This document shows, one piece after another, positions 1 to 56,122 of a stretch of 56,122 nucleotides of DNA. The stretch comes from Candidatus Woesearchaeota archaeon (GTDB lineage Archaea > Nanobdellota > Nanobdellia > SCGC-AAA011-G17 > JACQNH01): contig JAHFIJ010000002.1 of NCBI GenBank assembly GCA_023246445.1, forward strand, positions 1-56,122, in the 5' to 3' direction. The notes beneath the pieces are model-generated. The model did no database searches. It worked only from the letters and a program-made list of their open reading frames with translations, and was not told the DNA's origin. Position numbers and translations under genes: made by a program. Numbering within the stretch: position 1 is the first letter of the stretch; each line of letters starts with the position of its first letter.

Positions 1-1
1 A

Positions 2-337
2 ATTGGAATTCATCATCAAGAAACTGATGAGGATAAAAGAAACTTATTTCAAAGAGTTTACAATTCCCTTAATAAAACAGGAGTATTTATCTTTGGAGAC
101 TTGGTAACATATAGAAATCCTGCTGAGGCTGCTTTAAATGAAGCTCGTCATTTTCATTATCTGGTTGAAAACGCTCAAGATGAAGAATCATTAAAAGAAT
201 GGGCGCACCACCATAAACATCTTAACAAACTAGCCCCTCTAGAAGATCAAGTAGAATGGCTTAGGGGGGTTGGTTTTAGAGAAGTAGTTGTAGAATATCA
301 AAAATTTAATACTTCATTAATCTATGCAAAAAAGTAA
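2..337 (+). CDS. Class I SAM-dependent methyltransferase, C-terminal part (5' end outside window)
   Basis: Frame is open from the window edge (IGIHHQETDEDKRNLFQRVYNSLNKTGVFIFGDLVTYRNP...). It resembles the C-terminal half of Rossmann-fold AdoMet methyltransferases. Stop is TAA at 335-337. Confidence 0.55.
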   Translation: MGIHHQETDEDKRNLFQRVYNSLNKTGVFIFGDLVTYRNPAEAALNEARHFHYLVENAQDEESLKEWAHHHKHLNKLAPLEDQVEWLRGVGFREVVVEYQKFNTSLIYAKK

Positions 338-339
338 AA

Positions 340-640
340 AGATTGTCCCTCTTGACGTAAAACTAGACAACTCTTAACCATAAAAGATAGTCTCACTCTG
401 TTCGTTATTAATAAAACAATTCATTTCAAAAAGCTACAGTGGCAATGAAATTTTCGGCGAGAAAGAAACTTGTTCCGTTTCACTCAGCACCATGTTGCAC
501 TCCCCCTACGCTTCGTTCAGTTCGGGGCACATAACAGGCTAGGCTGTCCCCTAATTATTTTTGCCCATCCACTAGATGCCTTGTTTTTATACTCTTAAAA
601 GTGGGTTTAAGGAGAGTGCTAAATGTCATGAAACCCTATA
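340..640. repeat. GC-enriched non-coding segment R1, diverged relative of R2 (19242-19500)
   Basis: No credible ORF and visibly GC-richer than its surroundings. It shares ordered blocks with 19335-19412: GTTGCACT (494-501), TGTCCC (545-550) and AATTATTTTT (553-562). Confidence 0.3.
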
Positions 641-685
641 TTTTAGATACACAATCTTTTTAATTAGATATTATTGTTTTTAACT

Positions 686-1051
686 ATGGAAATGCCTTTA
701 CCTGAAGTTATAGACCGGTTTACTATATGCAAACTAAAGCTTGAAAGAATAAAAGAGGAGCATTTAAGGAAAGAGTATGACACTTTTCTGGGCGAGATTG
801 ATGGTTTGAGAGAAAAAGGGTTAATAAATGAAGAATGGATTGATAGATTATACGATTTAAATGGCAAAATCTGGGATTTAGAGAGTGATATAAGGAAAGG
901 AAAAGATGATGAATTAGGTTTAGAGGAAGTGGGTAGAAGAGCTATAAAAATCAGAGAATTAAATAAATTAAGGATTACGATGAAAAATAAAATTGTGGAA
1001 TCTACAGGTTTAGGTTTTAAAGATGTTAAAATGAATCATGCTTCTCAATAG
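686..1051 (+). CDS. Hypothetical charged helical protein
   Basis: ORF with ATG at 686 (the track start 674 is TTG). Contains KIWDLESDIRKGK and EEVGRRAIKIRELNKLR. No family recognised. Confidence 0.5.
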   Translation: MEMPLPEVIDRFTICKLKLERIKEEHLRKEYDTFLGEIDGLREKGLINEEWIDRLYDLNGKIWDLESDIRKGKDDELGLEEVGRRAIKIRELNKLRITMKNKIVESTGLGFKDVKMNHASQ

Positions 1052-1087
1052 GTTAGTTTTAAATAGATTTCTTTTATAGTTTTGAAT

Positions 1088-2194
1088 ATGTTCGGTTTTT
1101 TAAAGAAGAAAATAGGAGAAGTAGTAAGCAAGTTTAGTAAGAAGGTAGAGAAAGAAGCAGTAGAAACTGAAGATATTAAAGATGAGAGTCTTGTGAAAGA
1201 AAATGTTGAAGAAAAAGTGCCTGTTAAAAAAAAGATAAAAAGAGTTAAAGAGAAGAAAACTGAGAAAACAGAAGAACCTGAAATTGTGGAAGAGGTTAAG
1301 ATAGAAGAGTCAGAAGAAAAGAGTTTCTGGGCTAAATTTAAGGAAAAGGTTACAAGTGTTAAATTAGATGAAGAGAGATTTAATGAGTTTTTTGAATTAC
1401 TGGAGATTGCTTTATTAGAGTCTAATATTGCTTTTGAGGTTGTTGATAAGATAAGAGAGGAATTAAAGAAAAAATTAACAGGGAAAAGTATTCCTAAGAA
1501 TAAGATTGAGGAGGAGATTAAGCAAAGCTTGAGAGATAGCATAAGAATGTTGTTTAATGTTGAATGGATAGATGTATTAAAAGAGATTAGAGAGAAAGAA
1601 AAGCCGTATGTAATTGTGTTTTTTGGATTAAATGGCTCTGGGAAGACTTCGGCTATAGCTAAATTTGGAAAATATTTGCAAGATTATAAATTAAAATCCG
1701 TTATGGCTGCTGCAGATACATTTAGATCAGCTGCAATACAGCAATTAGAAGAACACGGCGAGAAGTTAAATATTAAAGTGATTAAACATGATTACAAATC
1801 AGATCCTGCTGCTGTTAGTTTTGATGCTGTGAAATATGCTAAAGCACATGAAATTCCTGTCGTTTTAATAGATACTGCCGGAAGACAGGATACAAATGTT
1901 AATTTGATGGAAGAGATGAAAAAGATTGTGAGGGTTGCTAAACCTAATTTGAAAATATTTGTTGGAGAAGCAATTTCCGGCGGAAGCATTATAGAAACTG
2001 TTAAAAAATTTGATGAAGCAGTTGGAATAGATGGGATAATATTAACTAAGGTTGACGTTGATGAGAAAGGCGGTGCTTTTGTTGGGGTAGAATACAGCTG
2101 TAAGAAGCCAATATTGTTTATTTCTAATGGTCAAAGATATGATAGTTTTGAAGTATTTGATAAAGAGAAGATAATTAAAGGATTTGGGTTATAA
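1088..2194 (+). CDS. ftsY: Signal recognition particle receptor FtsY
   Basis: SRP-GTPase motifs GLNGSGKT, DTAGRQ and TKVDVDEKGG follow a Lys/Glu-rich N-terminal domain. ATG at 1088 is preferred over TTG at 1082. Confidence 0.93.
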   Translation: MFGFLKKKIGEVVSKFSKKVEKEAVETEDIKDESLVKENVEEKVPVKKKIKRVKEKKTEKTEEPEIVEEVKIEESEEKSFWAKFKEKVTSVKLDEERFNEFFELLEIALLESNIAFEVVDKIREELKKKLTGKSIPKNKIEEEIKQSLRDSIRMLFNVEWIDVLKEIREKEKPYVIVFFGLNGSGKTSAIAKFGKYLQDYKLKSVMAAADTFRSAAIQQLEEHGEKLNIKVIKHDYKSDPAAVSFDAVKYAKAHEIPVVLIDTAGRQDTNVNLMEEMKKIVRVAKPNLKIFVGEAISGGSIIETVKKFDEAVGIDGIILTKVDVDEKGGAFVGVEYSCKKPILFISNGQRYDSFEVFDKEKIIKGFGL

Positions 2195-2267
2195 TACAGG
2201 AATTTAACGAGGTCACGATCGAATGGAGTGATATGAAATTGTGTTGAACTTCAAAATTATAACGAGA

Positions 2268-2993
2268 TTATTGATTCTGAGCTTTTAAATTTTTTAATTT
2301 TCCAAAATTGTAAACTTTTTCTTTTCCCACTATGAATACTTCAAAACTAGATAAATCCTGATGTAAAAAAGGAGACAATAATTTTTCTCTTAAAATATCT
2401 GTGCCTTTTGTAACTAAGTTAAATGATGGCTGAACAATCAAAATTTTATTTTCAAATTTGCCTTTTAAGAAGCATTTATAGGTTTCTCTTCTTGATTCTT
2501 CTTTTAATGTAATTGCTGGATGCTCGTTTCCTATAATTGTAATTTTAGAATCTTTAAAATACTTATTTTCAGGAATTTTATCTCCATGTGTAACATAAAC
2601 ATCATCAATTTTGGTATATTCATTAATTTTAAGATTTCTTTTTTTAAGTATTGGCTCTAAGATTGTATCGTGATTGCCTTTATTTAAGATTAGATTTTTA
2701 CTTTTTTTTAATAAATAATCAACTAATTTTAAAGTGTTTAACCATTCTGTTTCTGAGATAGTTGAGAATTCATGCTTTAAATCTCCATTAATAATTATTG
2801 TTTCTGGCTTGACTAATGCAAATATTTTGTCTAGTTTTTTTAATGTTTTATCTAACTGGAATCTTGGAACTAAGATGCCTTGTTTATTGAGTGTTTCTTC
2901 AAAACCCATGTGAAAATCTGTCAATATCAGCGTTTTAAAGCGTTTTAAATAGAGGGAAAGACCTATAATTTCAATATCTTTTGAGATTTCCAT
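2268..2993 (-). CDS. Calcineurin-like metallophosphoesterase (archaeal SbcD-related small type)
   Basis: Motifs GDLKHEF, NKGNHD, THGD and GNEHP appear in the order expected for the metallophosphoesterase fold. Confidence 0.8.
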   Translation of the reverse strand: MEISKDIEIIGLSLYLKRFKTLILTDFHMGFEETLNKQGILVPRFQLDKTLKKLDKIFALVKPETIIINGDLKHEFSTISETEWLNTLKLVDYLLKKSKNLILNKGNHDTILEPILKKRNLKINEYTKIDDVYVTHGDKIPENKYFKDSKITIIGNEHPAITLKEESRRETYKCFLKGKFENKILIVQPSFNLVTKGTDILREKLLSPFLHQDLSSFEVFIVGKEKVYNFGKLKNLKAQNQ

Positions 2994-3044
2994 AGAGTTT
3001 GAAAGATAATAAATTATTTAAAGAATGCGTTTATCTAATTTAGC

Positions 3045-5408
3045 ATGAAAAAGGGGCTTATTTTGGTAATCTTATTAATTTTAATACCAATAGCTGGAGC
3101 TTTGGAATTAGAAAGTATAAATAAAAGTGTATTTAATTTAGGGGATAATATAGAAGTTAAAGGGAATATACAAACTGCTTTTAAAGGCGGCTTTAGAATT
3201 AATTTAAATTGCGGCAATGTTGTTTCTTTGATGTTCAAAAATGTTACCTTAGGCGAGAATGCGGAATTTAATGAAGCTGTTAAATTGTATAATGGTGAAG
3301 GGGATTGCAATATAGGCGTGTCTTTAGAGACAAAAGATGGGATTATAGATTATAAAGACAGCAATAAGTTCAGGCTTTCAAGGGATATTAATTCAAGTTT
3401 CTTTAGTGAGAAGGAATTTGTTGCTAAGGGGGAGTCTTTAAGGTTTGGAGGCACTGTTAAGAAAATTTCAGGCTTGGATTTTAGCGGATTAATAACAATT
3501 ACAATAGAAGGCGCATCCAGTAAAGAGGTTTTTACAAAGGATATTAATAATGAGTGGGATTTTGATTTTGATACAGTGAACCGCCCAATTGGAGTTTATA
3601 GGGTGTCTGTAAAATATCAGGATTTATATGGAAATGGCGGGGAATTTAAAGATGTTATAGCTTTTAAGATTTCCAATAAGATCGATTTTGCTTTTGATTT
3701 AGGGAACGGAACTTATTCTCCTAGTGAAACTGTGCCTATAAAAGGAATTATAAAAAATTTTAAAGGAGATCCTGTAAGTGGGAAGGTTAAGATAATTTTT
3801 TTGGATAAAATAACAACTATGGATGTTAATGATGGAAATCTGGCTTATGATCTGAAGTTAGAAGATAATCAAGCAAGCGGGGATTATAATATAGGTTTTA
3901 AGGTAGAAGATGATTTTGGAAATTATGGGGAAAGAGGCTATTCTTTTAGTGTAAGAAAGGTTCCAAAAAGCTTATTGGTGTTTATCAGCAAGAGTGAATT
4001 TTTGCCGAAAGAAGAGGTAAATGCCCAAAGCAAGGTTTTAGATCAGACTGGAAATGAAATAACTGAAGGCAAAAGTGTTAATTTAATTATTTTTGATGCT
4101 AAGGGAAAACAAATTACTGAATGGACAAATGAGCTTAATTATGATTTAGATCAATTTGCTTTGCCTGGGAGATACACAATTGAGGGGAAATTTGAGGATT
4201 TAACCGAGAAAAGCTATTTTTCAGTTATTGGTGTTGAATCTTTAGAAGTTAATTTAGTTAATCAATCAATACTTTTTTTTAATAATGGAAATGTAGTTTA
4301 CAATAAGCAGGTTGAAATTGTTTTTAAAGGGGAAGGAGAAAATAAATTTTTTGAAATTGTAGAATTAAATCCGGGTGAAAGCAGAACGTATCCTTTAAAT
4401 GATAAGGTCAAGAGTGGGACTTATACAATTTTTGTTTTAGCTGATGGAAAAGATTATAGTTTTGATAATTTACTATTAGAAGATAAAAGATCTGTGTTAA
4501 GAAAAACAGGCAATCTGCTAACTGGCGCAGTCGGAGCTATAGGCTCATTAGGTGGGGGGGATTTAGGGGATACTTCCAAAAATATATTACTGGTAATAGT
4601 TGTATTAGCTTTAATATTCTTCTTTATTGTTAACAGGCAAAATAAATTATTGAGACAAATTGGATGGTATATAAAACATTTAGTTGAGAATTATACAGCA
4701 CAGGGCAATATGCTAAACACATTAAAAAAAGCTGTTAAGTCCAAAGGGAAAGAGAAGAAGAAGGTTATGAGTATTTTAAATAAATATCTTGATACTCATA
4801 TTGCAAGAGAATTAATACATAAAGATAAACTTGGCTTAGATTCCGAGAAGAGGGAAATAAGCGTGATGTTTACAGACATAAGAGATTTTACTACATTAGT
4901 CAGCAGCGGAGATCCATGGGTTGTTATGAATATGGTCAATTATTATTTTAAGTCTGTTACTGATATAATATATAAGTATCATGGAACGATAAATAAATAT
5001 CTGGGTGATTCTGTGATGGCTTTATTTAATGCTCCGAGAAAGGTTGAGGGGCATTTATTGATGGCATTAAAAGCGGGTGTTGAGATCTCTAAAGAATTAA
5101 ATAAATTAAACATGAAATTAAAAGAAAAGGGAATAAATGAAATATCTGTTGGGATTGGAATAAGTTCTGGTGAGGCTTTAATTGGAAGTTTTGGGGATAA
5201 ATTTATGGAGTATAGTGCTTTGGGCAATTGTGTTAATCTGGCTTCCAGAATACAGGCTTATGGAACAGGGAATCATGTGTTGATTGATGAGAAAACTTAT
5301 GAAAAAGTTAAAGATAAGGTTGATGTTGTTGAGCATGGAACTTTTGATATTCGTGGAATTGGCAGAATGAAGGTTTATAATGTAACTGATGTTAAAGGGG
5401 AATATTAA
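3045..5408 (+). CDS. Membrane-anchored receptor-type class III adenylate/guanylate cyclase
   Basis: N-terminal hydrophobic signal, then a ~500-aa beta-rich presumed extracellular region and a TM helix (ILLVIVVLALIFFFIV). The cyclase homology domain follows: ISVMFTDIRDFT, KYLGDSVMALFNAP, GIGISSGEALIGSFG, YSALGNCVNLASRIQ. Confidence 0.8.
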   Translation: MKKGLILVILLILIPIAGALELESINKSVFNLGDNIEVKGNIQTAFKGGFRINLNCGNVVSLMFKNVTLGENAEFNEAVKLYNGEGDCNIGVSLETKDGIIDYKDSNKFRLSRDINSSFFSEKEFVAKGESLRFGGTVKKISGLDFSGLITITIEGASSKEVFTKDINNEWDFDFDTVNRPIGVYRVSVKYQDLYGNGGEFKDVIAFKISNKIDFAFDLGNGTYSPSETVPIKGIIKNFKGDPVSGKVKIIFLDKITTMDVNDGNLAYDLKLEDNQASGDYNIGFKVEDDFGNYGERGYSFSVRKVPKSLLVFISKSEFLPKEEVNAQSKVLDQTGNEITEGKSVNLIIFDAKGKQITEWTNELNYDLDQFALPGRYTIEGKFEDLTEKSYFSVIGVESLEVNLVNQSILFFNNGNVVYNKQVEIVFKGEGENKFFEIVELNPGESRTYPLNDKVKSGTYTIFVLADGKDYSFDNLLLEDKRSVLRKTGNLLTGAVGAIGSLGGGDLGDTSKNILLVIVVLALIFFFIVNRQNKLLRQIGWYIKHLVENYTAQGNMLNTLKKAVKSKGKEKKKVMSILNKYLDTHIARELIHKDKLGLDSEKREISVMFTDIRDFTTLVSSGDPWVVMNMVNYYFKSVTDIIYKYHGTINKYLGDSVMALFNAPRKVEGHLLMALKAGVEISKELNKLNMKLKEKGINEISVGIGISSGEALIGSFGDKFMEYSALGNCVNLASRIQAYGTGNHVLIDEKTYEKVKDKVDVVEHGTFDIRGIGRMKVYNVTDVKGEY

Positions 5409-6100
5409 ATTCTTATTTCAATGTCTTCAAAGTAAGGAGTTAATAAATTCTTTATGTTTTTTAATTCTTCTTCTGAATAAGAGTTTTCATTTAGGTAGCT
5501 TAGATCAATTATTGAATCTGCTTTTTTAAATTGCTGCAGACAATATTTTTTAGCGCCTTTAAGCCATTCTCCAATCTCAAGAAAATCTTCTTTTGAAATT
5601 AATTTTGGTAATGAGGTAGTCCTAAATTCGTAATTAATACTACTATCCATTATAATTTTAACAGAGGCTTTGATATTTTCAATTGGAACTTTAATTATTG
5701 TAGTTTTTTCATAATTTTTTAAAGAGTTTTTAATGTCCATAGCAATATAATCTATTAAATTATTGTCTATTAACTCTTTTATCATTTCAGGATTTGTGCC
5801 GTTAGTATCTAATTTGACTAAAAATCCCAATTCTTTTATTTTTTTAATGAATGAAGGCAACCCATTGTGCAATGTGGGCTCTCCGCCAGTTATTACGACA
5901 CCATCAATTAAGCCTTTTCTTGTTTTTAAAAAAGAAAAAATCTTTTCTTCATCTAATTGTATCAGTTCAGGAGAATTAACTGCTAGCGGCTTGTTGTAAC
6001 AGTAAGGGCATCTTAAATTACAGCCTGCAGTAAATATGATTGAGGCTAATTGACCGGGAAAATCAATTAACGTCAATGGTTGAAAGCCTTTTATAATCAT
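5405..6100 (-). CDS. nrdG: Anaerobic ribonucleotide reductase activating protein (radical SAM)
   Basis: Contains CNLRCPYCYN and GVVITGGEPTL. ATG at 6100 overlaps the TGA of the upstream nrdD fragment (ATGA). The longer track ORF (to 6205) runs across that frame. Confidence 0.88.
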   Translation of the reverse strand: MIIKGFQPLTLIDFPGQLASIIFTAGCNLRCPYCYNKPLAVNSPELIQLDEEKIFSFLKTRKGLIDGVVITGGEPTLHNGLPSFIKKIKELGFLVKLDTNGTNPEMIKELIDNNLIDYIAMDIKNSLKNYEKTTIIKVPIENIKASVKIIMDSSINYEFRTTSLPKLISKEDFLEIGEWLKGAKKYCLQQFKKADSIIDLSYLNENSYSEEELKNIKNLLTPYFEDIEIRI

Positions 6101-6282
6101 TTGCAGATTGTTTGTTTGTCTTGTGCAGCAAATTTGTTTTTTAGAGAAACTGTTAAGCTGTATTCTTTTCTTTCTTTGAATTCTTCTTTCTTTCCCAAGT
6201 TCCATTGTATGACCGGGCGATGATAGCCGACAATCCTACTGAAAACTTCGCATGTTTCTCCACAAGTATTGTTTTTTTCCAT
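6097..6282 (-). CDS. nrdD: NrdD C-terminal fragment: zinc-ribbon half plus glycyl-radical loop
   Basis: CGETCEVFSRIVGYHRPVIQWNLGKKEEFKERKEY carries the RxxGY glycyl-radical motif. It is in the same frame as 6295-8310 and separated only by a TAA. It has its own AGGAG plus ATG. Confidence 0.8.
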   Translation of the reverse strand: MEKNNTCGETCEVFSRIVGYHRPVIQWNLGKKEEFKERKEYSLTVSLKNKFAAQDKQTICK

Positions 6283-6294
6283 TTTTTTACTCCT

Positions 6295-8310
6295 TTAAGT
6301 TAATATTTGTTTTTCCTGTTGTATAATCTGAGGACAAGTATGATGTTCGCCTGATACATAACCATGTGTTGGGCAGATGCTAAATGTTGGGGTAATAGTA
6401 AAATATGGCAGTTTAAAATTTTCAGCTATTCTTTTTACTAATTTTTTACATGTTTCCGGGTCATTAATTTTTTCACCTAAAAACCCATGCAAAACTGTTC
6501 CGCCAGAGTATTTCTTTTGTAAACTATCCTGCAATTCTAATGCTTCGAATATATCTTCAGTGTAATTGACTGGCAAATGTGTTGAGTTTGTATAGTAAGG
6601 ATTATCTTTGCCTGCAGTTATAATATCGGGATATTTTTTCTTGTCAATTTTTGCCAGCCTATAAGATGTTCCTTCTGCCGGAGTTGCTTCCAGGTTATAC
6701 ATTTGCCCTGTTTGCTCCTGGAATTCTGACAATTTATCTCTCATAAAATCCAATACTTCTTCTGCGAAGGTTTTTCCTTCTTTAGTAGCTGTTGTGCATT
6801 GAGGCCCGAAAAAATTCATTAAGGCTTCATTCATTCCCACTAAACCTATTGTGTTGAAATGATTATCAAATGTTCCTAAATATCTTTTTGAGAATGGCAT
6901 TAAACCCTCTTCCATATTTCTTGTTACTAATTTTCTTTTTAATATTAAAGATTCTTTTGCAGTTTCCATTAATCTTTCTATTCTTTTGAAAAATTCTTCC
7001 CTGCTTTTAGATAAATATCCTATTCTTGGCAGATTTAAAGTTACAACACCAATAGAGCCAGTCATTTCTGCTGCACCAAATAAGCCACCACCTTTGTTTT
7101 TTAATTCTTTTATGTTCAAAGATAGTCTACAACACATACTGCGGACATCACTAGGCTTTAGAGAAGAGTTGATAAAATTTTGAAAATAAGGCAGCCCATA
7201 TTTAGCTGTCATTGAAAATAATAATTTAGCGTTTTCTGAATCCCAATCAAAGTCTTTTGTTATGTTATAAGTTGGAATTGGAAATGTAAATATCCGCCCT
7301 TTTGAATCCCCCGCAGTCATAACCTCAATAAATGCTTTATTAATTATGTCCATTTCTTTTTGACATTCTCCATAAGTAAAATCCTGTTTTTTACCACCGA
7401 CAATTGCTTTTTTGTTTTTCATATCTTCAGGACAAACCCAGTCCAGAGTTATATTTGTGAATGGACTCTGGCCGCCCCACCTTGAAGGGATATTAATGTT
7501 AAAAACAAAGCCCTGTATCGCCTGATTTACTTCATCATATGTCATGTTATCTTTTTTTATAAATGGCGCTAAATATGTATCAAAACTGGAAAATGCCTGA
7601 GCACCAGCCCATTCATTCTGCAATACCCCTATAAAATTAATCATTTGCCAAAGAGCAGAATCTAGATGTTTAGGTGGAACAGATTCAACTTTACCCTGAA
7701 CACCATTGAAGCCTTCTTCCAGCAATTGCTTTAAGCTCCAACCTGCACAATAACCTGCTATACCCATACTTAGATCATGAATGTGAAAATCTCCTTCAAT
7801 ATGTGCCTTGGCTATTTCTTCAGGGTAAATATTATGCAAGATATAATGTGCGATCATTGAGCCTGCCAGATGCATTAACAAACCAGATAATGAATAGTTT
7901 ATATTGCTGTTTTCAGATACTCTCCAGTCTGATTTTGTTAGGTAGCTGTCCATTGTTTTTTGAACATCTAACAGGAAGCTTTTTGTTTCTCTTATTGTTT
8001 CGTGCTGCTTTCTGTAGAGAATAAAAGCTTTTGCAACCTGGTCTTCAGTTTCTTTTATTAGTGTCTTTTCAATTAAGTCCTGGATGCTTTCTACGCTTGG
8101 AATACCATTATCTTTATAGAATAAATCTAATATCTCTGAGACTTTTTTGGCTATTGTCTCTGCTTTCTGCTGATTATCTAAACCTGTCGCCTTAAATGCT
8201 TTGTAGACTGCATTTACGATCTTCTTTTCATCAAATAAGACAATTGAACCGTCTCTTTTTTTAACTCTTTTAATGATGTAAGATTCTTTCATAAGATTAT
8301 AGTCTGCCAC
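6295..8310 (-). CDS. nrdD: Anaerobic (class III) ribonucleoside-triphosphate reductase, large part
   Basis: ATP-cone (IIKRVKKRDGSIVLFDEKKI) and class III core (NLEATPAEG, TPTFSICPTHGY). GTG start is preceded by GAGGT. It terminates at the in-frame TAA at 6295-6297, before the glycyl-radical segment. Confidence 0.92.
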   Translation of the reverse strand: MADYNLMKESYIIKRVKKRDGSIVLFDEKKIVNAVYKAFKATGLDNQQKAETIAKKVSEILDLFYKDNGIPSVESIQDLIEKTLIKETEDQVAKAFILYRKQHETIRETKSFLLDVQKTMDSYLTKSDWRVSENSNINYSLSGLLMHLAGSMIAHYILHNIYPEEIAKAHIEGDFHIHDLSMGIAGYCAGWSLKQLLEEGFNGVQGKVESVPPKHLDSALWQMINFIGVLQNEWAGAQAFSSFDTYLAPFIKKDNMTYDEVNQAIQGFVFNINIPSRWGGQSPFTNITLDWVCPEDMKNKKAIVGGKKQDFTYGECQKEMDIINKAFIEVMTAGDSKGRIFTFPIPTYNITKDFDWDSENAKLLFSMTAKYGLPYFQNFINSSLKPSDVRSMCCRLSLNIKELKNKGGGLFGAAEMTGSIGVVTLNLPRIGYLSKSREEFFKRIERLMETAKESLILKRKLVTRNMEEGLMPFSKRYLGTFDNHFNTIGLVGMNEALMNFFGPQCTTATKEGKTFAEEVLDFMRDKLSEFQEQTGQMYNLEATPAEGTSYRLAKIDKKKYPDIITAGKDNPYYTNSTHLPVNYTEDIFEALELQDSLQKKYSGGTVLHGFLGEKINDPETCKKLVKRIAENFKLPYFTITPTFSICPTHGYVSGEHHTCPQIIQQEKQILT

Positions 8311-8339
8311 TTTTTACCTCTTTTTACAATAGTTACTTA

Positions 8340-8386
8340 ACACAATAGGTTGTGCCCATATTAAACTTTAGCACAACATATTGTAT
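8340..8386 (-). promoter_or_regulatory. Tandem NrdR-box-like palindromes upstream of nrdD
   Basis: ACACAATAGGTTGTGC (8340-8355) and GCACAACATATTGTAT (8371-8386) have centres 31 nt apart and lie 30-76 nt upstream of the nrdD GTG. Both are close to the bacterial NrdR-box consensus acaCwAtATaTwGtgt. Confidence 0.45.
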
Positions 8387-8538
8387 CAATTAAGCAATTA
8401 GTATTTAAATATTTCTATACTGCTTTTCATATGTTTAGATCTACTTTTACGAAGTTGTGTAAAAAATGCTGATTAATAATTTTTATAAATAGAAGTTTTA
8501 AGATTCTAACGTAATGAACTTTAAAAAGAGGTTGATGA

Positions 8539-8706
8539 ATGAAGCCTGAATGCTGCGGCGAGCTATTATTTGAGCCGTTTTACTGGACTTGTAAAGATGT
8601 TAAGAATCTAATCGGCTGTATAGTGGAGTGGGAATATTATAGATGCCCTAAATGTGATTCTATAAAGAAATTTAAGATTGAAAATGAGTGGGAAAAAAAA
8701 AGCTGA
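8539..8706 (+). CDS. Small Cys-rich (zinc-ribbon-like) protein, 55 aa
   Basis: MKPECCGELLFEPFYWTCKDV...YYRCPKCDSIKKF, preceded by GAGGT. Below the ORF-track length cutoff. Confidence 0.35.
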   Translation: MKPECCGELLFEPFYWTCKDVKNLIGCIVEWEYYRCPKCDSIKKFKIENEWEKKS

Positions 8707-8708
8707 AT

Positions 8709-9419
8709 TTATTTTTTTGCGATCCGCCATAAAATTTCAAAATATTTTTTATAGCCTTCAGAAATTTCCTTATTTTTGATTACTAAAACAGTAGGATTTT
8801 CTTTGCTCCAGAGAATTATTGCAACTTTGTCACCGTATATATTCACTGCAACAGGGGAAGCATATTTCTGAGGCAAATATTTTATTTCTGCAAATGGAAT
8901 TTTTATGTTTATATCTCTTTGACTAAATAATATTTTGGCTTTAATCTTATGCTCTTTTCTTCTTTTATCAAACCATTTAAAATAAAATTGTAAAACTTCA
9001 TAGGCTATTGGAGAGGCGCCCAAAATAAAAATTTCTTTTTTAGTCTCAATCTGATCTTCCAAGACCATTTTTAATCCCTGCTTTCCTTTATAGAAATTTG
9101 TTTCCTGCTTTTCTTTTTCTTCTTCATAGATCTGGAGCATTTCAGGAAGAATATCTGAGATGATGTGTTCTTTTTCTTTTATAATGTCTAGAAATCTTCT
9201 TGGTGATGAGGCTTCAAACATTTTTCTGTTGTTGTTTTTTATATAACCAATTAAACCTTTTTTGATTAACATCTCAATTGTATCATAAACAGTTCTTCTG
9301 TGTAAGCCTGTTTTTCCTGAGATTAGACCTGCTTGGGATGGTCCTAACTCTAATAATGCTTTGTAAACCAGAGCTTCGTTTTTTGTTAAATTTAATTCCA
9401 TCAGTTTTGAAATTTCCAT
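8709..9419 (-). CDS. TrmB-family transcriptional regulator
   Basis: N-terminal wHTH (LTKNEALVYKALLELGPSQAGLISGKTGLHRRTVYDTIEMLIKKGLI). Paralog of 45289-46038. Confidence 0.75.
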   Translation of the reverse strand: MEISKLMELNLTKNEALVYKALLELGPSQAGLISGKTGLHRRTVYDTIEMLIKKGLIGYIKNNNRKMFEASSPRRFLDIIKEKEHIISDILPEMLQIYEEEKEKQETNFYKGKQGLKMVLEDQIETKKEIFILGASPIAYEVLQFYFKWFDKRRKEHKIKAKILFSQRDINIKIPFAEIKYLPQKYASPVAVNIYGDKVAIILWSKENPTVLVIKNKEISEGYKKYFEILWRIAKK

Positions 9420-9531
9420 AGAATAATCTTGTTTTAGGGATTTATATATTTTGTGGTGAAGAATATCACCTCAAAAATTAATCTAGTAATCCCCCTCTTT
9501 GAATTTAACAAAATTTATGGAGGTAAATAAA

Positions 9532-10008
9532 ATGGAAAGAAAAATTTTAGAGTTGGTTGCAACTGACAGAATTGAAATCCCTCTGTCTAGTATGGATCAA
9601 AAGCTGAGGAGAACAAGGTTGAGCCTTGGGGGTGAGATAACTGACATGGTTGGTAGCAGTTATGTAGGTGAAAGAGTATTTGCTCGTGTTGTGGATGAGG
9701 ATAAGGAAAGAGCAAGAGGAATGAAAGAAGCTGTTGCTGAGTTTGAACAGGAATTTCCAAAATATGGCGTAATATTGAGGGGAAAAATTGCTGAAAAAAG
9801 AGTGTTAAGGGAAAAGCATTTGTATTTTGGAGTTAATGAAGGCAAGAGATTAAGCAGTGATGACTATATGGGTGTGATGGCTAGTATTGGACTGACTCCT
9901 GCAACAGCTAATGCTTTATATCCAGATTTAATGGAAGTGAGCAGAAAATTAGCAAAGGCAAGACAAGAAGAGAGAAGCGTTATTGTCGGGAAATATGAAG
10001 AGGAATAA
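9532..10008 (+). CDS. Hypothetical protein
   Basis: ATG at 9532 lies 8 nt after GGAGGT. Coding-like composition that is GC-richer than neighbours. No family recognised. Confidence 0.55.
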   Translation: MERKILELVATDRIEIPLSSMDQKLRRTRLSLGGEITDMVGSSYVGERVFARVVDEDKERARGMKEAVAEFEQEFPKYGVILRGKIAEKRVLREKHLYFGVNEGKRLSSDDYMGVMASIGLTPATANALYPDLMEVSRKLAKARQEERSVIVGKYEEE

Positions 10009-10017
10009 ACCCTCTTT

Positions 10018-12609
10018 TTATTTTTTTAAATTAATCTTAGCTAGAACCATTTTATGCATTCTTTTTAGGAATTCCTGCTTGGATTCAGCTTTTAAGATGT
10101 CTGACATTCCCTGAGAGACCAGATTAAGTGCAAAAGGAGATGGTATTAAAGTGAATTTTTCTTTTATTTCTAATTTATTTTCTTCTATTTGCTTTAAAAT
10201 CAGGGTTGCGTTTTGAAGATCCATTAGATCTTCTAAAACTTCTCTTCTAGCTTCCTTTAAGATTGGGAAGTCGTTTGAAATTCTTTTAACTGCTGACATT
10301 AAAATCATTGAAGATACTTGTTGACGACCAACATATTTTCTTACACCTTTATATTCTCTTAATATCATATAAGCTCTTCCTGCACAATGCCTAAATCTTC
10401 TTTTTAGGATTTCAGATTTGTCTATGGATTTTTCTGCTATAGTTTTTATATTTTCAGATTTCAAGATTCTTAAGGCTTTTAATATTTTTATTGGCTTTCT
10501 GCCAGATAAATAAAAACCATTATCGCTTATCCCAACTTCTACATCTATATGCTGTGTTCTTAGAATAATATAGGCTATACATCTCGATAAACAATCATTG
10601 ACCCGCCTACCAAATAAAGAATGAAGAATAACAAATATTTTATCATTTTCATCTTTATATTCTTCAATTATTAGCTTTTTTTCAGTGGGTATTTCTAAAA
10701 ATTGATATTGCTCCAGGAAATATTCGTAAATAGCTAAAGCGGTTTCTTCTTCAAGATACAAATGCTGTTTGATGAAATCTAAAACTTCTCTTTTAGGTTT
10801 TTTCATTCTTTCTGAAACTAATTTTCTGAATCTTTGAATTTCTAAAGCTAAATCAAATGATAATGGAAGCATCTCTGAGAACCAAGATGGAACTGTTGGT
10901 AATTTACCAGGGACTGGAATCACCTCTGCAGACATCCCTCTTGCGAATAAAAATTGATAAGTGTTGCCGCCTAAAACGAATATATCCCCCCTTTCTAATT
11001 TTTCTAGGAAACCTTCATCTATGGTCCCTATTAAATTGTTTTTATGCTTTACTTTTACACTTGTTTGATCAGGGATAGTGCCAATGTTAGTCATGTAGAT
11101 AACCTTAGCCATTCTACCTCGTCTTCCTACTTTACCTTCATTAAACCAGATTCTAGCGTAAACATGGCGATCTTCTAAGGTAGTATATTCTCCTGCTAAA
11201 TATTTTATAATTTCCAAGAAATCGTATTTAGACAAATCTTTATAGCAATAGGATTGTTTTATCATTAAATATAATTCTTCTACACCTATGGGTTCATTTA
11301 AAGTAATACCAATAATTTGTTGTGCTAATACATCTAGACAATTAGTTGGAATATGAACCTTGTCAATTTTTCTTTCTATTGCCAATTTTAGCATTACAGA
11401 ACATTCTACTAAATCATCTCTATCTAAAACTATTAATCTACCTTTTGTTGTATCGTGTAATTTGTGGCCTGCCCGTCCCTGCCTTTGCAATAATCTAGCG
11501 ACTGATTTTGGCGAGCCTAAGCATATTACTAAATCAATAAAACCAATGTCTATACCCAACTCCAAAGAAGTGGATGAGACACACGCCTTTAGTTTACCTT
11601 TTCTTAAGTCATCTTCAATTTGGAATCTATGCTCTTTGCTTAATGAACCGTGATGAGCGCCTATTAAAGAGATTTGTTTTTTAGTTGATTCTTCTATTGC
11701 AACATAGTTCTTAGGAAATCTTTCTTTTAGGTGATGAACAACTCTTTCTGTTCCTGCTCTTGTATTTGTGAATATTAAAGTAGTTTTGTGCTGTTGTATT
11801 AAAGAGTCTATTAAAGTATACATGTCATTAGAAAGACTTTCAAAGGTTGTGTCTATCAAATTATTTGAAGGTGTTAAAACTTTTAAATCCATCTTTTTAA
11901 TTCCTGAAATATCAATAATTTTACAATACCTGTTTGTTCCTACTAAGAATTTTGCAATTTCTGTCAAAGGAGCAATGGTTGCAGATAATCCAAGCCTGCA
12001 TATTCCAGGGGATAATGCCTGTAATCTTTCTAATGATAAAGATAAGTGAACGCCTCTCTTGTTTTCTGCTAAGGAATGAACCTCATCTATGATTACATAA
12101 TCTGTATTTTTTAAATTATTCACAAATTTTGAGGATGAGAGTATTAAAGCTAAAGATTCCGGAGTTGTAATCAATATGTGGGGTGGAGTCTTAAGCATTT
12201 TGGCTCTTTCTGCTACAGTAGTATCCCCTGTTCTGACAGCTACTCTAATACCTAATTTTTTTCCTGCTATTTTTTCTATTTCTTCTAAAGGTGTTAGTAA
12301 GTTAATTTTAATATCATTATTCAATGCCTTTAAAGGGGAGATGTAAACACAGTAAATTTTATTTTCCAGAATATTTTTTTGTGATAAATCTATTAATTCA
12401 TTTAAAATCGCTAAAAATGAAGTTAAGGTTTTACCTGTTCCTGTTGGGGCTGAAACTAAAATATTTTGCCTTTTGTGGACTTCTGAGACACCAAATAATT
12501 GCGGCAAGGAGAAATCTTTAAATTTATTAAAAAACCAGGTTCTAACTAGTGGGATTAACAGTTCTTTGACCACTTCAGGGTTGTCTGGTGCTTCTTTATA
12601 GGTTATCAT
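10018..12609 (-). CDS. lhr: Lhr-like DEXH-box ATP-dependent helicase
   Basis: SAPTGTGKT (motif I), IIDEVHSL (DEVH), LSATI and QRQGRAGH (motif VI), plus a long Lhr-type C-terminal region. Confidence 0.88.
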   Translation of the reverse strand: MITYKEAPDNPEVVKELLIPLVRTWFFNKFKDFSLPQLFGVSEVHKRQNILVSAPTGTGKTLTSFLAILNELIDLSQKNILENKIYCVYISPLKALNNDIKINLLTPLEEIEKIAGKKLGIRVAVRTGDTTVAERAKMLKTPPHILITTPESLALILSSSKFVNNLKNTDYVIIDEVHSLAENKRGVHLSLSLERLQALSPGICRLGLSATIAPLTEIAKFLVGTNRYCKIIDISGIKKMDLKVLTPSNNLIDTTFESLSNDMYTLIDSLIQQHKTTLIFTNTRAGTERVVHHLKERFPKNYVAIEESTKKQISLIGAHHGSLSKEHRFQIEDDLRKGKLKACVSSTSLELGIDIGFIDLVICLGSPKSVARLLQRQGRAGHKLHDTTKGRLIVLDRDDLVECSVMLKLAIERKIDKVHIPTNCLDVLAQQIIGITLNEPIGVEELYLMIKQSYCYKDLSKYDFLEIIKYLAGEYTTLEDRHVYARIWFNEGKVGRRGRMAKVIYMTNIGTIPDQTSVKVKHKNNLIGTIDEGFLEKLERGDIFVLGGNTYQFLFARGMSAEVIPVPGKLPTVPSWFSEMLPLSFDLALEIQRFRKLVSERMKKPKREVLDFIKQHLYLEEETALAIYEYFLEQYQFLEIPTEKKLIIEEYKDENDKIFVILHSLFGRRVNDCLSRCIAYIILRTQHIDVEVGISDNGFYLSGRKPIKILKALRILKSENIKTIAEKSIDKSEILKRRFRHCAGRAYMILREYKGVRKYVGRQQVSSMILMSAVKRISNDFPILKEARREVLEDLMDLQNATLILKQIEENKLEIKEKFTLIPSPFALNLVSQGMSDILKAESKQEFLKRMHKMVLAKINLKK

Positions 12610-12661
12610 AGATTGAATTAGATGGAAAATCTTATAATACTATTGAAGTTTAATATGGCTG

Positions 12662-13279
12662 ATGAATAATAAACTAGTAATTGGTAAATATAATGAAATT
12701 AAAGATGAAATCCAAAGGGCTTGGGAAGGCTATAAAAGTGTTAAAAGTGAGAAGAATTTGTTTTATGAGTTATGCTTTACTATTTTAACACCTCAATCGA
12801 ATGGATTTAGATGCTGGGGGATAGTAGAGGATTTAAAGAAAATGAAATTTTTTGATAAATGTGTCGAATTAGAAGAATTGCAAAAGTTTTTACAGAGAAG
12901 AGTAAGGTTTCATAATAATAAAGGTGAATATTTGAATTTAGTTAAAGATAATTGGAAGAAAATTTATAAAACATTAGAAGAGAGGAATAGTGAAAAATTA
13001 AGAGAATGGCTGGTCGAAAATATAAAAGGGCATGGTTTTAAGGAATCAAGCCATTTCTTGCGGAATATTGGTAGAGAAAATTTAGCTATTTTAGATAGAC
13101 ATATATTAAGATGCTTAGAAAAATTAAATGTTATTAATGAAACACCTAAATCATTAACTAAAAATAAATATCTTGAGATTGAAAAGAAATTTAAAGAATA
13201 TGGAAATAAAATTGGAATTAAAATGGATGAGTTAGACTTGTTATTCTGGAGTATGGCAACTGGAAGAGTTTTTAAGTAG
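12662..13279 (+). CDS. ogg: Archaeal Ogg2-type 8-oxoguanine DNA glycosylase/lyase
   Basis: HhH-GPD pattern: LTPQSNGFRCW, HGFKESSHFLRNIG, LAILDRHIL. Confidence 0.8.
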   Translation: MNNKLVIGKYNEIKDEIQRAWEGYKSVKSEKNLFYELCFTILTPQSNGFRCWGIVEDLKKMKFFDKCVELEELQKFLQRRVRFHNNKGEYLNLVKDNWKKIYKTLEERNSEKLREWLVENIKGHGFKESSHFLRNIGRENLAILDRHILRCLEKLNVINETPKSLTKNKYLEIEKKFKEYGNKIGIKMDELDLLFWSMATGRVFK

Positions 13280-13282
13280 GGA

Positions 13283-14251
13283 TTATTCTTCTAAGGGTGT
13301 TAGATTACTTTTAAAAAAATTACCTGTTTGATATCTAAACCCTTTTTCTTCATTATACATTCCGAAAATATATATCTTGAAATTATATCCTAAAAAATCT
13401 GTTTCAAGGATAGTTAAACTTACCTCATCTAAAGATGGCGAACTTGCATTTGTATCTAAGTCAAGGGATAATCTCCCAAATCCTAGTTCTCTTAATCTTC
13501 TAATAAACTTTATTGAAACAGCATTTCGTGATTGATCATAAAATGTTGTTCTTTCAGCTAGTGGATCATAATTTCTTATTTTTTCTACAAGCTGTGCATT
13601 CCTCCTGCCTTCAAGCAACTGATGTTTTGTTAGTGCTTCTTCCATGGCTTTTGCAGTATCTGTTGTTTCTATTAAAAAATCTGCTAGTCTATTTAAGAAG
13701 TCAATTGCCTCTTTAGCTAATCCGTCGTTAGAGGCTCCATCTAATTCATAGCCAATTGCAGCTATGCAATAGACAACACCTTCTAAATCTGCTTTTAATG
13801 TTCCTTCTAGTGTTCCTAAGTTTGCTATTTTTCTTATAAATTTATGGGCTTCTTCTGTTGTTATGTTGGTTTCTATATTTGGTGGGGAGATAGAATCTAA
13901 ATTTTCTACAGGAAGTATTAGGTTATATTTCTTTTTTATTTCTTCTATTAATTCAGAAGGATCTTCGTATAATCCCCAAGATTCTTTTAAGTATTTTAAA
14001 ACCCTTGTTTGATCTTCTTCTGGTATTTTTGTTAATAAATCTATAACTTTGTAGGTTTTATCTTTGAAAGTATTCTCTATGTTTTTTTCTATTGAACTTT
14101 TATTACCGCCCATATTTGTAGGCTGATTATTTTGCAGATCTGAAGCAAATGGAGTAACAGAAGGAAATAAACAGAGAAACAAAGCCATTGTTTTTGGCAC
14201 AATTTGTTTTGTGGAAATTTTGAATTTAGAGAGTAAACAGCTTAATGACAT
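13283..14251 (-). CDS. Hypothetical protein, probable signal peptide
   Basis: A long ORF. The internal Met (MALFLCLFPSVTPFASD, start near 14188) gives a hydrophobic N-terminus. No family recognised. Confidence 0.5.
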   Translation of the reverse strand: MSLSCLLSKFKISTKQIVPKTMALFLCLFPSVTPFASDLQNNQPTNMGGNKSSIEKNIENTFKDKTYKVIDLLTKIPEEDQTRVLKYLKESWGLYEDPSELIEEIKKKYNLILPVENLDSISPPNIETNITTEEAHKFIRKIANLGTLEGTLKADLEGVVYCIAAIGYELDGASNDGLAKEAIDFLNRLADFLIETTDTAKAMEEALTKHQLLEGRRNAQLVEKIRNYDPLAERTTFYDQSRNAVSIKFIRRLRELGFGRLSLDLDTNASSPSLDEVSLTILETDFLGYNFKIYIFGMYNEEKGFRYQTGNFFKSNLTPLEE

Positions 14252-14331
14252 AAATTTAAGAATTTTTAGTGATTTATAAAATTTGGGAATGAACCAATAG
14301 ATTTAAATTTGTTATAAGTTAGTAATCATTG

Positions 14332-14883
14332 ATGGTTAAATTAAAATTTTCTGTTAATGAGGTTAAGGATCTGGTTAAGGCATGGTTAGCAGTCAGTATA
14401 GTCTTTTTATTGGCTTATTTTGGCTGGAGTTTTGAGAATTTCATGAGGAGTTTTTTAATAATTGCTTTAATAGTTGGAAGTGCTTTTATTTTACATGAAC
14501 TAAGCCATAAATTTTTTGCTGTGAAATATGGATACTATGCTGAATTTAAATCATTTGATAAAATGCTATTAGTCAGTATAGTTTTGGGTTTTTTTGGCTT
14601 TATATTCTTAGCTCCAGGCGCTGTTTTTATTTTTGGAAATGTAACAAATGATAAAAATGGGAAAATCTCTTTAGCTGGGCCTGTAACCAATTTAATTTTA
14701 GCTTTAATATTTTTAATTATAGGCGGCCCAATTGGATTATCCGGTTTTAGGATTAATTCCTGGCTGGCATTTTTTAATATGCTGCCATTTTTTGGATTAG
14801 ATGGAAGTAAGGTCTTTGAATGGAATAAGATGGTGTTTTTTATTGTAATTGTGATAAGTGCTTTGATGGCATTTGGAATGTAA
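14332..14883 (+). CDS. Small M50-family (site-2 protease-like) membrane metalloprotease
   Basis: HELSHKF (HExxH) lies within a multi-TM protein, with FFNMLPFFGLDG near the C-terminus. Confidence 0.7.
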   Translation: MVKLKFSVNEVKDLVKAWLAVSIVFLLAYFGWSFENFMRSFLIIALIVGSAFILHELSHKFFAVKYGYYAEFKSFDKMLLVSIVLGFFGFIFLAPGAVFIFGNVTNDKNGKISLAGPVTNLILALIFLIIGGPIGLSGFRINSWLAFFNMLPFFGLDGSKVFEWNKMVFFIVIVISALMAFGM

Positions 14884-15168
14884 ACATATTAAATTTGCAT
14901 TGAAATAAGGCATTGTTATCATTCACTGAGGGCATTTATATTTGATGATAAAATTTTTAGAATGAAAGAAGTTAAGTGACCGACAGGGAAAATAAATGAG
15001 TTAAATAAAAAAATATTTATTATACTATTAAAGATAAAAAGCGGTTGGAATGGCTTAATAGGATGTTTTGGAAAATGTTTTCTAGCTTTATAGATTCAAA
15101 AAATAGGTTGGATGCATTAAAGAAATTGAAATATAAAGGCTTTTAAATTCTGTTTATAAAGATATTAC

Positions 15169-16503
15169 ATGGTATTAGAGCAATTAGGCAGCAAATTAAA
15201 GGAAACTATCAGTAAAGTAGCCAGAATAATTTTTGTTGATGAAAAGGCTATAGATGAATTATGCAAAGAAATTCAAAGATCTCTTTTAAGTGCTGATGTT
15301 AATGTTAGATTGGTATTTGAACTAACACAGAAAATAAAAAAGAAAGCATTAGAGAAGAAATCCAGCGCTATAAATGAAAGAGAGAATTTAATTAATATTG
15401 TTTATGGAGAATTAAGCAATTTATTAGGCGGGGAGAAAAAAGAATTTGAAATTTCCAGTAAAAAAAGGCCATATAAGATAATGTTTGTGGGTTTATATGG
15501 TTCTGGAAAATCCACAAGCATCGGAAAAATTGGGAACTATTTGCAGAAAAGAAATTTAAAAATATGTGCAATTGGCTTGGATGTTCATAGGGCAGCTGCA
15601 ATGGAACAATTAGAGCAGAATTGTGAAAAGGCAGGAATTAAATGCTTTACAGATAAAAAAGAAAAAAATGCTATAAAAATTTATGAGAAGTATAAAAAAG
15701 ATTTAGAGAAATTTGATGTTGTTTTAATGGATACTGCCGGAAGAGATGCATTAAGCAATGATTTATTGGATGAGATAAAAGAATTAAAGAAAAAAAGCGA
15801 TGCTGATGAAGTTATTTTAGTCATAAGTGCAGATATTGGGCAGACTGCTTTTGAGCAAGCTAAGACTTTTCACGATACAGTAAATGTAAATGATGTTATA
15901 ATCACTAAGATGGATGGGAGTGCAAAAGCTGGGGGGGCATTAAGCGCATGTGCTGCTTCCGGCGCTAAAGTAATATTTATCGGGACAGGAGAAAAAATAA
16001 ATGATTTAGAGACTTTTAATCCTAAAGGCTTTGTTGGAAGATTATTAGGGATGGGGGATTTAGAGGCTTTATTAAAAAAGGTTGAGGATAGTGTAGACAA
16101 AGAAAACAGGGAAGAATTAAGCGAGAAGTTTTTGAAGGGGGATTTTACATTAGTGGATTTGTATAAACAACTGGAGATGACCAGAAAATTAGGACCATTG
16201 TCTAAGGTTTTTGAAATGGTGCCTGGATTTGGAAATATGAAGATTCCTAAGGAAATGTTGGATACCCAAGATGTTAAGTTTGAAAAATGGAAACATATAA
16301 TGAATAGCTTAACAAAAGATGAGTTAGAGAATCCTGAAATAATAAATGATGGTAAAAGAGTTGAAAGAATAGCTAAAGGCTCAGGAGTAAGCGAAAGTGT
16401 TGTTAAGGAAATGCTGAAACAGTATAGACAGTTTAGGAAGGTTTCTAAGATGCTGAAAGGGAATAAATTAGAAAATGTGATGAAAAAATTTGGAATGAGA
16501 TAA
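15169..16503 (+). CDS. srp54: Signal recognition particle protein SRP54
   Basis: GLYGSGKST, DTAGRD and TKMDGSAKAGGALS, with a Met-rich M domain at the C-terminus. Confidence 0.95.
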   Translation: MVLEQLGSKLKETISKVARIIFVDEKAIDELCKEIQRSLLSADVNVRLVFELTQKIKKKALEKKSSAINERENLINIVYGELSNLLGGEKKEFEISSKKRPYKIMFVGLYGSGKSTSIGKIGNYLQKRNLKICAIGLDVHRAAAMEQLEQNCEKAGIKCFTDKKEKNAIKIYEKYKKDLEKFDVVLMDTAGRDALSNDLLDEIKELKKKSDADEVILVISADIGQTAFEQAKTFHDTVNVNDVIITKMDGSAKAGGALSACAASGAKVIFIGTGEKINDLETFNPKGFVGRLLGMGDLEALLKKVEDSVDKENREELSEKFLKGDFTLVDLYKQLEMTRKLGPLSKVFEMVPGFGNMKIPKEMLDTQDVKFEKWKHIMNSLTKDELENPEIINDGKRVERIAKGSGVSESVVKEMLKQYRQFRKVSKMLKGNKLENVMKKFGMR

Positions 16504-16537
16504 ACTTAAATAGTTAAGAGATATTTAATTTTTTTAT

Positions 16538-17101
16538 ATGTCACAAACTGAAGGAGGTTATACCTTTTTAGAGGAGGATTCTAATTGTTTTAGTTATGTG
16601 GCGCTGGGATTGTATGCAGAATTAATAGTCTCCTTGTCGGAAGGAACACCAATTGACCTAGTATTGAAACAAATTAAAAGAGATGATCATTTTAAAGAAC
16701 GGGATATAAAATGGATTGAAATGAAATATATAAATCATTTTAATCATTGTAAACCTTGTTTTAGAAAATATGAAGGTTATGTTGGGGGTTTATGGGAAAT
16801 TGTTAGAAATTTTGAAATGCGTGTTAAAAAAGGATTAGGTGATACTGAAAAAAATAGTTTATTTTTTAGATTAAGAAAAAATTTTTTACTTGAGCATTTA
16901 GATTATGATGACCCTTGTAATTTGTTTAGATATTTAGATAATTATTTTTTTAGCAGAGCTGGGGATTTCCATCATGTTGAAGGTTTTGAGAGGCATATTA
17001 GTGAATGTGATTATTGCAGGGGGTATAAGAGTTTAGGGCATTCTGCGAATTTAGTTGATTTATCTGTTGTTTTGAGAAGAGTAATTGATAATAATGTATA
17101 A
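16538..17101 (+). CDS. Hypothetical Cys/His-rich protein
   Basis: A long ORF with HCKPCF and ECDYCRG pairs. Followed by the hairpin at 17126-17145. Confidence 0.5.
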   Translation: MSQTEGGYTFLEEDSNCFSYVALGLYAELIVSLSEGTPIDLVLKQIKRDDHFKERDIKWIEMKYINHFNHCKPCFRKYEGYVGGLWEIVRNFEMRVKKGLGDTEKNSLFFRLRKNFLLEHLDYDDPCNLFRYLDNYFFSRAGDFHHVEGFERHISECDYCRGYKSLGHSANLVDLSVVLRRVIDNNV

Positions 17102-17125
17102 GCCATAGACATATGTCGTAGGACG

Positions 17126-17145
17126 TTTATGTTGTAGAACATAAA
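17126..17145 (+). terminator. Perfect 8-bp hairpin downstream of 16538-17101
   Basis: TTTATGTT-GTAG-AACATAAA. Confidence 0.3.
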
Positions 17146-17420
17146 TGAATTTTGCTTGTAAAATCAAGCAAACAAGTGAAGATAGCAAATTTGATAAATG
17201 GTGCAGAAGAAATGGAATTAAACACATCCGTTCAGCAATTCATAGCCCAACTACTACAGGAAAGGTTGAAAGATTATTTCAGACTATGGACAGAGAAATG
17301 CCCTTTTGTAATAATGATTCCGAGTTGTTTAGAATGAGGTATAATCATTTTAGACCGCATATGAGCCTACATGAGAAAGTCCCAGCAGACATTTATTTTG
17401 CATTCGATAAACTATTTTAA
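17145..17420 (+). pseudogene. rve-type (DDE) integrase core, C-terminal remnant
   Basis: DKWCRRNGIKHIRSAIHSPTTTGKVERLFQTM...YNHFRPHMSL is the last third of an rve domain. The N-terminal two thirds are absent. Flanked by GACATATGTC palindromes at 17108-17117 and 17429-17438. Confidence 0.65.
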
Positions 17421-17450
17421 AGGGTTATGACATATGTCAGTGGATTGCAC

Positions 17451-17570
17451 AAGTAATTGATAATAATTAGTTTTAAAAAGTCTGTTTTTCAAGGTTTTAA
17501 GATGGAAAATGAGCAAATTATAGAGGTTAAGGAGTCTAAGCATAGTAAAATAGGATATATCAAGGATAAA
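17451..17570 (+). repeat. Direct repeat copy 1: orphan secE promoter plus first 23 codons
   Basis: 120 nt, 116/120 identical to 20300-20419. Encodes MENEQIIEVKESKHSKIGYIKDK and then runs into a stop. Confidence 0.9.
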
Positions 17571-17572
17571 CA

Positions 17573-17592
17573 GTATCTACTTGCGTAGATAC
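17573..17592. other. Perfect 8-bp stem / 4-nt loop hairpin at the repeat-cassette junction
   Basis: GTATCTAC-TTGC-GTAGATAC starts 3 nt after the end of repeat copy 1. Confidence 0.5.
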
Positions 17593-17704
17593 TGACATAA
17601 TGCCAGAAAGCTCGCATATTACAATAAGCTGGACAAAGCCAACTAATTCCCACGCAAAGCTCCCTAAAGAAATATTTATAAATATTCTAAAATTATCTAT
17701 TTAT

Positions 17705-18772
17705 ATGAGAAAAAAGATACAAGAAAGAGCGAAATGGGAAGGGTCTCCCTTTCCAGATTTATATGAAGATATACTTAAAACTCCACTTTGTGAAATTTTA
17801 GCAAAGGGTAGACATAGGTCTGAACTGATATTAATACACCATTTACATGAAGTCGCTCTTCCATTTATCAAATCCATGGCACAAGGTTATAAAATAAGAA
17901 AAATAATTGGTATACCTTATTCAAGCGTTGATTCAGTTGTTAAAGAACTGAAGAGCTTTTTTGATGTTATCGTTCCAAAAGAATTAGAGGAGATTTCAGG
18001 TATTGTGGAACAATCGGTTAATTTATCTAATAAGTCAGTTATAATTGAAGAAATTGGGGGGTATACTACAGATATTGCAGATTTCTTGGATAAATCTAAA
18101 AATGTAGTGGGTGTTGTCGAGGATACCCAGCAAGGCCATTGGAGATGGCAAAATACTTCACTGAATAGATTACCTGTTTTATCTGTCGCTTATTCAAGTA
18201 CAAAACGAATTGAGGATCACTTTGTTGCACAATCCATAATTGATGGCTTGGCTCGTTATTTGCATCAAAACAATCTAAAACCACTCAGAAACCAAAATAT
18301 TTTAGTCTTGGGATTTGGAAATATTGGGGAACAGTTGTGTCGATATCTTAAACCAATATGTAAGGATTTATCAGTTTATGACATAAACCCTATAAGATTA
18401 TTAAAAGCAAATGTTGATTATAATATCTCTCGTGATTTTTCCAATATAGATATTGTTCTTGGAGTTACTGGAAAACAATCAGTTACTATAGATGACGCAG
18501 ATAAATTAAATTCAAATATGTTATTAATATCGGGAAGCTCAAAAAGAATTGAGTTTGAACAAACTTTACCAGGGATTATTAATAACGGAGAACCAATTAA
18601 TCTAAGATATTCAGTTGTGCCATCGAAAGTTCTGGATTTAGTTTATGGTAGTTTAATATGTTGTATCAACAAATTAGATAATGGTTTTTCTCTTCAAGGA
18701 TTACATGATTTGGATTATCTCGAGCAACAAAAGATTGCAGAGAAATATAAAAGAATATATAATATAAGGTGA
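17705..18772 (+). CDS. Divergent S-adenosylhomocysteine-hydrolase-like NAD-binding protein
   Basis: Collinear with AdoHcyase: VIIEEIGG (cf DDGGD), VVEDTQQG (cf EETTTG), LPVLSVAYSSTKRIED (cf PAINVNDSVTKSKFD), Rossmann VLGFGNIGEQL. Several catalytic positions are substituted. ATG at 17705 follows TTTATAAAT by ~25 nt; the track ORF starts at 17600. Confidence 0.6.
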   Translation: MRKKIQERAKWEGSPFPDLYEDILKTPLCEILAKGRHRSELILIHHLHEVALPFIKSMAQGYKIRKIIGIPYSSVDSVVKELKSFFDVIVPKELEEISGIVEQSVNLSNKSVIIEEIGGYTTDIADFLDKSKNVVGVVEDTQQGHWRWQNTSLNRLPVLSVAYSSTKRIEDHFVAQSIIDGLARYLHQNNLKPLRNQNILVLGFGNIGEQLCRYLKPICKDLSVYDINPIRLLKANVDYNISRDFSNIDIVLGVTGKQSVTIDDADKLNSNMLLISGSSKRIEFEQTLPGIINNGEPINLRYSVVPSKVLDLVYGSLICCINKLDNGFSLQGLHDLDYLEQQKIAEKYKRIYNIR

Positions 18773-18779
18773 ATTTATT

Positions 18780-19241
18780 ATGGAAACAAAAAAAACAGAT
18801 CTAACCGTTGGAGCATGTATTATTTCAAATGGAAAAATTCTGCTTATGCTCCATAAAAAATTAAACAAATGGCTTTTTCCAGGTGGGCATATAGATCCAA
18901 ATGAAACCCCTGACATGGCAATAGTAAGAGAAGTAAAAGAAGAGACAGGATTAAATCTAAGATTTATGAATTTTAGTGAACTTAATCAATCGCCTGAAGA
19001 AATTGAAAAATTGGCAGTACCATTTCATGCTAACTTACATAATGTAGGAGATCATGATCATTACTGTTCTTATTATCTTGGAACTGTTGATAATCCTAAT
19101 TTTATAAAAAATCATGAAAGCAAAGATTTAAAATGGTTTAATATTGAAGAAATAAAAATGTTAGAAAACCTGCCTCCAAGTATTAAACAAATGGCAATAC
19201 TTGCTGTAGAAAAATACAACAAATTAAATGATAACTTATAG
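18780..19241 (+). CDS. Nudix hydrolase
   Basis: Nudix box GGHIDPNETPDMAIVREVKEETGL. Starts 8 nt after the upstream gene. Confidence 0.88.
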   Translation: METKKTDLTVGACIISNGKILLMLHKKLNKWLFPGGHIDPNETPDMAIVREVKEETGLNLRFMNFSELNQSPEEIEKLAVPFHANLHNVGDHDHYCSYYLGTVDNPNFIKNHESKDLKWFNIEEIKMLENLPPSIKQMAILAVEKYNKLNDNL

Positions 19242-19500
19242 GGGGCGCTTATATACTTTGCTGTCGTAGAGTTTAGTAGAAGCTTTAGGACAAACTCTTC
19301 GCCAATTTTTGCTCAACTTCATTTCGCAAAAACCGTTGCACTTTGGCTCAGGTTTTTCTTCGAAAAACGAATAGCGCAGGTTGTCCCACAAACATCTCTA
19401 AAAATTATTTTTAGCATCTTTTGGCTGCTTTTAACCCAACTTTGACACTTCCTGTCTGGGAACCTAAAATTTAGCCCTTATGGACAAATTTGTGTGGACG
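19242..19500. repeat. GC-enriched non-coding segment R2, relative of R1 (340-640)
   Basis: Blocks GTTGCACT (19335-19342), TGTCCC (19382-19387) and AATTATTTTT (19403-19412) occur in the same order and with similar spacing as in R1. Confidence 0.3.
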
Positions 19501-19561
19501 AAAACACAAATATTTTTTATTTGTTTAATATGGGAAAGTTTATTTTTAGTTCAAAAAATAT

Positions 19562-20049
19562 TTACCTCGATTCTTTTAGTATATCTGTCAGCAAATGTTT
19601 CTTTTCCTTGCCAAGATTAAGATCGATTATTTTAATTGTTTCCAGCTCATTTATCACTTTCCTTGCTGTTTGTTTTGTAAACCTCTCAATTATGCATTCT
19701 ATAAGGAAAGCCAATACACAGATAAAAACATGAGCCCTTACTCTTCTTTCCTCGTAGTGATATATGGGTCTTATATCCAGGAAGTTTTTTATTTCACAAA
19801 AAGCATTCTCTACAATTTGGAGTTCTTTGTAAGATTTCATTGCTTCTTTTGGTTCTAAGTTTGTATTTGTTACTAATAAGAACTTGCCTGCTATTTTCTT
19901 TTCATATTCATAATTCTCTTTATTTAAAGAGAATTTAAAATTATCTGCAAAGTTTAAATCAAATAGTCTTTTGTTTTTTCCAAGTAAATTATTAGCTTGT
20001 AAAATTAAAGCTTCTTTTTTTATGTTCTTTTTTTGTAGTTCATTTAATT
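19562..20049 (-). mobile_element. IS4/IS1634-like DDE transposase, C-terminal remnant
   Basis: Open frame ...KEAMKSYKELQIVENAFCEIKNFLDIRPIYHYEERRVRAHVFICVLAFL... is the conserved C-terminal block of this transposase type. Only ~160 codons remain and the catalytic N-terminal part is missing. Confidence 0.7.
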
Positions 20050-20299
20050 TCTAGTTTTTCTATTTCTTTAGTTGATAACAAGAATAATCACCTTCTTCCC
20101 AAGATGCTCTTTTGGAGCATCTATTTTTGCACCAGTACCAAATTTGGTAATAGTGTGCTCAAAATATCCTACTATATTTTTTACAGTTATTTCATTTGTT
20201 GCATGGGTTTTTATTCTTCTCATAATATATATCTAATACATATTAAGTATTAATTGATTTCTGTGTTCAAGAATATAGATTAAAAAGCTTTAAACAACT

Positions 20300-20419
20300 A
20301 AGTAATTGATAATAATTAGTTTTAAAAAGTCTGTTTTTCAAGGTTTTAAGATGGAAAATGAGCAAATTATAGAGGTTAGGGAATCTAAGCATAGTAAAAT
20401 AGGGTATATTAAGGATAAA
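20300..20419 (+). repeat. Direct repeat copy 2: functional secE promoter and 5' coding end
   Basis: 116/120 identical to 17451-17570 and continuous with intact secE. Confidence 0.9.
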
Positions 20420-20587
20420 TTGAAAAGCTTTTTAAGGGAATGTTTTAGAGTCTTACAGTTAACTAAGAAGCCAACCAAGGAAGAATTCAAAATAATTATA
20501 AAGGTTTCTTTGATAGGAATAGCGTTAATAGGCTTAATAGGGTTTTTAGTCCTATTGTTTAGCCAATTAATAAAAGGATTAATATGA
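20351..20587 (+). CDS. secE: Protein translocase subunit SecE (Sec61-gamma)
   Basis: KPTKEEF is followed by a single TM (IIIKVSLIGIALIGLIGFLVLLF). It holds the conserved position upstream of spt5-rpl11. ATG is at 20351. Confidence 0.85.
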   Translation: MENEQIIEVRESKHSKIGYIKDKLKSFLRECFRVLQLTKKPTKEEFKIIIKVSLIGIALIGLIGFLVLLFSQLIKGLI

Positions 20588-21090
20588 CAGAACAAATTGT
20601 AGAAGAAAGCCCAAAGATATATGCTTTAAGAACAACTGCAAATAGAGAGGATCAGGTATTTGATTTTATAATAGCTAATTTAGGAAAGAAAAATTTAGAG
20701 GTTTATAGCCTATTAAGACCTCATAGTTTAAGGGGGTATATATTTGTTGAGGCTAAGGATTTTGAAAATGTGGAAGAGGCTGCTTCTGGTGTTCCTTATG
20801 CAAGAGGAGTATTGCCCAGAACTGTTAATTATTCAGAGATAGAACATATGTTAGAACAGGTTAAATCTGCAGTTGCTATACAAAAGAATGATATTGTTGA
20901 GATAATATCCGGCCCATTTAAAAGAGAAAAGGCTAAGATAACAAGGATAGATACCCAAAAAGAGGAAGTTGTAGTTGAATTATTAGAATCTGCTGTTCCA
21001 ATTCCATTAACATTAAAAATAGATTCTGTGAAGGTTATAAGAAGAGAATCCGAGGAAGGAGAAAGCGAAGAGGATAAGAAAGAGGAATAA
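20584..21090 (+). CDS. spt5: Transcription elongation factor Spt5 (NusG)
   Basis: NGN domain (IYALRTTANREDQV, GYIFVEA) plus KOW (IVEIISGPFKREKAKITRID). ATGA overlap with secE. Confidence 0.9.
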   Translation: MTEQIVEESPKIYALRTTANREDQVFDFIIANLGKKNLEVYSLLRPHSLRGYIFVEAKDFENVEEAASGVPYARGVLPRTVNYSEIEHMLEQVKSAVAIQKNDIVEIISGPFKREKAKITRIDTQKEEVVVELLESAVPIPLTLKIDSVKVIRRESEEGESEEDKKEE

Positions 21091-21091
21091 A

Positions 21092-21874
21092 ATGGCAGAT
21101 GAAAAAATAGAATTTATGGTGGAAGGTGGAAAGGCTGCTGCTAATGCTCAAATTAGTCAAAAATTAGGACCGATGAAGATTAATATAGCTGAGGTTATGA
21201 AAAAGATTAATGAAAAAACTTCTGATATGAGTGGGATGCAGGTTCCTGTAAAATTACTAATTGATATTAAGACTAAAGAATATAAGATCGATATTGGAAC
21301 ACCACCTGTTGCTGAATTAATCAAAAAAGAATTAAGTTTGGAAAAAGGATCTGCAACTCCAAATACTGAAAAAAAAGGAAATTTAGGCTTTGAACAAATA
21401 ATTAAAATCGCTAAAATAAAACAAGCCTCTATGTTTACTAACAGTTTGAAATCTGCTGTTAAATCAGTTATAGGGAGCGCTGCTAGCATGGGTGTTTTGG
21501 TTGAGGGCAAGACTCCTTTAGAAATAAATCCTGAAGTTATAAATGGACAATATGATACTATGATTAAGGAAGAGAAAACTGAAATCAGTGCTGATAAAAA
21601 AGAATTATTAAATAAGCAACTGGAAGAAGTTAATAAAAGATTAAAGAAAGAGTTAGAGAGATTAAAGGCTGAAGAAGAGGCTGAGAAGGCTGCTGTTGTT
21701 GCTCCTACTGCAGAAGTCAAGGTAGAGGGTGAGGTTAAGGCTGAGGGAGAAGCTGGAAAATCTGAAGCTGGAAAGATTGCTCCAGGTGTTGAAGTCAAGG
21801 CCGGAGCTAAGCCTGAAGCTGGAAAGACTGAAGCTAAAAAACCAGAAGCCAAGCCTGAAGCAAAGAAGAAATAA
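21092..21874 (+). CDS. rpl11: Ribosomal protein uL11 with ~100-aa K/E/A-rich C-terminal tail
   Basis: GGKAAANAQISQKLGPMKINI and TPPVAELIKKE. From about residue 160 onward there is a coiled-coil-like then AEGEAGKSEAGK...KPEAKPEAKKK tail. Confidence 0.9.
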   Translation: MADEKIEFMVEGGKAAANAQISQKLGPMKINIAEVMKKINEKTSDMSGMQVPVKLLIDIKTKEYKIDIGTPPVAELIKKELSLEKGSATPNTEKKGNLGFEQIIKIAKIKQASMFTNSLKSAVKSVIGSAASMGVLVEGKTPLEINPEVINGQYDTMIKEEKTEISADKKELLNKQLEEVNKRLKKELERLKAEEEAEKAAVVAPTAEVKVEGEVKAEGEAGKSEAGKIAPGVEVKAGAKPEAGKTEAKKPEAKPEAKKK

Positions 21875-21949
21875 AATTTTCTTTAAATAGATTTATAAAT
21901 ATTAATTTTAGAGATTTTAATAGGTGGGTATTAAAGTTATTTACAAGAT

Positions 21950-22088
21950 GGGACCTTTAAAATGGCATCTAGTTGTATTATAACTTGGTTAGTATTCCAC
22001 CCTTGGGTATAGCTTTTCTTTTGGGGAAAACCCTGGAAAAGAAGAATAAAGAAAGGTGGAGATCCCGGTTCAAATCCGGGCAACCCCA
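21950..22088 (+). tRNA. tRNA-Pro(UGG), canonical 37/38 intron plus probable acceptor-stem 3/4 intron
   Basis: The 3' two thirds are clear: anticodon arm CCACC-CTTGGG[intron 22008-22053]A-GGTGG, T arm CCCGG-TTCAAAT-CCGGG, and 3' acceptor CAACCCC+A. The 5' acceptor GGGGTTG is only obtained by joining GGG (21950-21952) to GTTG (21972-21975). Confidence 0.7.
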
Positions 22089-22221
22089 TTTTATTAAATG
22101 TGCACTAGTTCAATAGATATAGCATTTTTTTATTCTTATTTTTTAATCTCCTTTAAAAACATTGAAACGTAAACCTTATAAATGTGGTGTAAGGGTTAAA
22201 TAGAATCTAGAAGGTATTAAA

Positions 22222-22434
22222 ATGAGTTCAACAAAAACAGTCAAATCAACAGGAAGATATGGTGTAAGGTATGGCTTAACTATAAGACACAGGGTTTTAG
22301 AGGTTGAGAAGACACAGAGAAAAAAACAAAAATGCCCTTACTGTGGAAGATTAAAGGCAAAAAGAATTTCAACTGGTATCTTTGAATGTGGAAAATGCAA
22401 TGCAAAATTTACCGGGAAGGCATATGAGGTTTAA
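22222..22434 (+). CDS. rpl37ae: Ribosomal protein eL43 (L37Ae)
   Basis: GRYGVRYG and the zinc ribbon CPYCGRLKAKRISTGIFECGKCNAKF. Confidence 0.92.
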   Translation: MSSTKTVKSTGRYGVRYGLTIRHRVLEVEKTQRKKQKCPYCGRLKAKRISTGIFECGKCNAKFTGKAYEV

Positions 22435-22436
22435 TA

Positions 22437-22574
22437 ATGGCAACTTACAAATGTTTTAGCTGTGAAAAAGTTATAAAAAAGGAATATATAAAGAAGAAAA
22501 TAAGATGCCCTTACTGCGGTTCTAAGATTTTATATAAGCCAAGAGATGTCGAGACTATAATCAAGGCGGATTAA
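22437..22574 (+). CDS. rpoP: RNA polymerase subunit P (Rpo12)
   Basis: 45-aa zinc ribbon MATYKCFSCEKV...IRCPYCGSKILYKPR. Below the ORF-track cutoff. In the conserved position after rpl37ae. Confidence 0.8.
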   Translation: MATYKCFSCEKVIKKEYIKKKIRCPYCGSKILYKPRDVETIIKAD

Positions 22575-22575
22575 A

Positions 22576-22905
22576 ATGACTCAAAAAGAAATTGAAGACA
22601 AAATAGAACAATTGCAATTATTTGAGCAAAATATTCAGGCTTTATTAATGCAGAAACAGTCATTTCAAAGCCAATTATTAGAGGTTGAAAATAGTTTAGA
22701 GGAGTTAAATAAGACAAGGGATAAACCTTACAGGATTATTGGACCTATAATGGTATTGAGTGATAAAGAAGAATTAAAAAAAGAATTAAAAGGCAAAAAA
22801 GAAGTATTAGATTTAAGAATTAACAGTCTTGATAAACAAGAAACTGAGATAAGAGCCAAGGCTAAAGAATTACAAGAAGAGGTTGTAAAATCACTTAAAA
22901 AGTAA
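22576..22905 (+). CDS. pfdB: Prefoldin beta subunit
   Basis: Two coiled-coil arms flank a central hairpin (YRIIGPIMVLSDKEE). Confidence 0.85.
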   Translation: MTQKEIEDKIEQLQLFEQNIQALLMQKQSFQSQLLEVENSLEELNKTRDKPYRIIGPIMVLSDKEELKKELKGKKEVLDLRINSLDKQETEIRAKAKELQEEVVKSLKK

Positions 22906-22927
22906 AATAAATTTCTTAGGGAGAAAA

Positions 22928-23188
22928 ATGGAAGGAATTAAAATGGGTATGCAGATTGATGATGTGATTTTTAAATTAGATCAATTAGGCGCTGATGATA
23001 CTATTCCCAGAAGTGTAAGAAAGAAATTGAGAGATGAAAGCAATGTGTTAAAAGAAGATGGAATGGAGTTAAATGTTAAGGTTAATAGGTTATTGGCTGT
23101 TTTAGATGAGCTGTCAACGAATCCCAGTGTTTCTTCTGACATAAGAGCGCAAATATGGTATTTGGTTAGTATTTTGGAATCTATGTGA
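22928..23188 (+). CDS. UPF0147-family archaeal protein
   Basis: TIPRSVRKKL...STNPSVSSDIRAQIWYLVSILE matches the family pattern as remembered. Confidence 0.75.
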   Translation: MEGIKMGMQIDDVIFKLDQLGADDTIPRSVRKKLRDESNVLKEDGMELNVKVNRLLAVLDELSTNPSVSSDIRAQIWYLVSILESM

Positions 23189-23248
23189 AGGTTTATAGAA
23201 AAGCTTATAAATTAAATAGCCTAAAATTCTTAAGTAAAAGGTGCATAA

Positions 23249-23668
23249 ATGTCAATATTCTCAAGAGTGTTCGGAAGCGGAAAGGTTGAGAAGGTCAATA
23301 CTGAGTTAAAGGACGAAGATTATTTAGAATTAGATAATGTAACTGAAAAGATTGGAAAATCTAAAATCTTGGTTAAGTCATTTATGATACGGGAATTTGG
23401 GGATATAAAAGAGCCCATAGATGCTTTAAGAGAGGGTTATACAATTTCTTTAATTAATATCAAGCCATTAAAAGATAAAGATTTAGTTGAATTAAAAAGA
23501 ACAATTTCTAAATTAAAAAAAGTGTGTGATGCTATAGAAGGAGATATAGCTGGTTTTGGAGAAGACTGGATTGTTGCTACTCCCTCATTTGCTGAAGTAT
23601 TTAGAGCTGGTGCAAAACCTACTGTCTCTAAAGAAATTAAAACTGAAGTTAAGGATGATGATTTTTAA
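23249..23668 (+). CDS. sepF: Cell division protein SepF homolog
   Basis: DYLELD, ILVKSFMIREFGDIKEPIDALREGYTISLINIKPL and IAGFGEDWIVATP (SepF/DUF552 layout). Confidence 0.75.
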   Translation: MSIFSRVFGSGKVEKVNTELKDEDYLELDNVTEKIGKSKILVKSFMIREFGDIKEPIDALREGYTISLINIKPLKDKDLVELKRTISKLKKVCDAIEGDIAGFGEDWIVATPSFAEVFRAGAKPTVSKEIKTEVKDDDF

Positions 23669-23715
23669 GATCTTTTTGAAAACTTTTATAAACTTAACTA
23701 CTAATAAACTTTTTA

Positions 23716-24237
23716 ATGGATAAACTAGAAAATCAAAACTGTCCTTTTTGCCATGAAAAGAAATTAATGTTAACACAGGAAGAAATAGAAATTCCTTATT
23801 TTGGAAAGACTTTTTTGTTTGGGATGCAATGTTCCGGCTGTGGTTACGATGAATCAGATATTGAAGCGGATGAACCTAAAGAACCTTCTAAATATGTTTT
23901 AGAAACCAGCGGTGAGGAAGATATGAAAATAAGAGTTGTTAAAAGTTCTCAAGCTACTGTTAAAATTCCTACTTTGAAAATGGAAGTTAAGCCGGGGCCT
24001 ATTTCAGAAGGTTATGTTAGTAATGTTGAGGGAGTGTTAGACCGATTTAAAAAAATTATTGAAGAGCAAAGAGACTTAAGTGAAGATGAGGATGTGAAAC
24101 AAAATGCCAAAAATTTACTTAAAAAATTATGGAAGGTTAAGTTAGGAGATATTCCAATAAAACTGATAATTGAGGATCCTTCAGGAAATTCTGCTATTAT
24201 ATCTCCTAAAGCTAAGATTGAGAAATTGAAGGTATAG
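23716..24237 (+). CDS. ZPR1-type zinc-finger protein
   Basis: CPFCHEKKL...CSGCGY zinc ribbon followed by a ZPR1-like beta domain. Confidence 0.75.
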   Translation: MDKLENQNCPFCHEKKLMLTQEEIEIPYFGKTFLFGMQCSGCGYDESDIEADEPKEPSKYVLETSGEEDMKIRVVKSSQATVKIPTLKMEVKPGPISEGYVSNVEGVLDRFKKIIEEQRDLSEDEDVKQNAKNLLKKLWKVKLGDIPIKLIIEDPSGNSAIISPKAKIEKLKV

Positions 24238-24268
24238 TTTTAAAAAGATTTAGTTTCTATTTAATTAG

Positions 24269-24928
24269 ATGAAAGTCTTGTTTGTGCCGACGTATGTGAA
24301 ATTAGAGATCTTACCTAGTTTAAGAAATGTTAAAACTAAAGAGAAAAGATTAGGGGTAATAACAACTGCACAATTTGTTAATCAATTGGATAAAATTTGT
24401 GAGAATTTAAAAGGAAGCGTTAAAGGCGGACAAATATTAGGGTGTAATGTAGAAAGCGCCAAAAAGATTTTAAATAATGTTGATGCATTTTTGTATATTG
24501 GTTTAGGAATGTTTCATCCCTGGGCTTTAACAGTTTTAAATAAGCCCGTTTACATATTAAATCCACTAACTAAAGAATTTAAAAAAATAAGTGAAGAAGA
24601 AATTGAAAAATATAGGAAGGAAAGAAAAGGCAAAATATTAAGATTTATACATGCTAAAACTGTTGGATTATTAGTAAGTGTTAAGCCATTACAGCAGAAT
24701 TTAAGGAAAGCTTTGGAGCTGAAAGACTCTATTATCGGCAAAAAAGTTTATATTTTTGTTTCTGATAATCTAAATGAAAGACAGTTAGAGGATTTTAAAG
24801 GGATAGACAGCTGGGTTAATACTGCCTGCCCGAGAATTGAAGGGGAGAAAATATTAAATTATTCTGAAATTCCTGAGAAATATTTAAAGAAAAAGATTCT
24901 ATACAGTTATTTGGAAGGGAGTGAGTGA
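24269..24928 (+). CDS. dph2: Diphthamide synthase Dph2-like protein, unusually short (219 aa)
   Basis: GVITTAQF, ILGCN, VGLLVSVKP and NTACPRI. The N-terminal domain of typical ~340-aa archaeal Dph2 seems to be missing. Confidence 0.6.
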   Translation: MKVLFVPTYVKLEILPSLRNVKTKEKRLGVITTAQFVNQLDKICENLKGSVKGGQILGCNVESAKKILNNVDAFLYIGLGMFHPWALTVLNKPVYILNPLTKEFKKISEEEIEKYRKERKGKILRFIHAKTVGLLVSVKPLQQNLRKALELKDSIIGKKVYIFVSDNLNERQLEDFKGIDSWVNTACPRIEGEKILNYSEIPEKYLKKKILYSYLEGSE

Positions 24929-25620
24929 TGTTTTATTTTGAATATTAATTTAACTGTCAAGAATTGTATTAAGACTGCTAAAACAGTTAATTTAAAGCTT
25001 TGAAATTTAAATGTAATAAATAAAGAGGTTAATAAAAAATAAATAAATATAACTGAATTTCTTTCTAAAAACTTTAATTTGCTGTAGTTTGGATTAGACT
25101 CACCAATTGTTTTTATTTTTCCTTTTAAATGTAAAATGTTAAATGGATAAAGCCAATTAATTCCTGAAACTGTAAAGGAATCCTGCAATAGATGAGTAAA
25201 GCAACCTAAAAAAATTCCCATAGTGAAAAATAAGATTGAATTTCCCAGATAAACTGATAATAGTAAGGAAATTATAAGCCAATTGAACGATATTATTAAT
25301 ATTCCAAGTAAAGAATGCCATAAACCTCTATGGGAGATGTTTAATTTCCAAAAGAATAATTTTAATACCCAAGATAAAGGTTTTAAAGTAAATCTTGTTA
25401 ATTTTCCTGAAAATCTTAAAGTAAAATAAATTAATCTTCTTAATGGCTTTTTTGATTTAATATTTAATAAGTAACTATTATTTGCATCTATGGCGTCCGG
25501 GAGCAAAGAGCCTGTAATTAAACCTGAAATTAAGATTAAAAGCACTAAACTGAGATTAAAGAATTTTAAGAAGGGTAAAACTAGTAGTAATGTTATTAAG
25601 ATATGGTATTTTCCTAGCAT
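24907..25620 (-). CDS. Membrane-bound metal-dependent hydrolase (YdjM/DUF457-like)
   Basis: Multi-TM protein with HRGLWHS and HLLQDSFT. Confidence 0.65.
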   Translation of the reverse strand: MLGKYHILITLLLVLPFLKFFNLSLVLLILISGLITGSLLPDAIDANNSYLLNIKSKKPLRRLIYFTLRFSGKLTRFTLKPLSWVLKLFFWKLNISHRGLWHSLLGILIISFNWLIISLLLSVYLGNSILFFTMGIFLGCFTHLLQDSFTVSGINWLYPFNILHLKGKIKTIGESNPNYSKLKFLERNSVIFIYFLLTSLFITFKFQSFKLTVLAVLIQFLTVKLIFKIKHHSLPSK

Positions 25621-25674
25621 TTTGACCTCTTTTAATAAGATAAATTTAAAAAGTATATAAATTTAAAGTATTTT

Positions 25675-27171
25675 ATGCAAAACGAGAGATTATATAATGA
25701 AATTTTAGAATTAGCGTCAAGGAAAAGCATATTTTACCCATCAAGTGAGATTTATAATGCTCCTGCCGGGTTTTGGAGTTTTGGGCCTGTAGGAGAGAGT
25801 ATAAGAAGAAAAGTAATTGATTTCTGGAGGAAAGAGTTTGTGCAGAAGAATGAGATGCTTGAGATTGATGGGTGTATAACTATGCCTGAAGATGTTTTTA
25901 AGGCATCAGGGCATTTGACTTCTTTTGTTGATCCTGAGGTTGTCTGTGGAAAGTGTAAATCAAGATTTAGAGCTGATAAATTATTAAGTGATAAGCTGAA
26001 CAAACTAATCCCAGAATCTTTAAGCTTAAGTGAATTTAATGCAATGATGAAAAAAAATAATATTAAATGCCCTTCCTGTAAAGAGGAATTAAGTGAAGTC
26101 AAGAAAAGCTCTTTAATGGTGCAAAGCAATATTAGGGGTGAAAAGAACTTTTATTTAAGACCTGAAGCTTGCCAATCTATATTCTTAGATTTTTTAAGAA
26201 TGTGCAAAACTATGAGAGTAACATTACCTAAAGGAATTGCACAAATTGGGAAAGCCTTTAGAAATGAAATTTCTCCAAGACAGTCTATTTTAAGATCCGT
26301 AGAATTTATGCAAATGGAAGCTGAAATATTTTTTAATCCCGAGAAGATAAATGATATTGAAGATTTTAAATCAGTTGAGAATTATAAGTTAAGGATTTTA
26401 AGAGCTGGTAAGGAAGATGTAGAGGAAATAAGCTGCAAGGATTTAGTTAATAAAAGATTTATATCTGGTAAATTACTATGCTATTATTTGGCTAAAGAAC
26501 AGCAGTTTTATGAAAAGCTGGGAATTTCAAGAGATAAAATGAGATTCAGGGAATTAAGCAAGGAAGATAGGGCTTTTTATGCTAAAGAGTCTTTTGATTT
26601 TGAGGTTTTAACTTCTATTGGATGGCTGGAATTAAGCGCTAACAATAACAGACAGGATCATGATCTAAAAGAGCATGGTTCCGGAAGTGGGCAGGATTTG
26701 AGTTTTACTGAAGATAAGAAATTTATTCCTTACGTATTTGAAGTTTCTATTGGAGTTGATAGAACTTTGTATGCTGTTTTAGAATTGGGCTTTGTTAAAG
26801 AGAAGGATAGAAATGTATTAAAATTAAATCCAAGATTAAGCCCTTATGATGTTGCCGTGTTTCCTTTAGTTAACAAAGATGGAATGGATAAAAAAGCTAA
26901 AGAGGTTGTTAAAATATTGAAAGATAATTTGTATGAAGTGTTTTATGATGATTCTGGAAGTGTAGGAAGAAGATACAGAAGAATGGACGAAATTGGCGTT
27001 AAGGTTTGCATTACAATTGACGGGGTTAGCTTGAAAAAGAATGATTGCACGCTAAGAGATAGAGATTCAATGAAGCAGATCAGAGTTAAAATTGATGATT
27101 TACCCTGTGTTTTAAATAATATTATTGTTTTTAATAAAGATTTAGAAGAGTTTGGAAAATTTGTTAATTAA
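25675..27171 (+). CDS. glyS: Glycyl-tRNA synthetase (archaeal/eukaryotic alpha2 type)
   Basis: Class II motifs (AFRNEISPR, SIGVDRTLYA) and a C-terminal anticodon-binding domain. Confidence 0.93.
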   Translation: MQNERLYNEILELASRKSIFYPSSEIYNAPAGFWSFGPVGESIRRKVIDFWRKEFVQKNEMLEIDGCITMPEDVFKASGHLTSFVDPEVVCGKCKSRFRADKLLSDKLNKLIPESLSLSEFNAMMKKNNIKCPSCKEELSEVKKSSLMVQSNIRGEKNFYLRPEACQSIFLDFLRMCKTMRVTLPKGIAQIGKAFRNEISPRQSILRSVEFMQMEAEIFFNPEKINDIEDFKSVENYKLRILRAGKEDVEEISCKDLVNKRFISGKLLCYYLAKEQQFYEKLGISRDKMRFRELSKEDRAFYAKESFDFEVLTSIGWLELSANNNRQDHDLKEHGSGSGQDLSFTEDKKFIPYVFEVSIGVDRTLYAVLELGFVKEKDRNVLKLNPRLSPYDVAVFPLVNKDGMDKKAKEVVKILKDNLYEVFYDDSGSVGRRYRRMDEIGVKVCITIDGVSLKKNDCTLRDRDSMKQIRVKIDDLPCVLNNIIVFNKDLEEFGKFVN

Positions 27172-27205
27172 TAAATCTTTTAAATGCTTATAAAACCTGC
27201 AACTG

Positions 27206-27691
27206 ATGTTAAGATGTCCAAGAAATAAGCTTGAGGAGAGTTTAGTTAGAGCACCTTATTTTACTTCTTATTTTAGAAAGAAGATAATTTCTACAGTTAG
27301 AGAAAATGGGTGTTTTTATGATCTGGTTGATTTTGAATTATATTTCATAAGGGCTGTTGCATCAAGAGATGTTCCTGATCTTGCAGTTTTTGGAAAAGAC
27401 CAATCAACCAAGTTGTTTGCAATAAGAGAAATGTGGGACTGGACTGAATATTTTGAAGATGAGGTTGAACCGATGACAAATACCCAAAAAAATTTCATTT
27501 TTGCTAAAATACCCCTTTCTGAAATTGTTGGTGGTTTGTTTCGTGGATGTTTGGATAGATTAAATTTTGAAGGTGTAAAAGATATATCTTTTGTTAGGTT
27601 TAACCCTATTGCTTTTGATATTGATGAATATGATTCTATTGTTGGTAAGATTGTTTTTATAGCTTACGGTAATGCTTTATTTAGAAGATAA
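27206..27691 (+). CDS. Hypothetical protein, paralog A of 28043-28549
   Basis: Shares KLEE.L, Y.IR.VAS, F.RF and GK.VF...G.AL.RR (C-terminus) with 28043-28549. Confidence 0.55.
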   Translation: MLRCPRNKLEESLVRAPYFTSYFRKKIISTVRENGCFYDLVDFELYFIRAVASRDVPDLAVFGKDQSTKLFAIREMWDWTEYFEDEVEPMTNTQKNFIFAKIPLSEIVGGLFRGCLDRLNFEGVKDISFVRFNPIAFDIDEYDSIVGKIVFIAYGNALFRR

Positions 27692-27964
27692 TTAAATTTG
27701 TATTAATTGTTTTTTTCTTATTTTGTATAAGCCTTCAATAAAATCTGTTCCTGCATAGCCTGCCAGTAAAGATAATTTTAAGTCATTTGGAAAGAATAAA
27801 CCTGCAAATAAACCAATGATGCCTGAGGCTATTAAAGTGAATATAATTGCCTGTAATTTAAAACCCTTAATTTTAGGATCTAGCTTGTATTTAAGAAAGC
27901 CAACACAAGCTCTTGCTATGCCCCCGATAAGACCAAATAAAGCTGCTTGTATATATGGTTCCAT
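27692..27964 (-). CDS. Small three-TM membrane protein
   Basis: 90 aa with three hydrophobic helices rich in Gly/Ala. Located between the two paralogs. Confidence 0.5.
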   Translation of the reverse strand: MEPYIQAALFGLIGGIARACVGFLKYKLDPKIKGFKLQAIIFTLIASGIIGLFAGLFFPNDLKLSLLAGYAGTDFIEGLYKIRKKQLIQI

Positions 27965-28042
27965 AAATTTAGTTAGATTAGTGAATTAATAAAGATTTTG
28001 ATGATGCAAAAGATTTAAAAATTATATGTTATTTTTGAGATT

Positions 28043-28549
28043 ATGCGAACAAGATACGCCTCTACTAAACTGGAGGAAAGATTATTTAAACCACCTCATT
28101 GCAGCTTTATGTTCCAAAAAGAATTTTGGTCGAGGCATATAATACAGGGTATAACTTACGATATGGATGTGTTTTCGATTTATTTGATCAGGGTTGTTGC
28201 TTCGAAAGTTAGTGATCTTAATGTTTATGCTGTATTTGAGCCATCAGATGGGGGGAGTGACGATGGTCAATGGAGTTTATTTAACTCCGGAGAAGTTTAT
28301 AATATAGCGACAGATGCTTCCAGTAATATTAAGCTGGCTGAGCTATTCGTGCCTGATATTCTTTATGAAAAATATCCTAGGGAAATTGTTGATATCTTAC
28401 CAATTGAAGTTTTAGTTTCTACTATAAAATTTATTAGGTTTGGAATTCCGATAAAAGAACAATTACCACGTTTAAGTCTAGGACCTTATGATATTGCGAT
28501 TGGAAAGGTTGTTTTTGAAGTAAATGGCAAGGCTTTGTTAAGAAGGTAA
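28043..28549 (+). CDS. Hypothetical protein, paralog B of 27206-27691
   Basis: See 27206-27691. GC-richer coding sequence than neighbours. Confidence 0.55.
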   Translation: MRTRYASTKLEERLFKPPHCSFMFQKEFWSRHIIQGITYDMDVFSIYLIRVVASKVSDLNVYAVFEPSDGGSDDGQWSLFNSGEVYNIATDASSNIKLAELFVPDILYEKYPREIVDILPIEVLVSTIKFIRFGIPIKEQLPRLSLGPYDIAIGKVVFEVNGKALLRR

Positions 28550-28583
28550 TTTTATAAATGCGCTTCTTGATTCAATTGGTGTT

Positions 28584-28716
28584 GGGCCGGTAGTTCAGTC
28601 CGGTAGAATACTCCCATGGCATGGGAGGGGCCTCGGGTTCAAAAGAGTTTTCTTTAAAAAAGAAACCTCGTAAAGAAAGGTTGAAAGAAAGAAAGCTGAA
28701 AGTCCCGACCGGTCCA
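28584..28716 (+). tRNA. tRNA-Ala(GGC) with ~60-nt T-loop intron
   Basis: Acceptor GGGCCGG/CCGGTCC with the G3:U70 Ala identity pair, anticodon arm CTCCC-ATGGCAT-GGGAG, and T stem TCGGG (28633-28637)/CCCGA (28704-28708). The T-loop TTCAAA is interrupted at about 28644-28703. Confidence 0.85.
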
Positions 28717-28767
28717 TTCATTCATAAGGTTTTTAATTGAAATTGTTGAGGATGATTATTGATAAAA

Positions 28768-29109
28768 ATGTATAAATTGAGAAATTATTCTGAATATTCT
28801 GGGGATGAGATTGGTAGTTATGTATTTGGTTCTTTATTGGCAATTTATGCAACTATAGCATTTTATTTTTTTGTGCCTGGGTGTCATCCTACTCATAAAG
28901 ATGAGGGGGATATACGTCGCAGATCTATTCCTGTAAGAGAAAGATCTGAGCTGGTTCCTGTAGAAGATAAACAACTTAAATTAGAACAAAGAACTGTGCC
29001 AAAAGAAAAGCAGAAAAAAGCTCCTCCATCAAAGCCAATTCCAAATAATTATTTTAAAGAGTCTATTAAAGAGGCATTAGCAATTAGCGGAATTGAGTCT
29101 AGACTTTGA
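28768..29109 (+). CDS. Hypothetical membrane-anchored protein
   Basis: One TM (VFGSLLAIYATIAFYFFV) followed by a charged, Pro/Lys-rich tail. Confidence 0.45.
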   Translation: MYKLRNYSEYSGDEIGSYVFGSLLAIYATIAFYFFVPGCHPTHKDEGDIRRRSIPVRERSELVPVEDKQLKLEQRTVPKEKQKKAPPSKPIPNNYFKESIKEALAISGIESRL

Positions 29110-29146
29110 TAGAAAATTATTTAAGTCAGTTTGATAGAACATTTGT

Positions 29147-29545
29147 ATGGAAAATTGTATTTTTTGTAAGATTATTAAAGGCGAGATTCCCTGCAGTAAG
29201 GTATATGAGGATAGTAAAATTTTAACATTTTTAGATATAAATCCTGTTAATCAAGGGCATTTATTAGTTATTCCAAAAAAACATTATAAAATGATGACTG
29301 ATGTTCCTGAAGATGTTTTAAGCTATGTATTTGTTAAATCAAAAAAATTAATGATTGTTATTAAGGATGTTATGAAAGCAGATTATGTAGCTGTTGCTGT
29401 TGTTGGTGTAGATGTGCCTCATTTTCATGTTCATTTAGTTCCAAGGTATTTTAATGATGGAATGGCAAATCTCTGGCCTACTAAAAAATATAAAGATAAT
29501 GAAATGCAGGAAGTAGCTGAAAAACTAAGAAAAGCTGTTTTTTGA
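29147..29545 (+). CDS. HIT-family nucleotide hydrolase/transferase
   Basis: CIFCKII... and the histidine triad HFHVHLVP. Confidence 0.88.
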   Translation: MENCIFCKIIKGEIPCSKVYEDSKILTFLDINPVNQGHLLVIPKKHYKMMTDVPEDVLSYVFVKSKKLMIVIKDVMKADYVAVAVVGVDVPHFHVHLVPRYFNDGMANLWPTKKYKDNEMQEVAEKLRKAVF

Positions 29546-29589
29546 AACCCAATATTTTTTAAATGCTGTTAATCTGATATTTTTTATAA

Positions 29590-29664
29590 GTCTCGGTAGC
29601 TCAGCATGGCTAGAGCACGGGTTTCATAAGCCCGGGGTCGAGAGTTCAAATCTCTCCCGAGACA
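29590..29664 (+). tRNA. tRNA with CAU anticodon (elongator Met or Ile2), intron-less
   Basis: GTCTCGG-TA-GCTC...GAGC-A-CGGGT-TTCATAA-GCCCG-GGGTC-GAGAG-TTCAAAT-CTCTC-CCGAGAC-A. Confidence 0.9.
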
Positions 29665-29681
29665 GTCTAAAATAAGAAAAA

Positions 29682-29972
29682 TTATTTACGTTTTAAAGTT
29701 ATTTCTAAGGTTGAGACACGAATATTACGGCCTTCCTGACTTTTGAATTCTTCACTGTTGGTTTTAATGTCTTTAATTTCTATTTGCCTATCTAAAAACC
29801 TTTTAGTTGTTACTTCTGCCACATCTATTGCCCTGTTCATGAATTTTCCTCTAGATTTTATAATTACTTCATTTGCATTTTGTGTGGTAAACTGCATAAC
29901 TACACTTGTGATATAATTCATGAATGGTTTACCGCCAATAAAAACAACGTTGTCTGGTTTGTTTTCTGCCAT
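29682..29972 (-). CDS. albA: DNA/RNA-binding protein Alba
   Basis: NVVFIGGKPFMNYITSVVMQF...IIKSRGKFMNRAIDVAEV. Confidence 0.9.
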   Translation of the reverse strand: MAENKPDNVVFIGGKPFMNYITSVVMQFTTQNANEVIIKSRGKFMNRAIDVAEVTTKRFLDRQIEIKDIKTNSEEFKSQEGRNIRVSTLEITLKRK

Positions 29973-30036
29973 TTTGCCCCTTTAGAATTTAAAAATTGGT
30001 TTTATTAATTAAAAATATTATTTATTCTGATATGGA

Positions 30037-30363
30037 TTATCTTCTACCTCTATCTCTACTTTCTCTAGGGTTTCTTCTTTCCCTGGAATCCCTATCACCT
30101 CTATCTCTGCCTTCTGAGTATTCTTTTCTCTTTGGTTTTTTAGCAGGCAGCTCTCCTCTTAATATTTTTTCTTCTATTATATCCTGTTTTTTTAATCTAG
30201 TGATATAACCTGCTACTATATTCTTAATTTTTTTTGATGGGACAATGGCTAATTCATTAACCAGCTTTTTATTTGTTTCGAAGTCTGTAGTTAGCCTGTC
30301 TTTGAAACTCTTCATTAAAGTATTCGCCGACCTTTTGATTTTCGCTGTTTTTATTCTACCCAT
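30037..30363 (-). CDS. rps17e: Ribosomal protein eS17 with R/D/E/S-rich C-terminal tail
   Basis: MGRIKTAKIKRSANTLM...DFETNKKLVNELAIVPSKKIKNIVAGYITRLKK, then ...EGRDRGDRDSRERRNPRESRDRGRR. Confidence 0.88.
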   Translation of the reverse strand: MGRIKTAKIKRSANTLMKSFKDRLTTDFETNKKLVNELAIVPSKKIKNIVAGYITRLKKQDIIEEKILRGELPAKKPKRKEYSEGRDRGDRDSRERRNPRESRDRGRR

Positions 30364-30414
30364 GTCCTTTGTGTCTTTCGTAATATATTTAAAGCTTTCC
30401 CATATTTTTAATCT

Positions 30415-31080
30415 ATGAAAAAGATGTGGTTTATTTTGGCTGTATTGCTAATTTTGGGATGGAATTGGAATACTCACAAAGGGGTTGTTAGAAGCAGTTT
30501 TAATCAGTTTCCCGATGAATTAAAGAGTAAGTTAAGCCTACCATTAATGGAAGATGGAAGTTTAAGACCTGATAAAGATTTTAAGGATTTTACTAATCAT
30601 TCCTACCCTAAATCTATAAAAGCAATTAATTACTGGTTTAATATATCTAAAAATGCTTATTTGAACAGAGACTATAAAGAAGCTTCAATATCTTTTGGAA
30701 TTGCTTCACATTATTTATCTGATTCCTTAGCAGCACCACATTCTGTTTCCAATGAAGATTATGAGGATCATAAGCAATATGAGGATCAGGCTTTAGTAGA
30801 ATTTAAGGTTAAATGCAGCGACATAAATTTAGAAGTTGAGATTAGCAATTATTATCAAGAAAAGAAACTTGAATGGGCGGAATGGCTAAAAAATAAAGAT
30901 GCAAAATATCCTGAAGAATCCTCCAGTGAAGCTGCAAATCTGGTTTATAGTGCTGGGTTGCAATTGTTTGAGATTAAATGTGAAAATAAAATTGAGGAAA
31001 AGAAAAATTATTATTGGATTTTAATTTTGGGGTTGATTTTAATTTTTATTATTGCATATTGTTTTCGTAGATATTTCTAA
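30415..31080 (+). CDS. Zinc-dependent phospholipase C / S1-P1 nuclease superfamily-like protein, C-terminal TM
   Basis: The signal peptide ends in GWNWNTHK (Trp/His near the mature N-terminus, as in this superfamily). Also HYLSDSLAAPH and DHKQYED. Confidence 0.5.
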   Translation: MKKMWFILAVLLILGWNWNTHKGVVRSSFNQFPDELKSKLSLPLMEDGSLRPDKDFKDFTNHSYPKSIKAINYWFNISKNAYLNRDYKEASISFGIASHYLSDSLAAPHSVSNEDYEDHKQYEDQALVEFKVKCSDINLEVEISNYYQEKKLEWAEWLKNKDAKYPEESSSEAANLVYSAGLQLFEIKCENKIEEKKNYYWILILGLILIFIIAYCFRRYF

Positions 31081-31888
31081 ATAATAATAATCTATTTTGG
31101 GATAGAAACTTTTCAGCTTTCTTTGTTAATTTTCCATTTGTTAAAAATAAGACTGGAGATTTTTTTTCATTGCTTAAATTTAATGCTAGGCTTAAATCTG
31201 AGTCACTTATGGATGGTTTTTTCTTTGCCTTTATATAAAGATTGACATTGCCCAGGTTAGTCTGCATTGAAGATTCAAATTCCAAATCTGAGTTTTTTCG
31301 GATTATAATCTTGTTTGAAGCTTTTAAATTGTTTTTGGCTAGGTATTCCAAGACTTCATTTTCAAAATTTGATGGAGATCTTCTTTTTGGCTCTTTTATC
31401 GGTGTTTTTTCTTGTATACTATCTTCTTTAATAGGTTTTTCCTGAGACATAAATTTGTTAATTATGTTTACTGCTTCATTTTCTTCGAATAGATACCACC
31501 TCCAAAATATTTCTTCTTTGCTGTTATTCAGAACTTTAATAGGAACTGTGAAGTCTGAAATTTCTCTTAATGCTACTCTCTGCCATGGCTCTATTGAGGT
31601 ATCCCTTAAAATTTTGTTTTCCTGAAGCAAAAGAGCAACTTCTTTTGGCCTTTGAGGCAGATAACTAATAAAATTTGTTAGTTTTTCTTCCTGTCCTGGA
31701 GTGTAATATAATGGAGAGGTGCCAATTTTAAGAAATTTAGTAACCTTTAATTTTTTATTTGCAACTAATTCTGATAAATACGCTGAGGCCATTAGAATTT
31801 CAATTTTGAAATTTCTAGCTACTGAAACAGGTATTAAAGGCCCATTTGTTAATACAAACTGATAGACGTCTTCTTTTAGATTTATCAT
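31049..31888 (-). CDS. Hypothetical: N-terminal wHTH-like repeats plus C-terminal Mrr-cat-like (PD-(D/E)xK) domain
   Basis: The C-terminus FENEVLEYLAKNNL...NSDLEF...LYIKAKKK...VLFLTNGKLTKKAEKFL follows the restriction-endonuclease-fold pattern. Confidence 0.4.
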   Translation of the reverse strand: MINLKEDVYQFVLTNGPLIPVSVARNFKIEILMASAYLSELVANKKLKVTKFLKIGTSPLYYTPGQEEKLTNFISYLPQRPKEVALLLQENKILRDTSIEPWQRVALREISDFTVPIKVLNNSKEEIFWRWYLFEENEAVNIINKFMSQEKPIKEDSIQEKTPIKEPKRRSPSNFENEVLEYLAKNNLKASNKIIIRKNSDLEFESSMQTNLGNVNLYIKAKKKPSISDSDLSLALNLSNEKKSPVLFLTNGKLTKKAEKFLSQNRLLLFRNIYENNMQ

Positions 31889-31920
31889 TAGAGGCAGAAT
31901 TGTTTATGGGTTTTTTAAGG

Positions 31921-31967
31921 TTTATTGCACTGCATAGCTAAGGTCTTTTCCAGGCAATTTCATAATA
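31921..31967 (-). repeat. Orphan copy of endA 3' end (last 9 codons, stop, 17 nt)
   Basis: 43/47 identical to 33367-33413 and still encodes YYEIAWKRP-stop. Lies 33 nt upstream of the 31049-31888 start codon. Confidence 0.8.
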
Positions 31968-32073
31968 AAAAGCTATTTATCTCTGTAACCAAATTTTTTA
32001 TTATATGCCTGGTGATCTGCAATATCCAAGATAAAAGCGATTATTTCTATTTCTTCATTATTAGTTAAAGTTA

Positions 32074-32832
32074 TCAAGCATTTAACAAGCAATCAACTGC
32101 CGCATCCATTAATTTATTTAAGGTTTGTTTAACTTGTTTCGCATTAAATTGAGGATCCCATTTGTCTTCTCCTAGAATATCTGATACTACAAATGCAGCA
32201 GCAATTTTAACTTTTCTTAATTTGGCAACACTAAACAGAGCAGATGCTTCCATTTCCACTGTTTTCACATCTTGTTTCTTATAATGTTTAACTTCTGTTT
32301 TTGTTTCTCTATAAGGTGCGTCTATTGTCCATGTTGTCCCTTGTTGAAAATTAAGACCTTGCTTTTTTATTGATTTTTTTAATTTTTCTGTCAGATTTTT
32401 ATTTGGATATGAATATTTACTATGTGGAAAGTAATGATAGCTCGTTCCTTCATCTCTAATTGCTTTATCGCATAAGAATACTCCAAAGCCTTGTAGGCCG
32501 CCAGCAGAACCTATATTTAGAAATTCTTTTCCTCCTAATGCAATCAATTCCTCTATAACTGTTGTTGCATGTGGTGAACCTATTCCAGTCATCAAAACTA
32601 CTCCGATATCTTTATACTGATGAATTGTTATCAATCTATAATAATTTATTTTTTTTGAGTTGAACTTCTTTCTAAAATATTTTAGAATCTTTGGGTAATA
32701 AATTAAGATATACTTTGTAGGCTTTTTAACTGGGCTTTTCTTTATCTTCTTCCAGTTAACATAATCTTCTGGATTAAATAGAGCTGCTTCAGCATGTTTA
32801 TTCTTGTATTGTGGATATACCATAATAATCAA
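32074..32832 (-). CDS. Nucleoside phosphorylase (PNP/UDP-1 family)
   Basis: GIGSPHATTVIEELIALG and VEMEASALF. Confidence 0.8.
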   Translation of the reverse strand: MIIMVYPQYKNKHAEAALFNPEDYVNWKKIKKSPVKKPTKYILIYYPKILKYFRKKFNSKKINYYRLITIHQYKDIGVVLMTGIGSPHATTVIEELIALGGKEFLNIGSAGGLQGFGVFLCDKAIRDEGTSYHYFPHSKYSYPNKNLTEKLKKSIKKQGLNFQQGTTWTIDAPYRETKTEVKHYKKQDVKTVEMEASALFSVAKLRKVKIAAAFVVSDILGEDKWDPQFNAKQVKQTLNKLMDAAVDCLLNA

Positions 32833-32922
32833 TAAATAAAGTTCAAATAAAAAGCTTTCTGAACCAATAAAAAGGTGACACTTACTTTACAGCTTCTTTG
32901 GATAAAATAATACGGACTATCT

Positions 32923-33201
32923 TCATAATTCTATTCCTTCAAGAATTGCTTTTTTTAAGTTTGGATTTGTGTTGTCAATCCAAGTTATTCCCTTTAGCGT
33001 CACGGCGATTTTGTTGCTTTTTTCTAAATATCCAAGAATCAACATCAGCGTATTGTGGTTTACTTTTCTTGGTAACTTCCTTTTGAGTTCGGCTATAGAA
33101 ATGATACTATCATTCATTTTTTTTAAAGTATCTTCTACCATAATAACTGTGTTTAATGTTGCCCAATGAACTTTTTTCTCTCTGAGGTTTATTAGTGCCA
33201 T
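32923..33201 (-). CDS. Small wHTH-like protein (92 aa)
   Basis: IISIAELKRKLPRKVNHNTLMLILGYLEKSNKIAV. Size and pattern resemble small wHTH proteins of archaeal plasmids and viruses. Confidence 0.45.
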   Translation of the reverse strand: MALINLREKKVHWATLNTVIMVEDTLKKMNDSIISIAELKRKLPRKVNHNTLMLILGYLEKSNKIAVTLKGITWIDNTNPNLKKAILEGIEL

Positions 33202-33366
33202 TTTAATATCTTTTAGTTATAGGTTAATAATTATTAGATATTAATGCATATTTAAAGCTTTCTATTTATTTTACCATACGATCAATGGTAAACTGGCTTA
33301 TAAAACTAGTGCGAAATAATTTCCGGACACTACAAAGAACAAAATTGGCTCCTTTTAACTTAACAA

Positions 33367-33413
33367 TTCATTGCGCTACATAGCTATGGTCTTTTCCAGG
33401 CAATTTCATAATA
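33367..33413 (-). repeat. endA 3' end, repeat copy attached to the intact gene
   Basis: Partner of 31921-31967. Confidence 0.8.
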
Positions 33414-33968
33414 GGTGCATGATCCTTCTTCGTCAACAATAGCCATTAGCAATCTTTTTCTTGTTGAGTGGGCTACACGATTTTTAGCTGCGAATTCATA
33501 CCATGTTAAAGTTTCTGTTTCATGAACAGGGTAAACAATCCATTTGGCATGATCTTCACCTGGTTTAATGCCTCTATCATAAACCCTAAAGTCTGCACCG
33601 AATTTTAGAGCTGTTTTGACTATATAGCCCCTATTTCTTAGATCTGAATAGGCACAATAACGAACCCAGAATTTAGGCTCTACTTTTGTTGCTTTTTTAA
33701 TGTAATTATCTGAGTTTAATTCTGTTTTACCATCTTTTATAATCATTTTCCCACGCTCAATTAAATGCAGGGCTTCAACCAAGGCATATTGCATTTTACC
33801 TTTAATTGGCTCTCCATATCTGCCTTGATCATAAAATAGCCTTGAAACCTGAGAATCAGGAGCTAAAACTCTTTCTCTGGATAGTTCAGCTAGGATTTTT
33901 TCTTCAGTTTCGGGCAGCTTCTCAACTGCTTCTGAAACTACGATTTTTGCTTTTTCTTCTTTTGCCAT
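33384..33968 (-). CDS. endA: tRNA-splicing endonuclease EndA (194 aa)
   Basis: RNRGYIVKTALKFGADFRVY, HAKWIVYPV and STRKRLLMAIVD. ATG at 33968 (MAKEEK); the longer track ORF overlaps the rnz promoter. Confidence 0.88.
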   Translation of the reverse strand: MAKEEKAKIVVSEAVEKLPETEEKILAELSRERVLAPDSQVSRLFYDQGRYGEPIKGKMQYALVEALHLIERGKMIIKDGKTELNSDNYIKKATKVEPKFWVRYCAYSDLRNRGYIVKTALKFGADFRVYDRGIKPGEDHAKWIVYPVHETETLTWYEFAAKNRVAHSTRKRLLMAIVDEEGSCTYYEIAWKRP

Positions 33969-34036
33969 TATGGGACATAAACAAAAACTATTTAAAAAGC
34001 CTTTCTTTTGAAAAAGGAAACTATAGAGAGAAAAAA

Positions 34037-34948
34037 ATGATAAAATTAACATTTTTAGGAACGTCTTCGCAGATACCGACTGTTGAAAGGAATCATACGG
34101 CAATCTTTCTTAATTATCAAAGTGGCAAAAGCAATGAAAATATATTAGTAGACTGCGGAGAAAATACTCAAAGACAAATGAGGATTATGAAGATTTCTCC
34201 TAATAGCCTGGATAAGATATTTTTAACACATTGGCATGGAGATCATACATTAGGATTACCCGGATTAATACAAACTTTAAATGCACATGATTATAATAAA
34301 ATTCTTGAAATTTATGGCCCTAAGGGGATTAAGAAATATTTTGAGTTAATGCTGAAGGCTTTTTTATTAGAGAAGAAAATAAATTTTAGAATTCATGAGG
34401 TTGAAAAGGGAGGGATAGTATATGAAAGTGATGATTTTAAGATAGAGGCTAGTTTTATGGATCATACTGCTCCTTGTTTAGGATACAGCTTTGTTGAAAA
34501 AGACCGAAGAAGGATTAATATGAATTATCTGAAAAAAATGAATATAAAACCCGGACCAATATTAAAAAATCTACAAGAAGGGAGAAATATTAAAGTAAAT
34601 GGAAAATTAATAAGTGTTAAGAAGGCTACGAATTTAGTTAAAGGCAAGAAGGCTACAATAATATTAGATACAAGATTAAATAAGAATATTGAGAGATTAA
34701 GCAAAAATTCTGATGTTTTGGTTATTGAAAGCACTTTTTCCAGTGAATTAGAAGATAAGGCTCGTGAGTATAGGCATTTAACTTCTATTCAGGTGGGTAA
34801 GATTGCCAAGAAATGCAGAGTTAAAAGATTAGTATTGACACATATATCCCAGAGGTATGAGAATAATTTAGATATTTTATTGAGTGAGACCAAAAAAATA
34901 TTTAAAGAGAGCTTATTGGCAAAAGATTTTATGATTTTGGAGATTTAA
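34037..34948 (+). CDS. rnz: Ribonuclease Z (tRNA 3' processing)
   Basis: MIKLTFLGTSS and HWHGDHTLGLPG (HxHxDH). ATG at 34037; the track ORF start 33806 is an upstream extension. Confidence 0.9.
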   Translation: MIKLTFLGTSSQIPTVERNHTAIFLNYQSGKSNENILVDCGENTQRQMRIMKISPNSLDKIFLTHWHGDHTLGLPGLIQTLNAHDYNKILEIYGPKGIKKYFELMLKAFLLEKKINFRIHEVEKGGIVYESDDFKIEASFMDHTAPCLGYSFVEKDRRRINMNYLKKMNIKPGPILKNLQEGRNIKVNGKLISVKKATNLVKGKKATIILDTRLNKNIERLSKNSDVLVIESTFSSELEDKAREYRHLTSIQVGKIAKKCRVKRLVLTHISQRYENNLDILLSETKKIFKESLLAKDFMILEI

Positions 34949-35735
34949 GATCTTTGAATTTAAAAAATATATAAGTGTCGGGCCATGTGGTTAAAATAAC
35001 AGCTAATAAGAGATTTATAATCCCATGAGTATTCCCTGAAAATATTAAAGAGAGTAAGTAAGAGATTAATGAGAATAATGCTATTGTAATAATTAAGGCG
35101 ATTACTGTTTTTATTAATTCTTTTTTGTTGCTTTTAAAGAGGTTATAGCTGTAAGAGAATGCTTTTTTCCCCTTAAGGCCTTTTAAGAATATAGCGGGAT
35201 ATGTGTTCAAGGTTGATAAGGCAATAATGATAACCGCTAATATGATAAAGAAAATGAAAAAATAACCATTTAATTCCAAAGCATTGTTCTTTGTAAAATT
35301 TGCAAATTGTAATAAGATAGAGACTATTACTAATAGCGTTGTTAATAAACTGATTGTTACAGAATATAAAAGGAATATCAATACTTTTGTTAATAATACA
35401 CTTTTGAAATTATTTATTCCTGATTTTAAGTCTTTCATTATGCTTATTTTATTGTTTGAAATTGCCTGTTTAATATAACCTAATCTTAGTGATTTTGTAA
35501 ATGCAGTAATTATGAAGTTGATAATGAAGAAAATTGTTATTGCAGGATATGTTGCTTTTACTGTTTCTATTAGGGAGGATAACTGATCTATTGGCTGTTT
35601 ACTTAAAGTTAAATTGGCAAAGTAAAATGTTAAGAGGAATAATAAATATATAATTATAAATTCTACTATTGTAGGCAGGAATATTGAAATATTCTTAAAT
35701 AATATTGACCAGCTTTTTTTGTAAGTTTCTAACAT
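34929..35735 (-). CDS. Polytopic membrane protein, unknown function
   Basis: Six or more hydrophobic helices. No family recognised. Confidence 0.55.
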   Translation of the reverse strand: MLETYKKSWSILFKNISIFLPTIVEFIIIYLLFLLTFYFANLTLSKQPIDQLSSLIETVKATYPAITIFFIINFIITAFTKSLRLGYIKQAISNNKISIMKDLKSGINNFKSVLLTKVLIFLLYSVTISLLTTLLVIVSILLQFANFTKNNALELNGYFFIFFIILAVIIIALSTLNTYPAIFLKGLKGKKAFSYSYNLFKSNKKELIKTVIALIITIALFSLISYLLSLIFSGNTHGIINLLLAVILTTWPDTYIFFKFKDLKSPKS

Positions 35736-35818
35736 GAATTTGATTATTTCCTGTGTTTTATAAATGTTACTATAGATTATGAAATTGAAAATAAAAAAAG
35801 AAAAAGTTTAAATTAAAA

Positions 35819-35878
35819 TTATCTTCGTCTCTTCTTTTTAGAAGACGCCTTCTTTGCTTTCCTCTTCTTTGCTGCCAT
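35819..35878 (-). CDS. 19-aa polybasic micro-ORF (eL41-like composition?)
   Basis: MAAKKRKAKKASSKKKRRR. ATG lies 5 nt after GAGGTGA. Confidence 0.3.
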   Translation of the reverse strand: MAAKKRKAKKASSKKKRRR

Positions 35879-35987
35879 ATTATCACCTCTTAATTTTTTA
35901 TTTCCTAAATTTTAAAATTAGGATAAATATATGATGTAAAACGCATTTAAATAGCTTTCTGTTTTGAAATTTTTAATAGTTATCACT

Positions 35988-36746
35988 CTAAAATTGTTTC
36001 AAAAAAATATTCTGAAAATTTTTATACAATAAATTTTTTGTTTCTTCATATGTTAAATTTTTTATTTCAGCAATTCTTTCTACAGAAAATTTTACAAATG
36101 CAGGCTCATTTCTTGTTTTTGGCGGGGGCGCTAAGTAAGGTGAATCAGTTTCTGTTAATAAATTATTTATTGAAACATTTTGGACAATACTCTGAAAGTG
36201 CAAACTTCTTAAAATTATTGGAGGAATAGATAAAAACCAATTTTTATTTTCAATTCTTTTTACTAATTTGAAATTTCCATTAAAACAGTGGAAAATAACT
36301 TTTTTTAATTTACTATTCTCTAATATTTCCAGACATTCTTCTTCTGCTTTTCTTGAGTGTATTATAATCGGTTTATTAAGCTCTTCTGCCAGGTTTATGA
36401 CTTTCTGGAAGACTTCTCTTTGTTTGGTTTCTGAGCTTCTTCCCTCATTGAAATCCATCCCAACTTCACCAATCGCAATTATTTTATCTTTATTCTGCCT
36501 TATGAAATTTAAATTTTCCTCTATTTGCTCATTTGTTAGTTTAACTGCATCTGTTGGATAAAGTCCTAAGGAAGGCTTAATTATTTTGAATTCTTCTGCC
36601 AAATCCAAAACTTTTTTATTTGTTTCTAAATCCAAACCTGTTTCTATTATACAAACAACTCCAACTTTTTTTGCCCTGTCAATTACTTCAGATAAATCTT
36701 GTTTAAAAGCATCTGAGTGCAAATGAGCGTGAACGTCTACTAGCAT
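35988..36746 (-). CDS. tatD: TatD-family metal-dependent hydrolase
   Basis: VDVHAHL, GEVGMD, IIHSR, HCF and TDSPYL. Confidence 0.9.
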   Translation of the reverse strand: MLVDVHAHLHSDAFKQDLSEVIDRAKKVGVVCIIETGLDLETNKKVLDLAEEFKIIKPSLGLYPTDAVKLTNEQIEENLNFIRQNKDKIIAIGEVGMDFNEGRSSETKQREVFQKVINLAEELNKPIIIHSRKAEEECLEILENSKLKKVIFHCFNGNFKLVKRIENKNWFLSIPPIILRSLHFQSIVQNVSINNLLTETDSPYLAPPPKTRNEPAFVKFSVERIAEIKNLTYEETKNLLYKNFQNIFLKQF

Positions 36747-36777
36747 AAGATGTTTGATTTAATAAGTTATATAAACG

Positions 36778-37335
36778 TTACTTTTTTTGAGATGATATGA
36801 TTGCATCGGCTATATCTTCTTCTCTCCATCCGGATTTTCTTAATGCTTCTTTAATTTTTTCTATAGTGAAGCCTTTAGCTATGCTTGTTTTTACATAGTC
36901 AACTGCCTGTTGTAATCTTGCATTAATTTCTAGTGATTTTTCCTGTTCGAAAATAGAGCCTGTTTTTAATTGAGACGTTTGCTGCATATCTTCTGTTTGA
37001 GAAGTCGTAACTGATTTTGCAATATTATTTTCTGGTGTGCTAAAAACAGATTCGAGTTTTGTTGAGGCTCTTGAAAGTGTTGTGTTTTGAGATGTAAATC
37101 CCTGGGAAAATCTTTGAGTTTTTTCTCTACCAAATATTAAATATATTAAAGGACCTATAATTGGAAATATTAACTGAAAGATAATCCAATTGAATTTAAC
37201 CAATCCTGATTTTTGGCTTCTTATCACACTAATTAAGCTCAAGAGAAAGACTAAAAAACTGAGCAAAGCGGCTATTATAATTGCAATCATTCCTGTTTTA
37301 AAATTCTGCAGTATTGAAGGATCTAGCACTACCAT
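36778..37335 (-). CDS. Membrane protein with PLD-nuclease N-terminal-like segment
   Basis: FQLIFPIIGPLIYLIFGR, followed by a soluble C-terminal helical domain. Confidence 0.5.
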   Translation of the reverse strand: MVVLDPSILQNFKTGMIAIIIAALLSFLVFLLSLISVIRSQKSGLVKFNWIIFQLIFPIIGPLIYLIFGREKTQRFSQGFTSQNTTLSRASTKLESVFSTPENNIAKSVTTSQTEDMQQTSQLKTGSIFEQEKSLEINARLQQAVDYVKTSIAKGFTIEKIKEALRKSGWREEDIADAIISSQKK

Positions 37336-37392
37336 GATTTAATACATTAAATTAGACTATAAATTCTTTTGTTTTCACAGTGTAATGATAAG

Positions 37393-38565
37393 TTAGATGA
37401 ATGGCTTTGCTATAAATAGAATTAATTTGTATATGTAGGGCAATAGATTAATAATTATCAGGAATAATAAAGTGAAGGATACAAAATTTGTTATTTTTTT
37501 AGCTTTTTTAGCATCTTTGATGAAATAAGAAACTGCTGTTGAGAACATTCTCCCGCCGTCTACAGGACCTAATGGCAATAAATTAAATAAGCCTACACCA
37601 AGGTTTGCTATAAATAACCAGACAGTCAACAACCATAGCCAGATCAGGGCTTTTCCTTTTGTGTTATAGAGCCCTTTTACAAATAACCCTAAGGTTCCTA
37701 TTTTAGCGTCATCTTTCGAGGGGAGTATTTTTGTTTTTATTGTTTTTATTTCATTATTTATGCTTTTTATTTTTAGAAATACTTCCTGATCTGCTTTGTC
37801 TTTTATTTCATTGGAGAAATCACTAAATTTTTTATTTATCAGATTAACATTATTTACGCCTAGGATTACATCGCCTTTTTGGATATCTTTTGTTGAAAAA
37901 TTCTCTTTGAAACCAGTGATTTTCAAACCTTCCAGATGGGCGTTTTCATCAACAAAGGGAGTTACTAAAAATGTTAAGATTAATAGAACAATAATGGACA
38001 ATAAAATATTTGAGAACGGCCCCGCTGCAAACATTTCCATTTGAACTCTTTTAGGCTTTTTTATTACTTCCTTTTCTTCTGGTTCTACGAACGCTGCTAA
38101 GATTGGACCTAAAAAAGCGAAACCAGAACTTTTTACTTTGATGCCGTATAATCTTGCAATTACACCATGGGAAAATTCATGTATTGTCGCTAAAATTAAT
38201 ATTGCGATGATCCAATGCCAAAAAGATAGTGGTGGAGCGCCTGGAATTGATATGCCGGGAAGAACAGGTGCTAAAGGCGGATCTGTTCCAGGAATAAAAA
38301 TAAATTTTAATGTATAGCGAATTATAAAATATGTAATATAAGCCATTCCTGCGAAGCCGACTATCATACCTAAAAAAGAAAAAACTTTTAAAATTCTCGG
38401 AATTTTTTTGCTTAAGTAATCCATTAAGCTTAATCCCCATTTAGTCCGATACATTGCGAAGATTTTTCCCTGAACTTCGAATCTATTCCTATATTTAAAG
38501 AAAAATATGATTACTAAACCATAGAATATTACTGCGAATAATATGTCATAATTTACCACATTCAC
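37393..38565 (-). CDS. Site-2 protease (M50) with PDZ-like insert
   Basis: HEFSHGV (HExxH) and NLLPLGPVDGGRM. GTG start. Confidence 0.85.
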   Translation of the reverse strand: MNVVNYDILFAVIFYGLVIIFFFKYRNRFEVQGKIFAMYRTKWGLSLMDYLSKKIPRILKVFSFLGMIVGFAGMAYITYFIIRYTLKFIFIPGTDPPLAPVLPGISIPGAPPLSFWHWIIAILILATIHEFSHGVIARLYGIKVKSSGFAFLGPILAAFVEPEEKEVIKKPKRVQMEMFAAGPFSNILLSIIVLLILTFLVTPFVDENAHLEGLKITGFKENFSTKDIQKGDVILGVNNVNLINKKFSDFSNEIKDKADQEVFLKIKSINNEIKTIKTKILPSKDDAKIGTLGLFVKGLYNTKGKALIWLWLLTVWLFIANLGVGLFNLLPLGPVDGGRMFSTAVSYFIKDAKKAKKITNFVSFTLLFLIIINLLPYIYKLILFIAKPFI

Positions 38566-38569
38566 CTCT

Positions 38570-38731
38570 TTATTTTTTTCTTATTGGCCTGAATCTTCTT
38601 TTCCCACACTTTTTACAGGGAATCAGGCCCTTCATTAATTTTGTAGGAAGACCTCTTATTTTAGTCTTACAATTCCTGCATACAAATACATTAGCGAATA
38701 ATCTTTTTGTTGTTTCTGCGAATTTTACCAT
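38570..38731 (-). CDS. rpl40e: Ribosomal protein eL40
   Basis: 53 aa: MVKFAETTKRLFANVFVCRNCKTKI...IPCKKCGKRRFRPIRKK. Below the ORF-track cutoff. Confidence 0.8.
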   Translation of the reverse strand: MVKFAETTKRLFANVFVCRNCKTKIRGLPTKLMKGLIPCKKCGKRRFRPIRKK

Positions 38732-38732
38732 T

Positions 38733-39140
38733 TTATTTTATTTGTTTTATTACTTTTTGACCCATCATAAGCCAATATATGACTTGGACGTTTTCTTTTA
38801 TCTGATCCTTTAATTCTTCAGGAATTTCCAATTCAAAGGTTTCAAAGCTTTCTAAATCCATTACTGAGGCTTTGTCTTCTGTTACAGCTAATATCTGGGC
38901 TGACTTTTTTTCTATTAAAGGAACATTGATTTTTTCATGACCCGGGGCTACAAAAACCCTTTTTTTATTGTCAATTATACCCACACAGGTAATGCGACAT
39001 TTTGCATGACCGTGTTTTCCAGGCTTTGATGTTTCTATGCTGGTTATTATGCATGGGTGCCCTTCCCATTCTATGGTCATGCCTTTTTTTACGCTTCCTG
39101 CATCTGTTTGCCTGTAATCAGCCATCTGAGAATAAAACAA
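38733..39140 (-). CDS. eif5a: Translation initiation factor 5A
   Basis: Hypusine loop TSKPGKHGHAK. The start may be the internal MADYRQ at 39125. Confidence 0.92.
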   Translation of the reverse strand: MFYSQMADYRQTDAGSVKKGMTIEWEGHPCIITSIETSKPGKHGHAKCRITCVGIIDNKKRVFVAPGHEKINVPLIEKKSAQILAVTEDKASVMDLESFETFELEIPEELKDQIKENVQVIYWLMMGQKVIKQIK

Positions 39141-39211
39141 AGAACTATTTATAAGTGTTTTGGCTCATTTTTTACGGAAATCTTTAATAACTTTGAAATT
39201 ATTTTGGGTTA

Positions 39212-39367
39212 ATGGTAAAGAAAATTAAAAGAGATAATAGGCTGTTATATCAATGTGAAGAATGTAAGTTTTTGTATTTGAAGAAAGAATTAGCTTTTAA
39301 ATGTGAAGTGTGGTGCAGAGAAAATAAAAGCTGTAATTTAGAGATTACTAAACTTGCTGTAAAATAA
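39212..39367 (+). CDS. Small Cys-rich protein, 51 aa
   Basis: MVKKIKRDNRLLYQCEECKFLY...FKCEVWCRENKSCN. Below the ORF-track cutoff. Confidence 0.35.
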   Translation: MVKKIKRDNRLLYQCEECKFLYLKKELAFKCEVWCRENKSCNLEITKLAVK

Positions 39368-39940
39368 TTATCTTTTTCTTTTAACTGCTTTAATTTTAGA
39401 TTTTTTTAATTTCTCTATCTCTTTTGCCTGTGCATTTATTAATTTTTCATAGGATGATGATTTAGATTCCAATTCTTTTACTCTTTCCAGAACAACTGCA
39501 CGGGTTTTTTTAATATCTTCAATTTCCTGCATTAATTTCTCTATGGGCTTTGCTTTTTCTGTTAGTTCTATTAACCTTTCCTTCATTGATGTTGAATCTT
39601 TCTCCAATAAATTTAATAATTTTAATCTTGCATTTATATCGCTTATTTGATTGAAAGTATTGTTGATCTCTTTTTGGAAATCTATCTTAATAACCTCTGC
39701 TAATTTTTCTGCTGTTACCTTATTTAAATCTGAAATATCCTTTAAAGCTTTTTCCAAGAATTTAGTTTTTAGGTTTAAATCAAAAATTCCTTTGCTTAAA
39801 TTTGCGACAGCTAACCATGATTGAATGTTTTGAGCGTTTTTTTCATTAGAATAAATATTTCTGAATCTTGTTGCCTCTTTGATTTGCGCTTCCAAATGTG
39901 TTTTAATATCGCCTGGTAATTTAGTTCTCCATGCTTCCAT
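39368..39940 (-). CDS. Coiled-coil protein, unknown function
   Basis: Heptad-rich, Lys/Glu-rich 190-aa ORF. Confidence 0.5.
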   Translation of the reverse strand: MEAWRTKLPGDIKTHLEAQIKEATRFRNIYSNEKNAQNIQSWLAVANLSKGIFDLNLKTKFLEKALKDISDLNKVTAEKLAEVIKIDFQKEINNTFNQISDINARLKLLNLLEKDSTSMKERLIELTEKAKPIEKLMQEIEDIKKTRAVVLERVKELESKSSSYEKLINAQAKEIEKLKKSKIKAVKRKR

Positions 39941-40042
39941 ATGGCGTTATAGCCTTAAATCTTTTATAAGCTTTTCCATTTTATAGTAGTTACATTATAA
40001 AATATAGGTAGGTTTTTAAATATAAATCTTAAGAAAACTTTA

Positions 40043-40684
40043 ATGGCAGAAATAAAGAAAGGGGATTTTGTGGAATTAGAGTATGTAGGAAAGTTAAGCA
40101 CTGGAGAAGTGTTTGATCTAACCAATAAAGAGGATGCTAAAAAATTTAATTTATTTGATGAGAAAGCAGAATATAAGCCTAGAGTTATTTGTGTGGGGGA
40201 AAATGAAATTTTAAAGCCAATAGATGATTTTTTGATTGGGAAAGAAACAGGGAAAAGCTATAATATAGAGATTAAAAAAGAAGATACAAAATGGAAAAGA
40301 GACCCAAGCCTGATAAGGGTGATGAATTCTAATTCATTAAGAGACCAGAATATTAAGCCTTATCCTGGGATGAGTTTAGTTATAGATGATGTAATAGCAA
40401 GAGTAGTAAGTGTTTCTGGTGGAAGATTAGTAATTGATTTTAATCATCCACTGGCTGAAAAGGATGTTTCATATGATCTGAAACCATTAAAAATAGTTGA
40501 AGATATTAATGAGAAATTAAAAGCAGTTATGTTTAGTCATTTTTCTTATCATGAGAGCATAGAATTTAAAAATGGAAAAGTAAATTTATTTAATATACCC
40601 AAAGAATTCCAGGATAAAGTAGGGGAAAGATTAAAGGCATTAATTAAAGAGGTTAAAATAGTGGATTTTAAGGAAAGGAAGTGA
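40043..40684 (+). CDS. FKBP-type peptidyl-prolyl isomerase (SlyD-like)
   Basis: GDFVELEYVGKLSTGEVFD, an IF-domain-like insert, and VIDFNHPLAEKDV. Confidence 0.85.
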   Translation: MAEIKKGDFVELEYVGKLSTGEVFDLTNKEDAKKFNLFDEKAEYKPRVICVGENEILKPIDDFLIGKETGKSYNIEIKKEDTKWKRDPSLIRVMNSNSLRDQNIKPYPGMSLVIDDVIARVVSVSGGRLVIDFNHPLAEKDVSYDLKPLKIVEDINEKLKAVMFSHFSYHESIEFKNGKVNLFNIPKEFQDKVGERLKALIKEVKIVDFKERK

Positions 40685-40776
40685 TGTTTTTAATACATTT
40701 AATACAGTATAAATATGTTTAAATAGGGGGTGTGTTCTTATTATAGAATAGATACTGTATAAAAAGAGAGGATAAA

Positions 40777-41901
40777 ATGGATCAGTTTTCTCAACAATCA
40801 CAACAAAAAACAGAAAATAAGAATGCTTACCTGAAGCAAAGCACTAATTATTCTAATCCTTTGGATGCTGAGTTAGAGCAGTTATTAGCCAAGCAAAGAG
40901 CAAAGATAAAAGTAGTTGGCTGTGGCGGAGGAGGAAATAATACAATTAACAGAATGAGCGATGTTGGGATTACAGGTGTTGAAACTATAGCTATAAATAC
41001 AGATGCTCAAGATTTGCTTTATACAAATGCCAATACTAAAATTTTGATCGGTAAAGAATTAACACAAGGTTTAGGGGCTGGTGGGATTCCAACTGTAGGG
41101 GAACAGGCTGCCAAAGAATCAGAGCATGAGATAAAGTCTAAACTGCAGGGAGCAGATATGATATTTATTACCTGTGGATTAGGTGGGGGAACAGGAACCG
41201 GCTCTGTTTCTGTAGTTGCTGATGTTGCTAAGAAATTAGGATGTTTAAGTGTTGGTGTTGTGACAATGCCATTTCAGATGGAGGGGCAGAGAAGATACGA
41301 AAATGCTGTTTGGGGTTTGGAGAAATTAGAAAATGTAGTGGATACGTTAATTGTAATACCCAATGATAAATTATTAGAATTAGCACCTGATTTGCCATTG
41401 CATACTGCTTTTAAGATCGCTGATGAAATTTTAACTAATGCTGTTAAAGGGATTGCAGAATTAGTAACAAGATCTGGTCTGGTAAATTTAGATTTTGCTG
41501 ATATAAAAACTGTAATGAGTGACGGTGGGGTTTCAATGATTGGTGTTGGAGAGGCAGATTCAGAAGACAGGGCTATTGCTGCTGTTGACAGGGCGATTAG
41601 CAATCCATTATTAGATGTTGATATCTCTGGTGCAACTGGTGCATTGGTTAATGTTTCGGGTGGGACTGATATGACCTTACAGGAAGCAAGGCAAGTAGTT
41701 GAAAGAGTATCTGAAAAATTAAGCCAGGATGCTAAAATAATATGGGGGGCACAGATTTCAGAGGATTTAGAAGGGACAATAAGAGTATTATTAATTGTTA
41801 CAGGGGTAAGTTCACCTCAAATCTTTGGTCCTAAAAGAAAAATGTCACAGAAAGAAACTGAAGAGATTGGGGGGGAATTAGGGATTGAGTTTATTAATTA
41901 A
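40777..41901 (+). CDS. ftsZ: Cell division GTPase FtsZ
   Basis: GCGGGGNNTINRM, tubulin signature GLGGGTGTGS, and NLDFADIKTVM. Confidence 0.95.
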   Translation: MDQFSQQSQQKTENKNAYLKQSTNYSNPLDAELEQLLAKQRAKIKVVGCGGGGNNTINRMSDVGITGVETIAINTDAQDLLYTNANTKILIGKELTQGLGAGGIPTVGEQAAKESEHEIKSKLQGADMIFITCGLGGGTGTGSVSVVADVAKKLGCLSVGVVTMPFQMEGQRRYENAVWGLEKLENVVDTLIVIPNDKLLELAPDLPLHTAFKIADEILTNAVKGIAELVTRSGLVNLDFADIKTVMSDGGVSMIGVGEADSEDRAIAAVDRAISNPLLDVDISGATGALVNVSGGTDMTLQEARQVVERVSEKLSQDAKIIWGAQISEDLEGTIRVLLIVTGVSSPQIFGPKRKMSQKETEEIGGELGIEFIN

Positions 41902-41902
41902 A
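41746..41902 (+). repeat. Direct repeat copy 1: 3' end of intact ftsZ
   Basis: 157 nt. Differs from 43918-44073 by 3 substitutions and one G in a G-run. Confidence 0.9.
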
Positions 41903-42361
41903 ATGAAAACAGAAGATATTGGCAAAAATAAAAGTAATGAAGAAATTGTGTGGTATCTTATTGTTTTAGACAGTGGTGCCAGCAGCGCAAATATCTCTCG
42001 GGTTGATGTTACTGAAATGATCTTGCGTGGTAGAAGGCCAAATGCAGGGGATATAGGGAGATTTGCTCCAGATTATGTTTTTAAACCATGTTTTCATTCC
42101 CCTGAACCAAAAAAGGGGATTGATTTTGAATATTGCGGTTGGTTAAAGGATATTTTAAAGTATTCTCCAAATATTCCTAAAGCGAAACATGATTGTTCTG
42201 ATCCATGTTGGCGTGCTAAAGTTACTAAACATACTTTCGCTGGACTGAAATGTAAATTTGTTTCTTTAGAGGGAAGAATTCATGCTGTTTGGAAAAAAAG
42301 AATTCCTGTTCCGATTTATGGGTCTTTAAATGAATATTTTGCTGAAAAAGATCTTTCTTGA
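41903..42361 (+). CDS. Hypothetical Cys-rich protein
   Basis: ATG begins immediately after the repeat. Cys-containing motifs are CFH, YCGW, HDCSDPCW and LKCK. GC-richer than neighbours. Confidence 0.5.
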   Translation: MKTEDIGKNKSNEEIVWYLIVLDSGASSANISRVDVTEMILRGRRPNAGDIGRFAPDYVFKPCFHSPEPKKGIDFEYCGWLKDILKYSPNIPKAKHDCSDPCWRAKVTKHTFAGLKCKFVSLEGRIHAVWKKRIPVPIYGSLNEYFAEKDLS

Positions 42362-42470
42362 GCTTTTTGATCTATATTTCCAAATAACGAAATATTTATT
42401 TTAGTGATAACAATTGGTATGTTGTAAGAAAGATAAAACCCCTGAATAAATAACTTTTCTTATTATTTGT

Positions 42471-42510
42471 TTTTTTAGTATACCATTTTTAGTAAATAAA
42501 TATTTATATA
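42471..42510 (+). repeat. 40-nt repeat copy A (TTTTTTAGTATA-N4-TTTTAGTAAATAAATATTTATATA)
   Basis: 36/40 identical to 46045-46084. Overlaps the 3' end of the ATPase gene. Confidence 0.7.
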
Positions 42511-43802
42511 CTAATTTCTTCAATAAGGAATTTCCATAATGGGATAAATTTTATTCCCTCTTCTTTTTTTTCTATATTTTTTGTAAGCAGTATAAGTTCC
42601 CTTGTTTTCTTGAATGCTGCCTTAAAATCGTATAAAGATTTTATTTCTCGTTCCGGAATTTTATCAGTATAAGTCACATTTATTGCAGTCAGGGAGTGAT
42701 CGTGATTTTTTATAATGAAATCAACTTCTGTTTCTTTTTTGGACTTCCAATAATAAGCTTCAGCGCCCCTTCTTTTTAAATCAATGAACACCTGGTTTTC
42801 AGCAAGTTTGCCTTCATCACCAGAGAATTTAAAGGAGACTGCGTTTCTTAAACCATTGTCTATGCAATATACTTTTGAAGCTCGGCTTTTCTGTTCCTTC
42901 ATAGAATAAGCGAAGTGGTCTATAGTAAATAAAAGAAATGCTTCATTAGTATAGGATAAATAATCTTTTATGGCTTCGTAAGATAAACCTAAGCTATTTC
43001 TAACATTTCTTAAAGAAACGAATCCCGTTATGTTTGTCATTAGATATTTTATAAATTCGCTTGTTTTCTTGCTGTTAAGATTATGTCTATCTATGATATC
43101 TTTGAAGAGGATATCGTTGAAGTATTGATCTAACAGTTTTGTTTTGAAGTCTTTTTCTTGAAAGAAAACTTTAGGGAACCCGCCCTGTAATAAATATTCA
43201 TTAAGAGATTTTAGTATGAGGTATTTTTCTTTTTCGAGAAATATCCCCTTAACTGCTTTTGAAAAATCAAGATTAATCCCATTAAAAATCAAGAACTCTT
43301 TAAAACTAAGAGGATACACTTCAAAAGTAAGATTCCTCCCAGTCAGTAGTGTTGCATATTCTTTTTTTAGGAGATAAGAACAAGAGCCAGATACAACGAA
43401 CTTACAGTTGGTCTTCAAATCATAATGTCTTCTTATCCATGCTTCCCATTTGTCTTTTTTGTGAATTTCATCAAAGAATATATAGGCTTTCTTAGCAGGA
43501 TTTAGGTTTGATCTGTATGTTTGGTAAATGTCTTCAAGACTGTCTTCTGTAAAACGAGTATCTTCAAGATTGACGAAAAGAATTTGTTCTGGTTCTACTT
43601 CTTTTTTTAGCAAACGTTCTATCATTTGATACATAAATGTGCTTTTTCCAGATCTTCTTACCCCCAGAATAATAGTTATCTCTTCTATATCTACTGATTT
43701 AACAAGAAGGGAATAATTCAAACGAGGCTTTCCTTTTAGTTCATCAGGCACTTGTTTTGTCGACCACCAAGGGTTTGCTTCTGCGAGTTTTTGTATTTCC
43801 AT
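42504..43802 (-). CDS. AAA+ ATPase with DUF4143-like C-terminal domain (COG1373 type)
   Basis: Walker A GVRRSGKST, Walker B IFFDEIH, and a C-terminal region typical of this ATPase family. Confidence 0.85.
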   Translation of the reverse strand: MEIQKLAEANPWWSTKQVPDELKGKPRLNYSLLVKSVDIEEITIILGVRRSGKSTFMYQMIERLLKKEVEPEQILFVNLEDTRFTEDSLEDIYQTYRSNLNPAKKAYIFFDEIHKKDKWEAWIRRHYDLKTNCKFVVSGSCSYLLKKEYATLLTGRNLTFEVYPLSFKEFLIFNGINLDFSKAVKGIFLEKEKYLILKSLNEYLLQGGFPKVFFQEKDFKTKLLDQYFNDILFKDIIDRHNLNSKKTSEFIKYLMTNITGFVSLRNVRNSLGLSYEAIKDYLSYTNEAFLLFTIDHFAYSMKEQKSRASKVYCIDNGLRNAVSFKFSGDEGKLAENQVFIDLKRRGAEAYYWKSKKETEVDFIIKNHDHSLTAINVTYTDKIPEREIKSLYDFKAAFKKTRELILLTKNIEKKEEGIKFIPLWKFLIEEISI

Positions 43803-43849
43803 TTTATGTCCGAAATGCTTATATTATCGTTGTAAATCGACTATATAAA

Positions 43850-43902
43850 TGTTACGGTGTAGCATAGCATTTAGGCTATTTTTGTTACGGTGTAGCATAG
43901 CA
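43850..43902. repeat. Two perfect 20-nt direct repeats TGTTACGGTGTAGCATAGCA, 33-nt period
   Basis: Located at 43850-43869 and 43883-43902, 48-100 nt upstream of the ATPase ATG (43802), just beyond a TATA-like CTATATAAA. Confidence 0.8.
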
Positions 43903-43917
43903 ATATTCTCTCTAATA

Positions 43918-44073
43918 GGGGCACAGATTTCAGAGGATTTAGAAGGGACAATAAGAGTATTATTAATTGTTACAGGAGTTAATTCACCTCAAATCTTTGG
44001 TCCTAAAAGAAAAATGTCACAGAAAGAAACTGAAGAGATTGGGGGGAATTAGGGATTGAGTTTATTAATTAAA
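43918..44073 (+). pseudogene. Orphan ftsZ 3' fragment (direct repeat copy 2), frameshifted
   Basis: Encodes GAQISEDLEGTIRVLLIVTGVNSPQIFGPKRKMSQKETEEIGG and then loses frame (G6 versus G7). Confidence 0.9.
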
Positions 44074-45192
44074 TTCAGTAATTTGTTGATTTTTAATTGT
44101 TTTTATTAAGATAGGCTTAATTACATCTCCATTAAAATCAAATTTTATTATACCTGAAACGCCTTGAAAATTATTAATGTTATATAACCAATCCTTGATT
44201 TTTTGGCTATTTGGGCCCACTTCTTTTATTGCAGTTGCTAGTAACATAGTTGCATCATAGGAATTTGCTGCGTAAATATCTGGGTCTTTACTATATCTTG
44301 ATTTATAATCTTCTACAAAGCTTTTTGTTGGTTCTGATTGCGATCTTAGATCAAAATTTGGTGTGTGAAAAATAACATTTTCTGCTGCTCCTCCTGCAAT
44401 TTTTATTATTTCTGGTTGCGCAAAACCTTCTGGAGCTAACCATCGTTTATTAATCCCTAATTCTTTAGCTTGTTTTAATACTAAACCTTGTTCTTTTAAT
44501 CCAACAAGAAATATTGCTTCTGGATCTTTTGCTTTTATTTTTGTTAATTGGGTTTTAAAATCAGTTGCATCAGTTTCGTAAGTTTCTGATATTAAAATAT
44601 CCCCACCCGATTCTGTAAAGTATTTATTGAAAGCTTTTGAAGTCCCAACCCCATAATCATTGTTTATATGAATAATTGCAATTTTATTAATGTTTAAATT
44701 TTCTTTGACAAATTTTACAAATAATTTCTCATCGTAATTTGAATTTGGAATATTACTAAACACATAATCTCCAGCTTCTGAAATTAACGGACTTTTTGCG
44801 CCTACGTTTAATAGTATTATTTCCTTTTCGTTTGCTAGAGGGGCGGTAGATAATACCACGCCGCTAATGGCAGTTATAACTACAGGGATGTTTTCCATTA
44901 AACTGAGAGTAGTAACAGCGGTTTTTGGATCCCCTTTAGAATCTTCGTAGGTTATCTTTAACCCCTTTCCATTTATACCTCTATTTTTATTGATTTCTTC
45001 TACTGCTAATTCTATACCTGATTCCATACTTTGACCATAAATGGCTGCATTTCCGCTTAATGGTAATAAAGCACCTATTTCAATGTTTTTATCTGTGGTT
45101 TTTAAAACTTTAAATGTGAGTGTTAGTATAACAATGAGAATTACTACAAATAGTATACTCCCAATGATTTTTCTTTTTGTGTTAGTTTCCAT
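44065..45192 (-). CDS. Leu/Ile/Val-binding-protein-like ABC substrate-binding protein, TM-anchored
   Basis: N-terminal TM, IGALLPLSGNAAIYG, and a type-I periplasmic-binding fold pattern. No adjacent permease or ATPase. Confidence 0.8.
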   Translation of the reverse strand: METNTKRKIIGSILFVVILIVILTLTFKVLKTTDKNIEIGALLPLSGNAAIYGQSMESGIELAVEEINKNRGINGKGLKITYEDSKGDPKTAVTTLSLMENIPVVITAISGVVLSTAPLANEKEIILLNVGAKSPLISEAGDYVFSNIPNSNYDEKLFVKFVKENLNINKIAIIHINNDYGVGTSKAFNKYFTESGGDILISETYETDATDFKTQLTKIKAKDPEAIFLVGLKEQGLVLKQAKELGINKRWLAPEGFAQPEIIKIAGGAAENVIFHTPNFDLRSQSEPTKSFVEDYKSRYSKDPDIYAANSYDATMLLATAIKEVGPNSQKIKDWLYNINNFQGVSGIIKFDFNGDVIKPILIKTIKNQQITEFN

Positions 45193-45288
45193 TTTTATCT
45201 TGTTGGATATATATGATGCAGTATATAAGATTGTGTTGTCTATTTAATATACAATAACTTTAAATAATCTTAAAAGAATAGATAAGAT

Positions 45289-46038
45289 ATGAATAAAGAG
45301 ACTTTGCTAAAATTGGGGCTTTCAAGAAGAGAGGTTGAGGTTTATTACACTTTATTAAGCGTGGAAGAGGCATTAGCTTCAGGAATCTCAGAAAATACGT
45401 ATGAATCCAGAACTAATATCTATGATACTTTAAATTCTTTAATTAAAAAAGGTCTTGTTAGTTATGTAATAAAAAACAATCGTAAATACTTTATGAGTAC
45501 TAATCCTAAAAAACTGTTAGAATGGATTGAATTAAAAAAAGAAGAGGTAGAGAAAGAGGAAAAAATAGTTGAAAGTTTAATACCTGATTTGTTAAAGTTA
45601 AAACTACCAAAAGAAAAAAAGGTTGTGGTTGAAGTTTACGAAGGAAAAGAAGGACTTAGAACAATGTTTAAAGAAACTATTGAATCGTCAAGAGAGACTA
45701 AAAAAGAGTTTCTAATATTCGGGGCAATTGCTGGTGTTTTAAGAGAGTTAGATCCCATATACCATGAGAGGTATTATAAAGAACGAAAAAAATATAAGAT
45801 AAAATCAAGATATATATTTATTGAAGGAGAAAAACATCCAATAGCTCCTTATTCAGAATACAAATATCTCCCAAAAGTTTACAAGAGTTTTGTTGCAACA
45901 ACAGTTCACGGAGATGAAGTTTCTTTTTGGTTATTAACTAAACCTGAAATTGTTATATTAATTAAAAGTAAAGATCTAGCTGAAACTTACAGGAATAATT
46001 TTGAAGTTTTATGGAAATTTGCAAAATTTAAATGTTAA
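45289..46038 (+). CDS. TrmB-family transcriptional regulator
   Basis: wHTH LSRREVEVYYTLLSVEEALASGISENTYESRTNIYDTLNSLIKKGLV. Paralog of 8709-9419. Confidence 0.75.
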   Translation: MNKETLLKLGLSRREVEVYYTLLSVEEALASGISENTYESRTNIYDTLNSLIKKGLVSYVIKNNRKYFMSTNPKKLLEWIELKKEEVEKEEKIVESLIPDLLKLKLPKEKKVVVEVYEGKEGLRTMFKETIESSRETKKEFLIFGAIAGVLRELDPIYHERYYKERKKYKIKSRYIFIEGEKHPIAPYSEYKYLPKVYKSFVATTVHGDEVSFWLLTKPEIVILIKSKDLAETYRNNFEVLWKFAKFKC

Positions 46039-46044
46039 AATTCA

Positions 46045-46084
46045 TTTTTTAGTATAATGTTTTTAGTAAATAAATATTTATATA
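46045..46084 (+). repeat. 40-nt repeat copy B, probable promoter region of the Zn-ribbon/bud32 unit
   Basis: Partner of 42471-42510. Ends in TTTATATA about 50 nt upstream of the ATG at 46136. Confidence 0.7.
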
Positions 46085-46135
46085 GTTGTTTTTTATCTAG
46101 AATTTTGAGGGGTGAAGAAAAGAGGTGATCTTTTT

Positions 46136-46231
46136 ATGATAGTTAAGTGTGAATCATGTGGCTTAGAATTCAGAATGTTAAATAGTGTTGAAGATTCTGA
46201 ATATTATTGTGAGAAATGCAGAAGCGAGTAG
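46136..46231 (+). CDS. 31-aa zinc-ribbon micro-protein
   Basis: MIVKCESCGLEFRMLNSVEDSEYYCEKCRSE. ATG lies 8 nt after GAGGTGA. Confidence 0.4.
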   Translation: MIVKCESCGLEFRMLNSVEDSEYYCEKCRSE

Positions 46232-46268
46232 AGAAAGGCTTTTAAGTATTATTTTTAGATTTAATTTT

Positions 46269-46877
46269 ATGAAAGAATTATCAAGAGGGGCTGAAGCAGT
46301 ATTATATTTAAATAGAGATAGAGTAGTTAAAAAAAGGATTTCTAAGGGTTATAGGATTAAAGAAATAGATTTAGAGATTAGAAAATTAAGAACCAGAAGT
46401 GAAGGCAAGATTTTAGAGAGGGTTAATGTTGATAAGCCCAGAGTTTATAACGTGAATGAAAGGGAAATGGAGATAGAAATGGGTTTTGTTAATGGCAAGG
46501 TTTTAAGAGATGTTTTAGATAATTTAAATGATAATGAAAGAGTTAAGGTTTGCGGGTTAATCGGGGTGGGTATAGGGAAGATGCATTCTCAGGATATAAT
46601 ACATGGAGATTTAACAACTTCTAATTTTATTTATGATGGTGAAAAGGTTTATTTTATAGATTTTGGCTTGAGTTATTTTAGCAAAAGAGATGAAGATAAG
46701 GCTGTGGATTTGAGATTATTGAAGCAAGCATTGGATGCCAAGCATTATTTTTATAGTAAAGAGTGTTTTGAAGCAATATTAAACGGCTATAAGGGATATA
46801 ATAAAGATTTTAAGATTGTTTTAGAGAGATTGAATAAGGTTGAATCAAGAGGAAGATATAAACATAAAAATAATTAA
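46269..46877 (+). CDS. bud32: KEOPS kinase Bud32
   Basis: RGAEAVLY, IIHGDLTTSNFI, FIDFGLS and ESRGRYK. ATG at 46269 lies inside the longer track ORF. Confidence 0.85.
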   Translation: MKELSRGAEAVLYLNRDRVVKKRISKGYRIKEIDLEIRKLRTRSEGKILERVNVDKPRVYNVNEREMEIEMGFVNGKVLRDVLDNLNDNERVKVCGLIGVGIGKMHSQDIIHGDLTTSNFIYDGEKVYFIDFGLSYFSKRDEDKAVDLRLLKQALDAKHYFYSKECFEAILNGYKGYNKDFKIVLERLNKVESRGRYKHKNN

Positions 46878-47009
46878 ATTTCTTTGGTTAATACTGTATT
46901 TTGTATATAATTCAAGGTATAATACAAGATATGGGATTGTGGTATATATTATAAAATCAAAATATTTTTAAAGGATAATTGTCTTTGAATAATGTTAAAA
47001 GAGGTAAAA

Positions 47010-47531
47010 ATGAAAATAAATTGTCCGCATTGCACGAAAGAAATTGAGTTCTTAGTTAAGAGCAATATAATTAATCAGCCTAATGTTAATGGACATGCAA
47101 ATGTTAGCCAATCACAAGGAGATATTAATCAATCCCCATCGACACCAGTAAGTCAAACACCCATAATTTCAAGAGGGGCGCCGATACAGAGTCATGGAGC
47201 TGTGTATTATAGGGATAATAATACTGGTCAAGTGTTTGTGCAACAGGCTCAATCAGGATTAGGAAATGCACAACAAGCTCAAAACTTGCAACAAGAAAGA
47301 CAAATAACCCAGTCACAATTAGATGTAAGTAGCAATGGTGTTAGTAAGACTGTTCAGGAGAATGCCAAAACTAATGTTGTTAATAATCCTAGTGCTGTGG
47401 ATAATGAGCAAATAAGAGGCGTTGCTTTTGGGGCACCTAAGCCACCTTTAAATACGGCCAATGAACAAAAACATAAAGAGGCTGAAAATATATTAAGCAG
47501 ATTAGCTAATTCTGATGGGATGAAAAGATAA
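47010..47531 (+). CDS. Hypothetical: N-terminal zinc-ribbon half, Q/N/S-rich low-complexity body
   Basis: MKINCPHCTKEIEF is followed by Gln/Asn-rich sequence. GAGGT lies upstream of the ATG at 47010. Confidence 0.5.
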   Translation: MKINCPHCTKEIEFLVKSNIINQPNVNGHANVSQSQGDINQSPSTPVSQTPIISRGAPIQSHGAVYYRDNNTGQVFVQQAQSGLGNAQQAQNLQQERQITQSQLDVSSNGVSKTVQENAKTNVVNNPSAVDNEQIRGVAFGAPKPPLNTANEQKHKEAENILSRLANSDGMKR

Positions 47532-47578
47532 ACTATTAGATAAGGTTTTTAAATACAATTCTTATGAATTCTTAAGAT

Positions 47579-47728
47579 AGCCCCGTCGTCTAGCGGCCAA
47601 GGATAGAGCCCTTTGAAGGCTTTGACGGAAGTTCGAAATAGCTTTTCTTTTGAGTAAAGCTTGAAGAGTCCTTGTGTGGACTTTAAGAAAAAAATTAGGA
47701 AAAGAAAGCGAAAGTCTTCCCGGGGCTA
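47579..47728 (+). tRNA. tRNA-Gln(UUG) with ~77-nt T-loop intron
   Basis: Acceptor AGCCCCG/CGGGGCT (A1:U72), anticodon arm GAGCC-CTTTGAA-GGCTT, and T stem GGAAG/CTTCC (47716-47720). The T-loop TTCGAA is interrupted at about 47638-47715. Confidence 0.85.
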
Positions 47729-47762
47729 TATATTTATATAATTAAAAATAATCTATAGCTTT

Positions 47763-48548
47763 ATGTTTTGGATTAAAAGAGAGAAAAAAAGAGGGCAGGC
47801 TTCATACTTTGTTTTAGCAGGGATTATTGTCTTTATGGTTTTAGCAGTATTGGTTTTTATTTTTTCTACTGAGCAAGTTAAATCAAAAGTAAAGTTTGAG
47901 AATTTAGAACTGCCCATTAAAATTGAAGATGTTGAAAGAACTATTGATTCTTGCTTAAAAAAATTAACTGAAACGGCTATAAATTCTATAGCTTTTAATG
48001 GTGGTTTTATTGATATAAGAAATTCTCCTATTGAACCATTAGGATTTTATTTTCCCGGAACGAAAAGTAAAGCTAAAGTTGCTTATGGGTTATTTAATGA
48101 TAATATAGTTTTAATAAGCGAAGAAGGGTTTAAATATCAATTAAAAGAATACTTGAGATATGAAGTTCCTCTTTGTTCTTTTCCTAATGGATTTAAATCA
48201 AATGTTAAACAGAGCGATATTAATGTAGATGTAAAAATATCCCCGGGTTTTGTTGATATTGAAATGAATTATCCCCTTGTTTTGAAAGTTGGAGATCTAA
48301 ATGCAAAAACAAAGGAAACGTATAAACTTAAATTAAAGTCTAATATTGGTGAAATGCGTAATGTTGCAGAGGAAATTGTTAAACAGCAGAAAAAGTATAA
48401 TGGACAAATTGAAATTTCGAATATACTATCTTTCGGATATGATATAAAAGTTATTCCTATAGACAAGAATACTTCGGTGATTATGATTTATGATAAGGGG
48501 TCTACTGGTTTGATATTTATGTTTGGGAGCAAGAACAAAAATGAATAA
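47763..48548 (+). CDS. Type IV pilin-like (class III signal peptide) protein
   Basis: The N-terminus KKRGQASYFVLAGIIVFMVLAVLVFIF fits the archaeal prepilin signal (basic, G, small residue, hydrophobic helix). Confidence 0.6.
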   Translation: MFWIKREKKRGQASYFVLAGIIVFMVLAVLVFIFSTEQVKSKVKFENLELPIKIEDVERTIDSCLKKLTETAINSIAFNGGFIDIRNSPIEPLGFYFPGTKSKAKVAYGLFNDNIVLISEEGFKYQLKEYLRYEVPLCSFPNGFKSNVKQSDINVDVKISPGFVDIEMNYPLVLKVGDLNAKTKETYKLKLKSNIGEMRNVAEEIVKQQKKYNGQIEISNILSFGYDIKVIPIDKNTSVIMIYDKGSTGLIFMFGSKNKNE

Positions 48549-51153
48549 GGTCAAATTAATTAAACTATTTTTGTTATTACTGTTAATTTTAATATATGTT
48601 CAAAGAATAAATTCTACACCAGAGATTGAGGGGCAGGACCAAAATGTAAATGATGTTAAAATTAAAGTACATGGTAATGTTGAACTAAAAGAAGGTAAAG
48701 ATTCTTACGAGATCACTGCTACTAAAGATAAAGGACTAGTTCAGATTGGTGAATCGATTTATGATGCTTCTTTTTTGCAAATACCCTCAAACAGCAGATT
48801 AGTGATCTTCAAAGGATTTGCGAATAATGAGAAAAAAATCTTACTTTATTTATCTCCAGATTCTAACGGCGATATTGGATTTTTAAATATAAAGAAAGAC
48901 TTTGAGCCTACGCTTATCTTTAGTAATAGGGATAAAGTATCCTTTTTGGAAAGAGATACTAAGCTAAGGGTTAATAAAGGAACTTTAGAGATAAATAAGA
49001 ATAAAAAGATTTTCTATAAAAATGGTTATTCTAATGGTTATTTAATTCTTAGATCTAATTCAGAAGTGAAAATAAATCCAAAAGGTTTAAGTGGTAGTTT
49101 TAAAGTATTCCAAAAAGAAACTGGCTTTGTTGTTGGTGAGGTTGAAGGTGAAAATCTTATTGTTTTATCTACTGAAGAATTAAATGAACGTGTAGGGGAT
49201 AATGTTGTAGTTTTTTCTGATAATTTTGTTAATAAATTTATTAAGGGCGATGTAAAATATAAAGACAATGCTTATGAGTTTACAGTTGAAACAGATAAGG
49301 CAAATGTTGAAATTAAACCCGGCAGTGTTAAATTCTTGGAAGGAAAGGGTAAGATTATTAGAATGGATAAAACAATTAATGTTGAAAATGATAAACTTTT
49401 AGTTCTAACTTTTCTTGAGAAAGAGAATAAAGATAAATCTAAAGAAATTGAAAAATCTAAATCAGAGATTATAATATCAACTAAAAAAGAGAATATAAAG
49501 ATTGATAAGGTTGGCGGTATAAAAAGTATAGCAAAAGAAAATTCTGCTGAGTATAATATATACAATTCTTTGGGTTCTGTTGATATTAGTGAATTTGACA
49601 AAGAACAATTGGCTCTGTATAATACTTATTTAATTGGTGGGATTGATGATGATTCAGCTGCGTGGTTAGCGAGGAATCATAAAGAAATAAATCTGAAGAT
49701 GGCTATTCCTTTTTTAAATAATGGATTTTTTGTGCTTAGTGTAATTGATTTTATGGAGAAGGGTGTAACCTTCGATAAAGCGAAAGCTTATTTGGATGTA
49801 GGGGTAGAGGCCATGGAGATAATACCGCTTATTGACGAGGATATAAGTCCGTTAGAGGTTAAGAAATATAGCTCTTTAGGGGTGGAAACTGATCTTAATC
49901 AGCTTGTAAAATTGAATATACCTGATAAGGTTATTAAAGATTATCAAGAGGTTCTTAAGAAATATCCTTTTGAAAAATATTATCAAACTTCTTTTTTTAG
50001 GGGGGGATATATCTCTCGCTTAGCGGATATATCGAAAGTTGGCGAACTTTATGCAAGACTGCATTATTATAACATAAAACCTAAACAATTGGATACTTAT
50101 CTAAACACACTATTAAAACCTGAACATTCATTAAAATTTACAATTGCTTTGCGATCCATTGACGATTTTGTGGAGTTAATGAGGTTGAAAATTCTACCTG
50201 ATACTATCGTGGATTATTTTGATAAAGGGGGTTATAATTTTGGGGATATTCTTAGTTTTTATAAAGCTGGTATGAAACCTAACGAGATGAAAGAATACCA
50301 AAAAATTGTTGGTAGTCGGACTATGGGCAGAGTAGATTATGGGGTGAAATTAGAAGAAGTAAGAGAATATAATGAAGCTGCAGAAACGACTTTTGACTAT
50401 AAGGAAATTGCTGAACTTAAGGATTTAGGCGTTAAGCCAAAGGGAGTGAAAGAATTCCTGAAGAAGTATAATAATTCCCTTGAAGGTAGTTCTGAATTTA
50501 AGAAACAATATGAAGAAAGAATGAATGAGTTGAATTTAAAAGTAGAAGGAGAAAATAAGAAAAGATATAGCCTTCCGACTCTTGATCTTGTTTCGAGGAA
50601 TTGGAATAGTGAAAAGGCGGATAAACCTGTAGCACTTGTGATATTAAACCGTAATGATTGGAACGGGGCATTTTTAAATATAGATGAGCTCTACTATTCG
50701 TTGTCTGATAAATATTACTTATTAATTACGGAAGCATCAGAGGAGGAGGAAGCTCAAGAGCAGCTTAAAAAAGCAAAAGAAAAATTTGGTGCAATAAGTT
50801 TTGTGTTGATTGGGGGGCATGGAGAACCATCACAAATTAATCTTGGTGATGGGGATGGTGAGAAATATTATATCGACAATAAAGATAAAGATTTTTTTAA
50901 TGTGTTGAAGGATTCGACAAGGGATGGTGCTGTTGTTGTTTTACAGAGTTGTAGTGCAGGTAAGGGGGATAGTTCTATAGCAGAAGAGCTTAGTATGGGT
51001 AGTCAAAGAACTGTGTTTGCGCCTACTTGCCCATCAAATATTAGAAGATTCGTTTTAGGGGATAAAGGTGTGGTGGATGTGGAATATGTTAACGGAGTTC
51101 AAGTTACAAGAAAATTTGAGCCTAAAATAAAACAACTTAATGCTGGAAAATGA
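48541..51153 (+). CDS. Large secreted protein: beta-rich N-half, degenerate short helical repeats, C-terminal His/Cys alpha-beta domain (clan CD/CPD-like)
   Basis: Signal peptide MNKVKLIKLFLLLLLILIYVQRINS. Repeats of the type G(V/M)KPxxxKE(Y/F). The C-terminus has VALVIL, YYLLITEA, FVLIGGHGEP (His codon 50818-50820) and VVVLQSCSAGKG (Cys codon 50950-50952). Confidence 0.7.
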   Translation: MNKVKLIKLFLLLLLILIYVQRINSTPEIEGQDQNVNDVKIKVHGNVELKEGKDSYEITATKDKGLVQIGESIYDASFLQIPSNSRLVIFKGFANNEKKILLYLSPDSNGDIGFLNIKKDFEPTLIFSNRDKVSFLERDTKLRVNKGTLEINKNKKIFYKNGYSNGYLILRSNSEVKINPKGLSGSFKVFQKETGFVVGEVEGENLIVLSTEELNERVGDNVVVFSDNFVNKFIKGDVKYKDNAYEFTVETDKANVEIKPGSVKFLEGKGKIIRMDKTINVENDKLLVLTFLEKENKDKSKEIEKSKSEIIISTKKENIKIDKVGGIKSIAKENSAEYNIYNSLGSVDISEFDKEQLALYNTYLIGGIDDDSAAWLARNHKEINLKMAIPFLNNGFFVLSVIDFMEKGVTFDKAKAYLDVGVEAMEIIPLIDEDISPLEVKKYSSLGVETDLNQLVKLNIPDKVIKDYQEVLKKYPFEKYYQTSFFRGGYISRLADISKVGELYARLHYYNIKPKQLDTYLNTLLKPEHSLKFTIALRSIDDFVELMRLKILPDTIVDYFDKGGYNFGDILSFYKAGMKPNEMKEYQKIVGSRTMGRVDYGVKLEEVREYNEAAETTFDYKEIAELKDLGVKPKGVKEFLKKYNNSLEGSSEFKKQYEERMNELNLKVEGENKKRYSLPTLDLVSRNWNSEKADKPVALVILNRNDWNGAFLNIDELYYSLSDKYYLLITEASEEEEAQEQLKKAKEKFGAISFVLIGGHGEPSQINLGDGDGEKYYIDNKDKDFFNVLKDSTRDGAVVVLQSCSAGKGDSSIAEELSMGSQRTVFAPTCPSNIRRFVLGDKGVVDVEYVNGVQVTRKFEPKIKQLNAGK

Positions 51154-51983
51154 AAATGGATAGACTAAGATTTGGAACTGCTGGAATTCCGATTTGCACT
51201 AATGGAGACACTCTAAAAGGAATAGAAACTGTCAGGAAATTAAAATTAGATTCTATGGAATTGGAATTTGTAAGATCAATTAATATTAGTAAAGAGAAAG
51301 CACCTTTAGTTAAACAAACAGCTCAAAGAAATGACGTAATATTAACCTGCCATTGTCCTTATTTTATAAATTTAAATTCTGATGAAAAGAAAAAATATTA
51401 TGCTAGTATTGGTTATATAAAAAATTCTGCTATTATAACCTCTTTGTGTGGGGGTTATTCGGTTTGTTTTCATGCAGGTTATTATCAAAAAGAAGATCCT
51501 GAGAGGGTTTATGAGAAAATTAAAGAAGGAATTAAAACAATAGTGAAAGAAGTTAAAGATTTTGATGATAAGATCTGGATAAGGCCTGAAATATCCGGAA
51601 AAAAATCACAATTTGGCGATTTGAAAGAAGTAATCAAATTAAGCCAGGAAATAGAACAAGTAATGCCCTGCATTGATTTTTCCCATTTATTTGCCAGAAG
51701 TGTTGGAAAAAATAATACTTACGAAGAGTTTAGTGAAATCTTAAAAGATATTGAAAAAGAATTAGGAAAAAATGCTTTAAATGAAATGCATATACATGTA
51801 GCAGGAATTGAATATACAGATAAAGGAGAGAAGAATCATTTAAGATTGGAAGAAAGCAAGTTTAATTATAAGGATTTATTAAAGGCTTTAAAAGAATTTA
51901 AATGCAAAGGGGTTGTAACCTGTGAAAGCCCTAATATTGAGAGTGATGCCATATTATTACAGAAGGCTTATAATAGCTTTTAG
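51150..51983 (+). CDS. nfo: Endonuclease IV-like TIM-barrel protein (AP endonuclease family 2)
   Basis: RFGTAGIP, ELEFVR, HCPYFINL, FHAG, IRPE, CIDFSH and HIHVAG. Confidence 0.75.
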   Translation: MKMDRLRFGTAGIPICTNGDTLKGIETVRKLKLDSMELEFVRSINISKEKAPLVKQTAQRNDVILTCHCPYFINLNSDEKKKYYASIGYIKNSAIITSLCGGYSVCFHAGYYQKEDPERVYEKIKEGIKTIVKEVKDFDDKIWIRPEISGKKSQFGDLKEVIKLSQEIEQVMPCIDFSHLFARSVGKNNTYEEFSEILKDIEKELGKNALNEMHIHVAGIEYTDKGEKNHLRLEESKFNYKDLLKALKEFKCKGVVTCESPNIESDAILLQKAYNSF

Positions 51984-52651
51984 TCATATCTTTCTGTTTT
52001 AATTTGCTCTTGTTTAACATTTAAGGATTTTAACTCACTTACCATTGAATCTACGAACAAGGGTGGGCCACAGATAAAATACAAGGAACTTTCTTTAATA
52101 TGCTTTTTTAATAGATCTTTAGTAATCCTTCCATTTTTAATTTCTTTATGAATCTCTCTTGTTAATGTAAAAACTTTTTCTATTGATAGTTTCTGAAGCT
52201 CTTCTTTATAGGTTATGTCTTTTTCTGTTTTGTTTGAAAATAATAATGTTTGTTTAATTTCCTGTTTATTTTTTAACAAATATTTTATAATTGATCTTAT
52301 TGGTGCGATGCCTGAGCCTGCTGCAATGTGGATTATATTATCAGTATTTTCATTATTATAACAAAATGATCCGTAAGGCCCTAAAGCTTCAAATTTGTTT
52401 TTTAATTTTGTTTTATCTAACAATAATGTTGAAGCTTTTCCGTTTAATGTTTTTTTAACTGTAATCTCAATATAATCTTTTTCATCTGGTGAAGAGGAGA
52501 TTGAGTAAGGCCTTCTTATTTCTTCGTTATTTATTTTAAAAATGAATACTAAAAATTGTCCCGGCTTAAATTCTAAAGGATTATCTAACGAAAACCTAAA
52601 TGTTTTTGTATCCGGGGTTTCATCTGTTATTTTTATTAATTTTAATTTCAT
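51980..52651 (-). CDS. Ferredoxin-NADP reductase-like FAD/NAD(P)-binding oxidoreductase
   Basis: RRPYSISS (RxYS) and HIAAGSGIAPI. No Fe-S tail. Confidence 0.75.
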   Translation of the reverse strand: MKLKLIKITDETPDTKTFRFSLDNPLEFKPGQFLVFIFKINNEEIRRPYSISSSPDEKDYIEITVKKTLNGKASTLLLDKTKLKNKFEALGPYGSFCYNNENTDNIIHIAAGSGIAPIRSIIKYLLKNKQEIKQTLLFSNKTEKDITYKEELQKLSIEKVFTLTREIHKEIKNGRITKDLLKKHIKESSLYFICGPPLFVDSMVSELKSLNVKQEQIKTERYD

Positions 52652-52696
52652 TTTTAGAATTACTTAAATTTAGTTTAAAAGAGTTATGAACCTTTG

Positions 52697-53107
52697 TTAC
52701 TGTAATTTAGATAAATCCCTGTTTATTATAACGGGATTCATGCCAGTTAATTCATCTTTGAAAATATTCTCTGGAATTGGATTGAATAAGTAAATCTTTT
52801 TGTTTAATTCAAATGCTTTTGCTATTTCTAAGAAAGTTGCACCCCCTATATAATTGGGCTGGTTATTCTTTTCAAAGTTTAGAACTAAAACTGCGTCATT
52901 TTTTTCAATATTTGGTTTATCTTTACGAAGCATTTCTGCTTTCCATTTAATGTGCTCTTCTTTGCCAATTTTTTTCATTTCTTCTTCTTTGAAAGGTTCA
53001 TTATAACTATTAGGTAAATGGATTTTATGACCCTGACTTTCCAATTGTTCTTTTATTTCAGGTATTTTATTATAGAAATGCTTACTACAGCATATTATTA
53101 TATTCAT
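52697..53107 (-). CDS. Nucleoside 2-deoxyribosyltransferase-like small protein (tentative)
   Basis: Flavodoxin-like pattern IIICCS...NDAVLVLN...GGATFLEIAKAFELNKKIYLF. Confidence 0.35.
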   Translation of the reverse strand: MNIIICCSKHFYNKIPEIKEQLESQGHKIHLPNSYNEPFKEEEMKKIGKEEHIKWKAEMLRKDKPNIEKNDAVLVLNFEKNNQPNYIGGATFLEIAKAFELNKKIYLFNPIPENIFKDELTGMNPVIINRDLSKLQ

Positions 53108-53139
53108 AAATTCTTGTTAAGAAAAGACATATAAAAGGT

Positions 53140-53418
53140 TTACTGGGGGGCAACTTCTTTTCCTGTTTCCAAGTCAATGATTTTTATAACTCTTACAGGA
53201 CAGACATTAGCTGCTTCTATGTTTGCTTTTAAGTCCTTTTCATCTATTATTACTTCTTCTATAATTCCGTTAATTTTTTTTATTTCCGGCTTCTTATTTG
53301 TAACAATAGAGGCTTTGCCGTCTTCTTTTAGGACCCAGTATTCAGGATTAACGGCTACGCAAGCTGCTGCGCCTATACAATTATCCCTGTCATAGATTAT
53401 TTTGTATTTCTTTCCCAT
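53140..53418 (-). CDS. Small ferredoxin
   Basis: DRDNCIGAAACVAV ... ANVCPVRVI. Confidence 0.75.
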   Translation of the reverse strand: MGKKYKIIYDRDNCIGAAACVAVNPEYWVLKEDGKASIVTNKKPEIKKINGIIEEVIIDEKDLKANIEAANVCPVRVIKIIDLETGKEVAPQ

Positions 53419-53575
53419 ATGATTAAAGAATTTGAACAGTTTAAAAGATTTATGTAGGAAGATTTAAAAAGGATTGCTGTGGTTAAATTTGGAAGGGTAA
53501 AGCAGTGAGAGCTTCTTTATACCGGAACTGAATTAGTTCTGTGTAAGCTTAAAACTGTTTTAAAAATTGTATAAA

Positions 53576-54031
53576 ATGGCAAGACAATATTCAAGGAGAA
53601 AGGGAAAATCCGGATCTAAAAAACCATTAAAGATAGTTAAGAAAAGCTGGTTAAGATATTCTGATAAAGAAATAGAAGCTTTGGTTGTAAGATTATTTAA
53701 TCAAGGGAATAAGGCAAGTCTAATAGGAATGATATTGAGAGATGTTTATGGTGTTCCTGATATTAAAACTGTAACTGAAAAAAGTGTTACTCAAATATTG
53801 AAAGAAAATAATCTAGAGCGTAAATTACCTGAAGATTTAACTGCGCTTATATTAAAGGATATTATTATTATGAAGCATTTAGAGAAAAATAAAAAGGATA
53901 TGCCTAGCAAAAGGGGTTTAATATTGACTGAAAGCAAGATAAAGAAATTGGCAAAATATTATAAAAAAATTGGAAGACTACCGCAAGAATGGGTCTTTAA
54001 TAGGGAGAATGCTAAACTATTGCTAGAATAG
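53576..54031 (+). CDS. rps15: Ribosomal protein uS15 (S13e type)
   Basis: MARQYSRRKGKSGSKKP..., LILTESKIKKLAKYYKK. ATG at 53576. Confidence 0.9.
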   Translation: MARQYSRRKGKSGSKKPLKIVKKSWLRYSDKEIEALVVRLFNQGNKASLIGMILRDVYGVPDIKTVTEKSVTQILKENNLERKLPEDLTALILKDIIIMKHLEKNKKDMPSKRGLILTESKIKKLAKYYKKIGRLPQEWVFNRENAKLLLE

Positions 54032-54050
54032 TAGAAAAAGAAAGCTAAAA

Positions 54051-54620
54051 ATGGAAGAAAAGAAGCAACAGGTCAAAATTGAAAAGGAAAAGAGAAAATG
54101 GTATCAGATAATCGGGCCTAAAATATTTGGTGGGAGATTGATAGGCGAAACTATTGGCGAGAGCATTGAGAAAATAAGCGGGAGAGTATTAGAGTTAAGT
54201 GCTGGAATGGTAAGCGGAGATATGAAGAAGCAATATATGACTTTAATTTTTGTTTTGAATAGCGGGGATAATAATACATTAAATGCAAGTATTACTGGAC
54301 TAAAGGTTTCTCAGTCTTATCTGAAGAGGGGTATGAGGAGATTTAAGGGCAAAATAGAGGATTCTTTTGCTGTAAAATGCTTGGAAGGGGATGTAAGAAT
54401 AAAAGTTATGCTCTTATTGAGGGGCGAAGTGCATAAGGCAGTTAGTGGCAAATTAGTAAAATTATGCAGGGAAATAAGTGGCAAATTTACAGAAGGTAAG
54501 AAAATTGAGGATTTGGTTTTAAGCGTTTTAAATGATAGTTTTAGTAGGGGTATAAAAGAAGGTTTAAAGAGGGTATATCCTGTTGCTAGTGTTGAAGTAA
54601 AGTATCTTGCTAAAGAATAG
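54051..54620 (+). CDS. rps3ae: Ribosomal protein eS1 (S3Ae)
   Basis: KRKWYQIIGPKIFGGRLIGETI. Confidence 0.9.
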   Translation: MEEKKQQVKIEKEKRKWYQIIGPKIFGGRLIGETIGESIEKISGRVLELSAGMVSGDMKKQYMTLIFVLNSGDNNTLNASITGLKVSQSYLKRGMRRFKGKIEDSFAVKCLEGDVRIKVMLLLRGEVHKAVSGKLVKLCREISGKFTEGKKIEDLVLSVLNDSFSRGIKEGLKRVYPVASVEVKYLAKE

Positions 54621-54695
54621 AATTATAGTTTAATATAGTTATAATGAAACTTTTTAGGAAGGTTTTTAAAACGGTTTTTTATAGAATTTATTAAT

Positions 54696-54809
54696 GCCCT
54701 CATAGCTCAGCGGTAGAGCAACGGTTTTGTAAACCGTAGGCCATGGGTTCAAAATAGCTTTTCTTTTGGGAAAAACCCTAGAAAAGAAATGAAATTCCCA
54801 TTGAGGGCT
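54696..54809 (+). tRNA. tRNA-Thr(UGU) with ~42-nt T-loop intron
   Basis: Acceptor GCCCTCA/TGAGGGC plus U73, anticodon arm ACGGT-TTTGTAA-ACCGT, and T stem ATGGG/CCCAT (54797-54801). The T-loop TTCAAA is interrupted at about 54754-54796. Confidence 0.85.
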
Positions 54810-54905
54810 TTATTTCCTTTTTGAGCGACTGAAAGGAGCGAAGCGACGAAGAAGTAAAGTTGGGCCCCGATACATTAATAAAAACAATCCACTATAAGTT
54901 TAAAT

Positions 54906-55292
54906 ATGGAAGATATTATCGTAAAAAAATCTAAAATTCATGGGAAAGGAGTATTCGCATCACATATTATTAAGAAAGGAGAGATTGTTGTTAAATGGGA
55001 CATATCTCACCAATTGACAAAGGAAGAAGTTGACAGATTATCCGAGAATGAAAAGGGATATGTTGCGTATATGGGGGGGAAATATATTTTAATGCAATCC
55101 CCAGCGAGATATGTCAATCATTCTTGTGATGCAAATACATATGCGGAAAATTTTTGCGATATGGCCAAGAGAAATATCAAAAAAGGAGAAGAAATTACTG
55201 GAGACTATGCGGAAGAAAGTATTCCGGGGCAGTCCTTTGAATGTAAATGCGGAAGCAAAAATTGTCGTAGGATTATTAAAACTGATTCTTGA
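54906..55292 (+). CDS. SET-domain protein lysine methyltransferase
   Basis: IHGKGVFA, YVNHSCDANT, GEEITGDY and post-SET CKCGSKNCR. Confidence 0.88.
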   Translation: MEDIIVKKSKIHGKGVFASHIIKKGEIVVKWDISHQLTKEEVDRLSENEKGYVAYMGGKYILMQSPARYVNHSCDANTYAENFCDMAKRNIKKGEEITGDYAEESIPGQSFECKCGSKNCRRIIKTDS

Positions 55293-55440
55293 GGAGCCCA
55301 ACTTTATTGCATTTAATAATAGGTTATATAAAATATCAAAATTAGATTTTCTTTAAAAGAAACATTGATTTATTGAGATTTTATAATTGTGAGATGAAGC
55401 CCCTCGCCTCTTTCTGCTGTTTGTGCAAGAGGCAACCATT

Positions 55441-56122
55441 CTATTTTTCTTGTGGCAATTGCTTTTGTTTCTTCTTTTGCGTCAAATACATGTAATTTTC
55501 TTTTGAAACGATAGACTTGCCTATTTTTTCCTCTAATTCTTTTCTTGTGTTTTTCGCAATAGTCCCGCCTTCTACTGCTGATTCTTTGCACTCTTCAAAT
55601 CCTTCAGAGTCTTTTGATACTGTTATGTCTGTAGTAGCTTTCTCCCCAACCATTGTAAGGATTAGTTCCCAGTCAGTCATGTGATCTCTTAGATTCTGGT
55701 TCTTTTTCTTTAAGCCCTTAAATTCCTTATACTCCTGAACTGTTTTGTTAAAAGTAGCTTTTGATATCTCATTTGTAAGGATGGCAAATCCTCCTGCACT
55801 TTAATTCCCCTGCCTTTCCATTCATCTGTTAAATCCTGCCTTATTGCGATGCCTCTTAATCGCTTGTCAATCCATTCTTTAGGATAACCTTTTAGCTCGT
55901 AATATTCCTTTACCCTATCCTGAGCGAGTTCCGGGTTCTCGATCTCTTGGATTCGTTCATAGCCCACTTTAGCTAACCACTGCTTAAATGGCTCTGCCTT
56001 TGGAGATGGAATTGATTGTATAAGCCTGAATGCATTTTTTGTTGTTACGCAGTCGGCATACCTCATTTTGCCATCTTTTGCCTGCAATTTCAAACCGTGA
56101 CAAATTGTCACGAGTTGCAGTT
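55441..56122 (-). pseudogene. Bro-N / DNA-damage-inducible DinD-like gene, frameshifted, 5' end outside window
   Basis: HGLKLQAKDGKMRYADC...IQSIPSPKAEPFKQWLAKVGYERIQEIENPELA...RQDLTDEWKGRGIK. The frame then switches near 55795-55805 to ...AILTNEISKATFNKTVQEYKEFKGLKKKNQNLRDHMTDWELILTMVGEKATT... Confidence 0.7.

Follow-up and report, generated by a model that had tools for sequence, protein, structure and literature searches.

Accessory-Gene Blocks Beside Essential Genes in a DPANN Woesearchaeota Archaeon Resemble Recombinase-Free Insertions of Small DNA Circles

Results

Three Repeat-Bracketed Blocks Lie Beside secE, endA, and ftsZ

In the window (the whole 56,122-nt stretch of DNA analysed, from a tiny-celled archaeon), three blocks, C1, C2, and C3, were found beside secE, endA, and ftsZ, respectively, and each was bracketed by direct repeats that duplicate one end of the adjoining, intact gene (Table 1). 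The C1 repeat comprises the secE promoter region (from -50) and codons 1-23, the C2 repeat the last 9 endA codons, the stop codon, and 17 nt, and the C3 repeat the last 52 ftsZ codons, the stop codon, and 1 nt. A first-pass annotation had described these pairs as 47-157 nt long and 91-97% identical, with one copy frameshifted, and the alignments confirmed it. The pairs far exceed chance expectation: four pairs in the window, but none in 20 block-shuffled windows, passed a filter that required a length of at least 38 nt, an identity of at least 90%, and a spacing of 0.3-8 kb.

Table 1. Positions of the features in and around the three blocks.
Feature	Position	Strand	Remarks
IS remnant	17095-17451		imperfect inverted repeats 17095-17120 / 17426-17451
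rve_3 fragment ORF in IS remnant	17145-17420	+	Pfam rve_3, E=3.5e-8
C1 repeat pair	17451-17570 / 20300-20419	+	120 nt, 97% identical (exact for 80 nt, 4 mismatches thereafter)
Orphan secE 5' unit	17451-17570	+	promoter-like TAGTTTTAAAAAG, ATG 17502, 23 codons, then out-of-gene sequence and stop
p390, AdoHcyase_NAD/HcgC-like Rossmann protein	17600-18772	+	weak Pfam matches
Nudix hydrolase	18780-19241	+	Pfam NUDIX 1e-18; PADLOC candidate PDC-S07 1.4e-14
92-aa ORF, possible IS4-type transposase C-terminal remnant	19562-19840	-	Y..R...E......K-type motif, by eye only
Small element	20005-20293		inverted repeats 20005-20029 / 20269-20293
DUF2080 "transposon-encoded protein" gene in small element	20068-20223	-	Pfam DUF2080 1.3e-12
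Functional secE 5' unit	20300-20419	+	runs on into intact secE 20351-20587, then Spt5, L11
C2 repeat pair	31921-31967 / 33367-33413	-	47 nt, 91% identical
Orphan endA 3' end	31921-31967	-	YYEIAWKRP* and 17 nt
ParE/YoeB-like toxin gene 3' remnant	31972-32070	-	"...KKFGYRDK*"; DNA homology to L083 toxin gene 3' end
Nucleoside phosphorylase (PNP_UDP_1)	32074-32832	-	Pfam 2.2e-32
wH92, 92 aa, predicted winged-helix	32923-33201	-	88% identical in L083
Functional endA 3' end	33367-33413	-	endA 33384-33968, minus strand
C3 repeat pair F / F'	41746-41902 / 43918-44073	+	157 nt; 3 substitutions and 1-nt deletion in G run
F, functional ftsZ 3' end	41746-41902	+	ftsZ 40777-41901
p158	41903-42361	+	homologue of 141-145-aa gene directly after ftsZ in all close relatives
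D1	42471-42510	+	40-nt copy (37/40) of terminator/promoter-like D2
AAA_14/DUF4143 ATPase (AAA)	42504-43802	-	Pfam; PADLOC PDC-S01 3.7e-106
Two GTTACGGTGTAGCATAGCA copies, 33 nt apart, upstream of AAA gene	43852-43903	+	operator or iteron-like, as read from sequence
F', orphan ftsZ 3' fragment	43918-44073	+	2 synonymous changes, one S>N, 1-nt deletion
Periplasmic binding-protein gene	44065-45192	-	resident slot content in L172 lineage
TrmB regulator gene	45289-46038	+	resident slot content in L172 lineage
D2	46045-46084	+	runs into ~150 nt also conserved in relatives; RIO kinase gene 46269-46877 follows

Content of the Block at secE

The orphan and functional secE copies differ by three synonymous changes and one K/R change. 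The rve fragment noticed earlier just outside the left repeat was recovered by Pfam within an IS remnant that ends exactly at the start of the left secE copy, and the small DUF2080-encoding element ends 7 nt before the functional one. The gene for p390 probably starts at the ATG at 17705. Its best likeness was a bacterial gene (78% amino acid identity; 81% nucleotide identity, over 17704-18765 only) that sits among RuvB, GyrA, FtsH, and S1 genes, and by this sequence likeness p390 is foreign and of bacterial origin. The Nudix gene lies 8 nt downstream of p390, and a p390-NUDIX fusion protein exists (P0236). As for the IS4-like transposase remnant proposed for this block, its motif can be read by eye in the 92-aa ORF, but the ORF had no Pfam match at E<=0.01.

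The Block at endA Has an Empty Counterpart in a Close Relative

The orphan endA 3' end sits where the native intergenic region would be, and 32 nt separate it from the start of a downstream 279-aa gene. When relatives were aligned, the uninterrupted endA arrangement was found in the close relative L088, in which the segment is present once. The site is filled in both the window and L083 with an identical left repeat boundary, and the L083-type bracket was present in three loci (L083, L084, and L090). The L083 cargo consists of a small DNA-binding (predicted winged-helix) protein, the wH92 counterpart, whose gene overlaps that of a ParE-like toxin; this toxin gene is intact (116 aa), and its L047 homologue gave weak ParE/YoeB Pfam matches. 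Homologues of wH92 are also paired with ParE-like genes in L047, L150, and L147, and wH92 is probably the antitoxin or a regulator of the original C2 cassette. In the L083-type genome, the orthologue of the nucleoside phosphorylase (90% amino acid identity; 85% nucleotide identity, window 32060-32862 only) is at a different locus and is flanked by PolX and an IS6/IS240 transposase gene. These comparisons indicate that C2 is old, shared with the L083 lineage, and originally a toxin-antitoxin cassette. The phosphorylase, which had been counted as cargo, does lie inside the bracket, but the same comparisons mark it as a housekeeping salvage gene, relocated to this site later, that overwrote most of the toxin gene, replacing its 5' two-thirds.

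The Block at ftsZ Contains an Interleaved Second Repeat

The cargo at ftsZ had been taken as unrelated to its site; however, p158 and its homologues in the relatives share the same TAAAATG overlap with ftsZ. The amino acid identity of p158 to these homologues was 41-44%, compared to 54-60% among the relatives themselves, and p158 was more divergent than the neighbouring genes. At the S>N position, all relatives have N, as F' does. The convergent binding-protein gene shares the last 9 nt of F' (TTAATTAAA), which hold the end of its coding sequence, stop codon included. These 9 nt form a palindromic microhomology at the junction, which suggests that at least one step involved an illegitimate join. 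The L083 and L088 lineages lack the binding-protein and TrmB genes (44065-46038).

Interleaved with the ftsZ repeats is a second pair, D, and the copies stand in the order F, D1, F', D2. D1 includes the AAA stop codon, and the D motif also follows p145 in L083. The segment 42362-44064, which comprises a D copy, the AAA gene, and the ftsZ fragment, is additional relative to L172, the nearest genome. The AAA gene was not found at the ftsZ slot in any close relative recovered (L083, L088, and L172).

Similar Brackets Recur in Other Woesearchaeota Assemblies

At least 10 further repeat-bracketed mini-cassettes, most with toxin-antitoxin genes, were found in other Woesearchaeota assemblies at ftsZ, sepF, L11, ZPR1, PLDc_N, RIO, and a tRNA. 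They include brackets at the ftsZ 3' end (L047), the L11 5' end (L023), and the PLDc_N 3' end, the RIO promoter, and tRNA-Thr (all L083), two tandem cassettes that re-use the same repeat at the sepF 3' end (L031), and a 3.2-kb toxin-antitoxin island (L150). L092 and L093 carry different cargo at the same point of the ZPR1/Dph2 site, and L055 and L075 have the same layout. Since the bracket of L005 encloses ftsZ itself, chromosomal fragments can also be "cargo". The cassettes were 0.4-3.5 kb in size with tight gene boundaries. Repeat-less indels were present in the same region, e.g., the 3.4-kb block 47742-51155, and L072 and L075 have ordinary tandem paralogue duplications.

No Pfam match to a recombinase was obtained in the C1-C3 cargo, in line with the earlier view that the cassettes hold no intact one. 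No integrase or recombinase was found among 48 cargo ORFs from 22 similar brackets in other assemblies, and no integrase or integrase fragment in the 56-kb window. Toxin-antitoxin families dominate the 48 ORFs. The first-pass annotation had further proposed that the cargo is often GC-richer and biased toward nucleotide handling. However, the cargo GC (0.30-0.32) equals the background (window mean 0.311), the local GC peak being ftsZ itself, and the bias is not general, the cargo of relatives being mainly toxin-antitoxin or defence-like. The three cargo proteins tried (p390, wH92, and AAA) had no relatives in IMG/VR viral contigs.

Differences Between Repeat Copies Are Mostly Synonymous

The codon differences between repeat copies comprised 17 synonymous and 4 non-synonymous changes (binomial P 1e-7 against a synonymous fraction of 0.25; P 7e-5 against 0.38, the fraction derived for neutral decay of the orphan copy). 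This excess suggests that one repeat copy came from another functional allele, not from local decay. In-place duplication, with the functional gene later replaced by alleles of other strains, would be another route to it. The repeats ranged from 17 to 157 nt across brackets. They had no shared k-mer above control and no hairpin potential, and no motif was shared among at least 12 unrelated target sites. The repeats do not fold in the manner of integron attC sites.

Discussion

We give about an even chance to the reading that the repeat-bracketed blocks are single-crossover (Campbell-type) insertions of small circular DNAs in "variable slots" beside conserved genes. Each circle would have carried the cargo together with a short copy of the end of the adjoining conserved gene (promoter and 5' codons, or 3' codons and stop), derived from another functional allele, i.e., from the genome of a related archaeon. 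A crossover inside this copy would insert the cargo and keep the essential gene intact, and the other copy would become the orphan direct repeat. Host homologous recombination, a recombinase in trans, and break repair are the candidate mechanisms. With no recombinase encoded in the cassettes and no site common to the repeats, the host homologous-recombination machinery or a sequence-indifferent recombinase in trans would be the most likely agent. For homologous recombination, some repeats are short (17-30 nt), which counts against this reading; in L083, longer repeats can be seen to have decayed. C3 holds both conserved slot borders (the ftsZ end and D), as expected if its circle originated by excision from a relative's homologous locus. 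Since p390 is bacterial and had no guiding homology, its first capture would still need illegitimate recombination or IS activity. The Campbell-type reading had been proposed in the first-pass annotation; the architecture, the empty endA site, the synonymous excess, the recurrence, and the lack of a recombinase agree with it, but the details given for C2, C3, GC, and cargo bias do not hold.

An unlikely alternative is that the blocks are non-autonomous or decayed elements, whose attL and attR were made by a site-specific (tyrosine) integrase that acted from elsewhere or has since been deleted. The enzyme could have come from elsewhere in the genome, a virus, or a plasmid, with the gene-end copy held in an element-borne attP. 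A documented precedent (PMC6563490) is integration into archaeal tRNA genes and the 3'-distal parts of protein-coding genes, where repeats flank the insertions and tandem arrays occur; the L083 bracket at tRNA-Thr (a classic target), the tandem array in L031, and the point shared by L092 and L093 fit it, and an attP selected to restore the gene would also yield a synonymous excess. However, no integrase or fragment was present in the 22 brackets, their 48 ORFs, or the window, and for at least 12 unrelated targets with no motif in common, either a whole series of integrases must have been lost or a single enzyme must lack specificity. The small size and tight gene boundaries of the cassettes, the two chromosomal slot borders in C3, and the lack of relatives of p390, wH92, and AAA in IMG/VR viral contigs also argue against it.

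It is rather improbable that no circle was involved and that a staggered double-strand break, or template switching during replication, captured foreign or relocated DNA. Fill-in would then have duplicated 17-157 nt of the target, and later allelic replacement from other strains would have left mostly synonymous differences; the 17:4 excess needs this extra process. The interleaved D repeat and both slot borders in the C3 insert are left unexplained, and tandem arrays re-using one repeat, as in L031, are not predicted. Nevertheless, such capture accords with repeat lengths that vary widely, microhomology where F' meets the binding-protein gene, a bacterial gene captured without homology to the recipient, tight single-gene units such as the phosphorylase, and the repeat-less indels. 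Plain local duplication of gene ends, with the spare copy decaying neutrally and the cargo unrelated, is very improbable: L072 and L075 do show ordinary duplications, but the DNA between the copies is foreign or relocated without duplicating the neighbours, the comparison with the empty site gives cassette plus one extra repeat unit, and the synonymous excess rejects neutral decay.

That the brackets arose when co-assembled strain variants or repeats were joined into chimeras is hardly credible. In an independent assembly, apparently of the same source sample, one contig covers all of C2 and a second covers D1-AAA-F'-binding protein-TrmB-D2 and RIO. Logan k=31 contigs cross the AAA-F' junction (identical to window 42304-43947) and the junction of the orphan secE copy with the cargo (L002, from ~17500, by gene coordinates, to ~19508, just upstream of the 92-aa ORF). 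Because F' is frameshifted, it does not belong to another intact ftsZ; the architecture also occurs in at least 10 unrelated assemblies, and the L083-type endA bracket in three loci. For chimerism speak the breaks of the independent assembly at 17311, 20056/20190, 41905, and 42304, and whole p158 is encoded by no contig on record. The overlap of two ENA contigs at 20056-20190 falls within the DUF2080 element. The C1 block (contig 17311-20190) owes its placement to joins through the IS-like sequence that bounds it on either side, and these joins were left open in the second assembly.

Under the Campbell-type reading, an occupied slot would continue to change by gene replacement, IS insertion, and decay. 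The footprint beside the essential genes of this archaeon is of a kind already known, here in an unusually minimal form.

Repeat pairs and cargo of the cassettes

The window, an NCBI contig of 56,122 nt without Ns, carries an archaeal gene set (SRP54, SecE-Spt5-L11, SepF, EndA, eIF5A and FtsZ), and its FtsZ matched only Woesearchaeota and Nanoarchaeota assemblies, with 63-76% identity to species representatives. The three pairs of direct repeats reported by the first-pass annotation, which bracket the cassettes C1 (secE 5' end), C2 (endA 3' end) and C3 (ftsZ 3' end), were recovered exactly, and a fourth pair, D, was found in addition. Four pairs passed the repeat filter in the real window, compared to none in twenty shuffled windows. 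Flanking direct repeats with a reconstituted target gene, as in an attL/attR integrative element, are present here; att-like repeats without a recombination module, one feature of cis-mobilisable elements, are present as well. While the observation of the repeats was confirmed, the description of the cargo had to be corrected. The cargo had been called GC-richer, a remark that fails because its GC content (0.30-0.32) equals the window mean (0.311).

Features of the window and repeat-flanked inserts (brackets) of related loci; a spare gene-end copy is called an orphan
Feature	Position or locus	Description
C1 repeat	17451-17570 / 20300-20419	copy of secE promoter region from -50 and first 23 codons
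C2 repeat	31921-31967 / 33367-33413	genes on minus strand; copy of last 9 endA codons, stop and 17 nt
C3 repeat	41746-41902 / 43918-44073	copy of last 52 ftsZ codons and stop; orphan with 1-nt deletion
D repeat (D1 / D2)	42471-42510 / 46045-46084	37/40 identical; fourth pair, absent from the first-pass annotation
C1 cargo, p390	17704-18765 (stretch homologous to the gene on 24 contigs)	weak AdoHcyase_NAD/HcgC-like protein (Pfam)
C1 cargo, Nudix		Nudix hydrolase (Pfam); candidate defence family PDC-S07 (PADLOC)
C1 cargo, ORF		92 aa; no family from Pfam/PADLOC
C1 cargo, DUF2080		'transposon-encoded' gene (Pfam)
C2 cargo		PNP_UDP_1 phosphorylase (Pfam) and wH92 (92 aa, predicted winged-helix)
C2 toxin-gene remnant	31972-32070	last ~100 nt, '...KKFGYRDK*'
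C3 cargo, p158		no family match (Pfam/PADLOC)
C3 cargo, AAA		AAA_14/DUF4143 ATPase (PADLOC PDC-S01, E=3.7e-106)
GTTACGGTGTAGCATAGCA copies	43852-43903	two exact copies, 33 nt apart
TTAGTTTTAAA(A/T)AG sites	1053-1090, 17467-17504, 20316-20353, 24235-24274	promoter-like motif
tRNA-Thr	54696-54812	anticodon TGT, read by eye; Rfam match 54696-54751 only
tRNA-like gene	about 21986-22092	intron-containing, downstream of L11
Repeat-less block	47742-51155	3.4 kb; 261-aa and 876-aa ORFs
Second-assembly contig	20056-41905	holds all of C2
Second-assembly contig	42304-54476	holds D1, AAA, ftsZ orphan, binding-protein gene, TrmB, D2, RIO
Second-assembly contig, 2.9 kb	17311-20190	holds secE orphan, p390, Nudix
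Bracket	L047	ftsZ 3' end; winged-helix and ParE-like genes; 5/5 base differences between copies synonymous
Brackets	L031	sepF 3' end; two cassettes in tandem
Bracket	L023	L11 5' end
Bracket	L055	138-aa gene
Brackets	L092, L093	ZPR1/Dph2 boundary; same point, different cargo
Brackets	L083	PLDc_N 3' end; RIO promoter; tRNA-Thr gene
Bracket	L150	3.2-kb island of toxin-antitoxin modules
Bracket	L005	ftsZ itself enclosed

Assembly support for the junctions

The window was compared with a second assembly (ENA ERZ27297570) and with Logan contigs of run SRR14366766, both of which, judging from identical proteins, appear to share their source with the window. Logan contig L001 matched window 42304-43947 exactly, and Logan contig L002 started inside the secE orphan (about 17500, by gene coordinates) and read on into the cargo. 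Since contigs of the second assembly and of Logan cross the orphan-to-cargo junctions, these junctions are real sequence. The placement of the C1 block is a weak point, with both block ends falling in IS-like sequence, and a second weak point is 41906-42303 (398 nt), which is covered by no other contig on record. Inside the p158 gene of C3, two independent assemblies end at exactly 41905 and 42304. An exact look-up of p158 found no contig on record encoding the full-length protein. Together with these breaks, this suggests that the 5' part of p158 exists as two divergent alleles in the population that was sampled.

The endA site

Genomes sharing at least 90% FtsZ identity served as the close relatives. 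An uninterrupted endA arrangement, for which the first-pass annotation had proposed a search in related genomes, is present in L088, where the endA stop is followed by 46 nt and then by the next gene. The site is filled in both the window and L083, and the repeat begins at the same codon in the two. In the L083 cassette, a wH92 homologue (88% identical) overlaps a 116-aa ParE-like toxin gene. The window retains the end of that toxin gene, and the phosphorylase gene replaces the remainder. In the L083-type genome, a phosphorylase orthologue (90% aa identity; 85% nt identity over 32060-32862 only) has PolX on one side and an IS6/IS240 transposase gene on the other. From the toxin remnant in the window, the intact wH92-toxin pair in L083 and the orthologue located elsewhere, we infer that C2 is probably an old toxin-antitoxin cassette which was overwritten later by a relocated housekeeping gene.

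The pair of a small DNA-binding protein and a ParE-like gene recurs in L083, L047, L150 and L147; of the toxin gene, the window keeps only a remnant. The L047 toxin matched ParE/YoeB below the Pfam cut-offs, and ParE_toxin was matched at 1e-11 in other brackets. Two further roles for the C2 proteins were considered. The phosphorylase as a toxin-like effector was dropped, because this salvage gene is widespread in Woesearchaeota and its orthologue in the relative is located elsewhere; wH92 as a recombination protein was set aside, as a protein of 85-95 aa whose gene overlaps a ParE-like gene fits an antitoxin or regulator.

The two endA repeat copies share lineage-specific states within each genome (AGA...TAG in both window copies, CGR...TAA in both L083 copies), a pattern that hints at exchange between the copies. 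In the L083-type genome (L177 6001-7602), the phosphorylase gene overlaps the end of the IS6/IS240-family transposase gene. Translocatable circles, which IS6/IS240 elements form, are a possible vehicle for the movement of the phosphorylase gene.

The ftsZ site

In L083 and L088, the gene order is ftsZ, p141/145, D, HicB-HicA and RIO. In L172, ftsZ is followed by a p158 homologue in decay, then by the binding-protein gene, TrmB, the remnant of HicB and RIO; in this lineage, the binding-protein gene and TrmB are resident. The gene found after ftsZ in every case is a homologue of p158, and the TAAAATG overlap is identical. The extra DNA of the window relative to L172 is 42362-44064, which contains a spacer, D1 and the AAA gene, then a stretch in which a 19-nt repeat occurs twice, and finally the orphan ftsZ fragment, F'. 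The window order, starting from the functional ftsZ 3' end (F), is F, p158, D1, AAA, F', binding protein, TrmB and D2, which places two versions of this variable slot in tandem, with the AAA gene as the joint. Exactly this order would result if a circle, excised from the homologous locus in a related genome, were inserted by one crossover at F or D. For the choice between F and D, the p158 divergence and the S/N site were uninformative. A 9-nt palindromic microhomology lies at the junction of F' and the binding-protein gene; therefore, the history of C3 includes at least one illegitimate join.

The two copies of GTTACGGTGTAGCATAGCA upstream of the AAA_14/DUF4143 gene look operator-like or iteron-like. 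In more distant Woesearchaeota (L004, L006, L011, L023, L047 and L147), secE-Spt5-L11 directly follows ftsZ, whereas the two are 20 kb apart in the window. Therefore, the ancestral ftsZ-secE neighbourhood has split in the window's lineage; the gene ends on both sides of the break now have orphan copies.

The secE site

An rve_3 fragment sits immediately left of C1, and both secE copies lie directly downstream of small IS remnants, each bounded by inverted repeats. An empty secE site was sought in the relatives and none was found; the interval between secE and the gene of p187, another window protein, differs in every relative. The p390 gene shares 78% aa and 81% nt identity with a gene on 24 contigs (L173-L176 among the loci), and the homology ends at the ORF ends. 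The neighbours on these contigs encode RuvB, GyrA, FtsH and ribosomal protein S1, a bacterial context. This looks like a recent transfer of the p390 gene between a bacterium and the archaeon. A p390-Nudix fusion protein exists elsewhere (P0236), and this fusion links the two cargo genes functionally.

The motif TTAGTTTTAAA(A/T)AG recurs in front of ftsY, secE and dph2, at a distance of about 20-25 nt from the start codon, and is likely the organism's promoter (BRE/TATA) consensus, with leaderless transcripts. Several cassette insertion points lie at or beside it.

Introns and a putative intein in the region

The tRNA-Thr gene, which was missed by ARAGORN, has an intron of ~40 nt in the T-loop. 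Its intron and that of the second tRNA-like gene are 94% identical over 35 nt (repeat D14), which suggests that the tRNA intron is mobile or was copied recently. The window also contains endA, which encodes the splicing endonuclease. In L092 (4314-7400, relative of window 15169-16503), SRP54 is 1028 aa long with an insertion of ~585 aa, absent from the window SRP54. With Cys as its first residue, directly behind the P-loop GSGK, the insertion is probably an intein.

Recurrence in other Woesearchaeota

Brackets were searched for by self-comparison of about 2 Mb of related loci and by an indel census against close relatives. Further gene-end duplications, for which the first-pass annotation had proposed a search, occur in related assemblies, with at least 10 more brackets of the same layout. 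The Pfam families shown among the 48 cargo ORFs included ParE (4), HicA, AbiEii, MazE, HEPN/nucleotidyltransferase and Gp49, and no integrase or transposase was found by Pfam among these ORFs, which come from 22 brackets. Indels without repeats are also present, such as the repeat-less block, and therefore repeat-bracketed insertion is one route of change among others. This block is missing in L083 and L088, has no flanking direct repeat, and is a gene gain by another route.

Mechanism of insertion

The coding differences between repeat copies comprised 17 synonymous and 4 non-synonymous changes, three of the latter being K/R or S/N. The synonymous excess was significant against a synonymous fraction of 0.25 (P = 1e-7) and against 0.38 (P = 7e-5), the latter being the fraction derived in this analysis for a neutrally decaying orphan. 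This excess argues that one repeat copy comes from another functional allele. Campbell-type (single-crossover) insertion is the best available reading of the cassettes, and we would give it about an even chance of being right. Alternatively, the same layout may have arisen if DNA was captured at staggered breaks and the functional gene later underwent allelic replacement.

A non-specific enzyme may also have acted in trans. The Thermococcus pTN3 integrase (Int-pTN3) reportedly recombines any sufficiently long identical sequences, and the CIMEs (cis-mobilisable elements) of Streptococcus are att-flanked inserts without a recombination module that are moved in trans; either kind of movement would make recombinase-less cassettes mobile. 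No recombinase was found by Pfam in any window cargo ORF (the first-pass annotation had noted no intact one), and no tyrosine or serine recombinase was found in window 20056-54476 (precomputed Pfam) or in the 48 bracket ORFs. A cognate autonomous element using the same site was not seen in about 2 Mb of related loci, and viral contigs contained no relatives of p390, wH92 and AAA, the three cargo proteins tried. A shared recombinase, for which the first-pass annotation had left room, received no support from a common recombination core, as the best shared 7-10-mers in 19 repeats were no commoner than in 200 random control sets.

Integron attC sites were rejected, since none of the repeats in the three window pairs gave a folding signal on either strand (DNA folding z-scores -1.4 to +1.1), and no IntI integrase gene with attI beside an array was found in the window. 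A transposon or IS was likewise rejected: the repeats (17-157 nt) are not short target duplications of fixed length and no inverted repeats pair the cassette ends, inverted repeats bounding only the two small IS remnants in C1. Taken together, the results fit homology-addressed integration, and fit a single sequence-specific recombinase, a transposase or an integron less well.

Comparison with known systems

Integrated mobile elements of archaea are typically several kb or more in size. Those of Thaumarchaeota are flanked by attL/attR within the 3'-distal portion of a protein-coding or tRNA gene and integrate through a tyrosine recombinase or a casposase; repeat-flanked 3' insertion, empty-site comparison and tandem re-use are established for such integrase-bearing archaeal elements (PMC6563490). 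The cassettes share with them the flanking direct repeats, a gene kept intact by the end that the element supplies, the empty site in a relative, and re-used sites with tandem arrays. However, the window-type inserts span only 0.4-3.5 kb, none of the 22 cases includes a recombinase, the repeats are up to 157 nt long, and promoter-bearing 5' ends serve as targets too.

The tycheposon islands of Prochlorococcus contain partial-tRNA repeats and degenerate remnants (bioRxiv 10.1101/2020.12.28.424599). Here too, successive insertions at one site are divided by partial target copies, integrase-less remnants occur, and the cargo is adaptive or defensive. Tycheposons differ in having tyrosine recombinases and tRNA genes as targets; the cassettes mostly sit at the ends of protein genes, and an intact element was not seen.

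Integron cassettes and CALINs (attC clusters without an integrase gene) occur in Archaea, including Nanoarchaeota (PMC9668308). Like these, the present cassettes are small, rich in toxin-antitoxin genes, without their own recombinase, arrayed, and sometimes with no integrase nearby. Nevertheless, their boundaries are coding or promoter copies without hairpin potential rather than folded attC sites; they stand in either orientation and, by reading of the sequence, include their own AT-rich spacers, which are promoter-like.

The suicide-vector merodiploid is the product of Campbell-type single-crossover integration of circular DNA, a laboratory procedure also known from plasmids. The homology segment becomes a direct repeat on each side of the insert, and the gene stays intact only if the cloned segment holds the gene's end. 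The product observed here has exactly that layout. To our knowledge, such integration has not been described as a routine natural means by which DPANN archaea gain genes. The cassettes stand apart from the known systems through a combination of features: they are very small and never accompanied by a recombinase, their boundaries are gene-end copies (including 5' ends with promoters), their targets are many and unrelated, and an insert can be a piece of chromosome from a relative.

Implications for DPANN archaea

The genomes of DPANN archaea are tiny and contain few recognised mobile elements, and the cells depend on hosts; their acquisition of defence, toxin-antitoxin and metabolic genes is poorly understood. 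We speculate, although we consider it rather improbable, that accessory genes in Woesearchaeota, perhaps in DPANN generally, are acquired and shuffled through a recombinase-free 'homology-addressed' cassette system. In this scheme, small circles bearing a tag of 20-160 nt from the end of a conserved gene would insert beside that gene via host recombination, and could then pop out through the repeats and pass between related cells. The same route would fix genes from co-resident bacteria, for example the p390 gene with its 81% DNA identity to a bacterial gene.

Recurrent recombinase-less gene addition beside unbroken essential genes would explain the variable slots between conserved genes, and would offer a concrete route for cross-domain gene capture. 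It would be wrong to discard truncated 'pseudogenes' beside their intact copy as noise of the assembly, and orphan gene-end fragments can be used as markers of recent gene gains in metagenome-assembled genomes.

Follow-up and report, generated by a model that had tools for sequence, protein, structure and literature searches.

A small promoter-bearing cassette between two host-sequence repeats at the ORF187/secE boundary of a woesearchaeal genome

What process set a block of sequence between two nearly identical copies of the secE promoter region in this Candidatus Woesearchaeota archaeon and left the genes on both sides whole? In the window, by which we mean the entire 56,122-nt stretch of DNA analysed, positions 17451-17570 and 20300-20419 form a direct repeat identical at 116 of 120 positions, as a sequence-only reading of the locus had reported (Table 1). 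The duplication stands, while its length of 120 nt is corrected to a homologous block of 119 nt that begins at AGTAATTG (17452/20301). The same reading took the repeat for the secE promoter and first 23 codons, which is right but incomplete: the block opens with the last 5 codons and the stop of ORF187 (first 18 nt), previously overlooked, and continues through the leaderless secE promoter into secE codons 1-23, with one limit ~14 nt ahead of the TATA box and the other where the conserved SecE domain begins. As described before, the left copy encodes MENEQIIEVKESKHSKIGYIKDK followed by QYLLA and a stop, and the right copy is continuous with intact secE, spt5 and rpl11. The 28-codon secE' stub is most likely non-functional; together with the spare secE promoter copy, it faces into the insert. 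Two measurements required revision. The hairpin, once given an 8-bp stem starting 3 nt past the left copy, has a 10-bp stem directly at that copy, with no T-run behind it on the plus strand. The insert, put at 2.85 kb, is 2,729 nt long (17571-20299), and the copy-to-copy spacing is 2,849 nt.

Table 1. Positions of the features discussed, numbered from the first letter of the window
Feature	Position	Strand	Remarks
ORF187, lineage-specific upstream neighbour	16538..17101	+	homologue directly upstream of secE in L003
Left copy of the 15-bp mini-IS481 target-site duplication (AGTAATTGATAATAA)	17080..17094	+	native ORF187 3' sequence
Mini-IS481, 357 bp	17095..17451	+	TGT...ACA termini; 26-nt imperfect inverted ends
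Left repeat copy	17452..17570	+	ORF187 3' end, secE promoter (TATA -31 to -29), secE codons 1-23
Truncated secE' stub, 28 codons	17502..17588	+	also called as a 28-aa gene in a Logan contig
Perfect hairpin, 10-bp stem, 4-nt loop	17571-17594		abuts left copy; -20 kcal/mol
Cargo gene 1, divergent adenosylhomocysteinase-like NAD(P)-binding enzyme	17705..18772	+	own TATA box at -30
Cargo gene 2, Nudix hydrolase	18780..19241	+	PDC-S07 match, 1.4e-14
GC-richer non-coding block	19242..19436	.	between Nudix gene and IS remnant
IS1634-family remnant	19437..20059	-	~165 C-terminal codons left; N-terminal two thirds deleted
DUF2080 transposase-associated small gene	20068..20223	-	profile match
Right repeat copy	20301..20419	+	runs on into intact secE
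Intact secE, 78 aa	20351..20587	+	Pfam SecE at residues 25-77
spt5	20584-21090		after secE
rpl11	21092-21874		after spt5
Cassette 3, tRNA-splicing endonuclease (endA) 3' end	31921..33413	-	47-nt repeat, 43/47 identical
Cassette 2, ftsZ 3' end	41746..44073	+	157-nt repeat, 41746-41902/43918-44073

The four differences between the copies (17530, 17534, 17555 and 17561) all fall within the last 43 nt, in secE codons 10-20, and the promoter halves show 0 differences in 77 nt. Given this identity, the earlier proposal that the insert brought along the promoter copy from which secE is transcribed is not established: it holds only if a Campbell-type crossover fell downstream of the promoter, and is false if the segment was duplicated in situ. 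Because the promoter halves are identical, the native copy is unreadable from the sequence, and under Campbell-type integration it would depend on the crossover point. With two copies present, ORF187 retains its 3' end, and secE retains its promoter and 5' end.

A comparison with relatives, proposed by the sequence-only reading as a check, uncovered an uninterrupted ORF187-secE site. This empty site, in locus L003 of a related Woesearchaeote, comprises SRP54, the ORF187 homologue, secE, spt5, L11 and L37ae, with a spacer of ~52 nt; it represents a single relative, with 84% identity in Spt5. Relative to this closest available relative, a ~3.2-kb block (17095-20299) has been inserted at the ORF187/secE boundary, and each 119-nt repeat is a copy of the host's own sequence across that boundary.

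Part of the block is insertion-sequence debris. The mini-IS481 keeps only the C-terminal 91 codons of its transposase (rve_3; IS481 family NF033577, E = 5.9e-16) and conforms to its family in its inverted TG...CA termini, the transposase fragment it retains and a target duplication no longer than 15 bp. Target duplications of 4-15 bp are typical of IS481 elements (ISfinder). ORF187 now ends in ...VIDNNV and a stop because the mini-IS481 inserted after AATAAT, and the 16-mer AGTAATTGATAATAAT is present three times, at 17080, 17452 and 20301. The end of the mini-IS481 (between 17451 and 17452) and the start of the 15-bp duplication coincide to the nucleotide with the left repeat edge, where both had been missed. 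Toward the right, the IS1634-family fragment matches NCBIfam NF033559 at positions 377-470 of 483 (E = 2.5e-20). Its closest relatives are short ORFs of 170-200 aa, with a full element from L092 only, and its transposase-distal terminal repeat, CAACTTTGACACTT (19437-19450), is a 14-mer identical to both inverted ends of that full-length relative. This terminus, likewise absent from the earlier account, lies away from either repeat copy, 1,866 nt from the left one, with the cargo outside the IS. A second IS1634 end was not detected at 20299; an 11-mer common to the right insert end and the L092 subterminal region was rejected as not significant (p = 0.51). The DUF2080 gene is probably a scrap of the IS1634-family element or of another IS. 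All three pieces of debris, from the mini-IS481 to the DUF2080 scrap, arrived later than the original cassette.

That original insert was a small cassette of the adenosylhomocysteinase (AdoHcyase)-like and Nudix genes with their own promoter. The content listed by the sequence-only reading (AdoHcyase-like gene, Nudix gene, GC-richer non-coding block and truncated IS1634-family transposase) was recovered in full. The family profile of gene 1 matches PDB adenosylhomocysteinases (E = 3e-23), and the gene has 81% nucleotide identity to a bacterial gene, with dN/dS of 0.16-0.18. Its true start is most likely M36 at 17705, judging from homologues of 355-390 aa that cover 91% of the 390-aa ORF. The Nudix gene (dN/dS = 0.07) comes after gene 1 in L094 and L096-L099 as well. 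The pair is conserved and under purifying selection, also occurs within nucleotide-metabolism operons, and has recently been exchanged between bacteria and archaea. Base composition marks the cargo as foreign only weakly: its GC skew is 0.08-0.17 versus 0.33-0.49 for plus-strand host genes, which themselves vary. The GC-richer block yielded no Rfam family, no homologue and no significant fold (z = -0.9, -0.7). Neither the repeat nor the cargo of the secE cassette had a match in IMG/VR or JGI metagenomes, where no free circular or viral form was found either, and a PHROGs search returned generic Nudix matches only.

The same promoter and two genes recur in L094, with 79% nucleotide identity over 1,565 nt. 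There, in an archaeon of higher GC content, the cassette sits between a HIT gene and rpl3, and a perfect 21-nt repeat (21/21) of the local TATA region, a host promoter, flanks it on both sides; this bracketing of the same cargo by a different host-derived repeat had escaped the sequence-only reading. The L094 insert (1,696 nt) contains no IS and no recombinase. The length upstream of the gene-1 ATG is similar in the two archaea (134 vs 138 nt). Their repeats have nothing in common except a TATA-like GTTTTAAA, and no conserved cassette ends could be demonstrated. At a dS of ~0.9-1.2, non-coding similarity between the two would be erased anyway. The linkers within both inserts have no homologues in the donor operons or in each other.

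Similar gene-end duplications occur elsewhere in the window, which holds 3-4 such repeat pairs in 56 kb versus none comparable in ~1.09 Mb of related loci. Other long repeats in those loci were set aside as low-complexity coding sequence (L031), a repetitive surface protein (L043) and a non-coding repeated element (L021); none of these is a gene-end duplication. The cassette 2 repeat, which ends at the ftsZ stop+1, has 3 clustered substitutions and one G indel, and its insert holds an AAA_14/DUF4143 ATPase and the orphan ORF152, for which no homologues besides two orphans were found. The cassette 3 repeat comprises the last 9 endA codons, the stop and 17 nt downstream, with identity of 29/30 in the coding part vs 14/17 past the stop; its insert encodes ORF92 (small, helical, wHTH-like) and a PNP_UDP_1 nucleoside phosphorylase. 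Between intact and truncated copies, third codon positions account for six of the eight coding differences (binomial p = 0.02), synonymous changes likewise number six, and differences between repeat copies are clustered (p = 0.015 and p = 0.002), statistics that comprise 8 sites only. A 15-mer shared by two cassettes (TTGGCTSCTTTTAAC, at 19421 and 33345) was considered as a common cassette end and attributed to chance (p ~0.045 uncorrected, 21 comparisons). Neither the ORFs of the four cassettes nor the ORFs of at least 90 aa across the 56-kb window matched a recombinase or integrase family.

Could the arrangement be an assembly artefact, in which two strain variants were strung together, or a repeat-induced misjoin arose, and the copies never shared one molecule? 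The window derives from a metagenome and has unusually many long repeat pairs for one contig, and the ENA assembly breaks within the mini-IS481 and the DUF2080 region. The junctions, on whose read support the sequence-only reading had staked its case, are each supported separately by independent assemblies, whereas no contig in these assemblies (ENA, Logan) spans both secE-repeat copies. In ENA ERZ27297570, with extents deduced from gene coordinates, a 2,880-bp contig (window ~17311-20190) contains the left junction and a 21,850-bp contig (~20056-41905) contains the right junction; the two share an overlap of ~135 nt within the DUF2080 region. Logan contig L001 (SRR14366766) equals window 17500-19508 at 100% and physically links the four left-copy-specific bases to the insert. 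It begins exactly k-1 = 30 nt ahead of the first of these bases, and contig L002 ends exactly 30 nt (k-1) inside the mini-IS481, as expected if the reads hold both copies. Against an artefact, each junction is found within contigs from two other assemblers, the 15-bp mini-IS481 target duplication binds the left copy to the ORF187 flank, cassette 3 is complete within a single ENA contig (the 21,850-bp one), and a genome with the truncated left copy alone would be without secE. We regard an artefact as very improbable. Better, yet still improbable, is the idea that an IS1634-family transposase produced the 119-nt repeat as a long target-site duplication, with the cargo carried along or inserted later. 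IS1634 and IS1549 generate variable target duplications of 8-514 bp, and the family is common in archaea (PMC2266710); such long, variable direct repeats would fit the differing lengths of the four repeats, and a truncated transposase of the family does lie inside the insert. The repeats, however, do not abut both IS termini: the terminus at 19437 excludes the cargo from the IS, position 20299 shows no detectable IS end, the insert ends are neither inverted repeats nor similar to IS ends, and IS1634 sequence is absent from cassettes 2 and 3 and from the L094 insertion.

A different origin, which we consider doubtful but more plausible than transposition by the IS1634 family, is capture at a widely staggered break, where fill-in duplicated the target and a foreign fragment was end-joined between the copies, with no dedicated mobile element. 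The two nicks, on opposite strands, would be separated by 119 nt, and the IS481 transposase would have made one of them at its right end, between 17451 and 17452; in a variant, a one-ended break is extended by copying the sister chromosome. Only this model explains the nucleotide-exact match of the left repeat edge, the mini-IS481 end and the start of the 15-bp duplication. It requires no recombinase, inverted ends or conserved cassette ends, in agreement with none being found, and duplications as variable as 21, 47, 119 and 157 nt come naturally. The right end of the insert, which passes through IS debris and has no IS terminus at 20299, likewise fits a randomly broken fragment. The model does not, however, predict repeat limits at stop codons and promoter edges, save through selection, nor the third-position bias of the differences. 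It also requires the same two genes, with similar upstream lengths, to have been caught independently in two archaea; cassettes 2 and 3 have no IS at their edges; and we found no archaeal precedent for fill-in duplications of this length.

The explanation we tentatively favour, while holding it as possible and not as settled, is att-like, Campbell-type integration of circular cassettes mobilised in trans. The repeats would then be attL/attR-like junctions, left by a single recombination event between the chromosome and a circular form that bore its own copy of the target segment. Because the cassette is without a recombinase, catalysis in trans has to be assumed: an integrase encoded elsewhere could have acted, or an archaeal integrase or host recombination could have used ~100 nt of identity; the same process would also yield cassettes 2 and 3 and the L094 insertion. 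In favour of Campbell-type integration, the ORF187-secE site is uninterrupted in L003, repeat pairs are in excess in the window relative to ~1.09 Mb of related loci, and recurrence in L094 implies that the cassette is mobile. Repeat limits track functional limits, as they should if the element-borne copy must restore the target, and the third-position bias and synonymy make the copy differences look like those between functional alleles. The repeats of 21-157 nt are within the 8-243 bp reported for archaeal att sites, integration into protein-gene 3' ends and AT-rich intergenic sites is known, and the pTN3 integrase recombines identical segments down to 104 bp. Several observations count against Campbell-type integration. 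No recombinase was found in the four cassettes or the 56-kb window, and the L094 insert leaves no room for a decayed integrase, so that trans-mobilisation, undocumented in archaea, must be assumed. There is no att core beyond the TATA-like GTTTTAAA and there are no conserved cassette ends, IMG/VR and JGI metagenomes hold no circular or viral form, the substitution statistics concern only 8 sites, and the coincidence of the left repeat edge with the mini-IS481 target duplication is left unexplained.

Compared with known systems, the locus is a mixture. As in site-specific elements, direct repeats of the target bracket the secE cassette (119 nt, 4 differences), cassettes 2 and 3 and the L094 insertion, and L003 provides an uninterrupted target; an integrase of their own and a shared att core were not found. 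CIMEs, the cis-mobilizable elements of bacteria, retain att sites and have lost the integration genes (PMC5704250), and the secE cassette resembles them in keeping attL- and attR-like repeats with no integration or transfer genes. Descent of the L094 insertion from a complete element is unlikely, since the insert is only 1,696 nt. Host-sequence direct repeats around a foreign insert, a restored target end, an empty site in a relative, a repeat length within 8-243 bp and a location at conserved-gene ends or AT-rich intergenic promoters are shared with archaeal tyrosine-recombinase elements and their integrase-less remnants such as CIMEs. By contrast, neither the four cassettes nor the window contains an integrase, each insert measures only 1.4-2.7 kb and carries two genes, no att core is common to two relatives of the same cassette, and the insertion lies in the promoter and 5' end of an essential protein gene, a kind of target seldom used in archaea. 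In this last respect the locus is like the SXT/R391 integrative conjugative elements, which target the 5' end of a housekeeping gene (prfC) and keep its function via a duplicated or replaced 5' part; Hochhut and Waldor are said to have found in 1999 that the SXT element supplies a new promoter. SXT/R391 elements are bacterial and 79-110 kb long, encode conjugation functions and an integrase of their own, and use an att site on the 17-bp scale, whereas the secE insert has 2.7 kb, no integrase and a 119-nt repeat, and its identical promoter copies allow no polarity to be assigned. IS1634 and IS1549 share with it variable repeats of tens to hundreds of bp and the family remnant in the insert, and differ in that here the repeats lie away from the IS termini, the cargo is outside the IS and the other cassettes are without IS. 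The pTN3 integrase of Thermococcus nautili, whose activity resembles homologous recombination and joins any identical ~100-bp segments, would permit trans-integration of circles that carry 119- or 157-nt host segments; an integrase of that type was not found here, and the 21- and 47-nt repeats are below its reported minimum (104 bp).

DPANN archaea and CPR bacteria have tiny, packed genomes and scavenge nucleotides, and their gene gain is poorly understood. Here three accessory cassettes, two of them with nucleoside or nucleotide enzymes, sit against essential genes that are undamaged, and one cassette also turned up in another archaeon and, in part, in a bacterium. It is conceivable, if unlikely, that DPANN archaea can place small promoter-bearing cassettes at the edges of essential genes (secE, rpl3, ftsZ, endA) by a recombinase-less mechanism. 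Such a process would duplicate 20-160 nt of target, and both neighbours would survive despite almost no intergenic space. If true, this would be a new insertion process, either trans-acting and sequence-independent or repair-mediated, and a recombinase-less cassette route by which CPR bacteria and DPANN archaea could exchange genes. In either form, it would account for the uptake of foreign genes by streamlined genomes that carry no mobile-element machinery of their own.

The window derives from a Woesearchaeota-type DPANN archaeon, and its closest available relative, JACQNH010000070 (L003; Spt5 identity of 84%), has an uninterrupted site. The gene order there (SRP54, a homologue of the lineage-specific ORF187, secE, spt5, L11, L37ae) is that of the window, and ~52 nt separate the ORF187 homologue from secE, so that, compared with L003, window positions 17095-20299 are an insertion. 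The structure and gene content of the secE insert proved to be as the sequence-only reading had described, including the direct repeats on either side. As claimed, the right copy runs on into intact secE (Pfam SecE, residues 25-77), spt5, and rpl11, while the left copy encodes 23 secE codons, after which come five foreign codons and a stop. The perfect stem-loop reported beside the left copy is present, but it has a 10-bp stem and a 4-nt loop (17571-17594) and abuts the repeat directly, instead of an 8-bp stem 3 nt away.

Features of the secE insert and of the two similar inserts in the window
Feature	Position	Strand	Remarks
mini-IS481	17095-17451		357 bp; IS481 family; TGT...ACA termini, 26-nt inverted ends, last 91 transposase codons
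secE repeat, left / right copy	17451-17570 / 20300-20419		116/120 identical
Hairpin and non-coding linker ending in TATA box	17571-17704
Divergent adenosylhomocysteinase-like enzyme gene	17705-18772		Family profile vs PDB adenosylhomocysteinases, E = 3e-23
Nudix hydrolase gene	18780-19241
GC-richer block	19242-19436
IS1634-family remnant	19437-20059	minus	92-aa ORF matches NF033559 positions 377-470 of 483, E = 2.5e-20
DUF2080 transposase-associated gene	20068-20223
Cassette 3 repeats	31921-31967 / 33367-33413		47 nt, 43/47 identical
Cassette 2 repeats	41746-41902 / 43918-44073		157 nt, three clustered substitutions and one G indel

The true homologous block of the secE repeat begins with AGTAATTG at 17452/20301. 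It opens with 18 nt from the end of ORF187 (five final codons, VIDNN, and the stop), followed by the secE promoter and secE codons 1-23, and ends at the point where SecE passes from its variable N-terminal tail to the conserved LKSFLRECFRVL region. All four mismatches between the copies (17530, 17534, 17555, and 17561) lie in secE codons 10-20, with none in the first 77 nt. Both copies carry the TATA-like agTTTTAAAAAg at -31, a motif shared by the Dph and ProRS genes. Across the upstream regions of ~40 window genes, most have a TATA-like element beginning 27-31 nt before the start codon, a spacing that implies leaderless transcripts and indicates that transcription in this organism would be predominantly leaderless. 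The mini-IS481 near the 3′ end of ORF187 is bounded by a 15-bp target duplication, AGTAATTGATAATAA, the first nucleotide of which is exactly the first nucleotide of the 119-nt repeat; the 16-mer AGTAATTGATAATAAT occurs three times, at 17080, 17452, and 20301.

Each junction of the cassette is present in two other assemblies, which appear to represent the same population as the window. In ENA ERZ27297570, a 2,880-bp contig (~window 17311-20190) holds the left junction and a 21,850-bp contig (~20056-41905) the right, and the two share an overlap of ~135 nt in the DUF2080 region. Logan contig L001 (SRR14366766) equals window 17500-19508 at 100% identity and joins the left-copy variants to the insert. 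Exactly k-1 = 30 nt separates the Logan contig ends from the first base specific to a copy (L001), the boundary of the mini-IS (L002), and that of the cassette 2 repeat (L093), as expected of a de Bruijn graph if the reads hold both copies. Among the independent assemblies, no contig spans both secE repeat copies, so their linkage rests on the window assembly, on the mini-IS481 target duplication, which anchors the left copy to ORF187, and on the reasoning that secE would be missing from a genome whose only copy was the truncated one. We consider an assembly artefact highly improbable.

Within the insert, the adenosylhomocysteinase-like (SAHH-like) protein was recognized by family profile, its single-sequence Pfam matches falling below threshold. 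Across the hairpin, the spare promoter copy on the left faces this gene and its Nudix neighbor (the cargo), which also has a TATA box of its own. A search of the GC-richer block for an RNA family, a significant fold, or a homologue found none. At 19437-19450, the IS1634-family remnant carries the 14-mer CAACTTTGACACTT, which forms both inverted termini of a full-length relative (L092). The C-terminal part of IS1634 recurs in several genomes as stand-alone ORFs of 170-200 aa.

Two further inserts in the window are bounded by repeats. In cassette 2, the repeat duplicates the ftsZ 3′ end to one base beyond the stop, a base that falls within the last codons of a convergent periplasmic-binding-protein gene; the insert holds an orphan ORF152 and an AAA_14/DUF4143 ATPase (PADLOC candidate PDC-S01, E = 4e-106). 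The cassette 3 repeat comprises the tRNA-splicing endonuclease gene's last nine codons and stop plus the 17 nt that follow, and encloses genes for a small helical, wHTH-like protein and a PNP_UDP_1 nucleoside phosphorylase; one independent ENA contig contains this cassette whole. No window ORF matched an integrase, a recombinase, or a complete transposase. Across ~1.09 Mb of related loci, long repeat pairs were otherwise limited to coding low-complexity sequence or a non-coding repeated element.

Several other features were observed in the window and in related loci. Two 20-nt iterons (TGTTACGGTGTAGCATAGCA) lie at ~43853-43900, directly before the right cassette 2 repeat, and the 21,850-bp ENA contig stops at ~41905, the repeat/insert boundary, which could reflect presence/absence polymorphism. 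A fourth repeat pair (42471-42520 / 46045-46094; 40-50 nt, 86-92% identical) holds T-runs and a TATA-like motif, with one copy within cassette 2 downstream of the ATPase gene and the other separating trmB from a RIO-type kinase gene; the pair could represent a small MITE, a terminator/promoter element common to both sites, or the boundary of a nested cassette. In a related Woesearchaeote (L021), a 99-nt non-coding repeat (9607-9704 / 13695-13793, 96% identical) brackets a 4-kb segment downstream of rpl11 and adjoins a GC-rich palindromic element; its appearance is that of a MITE or small RNA, not of a gene-end duplication. Another Woesearchaeote (L091, 4270-6516) encodes an AAA_14/DUF4143 ATPase 36% identical to that of cassette 2, beside a 171-aa ORF 66% identical to the window IS1634 C-terminal fragment, in an island with Bro-N, nucleotidyltransferase pairs, a TnpB-like gene, and tandem repeats at 5662-5956. 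Because viruses and mobile elements often carry Bro-N domains, the Bro-N domain ORF at the extreme contig end of the window (55710-56111, minus strand) may mark the start of another mobile region. Elsewhere, three successive ORFs (179, 261, and 876 aa; 46992-51153) lack a Pfam match, and a 787-aa protein (3045-5408) has Ig-like/MG2 domains together with an adenylate/guanylate cyclase domain at its C terminus, an unusual combination in a DPANN genome.

The cargo genes form a conserved module that is mobile. The SAHH-like and Nudix genes are neighbors in L094 and L096-L099, and one homologue (P0101) is a fusion of the two. At L096 4507-9929, and also in L097 and L098, the pair is clustered with genes for a dCMP deaminase, a nucleotide kinase, a 450-aa ThyX-like protein, DHFR, and thymidine kinase. 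Such a pyrimidine or thymidylate module suggests a role for the pair in nucleoside/nucleotide metabolism, nucleotide salvage, or nucleotide modification. In Logan contig L094, which comes from an unrelated run, 1,565 nt align to window 17676-19234 with 79% nucleotide identity, spanning the cargo promoter and both genes. There the module has a GC-rich HIT-family gene on one side and archaeal rpl3 on the other, and its flanks are a perfect 21-nt direct repeat, TTGCGTTTTAAAGCTTTTTAT (341-361, 2058-2078), which is the bidirectional TATA region of the divergent intergenic spacer. The 1,696-nt insert is AT-rich (31% GC, flanks ~55%) and holds no IS or recombinase. Between cargo copies, dN/dS is 0.07-0.18, and the genes are therefore functional; dS of 0.8-1.2 makes the copies old enough that their non-coding ends are no longer alignable.

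The SAHH-like gene (window 17704-18765) also shares 81% DNA identity over 1,062 nt (78% protein) with L083 8000-9061, and has counterparts in L084-L090 and L095. These contigs hold ruvB, gyrA, ftsH, ribosomal protein S1, valS, and tsaE, and are therefore bacterial; one, of 812 kb, is consistent with, but not proof of, a CPR bacterium. The match suggests a fairly recent archaeal-bacterial transfer, the partners probably being DPANN and CPR. Against the bacterial copy dS is 0.78, and against the archaeal one in L094 it is higher, at 0.90.

Three models for the entry of the cassettes stay in contention. Tentatively, and at somewhat short of an even chance, we favor att-like integration, in which a circular cassette carrying a copy of the target segment would enter the chromosome Campbell-type, with catalysis supplied in trans. 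The repeat limits track gene limits (promoter edge, conserved-domain start, stop codon, and identity that decays past the stop), the cassette has been mobile between genomes, and six of the eight coding differences that separate intact from truncated copies fall at third positions (p = 0.02) and are clustered, as if the copies had diverged as functional alleles. Archaeal precedents are documented for att length (8-243 bp), for integration into protein-gene 3′ ends and AT-rich intergenic sites, for integrase loss, and for an integrase able to recombine 104-bp identities; CIMEs and SXT/R391 in the prfC 5′ end are bacterial parallels. Against this stand the failure to find a recombinase anywhere in the cassettes or window, or a free form of the cassette, and the lack of a common core between the window and L094 repeats.

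Nor does Campbell-type integration explain the shared start of the mini-IS481 duplication and the 119-nt repeat, a coincidence that most models leave unexplained. Only a model in which foreign DNA was captured at a widely staggered break, one nick being the work of the IS481 transposase at its right end, accounts for it, and does so without recombinase or element ends. Such capture predicts neither the codon-position bias nor the gene-limit pattern, however, and requires that the same two genes were captured twice; we judge it unlikely, if still a serious contender. A long target duplication by an IS1634-family transposase is more doubtful again: the family is known for duplications of 8-514 bp and the insert contains such a remnant, but the IS end at 19437 lies 1,866 nt away from the left copy and leaves the cargo outside the IS, none was found at 20299, and the other three cassettes have no IS1634-family IS. 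The remaining probability belongs to mechanisms outside those considered.

These readings bear on the earlier proposal that a promoter brought in with the insert drives secE. That is possible under Campbell-type integration if the crossover lay downstream of the promoter, and false under staggered-break capture or IS1634-type duplication; because the promoter halves of both copies are identical, the sequence fits either case.

Repeat-flanked integrated elements are well known, and the secE cassette is a variant of this kind. Its target is unusual, being the 5′ end and promoter of an essential translocon gene, as is the length of its repeat. Also unusual are the lack of a recombinase in any of four independent cassettes, the packing of three into 56 kb of a DPANN genome, and the presence of the same cassette upstream of rpl3 in another archaeon, with cargo that has a near-recent bacterial link.

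Follow-up and report, generated by a model that had tools for sequence, protein, structure and literature searches.

In the Thermoproteales, transposition of tRNA introns has been inferred in work that left its mechanism unexplained (PMC4090602). ARMAN-2 (Candidatus Micrarchaeum acidiphilum) carries introns at position 59/60 of the T-loop in pre-tRNA-Cys(GCA) and pre-tRNA-Pro(GGG) (PMC3239211). In Asgard archaea, a 2026 census that considered copying, mobile elements, and reverse transcription as arrival routes could establish none of them; cross-isotype intron families were nearly absent there (1.5% at ≥80% identity) (10.64898/2026.10.13.758758).

We analyzed a metagenome-assembled Woesearchaeota genome (883,077 bases, 91% complete), and within it a 56,122-nt stretch of contig JAHFIJ010000002.1 (the window). 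The core of its tRNA introns turned out to be an interspersed repeat in the same genome, and this offers a concrete lead on the arrival and spread of archaeal tRNA introns. Comparisons covered three congeners (the present genome, G000, with G001 and G002) and an order-wide set of 151 genomes. We consider it probable that an interspersed hairpin repeat turns into a bulge–helix–bulge (BHB) intron upon landing in a tRNA gene.

As summarized for the Thermoproteales, near-identical BHB-dependent introns recur here across isotypes, at canonical and noncanonical positions, in unrelated tRNA bodies (PMC4090602). Cross-isotype similarity, both kinds of position, and presence differences among relatives, the signs used in the Thermoproteales, were all found. 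The present case differs in its host (DPANN/Woesearchaeota, not Crenarchaeota), in an alpha4-like EndA without the crenarchaeal loop, and in the strong dominance of position 59/60. The core is also interspersed in spacers, tandem arrays, coding tails, and the 23S rRNA of relatives, which the Thermoproteales summaries do not report. ARMAN-2 is likewise a DPANN host with T-loop BHB introns at 59/60, but few of these were described, with no shared family or repeat link reported, whereas one family here occupies at least 16 genes; its EndA is a three-unit epsilon2 enzyme with a special loop, whereas the one here resembles a plain alpha4 form (PMC3239211). A plain alpha4-like EndA may thus coexist with many introns at noncanonical positions, given a canonical motif. 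The Asgard case shares repeated lineage-specific gains of BHB introns, many overlooked by standard tRNA finders; unlike it, 11 of 20 family introns here fall into cross-isotype clusters at ≥80% identity, and there is a candidate donor repeat. Filled and empty sites among congeners make the question of intron arrival testable in a defined lineage.

Related introns in four tRNA genes

The 14-mer ATAGCTTTTCTTTT lies at 22009–22022, 47638–47651, and 54754–54767, where the first-pass annotation had placed it: in the 37/38 intron of tRNA-Pro and the 59/60 introns of tRNA-Gln and tRNA-Thr. These are its only exact occurrences in the whole genome (0.06 expected from base composition), all at the 5′ ends of tRNA introns. 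The Pro and Thr introns, described earlier as similar over about 35 nt, are identical at 38 of 40 aligned positions (BLAST within the genome: 94% identity over 35 nt, E = 2e-9). Both fold with a CTTTTC/GAAAAG outer stem around GGG/CCC, in agreement with the first-pass annotation. The Gln intron has only part of the core, sharing the first ∼16 nt and the 3′ purine arm, with an extra hairpin of 35–40 nt nested between them. ARAGORN and Rfam miss or truncate every one of the three interrupted genes; after intron removal all three are normal cloverleaf tRNAs (Pro parsed by hand).

The tRNA-Pro(TGG) gene (21950–22088, forward strand) has two introns and was parsed by hand, with GGG+GTTG/CAACCCC as the acceptor, CTTGGG+A in the anticodon loop, and an intact T arm. 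Rfam gives a partial match (22060–22080), ARAGORN did not resolve the gene, and orthologs are present in two congeners. Its 46-nt intron at 37/38 (22008–22053, forward) holds the repeat core (22009–22043) in a relaxed BHB, where CTT and AAG make three of the four central pairs and the minimum free energy (MFE) fold has AAA as a 3-nt bulge. The 19-nt intron at 3/4 (21953–21971, forward; read from the sequence) is without the repeat core and has a full BHB, whose central helix GATG/CATC uses leader nucleotides, with bulges GG·A and TA·G and outer helix ACAA/TTGT; the G001 and G002 orthologs lack it.

The tRNA-Thr(TGT) gene (54696–54809, forward; folding z-score −4.5) is called by ARAGORN once its 42-nt 59/60 intron (54754–54795, forward) is removed. 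Here TTCA at T-loop positions 54–57 pairs with TGAA at the intron 3′ end as the central helix, which lies between the bulges AA·A and AT·T, while the outer helix is supplied by the T stem (checked by hand). The tRNA-Gln(TTG) gene (47579–47728, forward), also called after intron removal, has orthologs with conserved flanks in G001 and G002. Its 77-nt 59/60 intron (47638–47714, forward) combines the family ends with the nested hairpin and has a TTCG/CGAA central helix in the MFE fold; the nested piece also occurs in the tRNA-Val(GAC) intron on contig C15.

A fourth interrupted gene in the window, overlooked by the first-pass annotation, is tRNA-Ala(GGC) (28584–28716, forward), which we located by a T-arm/acceptor scan and which ARAGORN calls as Ala(GGC) after removal of a 59-nt intron at 59/60 (28644–28702, forward). 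This intron represents a second family subtype. It agrees with the tRNA-Arg(TCG) intron of contig C23 at 57 of 59 positions, and a non-tRNA site (C14:4708) repeats its first 35 nt without a mismatch. Its BHB has four of four central pairs with the T stem as outer helix.

One intron family in the tRNA set

About 20 tRNA genes hold a family intron, chiefly at 59/60 in the T-loop, where at least 16 of ∼38 genes are interrupted; the census of multi-intron genes behind these counts was partly parsed by hand, automated resolution being ambiguous for such genes. Further insertion sites of the core are 37/38 (Pro, Ser GGA, Trp), 28/29 (initiator Met), and ∼31/32 (Leu). Because 16 or more genes are split in the T-loop, standard finders recover only 19 to 26 of the ∼38 tRNAs, about half. 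All 59/60 introns tested, 16 or more, have four of four central pairs and a 4-bp outer helix formed by the T stem (Thr, Gln, and Ala checked by hand). Once introns are removed, ARAGORN recognizes Thr(TGT), Gln(TTG), Ala(GGC), Arg, Ile, Glu, and Val. From this motif and the restored tRNAs we infer that the 59/60 insertions are spliced BHB introns.

Introns of different isoacceptors are 80%–98% identical, versus 45%–65% for their exons. Ten intron pairs are ≥80% identical (global alignment, gaps counted), and matches between introns of unrelated tRNAs range from 52/53 to 57/59. Every intron copy is in sense orientation.

Copies of the core outside tRNA genes

The sequence shared by these introns belongs to a small interspersed repeat, ∼35–45 nt long, of which it is one copy type. 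The first-pass annotation had suggested looking for free-standing copies of the motif, and we found them: about half of the ∼36 copies in the genome lie outside tRNA genes, although the motif is ∼90-fold enriched within them. The repeat is composed of a pyrimidine arm, T(a)-C-T(b); a complementary purine arm, replaced in the Thr/Pro subtype by a small GGG/CCC hairpin; and a second purine arm mirroring the first, in most copies with a TGA(A) tail after it. Each copy folds as a hairpin whose inner stem covaries (GGG/CCC, GAAG/CTTC, AAG/CTT), and the three-arm pattern is consistent in 20 sites that span five length variants.

Matches outside tRNA genes (nhmmer and covariance model) sit in short stop-to-start spacers of co-oriented genes, in tandem arrays, and in coding tails; 10 of 11 are co-oriented with neighboring genes. 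Many have E < 1e-5, and two T-loop introns have an exact 35-mer in common with the intergenic site C14:4708 (8e-14 expected from base composition). The repeat is of low complexity (T-rich, purine-rich), and weak matches with E above ∼0.01 may be chance. No Rfam family matched the non-tRNA copies, and tRNA exon remnants were not seen in those that we read.

Could such similarity arise by chance or convergence, an AT-rich genome and the need for an inner helix yielding T-rich and purine-rich arms independently? The arms are indeed of low complexity, and with two mismatches allowed, shuffles of the window still contain the 14-mer about half as often as the window itself (11 observed, 5.5 expected). 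However, the exact 14-mer is confined to introns at far above its expected count, exact 35-nt matches occur, introns of unrelated tRNAs agree at up to 57 of 59 positions, and no shuffled intron pair reaches 70% identity (maximum 65%; n = 3,800). We therefore reject this explanation, to which we assign a next to negligible probability. The related objection, raised with the original observation, that the shared stretch is a generic low-complexity motif also fails, since what occurs in non-intron DNA is a specific repeat with exact 35-nt matches.

Rickettsia palindromic elements are bacterial, ∼100–150 bp long, and not spliced out; they were reportedly described by Ogata and colleagues in 2000. 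Like these and bacterial REP-type repeats, the present repeat is a short hairpin without a transposase of its own, in a small host-dependent genome, at both intergenic and in-frame intragenic sites. The bacterial elements are longer and unspliced, and the present genome yielded no RAYT-type partner whose hairpin matches.

Turnover among congeners and across the order

The Gln 59/60, Thr 37/38, and Pro 3/4 introns differ in presence among the three congeners, a comparison in which gain and loss are not separable. At tRNA-Gln(TTG) the T-loop is intact in G001 and interrupted at 59/60 in G000 and G002, with conserved flanks. Copies outside tRNA genes vary as well: a spacer on contig C29 holds a copy in G000 but none in G001 or G002, and an antisense, in-frame copy lies in the reverse transcriptase (RT) genes of G001 and is absent from the RT gene of G000. 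Intron cores are closer to other introns of the same genome than to their own orthologs (identity 0.83 between paralogs in one genome, 0.56–0.70 between orthologs).

The contrast between intron and exon identities, the filled and empty Gln site, and cores that do not track orthology argue that introns with the repeat core are not inherited vertically with their host tRNAs. To that extent the sequences bear out the original proposal of recent transposition or gain; it needs correcting for Pro 37/38, which is interrupted in all three congeners and is no new gain. Recent in this genome's tRNA-Pro are probably the replacement of the core by a Thr-like one (both relatives have a different core subtype) and the additional 3/4 intron. 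Nor is the moving unit only an intron, as had been supposed, given the share of copies outside tRNA genes; an interspersed repeat could thus have served as donor in place of another tRNA.

The Pro 37/38 site, where the core alone differs, resembles conversion rather than insertion, and cores are homogenized within a genome. Both would be expected if existing introns were merely copied onto one another by homologous recombination or gene conversion, with the non-tRNA copies as by-products or look-alikes. Conversion cannot, however, create the Gln T-loop intron at a site that is intact in G001, and it does not account for the exact 35-mer and the many strong matches outside tRNA genes or for spacer and coding-sequence copies that are themselves polymorphic. 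We regard copying between introns as improbable as the sole process.

Repeat matches occur in 89 of the 151 genomes of the order and are lacking in ∼40%, among the matches listed; copy number is patchy on the same basis (0 to >30), and several separate lineages have ≥26–38 copies. In other families of the order the core is found in 23S rRNA, the 23S leader, D-loop and anticodon introns, a tRNA trailer, and stop-to-ATG spacers, and in relatives also inside coding sequence. Recurrence of the family in many independent assemblies makes mis-assembly or binning an unlikely source of the cross-contig identities.

Conservation of the core in several families, covariation of the three arms and inner stem, and free copies placed exactly between stop and start codons in the orientation of the genes could instead mark a functional RNA or DNA element, recruited repeatedly under selection, for example, a protein-binding or triplex-forming hairpin for transcript stability or processing, or an aid to EndA in finding its site. 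The patchy distribution, with many complete genomes lacking the repeat, the presence differences at orthologous sites, in-frame copies within coding sequence, and tandem arrays are more typical of a spreading repeat. As a replacement for the spreading repeat we think selection for function unlikely; the two are compatible and not mutually exclusive.

Splicing, mobility, and a possible route for intron gain

The endA gene (33384–33968, reverse strand) encodes a tRNA-splicing endonuclease of 194 aa with PF02778 and PF01974; the genome, 91% complete, yielded no second gene with either domain. The protein can be aligned collinearly to the homotetrameric Methanocaldococcus jannaschii enzyme (1A79), has the Y, H, and K catalytic motifs, and shows no insert near the catalytic His in this alignment. 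It looks like a single-gene, alpha4-like EndA with N- and C-terminal domains, expected to cut the family introns. An RtcB ligase is encoded at C38:4733–6017, matched as two adjacent pieces.

In the route that we favor, the repeat would be copied or exchanged at the DNA level, and copies landing in tRNA genes would persist only where a BHB forms. At 59/60, the universal T-loop bases 54–57 (TTCA or TTCG) pair with a TGAA or CGAA that ends the intron, giving a central helix of 4 bp. The T stem is its outer neighbor and the hairpin of the repeat the inner helix, and the bulges, of 3 nt each, involve A58-A59 and the final two bases of the intron. Because T-loop bases are near-uniform, one intron would fit many tRNAs; this could account for the use of one position by 16 or more genes. 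EndA would cut the motif wherever it is located, and RtcB would presumably rejoin the exons. Other family members could later overwrite existing introns, as in the Pro core swap. The opposite direction, with introns as the source of free copies, could also apply. More tentatively, and at somewhat below even confidence, the pyrimidine–purine–purine, triplex-capable module may itself be the vehicle of BHB intron gain: copied almost anywhere, bringing its own TGAA-type tail, it would be a ready-made intron wherever that tail pairs (best with TTCR of the T-loop, giving the 59/60 hot spot), would seed rRNA introns too, and would have its three-arm fold read by a copying host enzyme.

A group II intron-like RT (C31:12053–13255) invites a different account, in which excised, possibly circular, introns re-enter BHB-like sites by a reversed EndA/ligase reaction and are fixed in DNA by reverse transcription and recombination. 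A TGAA tail would pair with any T-loop, matching the hot spot, and the uniform sense orientation of intron copies would follow. Against this, no BHB was found at spacer and coding copies, among which we inspected the C29 site by hand; moreover, one copy is antisense. RT genes occur in 69 of 151 genomes with no clear link to repeat copy number and were not detected in the high-copy genomes G006 and G034. To our knowledge, reversed EndA splicing is not an established reaction, and we give spread through RNA little credence.

For the DNA-level spread of a repeat that we prefer, two marks of a MITE or other non-autonomous transposon were looked for and not found. At the C29 spacer ∼10 nt are replaced by ∼37 nt between empty and filled states, with no direct repeat indicating a target-site duplication at this one site, where flanks have diverged and a duplication may have decayed; nor was an autonomous element with the same ends found. 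Transposon genes were found only as an IS200/IS605 pair on contig C44 and a TnpB fragment on contig C7. The Y1_Tnp gene carries a stop codon, the left-end hairpin of the C44 element is unrelated to the repeat, and no transposase sharing the repeat's hairpin was found.

Finally, a weak partial copy, with the pyrimidine arm and first purine arm (33995–34021, forward; nhmmer E 0.04–0.19), could be a chance match. It sits between endA and a probable RNase Z gene, the adjoining ORF (34037–34948) having a metallo-beta-lactamase/tRNase Z-like fold.

An intron core shared by tRNA genes of the window

The first-pass annotation had described a 14-nt sequence common to the introns of tRNA-Pro, tRNA-Gln and tRNA-Thr, and we recovered it at all three sites (starting at 22009, 47638 and 54754). 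Across the whole genome under study (G000; a draft assembly of 883 kb in 46 contigs, 91% complete), the exact 14-mer occurs three times, all in the window, with 0.06 occurrences expected from base composition. The reported near-identity of the Pro and Thr cores also held up (38 of 40 positions equal; within-genome BLAST E = 2e-9), and folds of the individual copies reproduced the proposed hairpin, in which a CTTTTC/GAAAAG outer stem surrounds a GGG/CCC inner stem.

The only tRNA called in the window by ARAGORN was tRNA-Met, to which Rfam added one truncated tRNA at 54696. Since both tools miss or truncate the host genes, the three host genes needed rebuilding. Removal of the introns at 54754-54795 and 47638-47714 recovered tRNA-Thr(TGT) and tRNA-Gln(TTG), respectively. 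Removal of the bulge-helix-bulge (BHB) intron followed by ARAGORN gave clear results for single T-loop introns and ambiguous ones where a gene had two or three introns; the automated procedure failed on tRNA-Pro, and multi-intron genes were parsed by hand. So parsed, tRNA-Pro(TGG) (21950-22088) carries introns of 19 nt at tRNA position 3/4 (21953-21971) and of 46 nt at 37/38 (22008-22053). Its D stem is unusually weak and AT-only, with three pairs and a T-T mismatch; the D stem of the congeners' tRNA-Pro contains GC, and their genes have no 3/4 intron. A fourth interrupted gene, overlooked in the first pass, is tRNA-Ala(GGC) (28584-28716), with a 59-nt T-loop intron (28644-28702).

BHB motifs and a genome-wide census of tRNA introns

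The T-loop introns, inserted at 59/60, share one predicted splice-site anatomy. Bases 54-57 of the T-loop (TTCA) form the central helix with a TGAA close to the intron 3' end (TTCG with CGAA in tRNA-Gln). The first 3-nt bulge consists of A58-A59 and the first intron base, and the second of the last two intron bases and T60, with the T stem as outer helix and the repeat hairpin as inner helix. In every 59/60 intron tested, all four central pairs form and the outer helix has 4 bp, making the motif canonical despite its non-canonical position. In tRNA-Pro, the 37/38 intron has a relaxed BHB (3/4 central pairs), and the 3/4 intron has a perfect one that is formed using nucleotides of the 5' leader. 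A role of the introns as C/D-box guide RNAs was rejected for the intron sequences inspected, which lacked a C or D box pair.

We scanned the genome for T arms (intact or split) and then for a matching acceptor stem, and found 59/60 introns in at least 16 of about 38 recognizable tRNA genes. The interrupted genes were those for Val(GAC), Met(CAT), Arg(TCG), Arg(GCG), Ala(GGC), Ala(TGC), Gln(TTG), Thr(TGT), Ile(GAT), Glu(TTC) and Ser(GGA), along with five further genes of less certain identity. The family core was also present at 37/38 (Pro, Ser GGA and Trp), at 28/29 in initiator tRNA-Met, and at about 31/32 in tRNA-Leu(TAA), a hand-parsed and hence approximate position. Many copies, whether free or in introns, have TGA(A) at their end. 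The universal T-loop sequence could offer a docking site for one intron sequence in nearly every tRNA. T-loop 59/60 introns are known from ARMAN-2 (PMC3239211), and Kaneta et al. found many disrupted tRNAs hidden in DPANN genomes with an alpha4-type EndA, the tRNA-splicing endonuclease (PMC5829648).

Intron cores do not follow orthology

In global alignments with gaps counted, cross-isoacceptor identity was 0.98 between the introns of a tRNA on contig C37 and tRNA-Ser(GGA), 0.97 between those of tRNA-Arg(TCG) and tRNA-Ala(GGC), and 0.92, 0.90, 0.86 and 0.83 in further pairs, with Thr and Pro at 0.81. Exons of the same host tRNAs were 0.45-0.65 identical, and none of 3,800 shuffled pairs exceeded 0.65. 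Cross-isotype clusters at ≥80% identity held 11 of 20 family introns, a fraction not strictly comparable, its denominator being family introns alone, with the 28% of all Thermoproteales introns and 1.5% in Asgard archaea obtained with a similar measure (10.64898/2026.10.13.758758). Such cross-isotype families were already known in Thermoproteales (PMC4033280, PMC4090602).

Orthologous loci were compared among three congeners (G000, G001 and G002). The flanking sequences of tRNA-Gln(TTG), both promoter and trailer, are kept in all three; the gene has only a 59/60 intron (77 nt) in G000, a 37/38 intron and a 44-nt 59/60 intron in G002, and a 37/38 intron with an intact T-loop in G001. For tRNA-Thr(TGT), the 59/60 intron of G000 is matched in G002 by one with a diverged core, next to an additional 16-nt 37/38 intron; no orthologue was found in G001. 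All three congeners have a 37/38 intron in tRNA-Pro(TGG), with a Thr-like core in G000 (alongside the 3/4 intron) and a different core subtype in both G001 and G002, the one found in the tRNA-Trp intron of G000. The Pro core of G000 is closer to the Thr core of the same genome (0.83) than to its own orthologues (0.66 and 0.56). The cores thus do not follow orthology, bearing out the earlier proposal that these introns were not vertically inherited.

The difference between the tRNA-Pro cores indicates that existing introns can be overwritten by another family member. A rival reading, conversion acting on introns only, would explain this part of the data. Local adjustment may also occur: the TGAA of the G002 Gln 59/60 intron leaves a G-U pair with TTCG, whereas the CGAA of G000 is a full Watson-Crick match, which looks like an adjustment after arrival.

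Copies outside tRNA genes

The first-pass annotation had pointed to free-standing copies as a place to look, and roughly half of the about 35 copies that we located in the genome are of this kind (nhmmer profile and sequence-only covariance model; the sequence is of low complexity, and weak matches are unreliable). About half lie in tRNA genes, which together cover about 0.5% of the genome. The strongest single link between introns and free copies is an exact identity: the tRNA-Ala intron begins with 35 nt (28644-28678) that recur in the tRNA-Arg(TCG) intron on contig C23 and at a non-tRNA site (C14:4708-4742). The data best support an interspersed hairpin repeat, copies of which would persist as predicted BHB introns in tRNA genes and, in relatives, also in rRNA genes. 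Our literature search found no paper tying the cores of BHB introns to such a repeat.

Single copies fill short stop-to-start gaps on contigs C12, C40, C29, C14 and C44; the C29 spacer is empty in both congeners. Three tandem arrays, of three to four identical units each, have periods of about 49 nt (C27:6585-6745), 41 nt (C15:17035-17146) and 38 nt (C12:18414-18505). They lack unique spacers, which ruled out CRISPR. The C27 unit is of the subtype of the tRNA-Trp intron and the congeners' tRNA-Pro intron. Ten free copies had no Rfam match, and reading by hand revealed no BHB around the copies at the C29 and C15 sites. Free copies are co-oriented with neighboring genes in 10 of 11 cases. Selection for a functional module, an alternative reading that is compatible with an interspersed repeat, would explain part of the data.

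Structure of the repeat

Folded individually, every copy forms a hairpin, with inner stems of GAAG/CTTC, AAG/CTT or AGAA/TTCT outside the Thr/Pro subtype. Three arms make up the second subtype and most free copies: the pyrimidine arm T(a)-C-T(b), its complement A(b)-G-A(a) and, after a short linker, the mirror A(a)-G-A(b). RNAalifold found no consensus structure for 21 copies aligned with MAFFT, as indels put the arms out of register, and we therefore relied on per-copy folds and word analysis. All three arms were consistent at 20 of 48 sites, in five (a,b) variants, versus 9.7, with a maximum of 16, when the third arm was shuffled. This roughly twofold excess is suggestive only, since these sites are copies related to one another. 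A mirror arm of purines would be required for an intramolecular triple helix of the purine-motif type, a structure that the module may adopt.

Splicing enzymes and candidate mobilizers

A single EndA was found in this 91%-complete genome, and its gene lies in the window (33384-33968, minus strand; 194 aa with both Pfam domains). The protein can be aligned collinearly to the homotetrameric enzyme of M. jannaschii, lacks an insert beside the catalytic histidine, and has homologues up to 86% identical in Candidatus Woesearchaeota assemblies, which place the organism in that group. A probable RNase Z gene adjoins endA in divergent orientation, placing two tRNA-processing enzymes under one control region, a 68-nt spacer (33969-34036) with a weak partial repeat copy. 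The ligase RtcB, which would rejoin the exons, lies at C38:4733-6017; it is matched in two neighboring parts (profile positions 1-271 and 285-426) with a gap of about 10 nt between them, and a frameshift, a gene split in two or an error of assembly may be the cause.

Two candidate mobilizers are present in G000, and we found no tie to the repeat for either. One is a group II intron-like reverse transcriptase of 400 aa without a maturase domain (C31:12053-13255; locus L077:1554-2756), adjoined by a topoisomerase gene. Two reverse transcriptase genes of G001 contain an antisense in-frame copy, and the G000 gene has none. Reverse transcriptase was rejected as the driver: 69 of the 151 genomes of the order have such genes, and their presence does not parallel copy number. 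As a rival reading, reverse splicing at the RNA level followed by reverse transcription would account for part of the data. The other candidate is a single IS200/IS605 element (C44:24080-25640; locus L078) with an internal stop in TnpA and a 375-aa TnpB. It was rejected because the left-end hairpin beside TnpA is unrelated to the repeat. The element lies about 700 nt from tRNA-Ser(GGA), a gene with two family introns. On contig C63 of G001, a TnpB-like reading frame has a repeat copy directly at its 3' end.

Copies across the order

At least one repeat match was present in 89 of 151 genomes of the order (about 40% had none), and several separate lineages had counts of at least 26-38 copies. 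In two other families, the same core was found inside 23S rRNA and in its leader, in introns of the D-loop and the anticodon loop, directly 3' of a tRNA, in stop-to-ATG spacers, and within three coding sequences, where it appears to be in frame. In G094, a genome from another family, it occurs within the 23S rRNA gene and again about 35 nt before the 23S 5' end (C14:89435-89872 and 92286-92720; loci L045 and L049), the rRNA copy falling in region 2373-2705 of the Rfam LSU model. Three G094 loci (L046, L050 and L052) have copies apparently translated in frame, as does C23:23440-23510 of G000, where the gene upstream of dnaK reads into the copy and takes its C-terminal tail from it. Such in-frame copies would yield short lysine-rich inserts or C-terminal tails, as in a dihydrouridine synthase-like gene.

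Follow-up and report, generated by a model that had tools for sequence, protein, structure and literature searches.

The second ftsZ end and the slot behind it

The window, as the whole analysed stretch of 56,122 nt is called here, carries two copies of the ftsZ 3' end, and the question raised by this locus is how the second copy and the DNA between the two came to be there. The intact ftsZ gene (40777–41901, + strand) was identified by matches to Pfam Tubulin (3.8e-48) and FtsZ_C (1e-35) and showed 94% amino acid identity to ftsZ of L001; in the ORF listing its product ends in EEIGGELGIEFIN. The repeat scan of the window revealed a single direct repeat of 157/156 nt with a start-to-start spacing of 2172/2171, a length far beyond chance expectation in 56 kb. 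Copy R1 (41746–41902, +) is functional and comprises the final 156 nt of ftsZ plus one base, and R2 (43918–44073, +) is an orphan, frameshifted copy abutting the promoter of an ATPase gene. In the scan, 41746–41874 matched 43918–44046 at 98% over 129 nt, and 41870–41902 matched 44041–44073 at 100% over 33 nt, shifted by one base.

The duplication had been proposed from a sequence-only reading and was borne out by the scan and the sequence, with three substitutions from R1 to R2 (41805 G>A, 41808 A>T and 41810 G>A) and one G missing from a run of 7 G in R1 (41869–41875), which has 6 G in R2 (44041–44046). The missing G shifts the reading frame of R2, and the orphan frame (43849–44052) terminates in EEIGGN in the ORF listing, as that reading had stated. 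Its view that the ftsZ end gained extra DNA in tandem was likewise supported. No inverted pair at the ends of the block was listed in the short-range scan of 40000–46000, the one scan that reported inverted repeats, the others reporting direct repeats only.

R2 is 98% identical to R1, compared with 84–86.5% to the ftsZ ends of three sister species. A GTAAGT sequence (Val-Ser) in R1 is derived, R2 having GTTAAT as in L166 and L086, and L001 having GTGAAT, which still encodes Val-Asn. R2 thus shows the L166/L086 state at two of the three variable sites and is not simply a decaying copy of the present R1.

A second pair of repeats, missed in the sequence-only reading, is interleaved with the first in the order R1, D5a, R2, D5b. 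D5b (46045–46084, +) is the functional copy upstream of a zinc-ribbon gene, and D5a (42471–42510, +), an orphan copy of the first 40 nt of that gene's promoter region, abuts the ATPase stop codon. The two are identical at 37 of 40 positions (92.5%), against 82–85% to relatives, and D5a is homologous to the sequence after the ORF next to ftsZ in L001 (84.6%) and before the zinc-ribbon gene in L166 (81.8%). The ATPase unit is flanked directly by both orphans, D5a at its stop codon and R2 at its promoter. The locus consists of two non-identical copies of the segment from the ftsZ end to D5, joined by one accessory unit. Judged by their identities, R2 and D5a are recent copies that originated within this species.

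The nearest relatives are different species (ftsZ nucleotide identity of 81–86%). DNA on the R1 side is colinear with L001 (ftsZ, ORF, short spacer, D5) and DNA on the R2 side with L166 (binding protein on the minus strand, TrmB, D5, zinc-ribbon, RIO). The binding protein (44065–45192, −) is a substrate-binding protein of the Peripla_BP_6 type for branched-chain amino acids/urea (Pfam, 1.3e-54; also NCBIfam), with an orthologue at the equivalent place in L166 (76% nucleotide identity). The TrmB-family regulator (45289–46038, +; Pfam, 3.4e-13) is also present in L166, and in the distant relatives L006, L008 and L013 TrmB-like genes follow ftsZ at a distance of 2–2.4 kb. The backbone continues with the zinc-ribbon ORF of 31 aa (MIVKCESCGLEFRMLNSVEDSEYYCEKCRSE; 46136–46231, +), which gave a weak FmdB-type zinc-ribbon match and is conserved in L001, L086 and L166, and with a RIO/Bud32-type kinase (46269–46877, +) with 72–78% identity in the same three relatives. 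In L086 the ftsZ stop codon is followed by 4 nt and then D5, which indicates that R and D5 are two edges of one slot. The region after ftsZ thus appears, from this synteny, to be a variable slot with the ftsZ stop codon as its left edge and D5 as its right edge.

The first ORF of the block (41903–42361, +) encodes 152 aa and begins right after the repeat, as previously read, its ATG at 41903 being the first base past R1. Its homologues P0002 (44%) and P0003 lie directly downstream of ftsZ in L001 and L166, with a gap from the ftsZ stop codon of 0 nt in L001 and of 1 nt in L166 and the window. Neither relative has the duplication or the ATPase gene at its ftsZ locus, so the earlier view of this ORF as foreign cargo was rejected: the ORF natively follows ftsZ in this clade and was carried as flank. 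Of the two genes of the block, which had been considered together, the ORF is therefore vertically inherited at the locus, being present in relatives that lack the duplication, and the ATPase gene is absent from them. The label "Cys-rich" was overstated, there being five cysteines in 152 residues, two of them conserved in relatives. The ORF belongs to an orphan family of three members among 1.8 billion representatives and gave no Pfam, NCBIfam, PADLOC, PDB or fold match. The suggested co-occurrence with DUF4143 ATPases failed, as none adjoins the other two family members.

The order in L166 (ftsZ, ORF, binding protein on the minus strand, TrmB, D5, zinc-ribbon, RIO) places the ORF ancestrally between ftsZ and the binding-protein gene. 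An ancestral ftsZ converging on that gene, as had been proposed, was consequently not supported. Nor was the overlap of R2 with the binding-protein gene as an old native junction, since the joint sits in a 6-nt microhomology, ATTAAA (44068–44073), present at the native end of the binding-protein gene and at that of ftsZ. The last nine bases of the binding-protein gene fall inside R2, and its conserved C-terminal Phe-Asn is encoded by ATTAAA here as well as in L166. The ORF and D5a are separated by a spacer of 109 nt (42362–42470), for which comparison with the window, L001, L086 and L166 gave no significant match; L001 has 24 nt at the equivalent position.

The ATPase unit and repeat-flanked cassettes at other loci

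The second gene of the block (42504–43802, −) encodes an AAA_14 and DUF4143 ATPase (Pfam, 1.3e-37 and 1.3e-22) fused to a PD-(D/E)XK-type domain, and matches the PADLOC profile of the defence candidate PDC-S01 over its full length (3.7e-106). It is absent from L001, L086 and L166. More than 2000 homologues with 60–79% identity are spread over archaeal phyla. Published work describes the PDC-S01 family (COG1373) as an ATPase joined to a PD-(D/E)XK domain, as very common in Archaea and often transferred, and as a candidate yet to be validated (PMC12988326, PMC3424549). These two papers mention neither repeat-flanked units of the family nor its conserved promoter with two operators.

The promoter region (43803–43917, −) contains a TATA-like box at about 43842–43849 and two identical 20-nt operator-like sites (43850–43869 and 43883–43902), the 20-mer being confined to this region in a sequence search. 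Two GTTAC..CGTAAC-like sites at the TATA box were found upstream of homologues in L167, L169, L170, L173, L174 and L175. Both lie upstream of the box in the window, L167 and L169, and one lies on each side of it in L170 and L173–L175. Compared with the relatives, the ATPase gene with its own promoter is the sole truly accessory unit of the block, a point that the sequence-only reading had missed.

Around the nearest ATPase homologues, repeats of 41–72 nt from the end of the neighbouring gene were found at three of the seven other loci examined: 41 nt in L167, 50 nt in L169 and 72 nt in L170/L171, the last being two independent assemblies. The polarity is the same in all three, with the orphan copy next to the promoter and the functional gene end next to the ATPase stop codon; L173 has permuted flanks like the window. 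The cassette holds a single gene in L167 and L170, and further ORFs in L169 and the window.

Native and orphan gene ends were compared in ten repeat-flanked cassettes pooled, which gave 28 synonymous and 8 mostly conservative non-synonymous changes (binomial P = 6e-7 against 0.37, the synonymous share expected under in-situ duplication with neutral decay). This excess indicates that the orphan ends come from foreign working alleles. The window cassette has four differences, two synonymous, one conservative and one frameshift, a pattern that by itself carries no information on this point.

Origin of the arrangement

We lean towards reading the two ftsZ ends as the scar of a single homologous crossover by which a circularised piece of a conspecific strain's chromosome was integrated, a process in which no transposase or integrase plays a part. 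In the putative donor, the initial 40 nt of D5 would have been followed at once by the PDC-S01 gene and its promoter (42511–43917). A piece of donor DNA that began 157 nt ahead of the ftsZ stop codon and reached to the end of the ATPase promoter would have closed into a circle, creating the illegitimate joint 43917|43918. Crossing over with the recipient chromosome, either within the ftsZ tail that both share or within D5, would then yield the identical product: ftsZ-R1-[ORF-spacer-D5a]-ATPase-promoter-R2-[binding protein-TrmB-D5b]-zinc-ribbon. R1 would preserve an intact ftsZ, and R2, free to decay, would have lost a G. The ORF missing beside R2 may already have been lacking in the recipient or may have been lost later by deletion between the two ATTAAA hexamers. 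The model requires one or the other, and also a donor in which the ATPase unit had earlier inserted at D5; the 109-nt spacer has no explanation under it. Neither a donor nor an empty allele was seen in a conspecific, nor was a circle, the nearest relatives being other species, and the circular intermediate, the identity of the donor strain and the order of events are put forward as the probable course.

In Campbell-type insertion-duplication, circular DNA integrates by one homologous crossover, as in suicide-vector "pop-in" in archaea and bacteria and as when circularised pieces of chromosome insert ectopically in transformable bacteria. The likeness lies in an insert between direct repeats equal to the homologous segment of the incoming DNA, in the lack of a dedicated recombinase, in two copies that may be different alleles and in a product able to pop out by recombination between the repeats. 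The window case differs as a natural event in an uncultured DPANN archaeon, in a circular intermediate that is a proposed one, and in a homologous segment that spans a variable slot, so that the copies hold different genes. Homology-facilitated illegitimate recombination, reportedly described in 2002 by de Vries and Wackernagel and by Prudhomme et al., both cited in PMC2884548, is alike in pairing a short homologous anchor at one side with an illegitimate joint at the other, in the entry of a relative's non-homologous DNA and in joints that fall in short microhomologies (ATTAAA in the window). Its classical outcome, however, replaces recipient DNA and leaves no duplicated anchor, and it was described in naturally transformable bacteria, not archaea.

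Site-specific integration in trans of a mobilisable cassette carrying a replacement ftsZ 3' end, with a tyrosine or serine recombinase encoded elsewhere, is considered unlikely. Phage 21 and e14 bring along a replacement 3' end for icd, their target, as do many elements that integrate into tRNA genes. As in these, the insert has a working gene end on one side and a displaced orphan end on the other, and the differences are largely synonymous, as would be expected if the element supplied a working gene end. The repeat extends one base past the ftsZ stop codon, and in L049 the repeat ends on the stop codon itself; many Woesearchaeota have an insertion hotspot where ftsZ meets secE, and the window alone holds three repeat-flanked cassettes. 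Yet such elements encode or need a site-specific integrase, and their core and target are fixed. Protein-family scans matched neither ORF of the block to a recombinase or transposase, as the sequence-only reading had held, and no recombinase match was found beside the ATPase cassettes examined (precomputed Pfam annotation). A by-eye comparison of the orphan/promoter joints of the window, L167 and L170 revealed no conserved core, and related ATPase units (68–79% identity) occupy four different targets with four different repeats. Repeat lengths among comparable cassettes range from 40 to 193 nt, and the repeats enclose DNA that is colinear with the chromosome of relatives, as a dedicated element would not be. 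In L007, moreover, a 120-nt repeat pair brackets core genes, namely ftsZ and a glutamyl/glutaminyl-tRNA synthetase-like gene (named from sequence, without a family-library scan). Tycheposons and hotspot cassettes are similar as small cargo blocks at a recurrent site by a conserved gene, bounded by its partial copies, but tycheposons insert at tRNA genes and encode or rely on tyrosine recombinases, neither of which is the case here.

An in-situ rearrangement also seems improbable. A replication template switch or a tandem duplication of about 2.7 kb (ftsZ end to D5, L166-like) would have captured the ATPase unit, followed by reciprocal loss of binding protein-TrmB from copy 1 and of the 152-aa ORF from copy 2. 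Both orphans copy local sequence, 2.2 and 3.6 kb away, R1 and R2 are 98% identical, no gene is present twice and the 6-nt microhomology at the R2/binding-protein joint is as for illegitimate deletion; the window data alone also allow both R1 changes after duplication. Three events would nevertheless be needed while R diverged by 2.5%, neither binding protein nor TrmB has left a trace in the spacer, where the ATPase unit came from is left unexplained, and the pooled synonymous excess contradicts this as a general route.

It is very unlikely that the arrangement is an assembly artefact, in which a chromosome reading ftsZ-R-binding protein and a 2.17-kb circle or other strain carrying R-ORF-D5a-ATPase-promoter were threaded together through the shared repeat. 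All four junctions (ftsZ body/R1, R1/ORF, ATPase upstream/R2 and R2/binding protein) were present in k=31 contigs of the only public run holding the stretch, including those at 41902/41903 and 43917/43918 for which support had been sought. The four would fit a circle and an empty site equally well, and the contigs contain the repeat as one merged version (R2 substitutions with 7 G). Contig depths were uneven (ORF 6.0, ATPase 9.4, binding protein 4.0, ftsZ 8.5), several related Woesearchaeota are in the sample and a second haplotype branches off at 44106. This branch and the depth over the binding-protein gene (about 4), half of the backbone (about 8.5), indicate a heterogeneous population. Against a misjoin, two different assemblies both give promoter-R2 (6 G)-binding protein. 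The second (ENA ERZ27297570, a 12,173-bp contig) has the ATPase, the 67-aa orphan frame, binding protein, TrmB and RIO in unchanged order, linkage through the 157-nt repeat resting on these two at contig level. The repeat versions are tied to their own flanks by variants 28–60 nt apart, within one read, and the frameshifted version adjoins the binding-protein gene, where as the chromosomal ftsZ end it would kill ftsZ. A 1644-nt contig of depth 9.4 spans 43917|43918, a junction that has no k-mer in common with ftsZ upstream sequence, and the architecture recurs in independent assemblies of other studies.

That PDC-S01 itself cuts a target and drives its own gene into it, duplicating a long stretch of that target, is scarcely credible: four of eight loci, window included, are repeat-flanked with the same polarity and 60–79% identity over distant phyla is a sign of frequent transfer, but like-built cassettes without the ATPase hold unrelated cargo (PIN; HEPN with a nucleotidyltransferase; ParE/YoeB-like with wHTH; nucleoside phosphorylase), allelic orphan ends misfit cut-and-fill duplication, three of the seven other loci have no repeat of 35 nt or more, and in L064 the flanking repeats belong to RHS-like gene copies.

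If the single-crossover integration is the true origin, a piece of a sister strain's chromosome would have delivered a candidate anti-virus gene to this archaeon without an integrase or transposase.

The duplicated ftsZ end and the genes native to its slot

The end of the intact ftsZ gene (R1, 41746–41902, 157 nt) was found again as a 156-nt copy (R2, 43918–44073) located 2172 nt downstream of R1. The sequence comparison of both copies revealed substitutions at 41805, 41808 and 41810 and a run of seven G in R1 versus six in R2. Owing to the missing G, the orphan frame, belonging to the copy detached from its working gene (43849–44052 in the ORF listing), terminates as EEIGGN. The identity of ftsZ itself was supported by the tubulin/FtsZ GTPase and FtsZ C-terminal domains and by the conserved eIF5A–FKBP–ftsZ neighborhood. 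The repeat ends one base past the ftsZ stop, the ATG of an ORF of 152 aa starts on the first base 3′ of R1 and the minus-strand Peripla_BP_6 (binding-protein) gene reaches into R2 with its final nine bases. The block between R1 and R2 also contains a convergent gene encoding a protein with AAA_14 and DUF4143 domains (ORF listing and Pfam). Gene callers predict a 67-aa ORF at 43849–44052, called in the ENA assembly too, which consists of the sequence upstream of the ATPase gene and the frameshifted ftsZ tail and is most likely a by-product of the scar, not a gene.

The closest ftsZ matches came from Woesearchaeota/Nanoarchaeota MAGs. In these relatives, the upstream order eIF5A–(190-aa gene)–FKBP–ftsZ was kept, and among the loci with enough downstream sequence ftsZ was followed by secE–nusG–L11 in 108. 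The gap between ftsZ and secE holds 0.3–5.6 kb of unrelated genes in many loci (L005–L165), and the downstream side of ftsZ is therefore an insertion hotspot of long standing. In one of these gaps (L064:5133–10578), three paralogous RHS/YD-like toxin genes with differing C-terminal ends and a DUF4143 ATPase gene were located, an array which looks like a polymorphic-toxin array within the hotspot. In the small clade to which the window belongs, secE–nusG–L11 is relocated (in the window at 20351–21874, the site of cassette 1, another repeat-flanked block), and ftsZ is followed downstream by the D5 sequence, a zinc-ribbon ORF of 31–33 aa, a RIO kinase gene and a gene for a protein of 150–180 aa. 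Both former partners carry repeat-flanked cassettes in the window, ftsZ at its end and secE at its start (17451/20300). The 31-aa CxxC...CxxC zinc-ribbon ORF (46136–46231), previously unlisted, has its own promoter (D5), lies between the ftsZ slot, i.e., the region from the ftsZ stop to D5, and the RIO kinase gene, and is kept in all four sister species.

Three sister species (loci L001, L086 and L166) are about equally distant from the window, with 81–86% nucleotide identity in the ftsZ 3′ end. In L086, the slot is empty, the ftsZ stop being followed by 4 nt, D5 and the zinc-ribbon gene. In L001, a homologue of the 152-aa ORF begins on the base after the ftsZ stop and is followed by 24 nt, D5 and the zinc-ribbon gene; an ftsZ-end duplication was looked for in this locus and was absent. 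L166 comprises ftsZ, the ORF homologue, the binding-protein gene (minus strand), TrmB, D5, the zinc-ribbon gene and RIO, without the ATPase gene, R2 or a second D5. The ORF homologue of L166 (555–973) is interrupted, with a 103-aa frame and the conserved C-terminal part in another frame, and may be decaying or affected by a contig error. Since homologues adjoin ftsZ in both L001 and L166, the 152-aa ORF is a vertically inherited neighbor of ftsZ, and the earlier view of it as cargo was abandoned. Its proposed co-occurrence with DUF4143 ATPases also failed, as the other two members of its family lack such an ATPase. The family is an orphan one, with three members among 1.8 billion representatives. 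No match of the protein was found in Pfam, NCBIfam or PADLOC, nor in a PDB sequence search; its AlphaFold model had a pLDDT of 59.6 and Foldseek against PDB gave a best E-value of 0.23, counted as negative. The possibility that it is a novel recombinase was rejected in view of its vertical inheritance beside ftsZ and its disruption in L166. The binding-protein and TrmB genes, too, are native there. In comparison with L166, the window has specific DNA at 42362–44064, made up of a spacer of 109 nt, D5a, the ATPase gene with 115 nt of upstream sequence, and R2. The similarity of the spacer (42362–42470) to other sequences did not rise above that of shuffled controls.

A second repeat, derived from the promoter region of the zinc-ribbon gene, is present as D5a (42471–42510) and D5b (46045–46084), identical at 37 of 40 positions. 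D5a is homologous to the sequence 5′ of the zinc-ribbon gene in all three relatives, in which the start of D5 coincides with the end of the slot. Where the slot is empty, as in L086, R lies next to D5; in the window, the pairs are interleaved in the order R1, D5a, R2, D5b. Both orphan copies contact the ATPase unit, D5a overlapping its stop codon and R2 abutting its promoter. The simplest description of the locus is two copies of the segment running from the ftsZ end through the initial 40 nt of D5, joined by the ATPase unit (42511–43917); the first copy contains the 152-aa ORF and the second the binding-protein and TrmB genes. At the joint of R2 and the binding-protein gene, the hexamer ATTAAA is at once the end of R and the codons for Phe-Asn, the conserved residues with which the binding protein ends; the joint is one of microhomology. 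The sequence-only reading had taken the overlap of ftsZ with the binding-protein gene as native, which does not hold, as the joint falls within this shared hexamer. The repeat pair, the frameshift in R2 and the content of the block were as that reading described, with repeat, ORF and Pfam data in agreement. Its interpretation is partly retained, as regards the gain of extra DNA; the 152-aa ORF as cargo and the native overlap are not.

The PDC-S01 unit and comparable cassettes

The ATPase gene (42504–43802, minus strand) encodes a protein matched by PDLC04787, the PDC-S01 profile of the PADLOC defense collection, at 3.7e-106 over residues 25–429, i.e., over its full length, with AAA_14 (41–171) followed by DUF4143 (235–378) in Pfam. 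PDC-S01 is described as an ATPase fused to a PD-(D/E)XK domain, which is highly abundant among Archaea, has undergone repeated transfer and awaits validation, experimental validation being pending for most of the PDC defense candidates, the group to which it belongs (PMC12988326). The listing of the PD-(D/E)XK superfamily includes DUF4143 (PMC3424549). More than 2000 homologues of the ATPase were found at E ≤ 1e-30, many of them 60–79% identical across Nanoarchaeota, Micrarchaeota, Altiarchaeota and Asgard lineages. The promoter of the gene (layout 43842–43902) contains a GTTAC(N6)CGTAAC-like pair of 20-nt repeats at the TATA box (43850–43869 and 43883–43902), of which no further copy was found within the window. 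Such a pair was also detected upstream of homologues in six loci (L167, L169, L170, L173, L174 and L175), both sites lying upstream of the TATA box in some and one on each side of it in others, a two-site layout common to PDC-S01 genes of several archaeal phyla. The paired sites probably act as autoregulatory operators.

Among the closest homologues, the unit was flanked by repeats in L167 (41 nt), L169 (50 nt) and L170/L171 (72 nt, two assemblies). The units of L167 and L170 consist of a single gene and that of L169 has small ORFs as well. The orphan copy lies on the promoter side, at a distance from the ATG of about 110–140 nt in L167 and L170 and of 862 nt in L169; on the other side, a convergent gene has its working end 24–96 nt past the ATPase stop in all of these loci. 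In the Micrarchaeota contig L173, the PDC-S01 gene is placed between permuted pieces of a nearby 86-aa gene (40–231, 1223–1294 and 2731–2961), with the later part of this gene 5′ of the promoter and the earlier part after the stop, the same topology as that of R2 and D5a in the window. The repeats around the ATPase gene of L064 are parts of RHS-like gene copies. Flanking repeats of 35 nt or more were absent from L174 and L175.

The same architecture was also found with other cargo. In L049 (8985–9791), 57 nt of the ftsZ 3′ end, which reach precisely to the stop codon, are duplicated around two genes, one ParE/YoeB-like and one for a wHTH protein of 85 aa. The repeat copies differ at five positions, all synonymous, and the wHTH protein shares 51% identity with the 92-aa protein (32923–33201) of cassette 3, a further repeat-flanked block of the window. 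A PIN pair lies between 46-nt repeats in L086, and HEPN and nucleotidyltransferase genes with two more genes between 56-nt repeats in L033; the repeats of L057, L025 and L032 are 88, 65 and 57 nt long. In L007, a 120-nt direct repeat (5072–5194 and 9112–9234) brackets about 4 kb comprising a glutamyl/glutaminyl-tRNA synthetase-like gene (called from sequence) and ftsZ itself. One copy of this repeat starts where a probable signal-peptidase-II (lspA-like) gene, recognized by eye, ends, the other starts at the ftsZ stop, and the usual eIF5A–FKBP upstream synteny is missing. The bracketed core genes and the lost synteny indicate that such repeats mark core-gene rearrangements too. Repeat length across comparable cassettes ranges from 40 to 193 nt, with 157 nt in the window.

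Proposed origin of the added DNA

The feature at the ftsZ end is a genuine recombination scar marking the gain of a candidate defense gene. The repeats equal a segment of the host and have a boundary where homology between donor and recipient would end (R one base past the ftsZ stop, D5 where the slot closes), as in Campbell-type integration. Colinearity was also observed, with R1–ORF–spacer–D5a in the order of L001 and R2–binding protein–TrmB–D5b in the order of L166 past its ORF homologue. The process resembles laboratory insertion–duplication and homology-facilitated illegitimate recombination, and the outcome resembles elements equipped with a replacement gene end (phage 21/e14 in icd); the block lacks the traits of integrase elements and of transposons. 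No recognizable recombinase was present in the window block, in which one ORF is without a family and the other is AAA_14 + DUF4143, or in the examined ATPase cassettes. A rival explanation would be a recombinase that acts in trans; where orphan copy and promoter meet in the window, L167 and L170, no shared sequence that could represent a conserved crossover core was seen by eye, and ATPase units of 68–79% identity occupy four different targets rather than the same one. A transposon with target duplication was rejected, with no transposase domain in the block (Pfam), no inverted repeat at its ends (short-range scan of 40000–46000) and a repeat that is very long and variable. Homing endonucleases leave no duplication behind, and this candidate was likewise dismissed.

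The favored explanation, held with moderate confidence, is the single-crossover, homology-anchored addition of a circularized fragment from a conspecific chromosome. The donor fragment would reach from a point 157 nt ahead of the ftsZ stop to where the ATPase promoter ends, with the circle closed at the joint 43917|43918, and the crossover would occur in R or, equivalently, in D5 with donor and recipient swapped. A 2.17-kb circle may have entered a recipient without the 152-aa ORF, or a 3.57-kb circle an L001-like recipient, or integration into an L166-like recipient may have been followed by a deletion between two ATTAAA hexamers. The two joints D5(40)/ATPase and promoter/R-start would be common to all these histories. 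Recombination between the repeats could excise the fragment again.

Alternatively, and less probably, the second ftsZ end could have arisen in situ, by a template switch with reciprocal loss. Duplication in place followed by decay predicts mostly non-synonymous differences, the expected synonymous share being 0.37 for these sequences. The pooled comparison of native and orphan ends from ten cassettes revealed 28 synonymous versus 8 mostly conservative non-synonymous differences (binomial P = 6e-7, or 7e-6 with the three cassettes of the window left out), and such an excess indicates that both copies diverged as working gene ends. Judged from the pooled cassettes, the incoming DNA thus supplied a gene-end version of its own. 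Cassette 2, the ftsZ-end block, has too few changes to be judged alone (two synonymous, one Ser/Asn and one frameshift). R2 has the state of L166 and L086 (GTTAAT), i.e., the ancestral one, and R1 is derived.

An assembly artefact or a free circle was also considered. Of the sampled words of the stretch, 96% were present in one public run, a groundwater metagenome and the sole DNA run with this stretch, in which contigs crossed each of the four junctions and none contradicted them; nothing from the metatranscriptome of this sample could be placed on the stretch. A Logan contig of run SRR14366766 also contains this ATPase gene. A 1644-nt contig (depth 9.4) joins the ATPase gene and its upstream region to 30 nt of R2; hence, the joint 43917|43918 exists in the reads. 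In a separate ENA assembly (12,173-bp contig), the ATPase gene, the 67-aa ORF (R2 with six G), the binding-protein gene, TrmB and RIO have identical order and spacing. The run data are k=31 contigs with a single merged version of the repeat, and linkage across 157 nt and the distinction of circle, tandem and empty forms are beyond their reach. Contig depth was uneven, about 4 (about half) in the binding-protein gene versus about 8.5 in the backbone, differences too noisy to interpret. The tandem arrangement as assembled is considered highly probable. Another haplotype or organism is present in the sample: 32 nt at the binding-protein gene end (44075–44106) are shared with a different sequence, which diverges at 44106 (CGAGATGTATTAGTTACGG...) and had no match in the window or in the loci, and the half-depth stretch of this gene covers 44077–45000 in the run contigs. 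The remaining account, in which the ATPase-nuclease moved itself, would fit the repeat-flanked PDC-S01 units but is unlikely, since other blocks of this architecture hold different cargo and lack the ATPase.

Implications for gene gain in DPANN archaea

No description of the cassette architecture was found in PMC12988326 or PMC3424549, both on PDC-S01/DUF4143. Its repeated occurrence in DPANN archaea, its association with PDC-S01 units and the allelic character of the orphan ends look new. One of the commonest defense candidates of Archaea occurs here as a self-contained unit with a conserved promoter of two putative operators and is frequently placed where the copies of a duplicated target meet, a useful context for tests of its function. 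The synonymous excess offers a simple sequence test that separates scars of an incoming allele from in situ duplications, applicable to many integrase-less, repeat-flanked cassettes of uncultured lineages.

DPANN archaea have tiny genomes with few recognizable mobile elements, yet their strains differ greatly in accessory genes. It is tentatively proposed, as a possibility rather than an expectation, that recombinase-free "pop-in/pop-out" cassettes carry small defense and toxin–antitoxin genes between strains among DPANN archaea, and perhaps also among other uncultured lineages that are streamlined. A piece of a housekeeping gene borne on the circle would serve as a portable attachment site for the homologous recombination of the host, and each integration would recreate the repeats needed for excision. 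The ftsZ-end cassette, the two further cassettes of the window and the PDC-S01 units that repeats flank in other archaea would then represent one general mode of mobility undescribed for archaea. The locus provides a base-by-base view of integrase-free gene gain, in which host homologous recombination would act on 40–160 nt of a conserved gene end and leave the essential gene, here ftsZ, intact. Excision by the repeats would make any gene beside a conserved gene transferable within the population.
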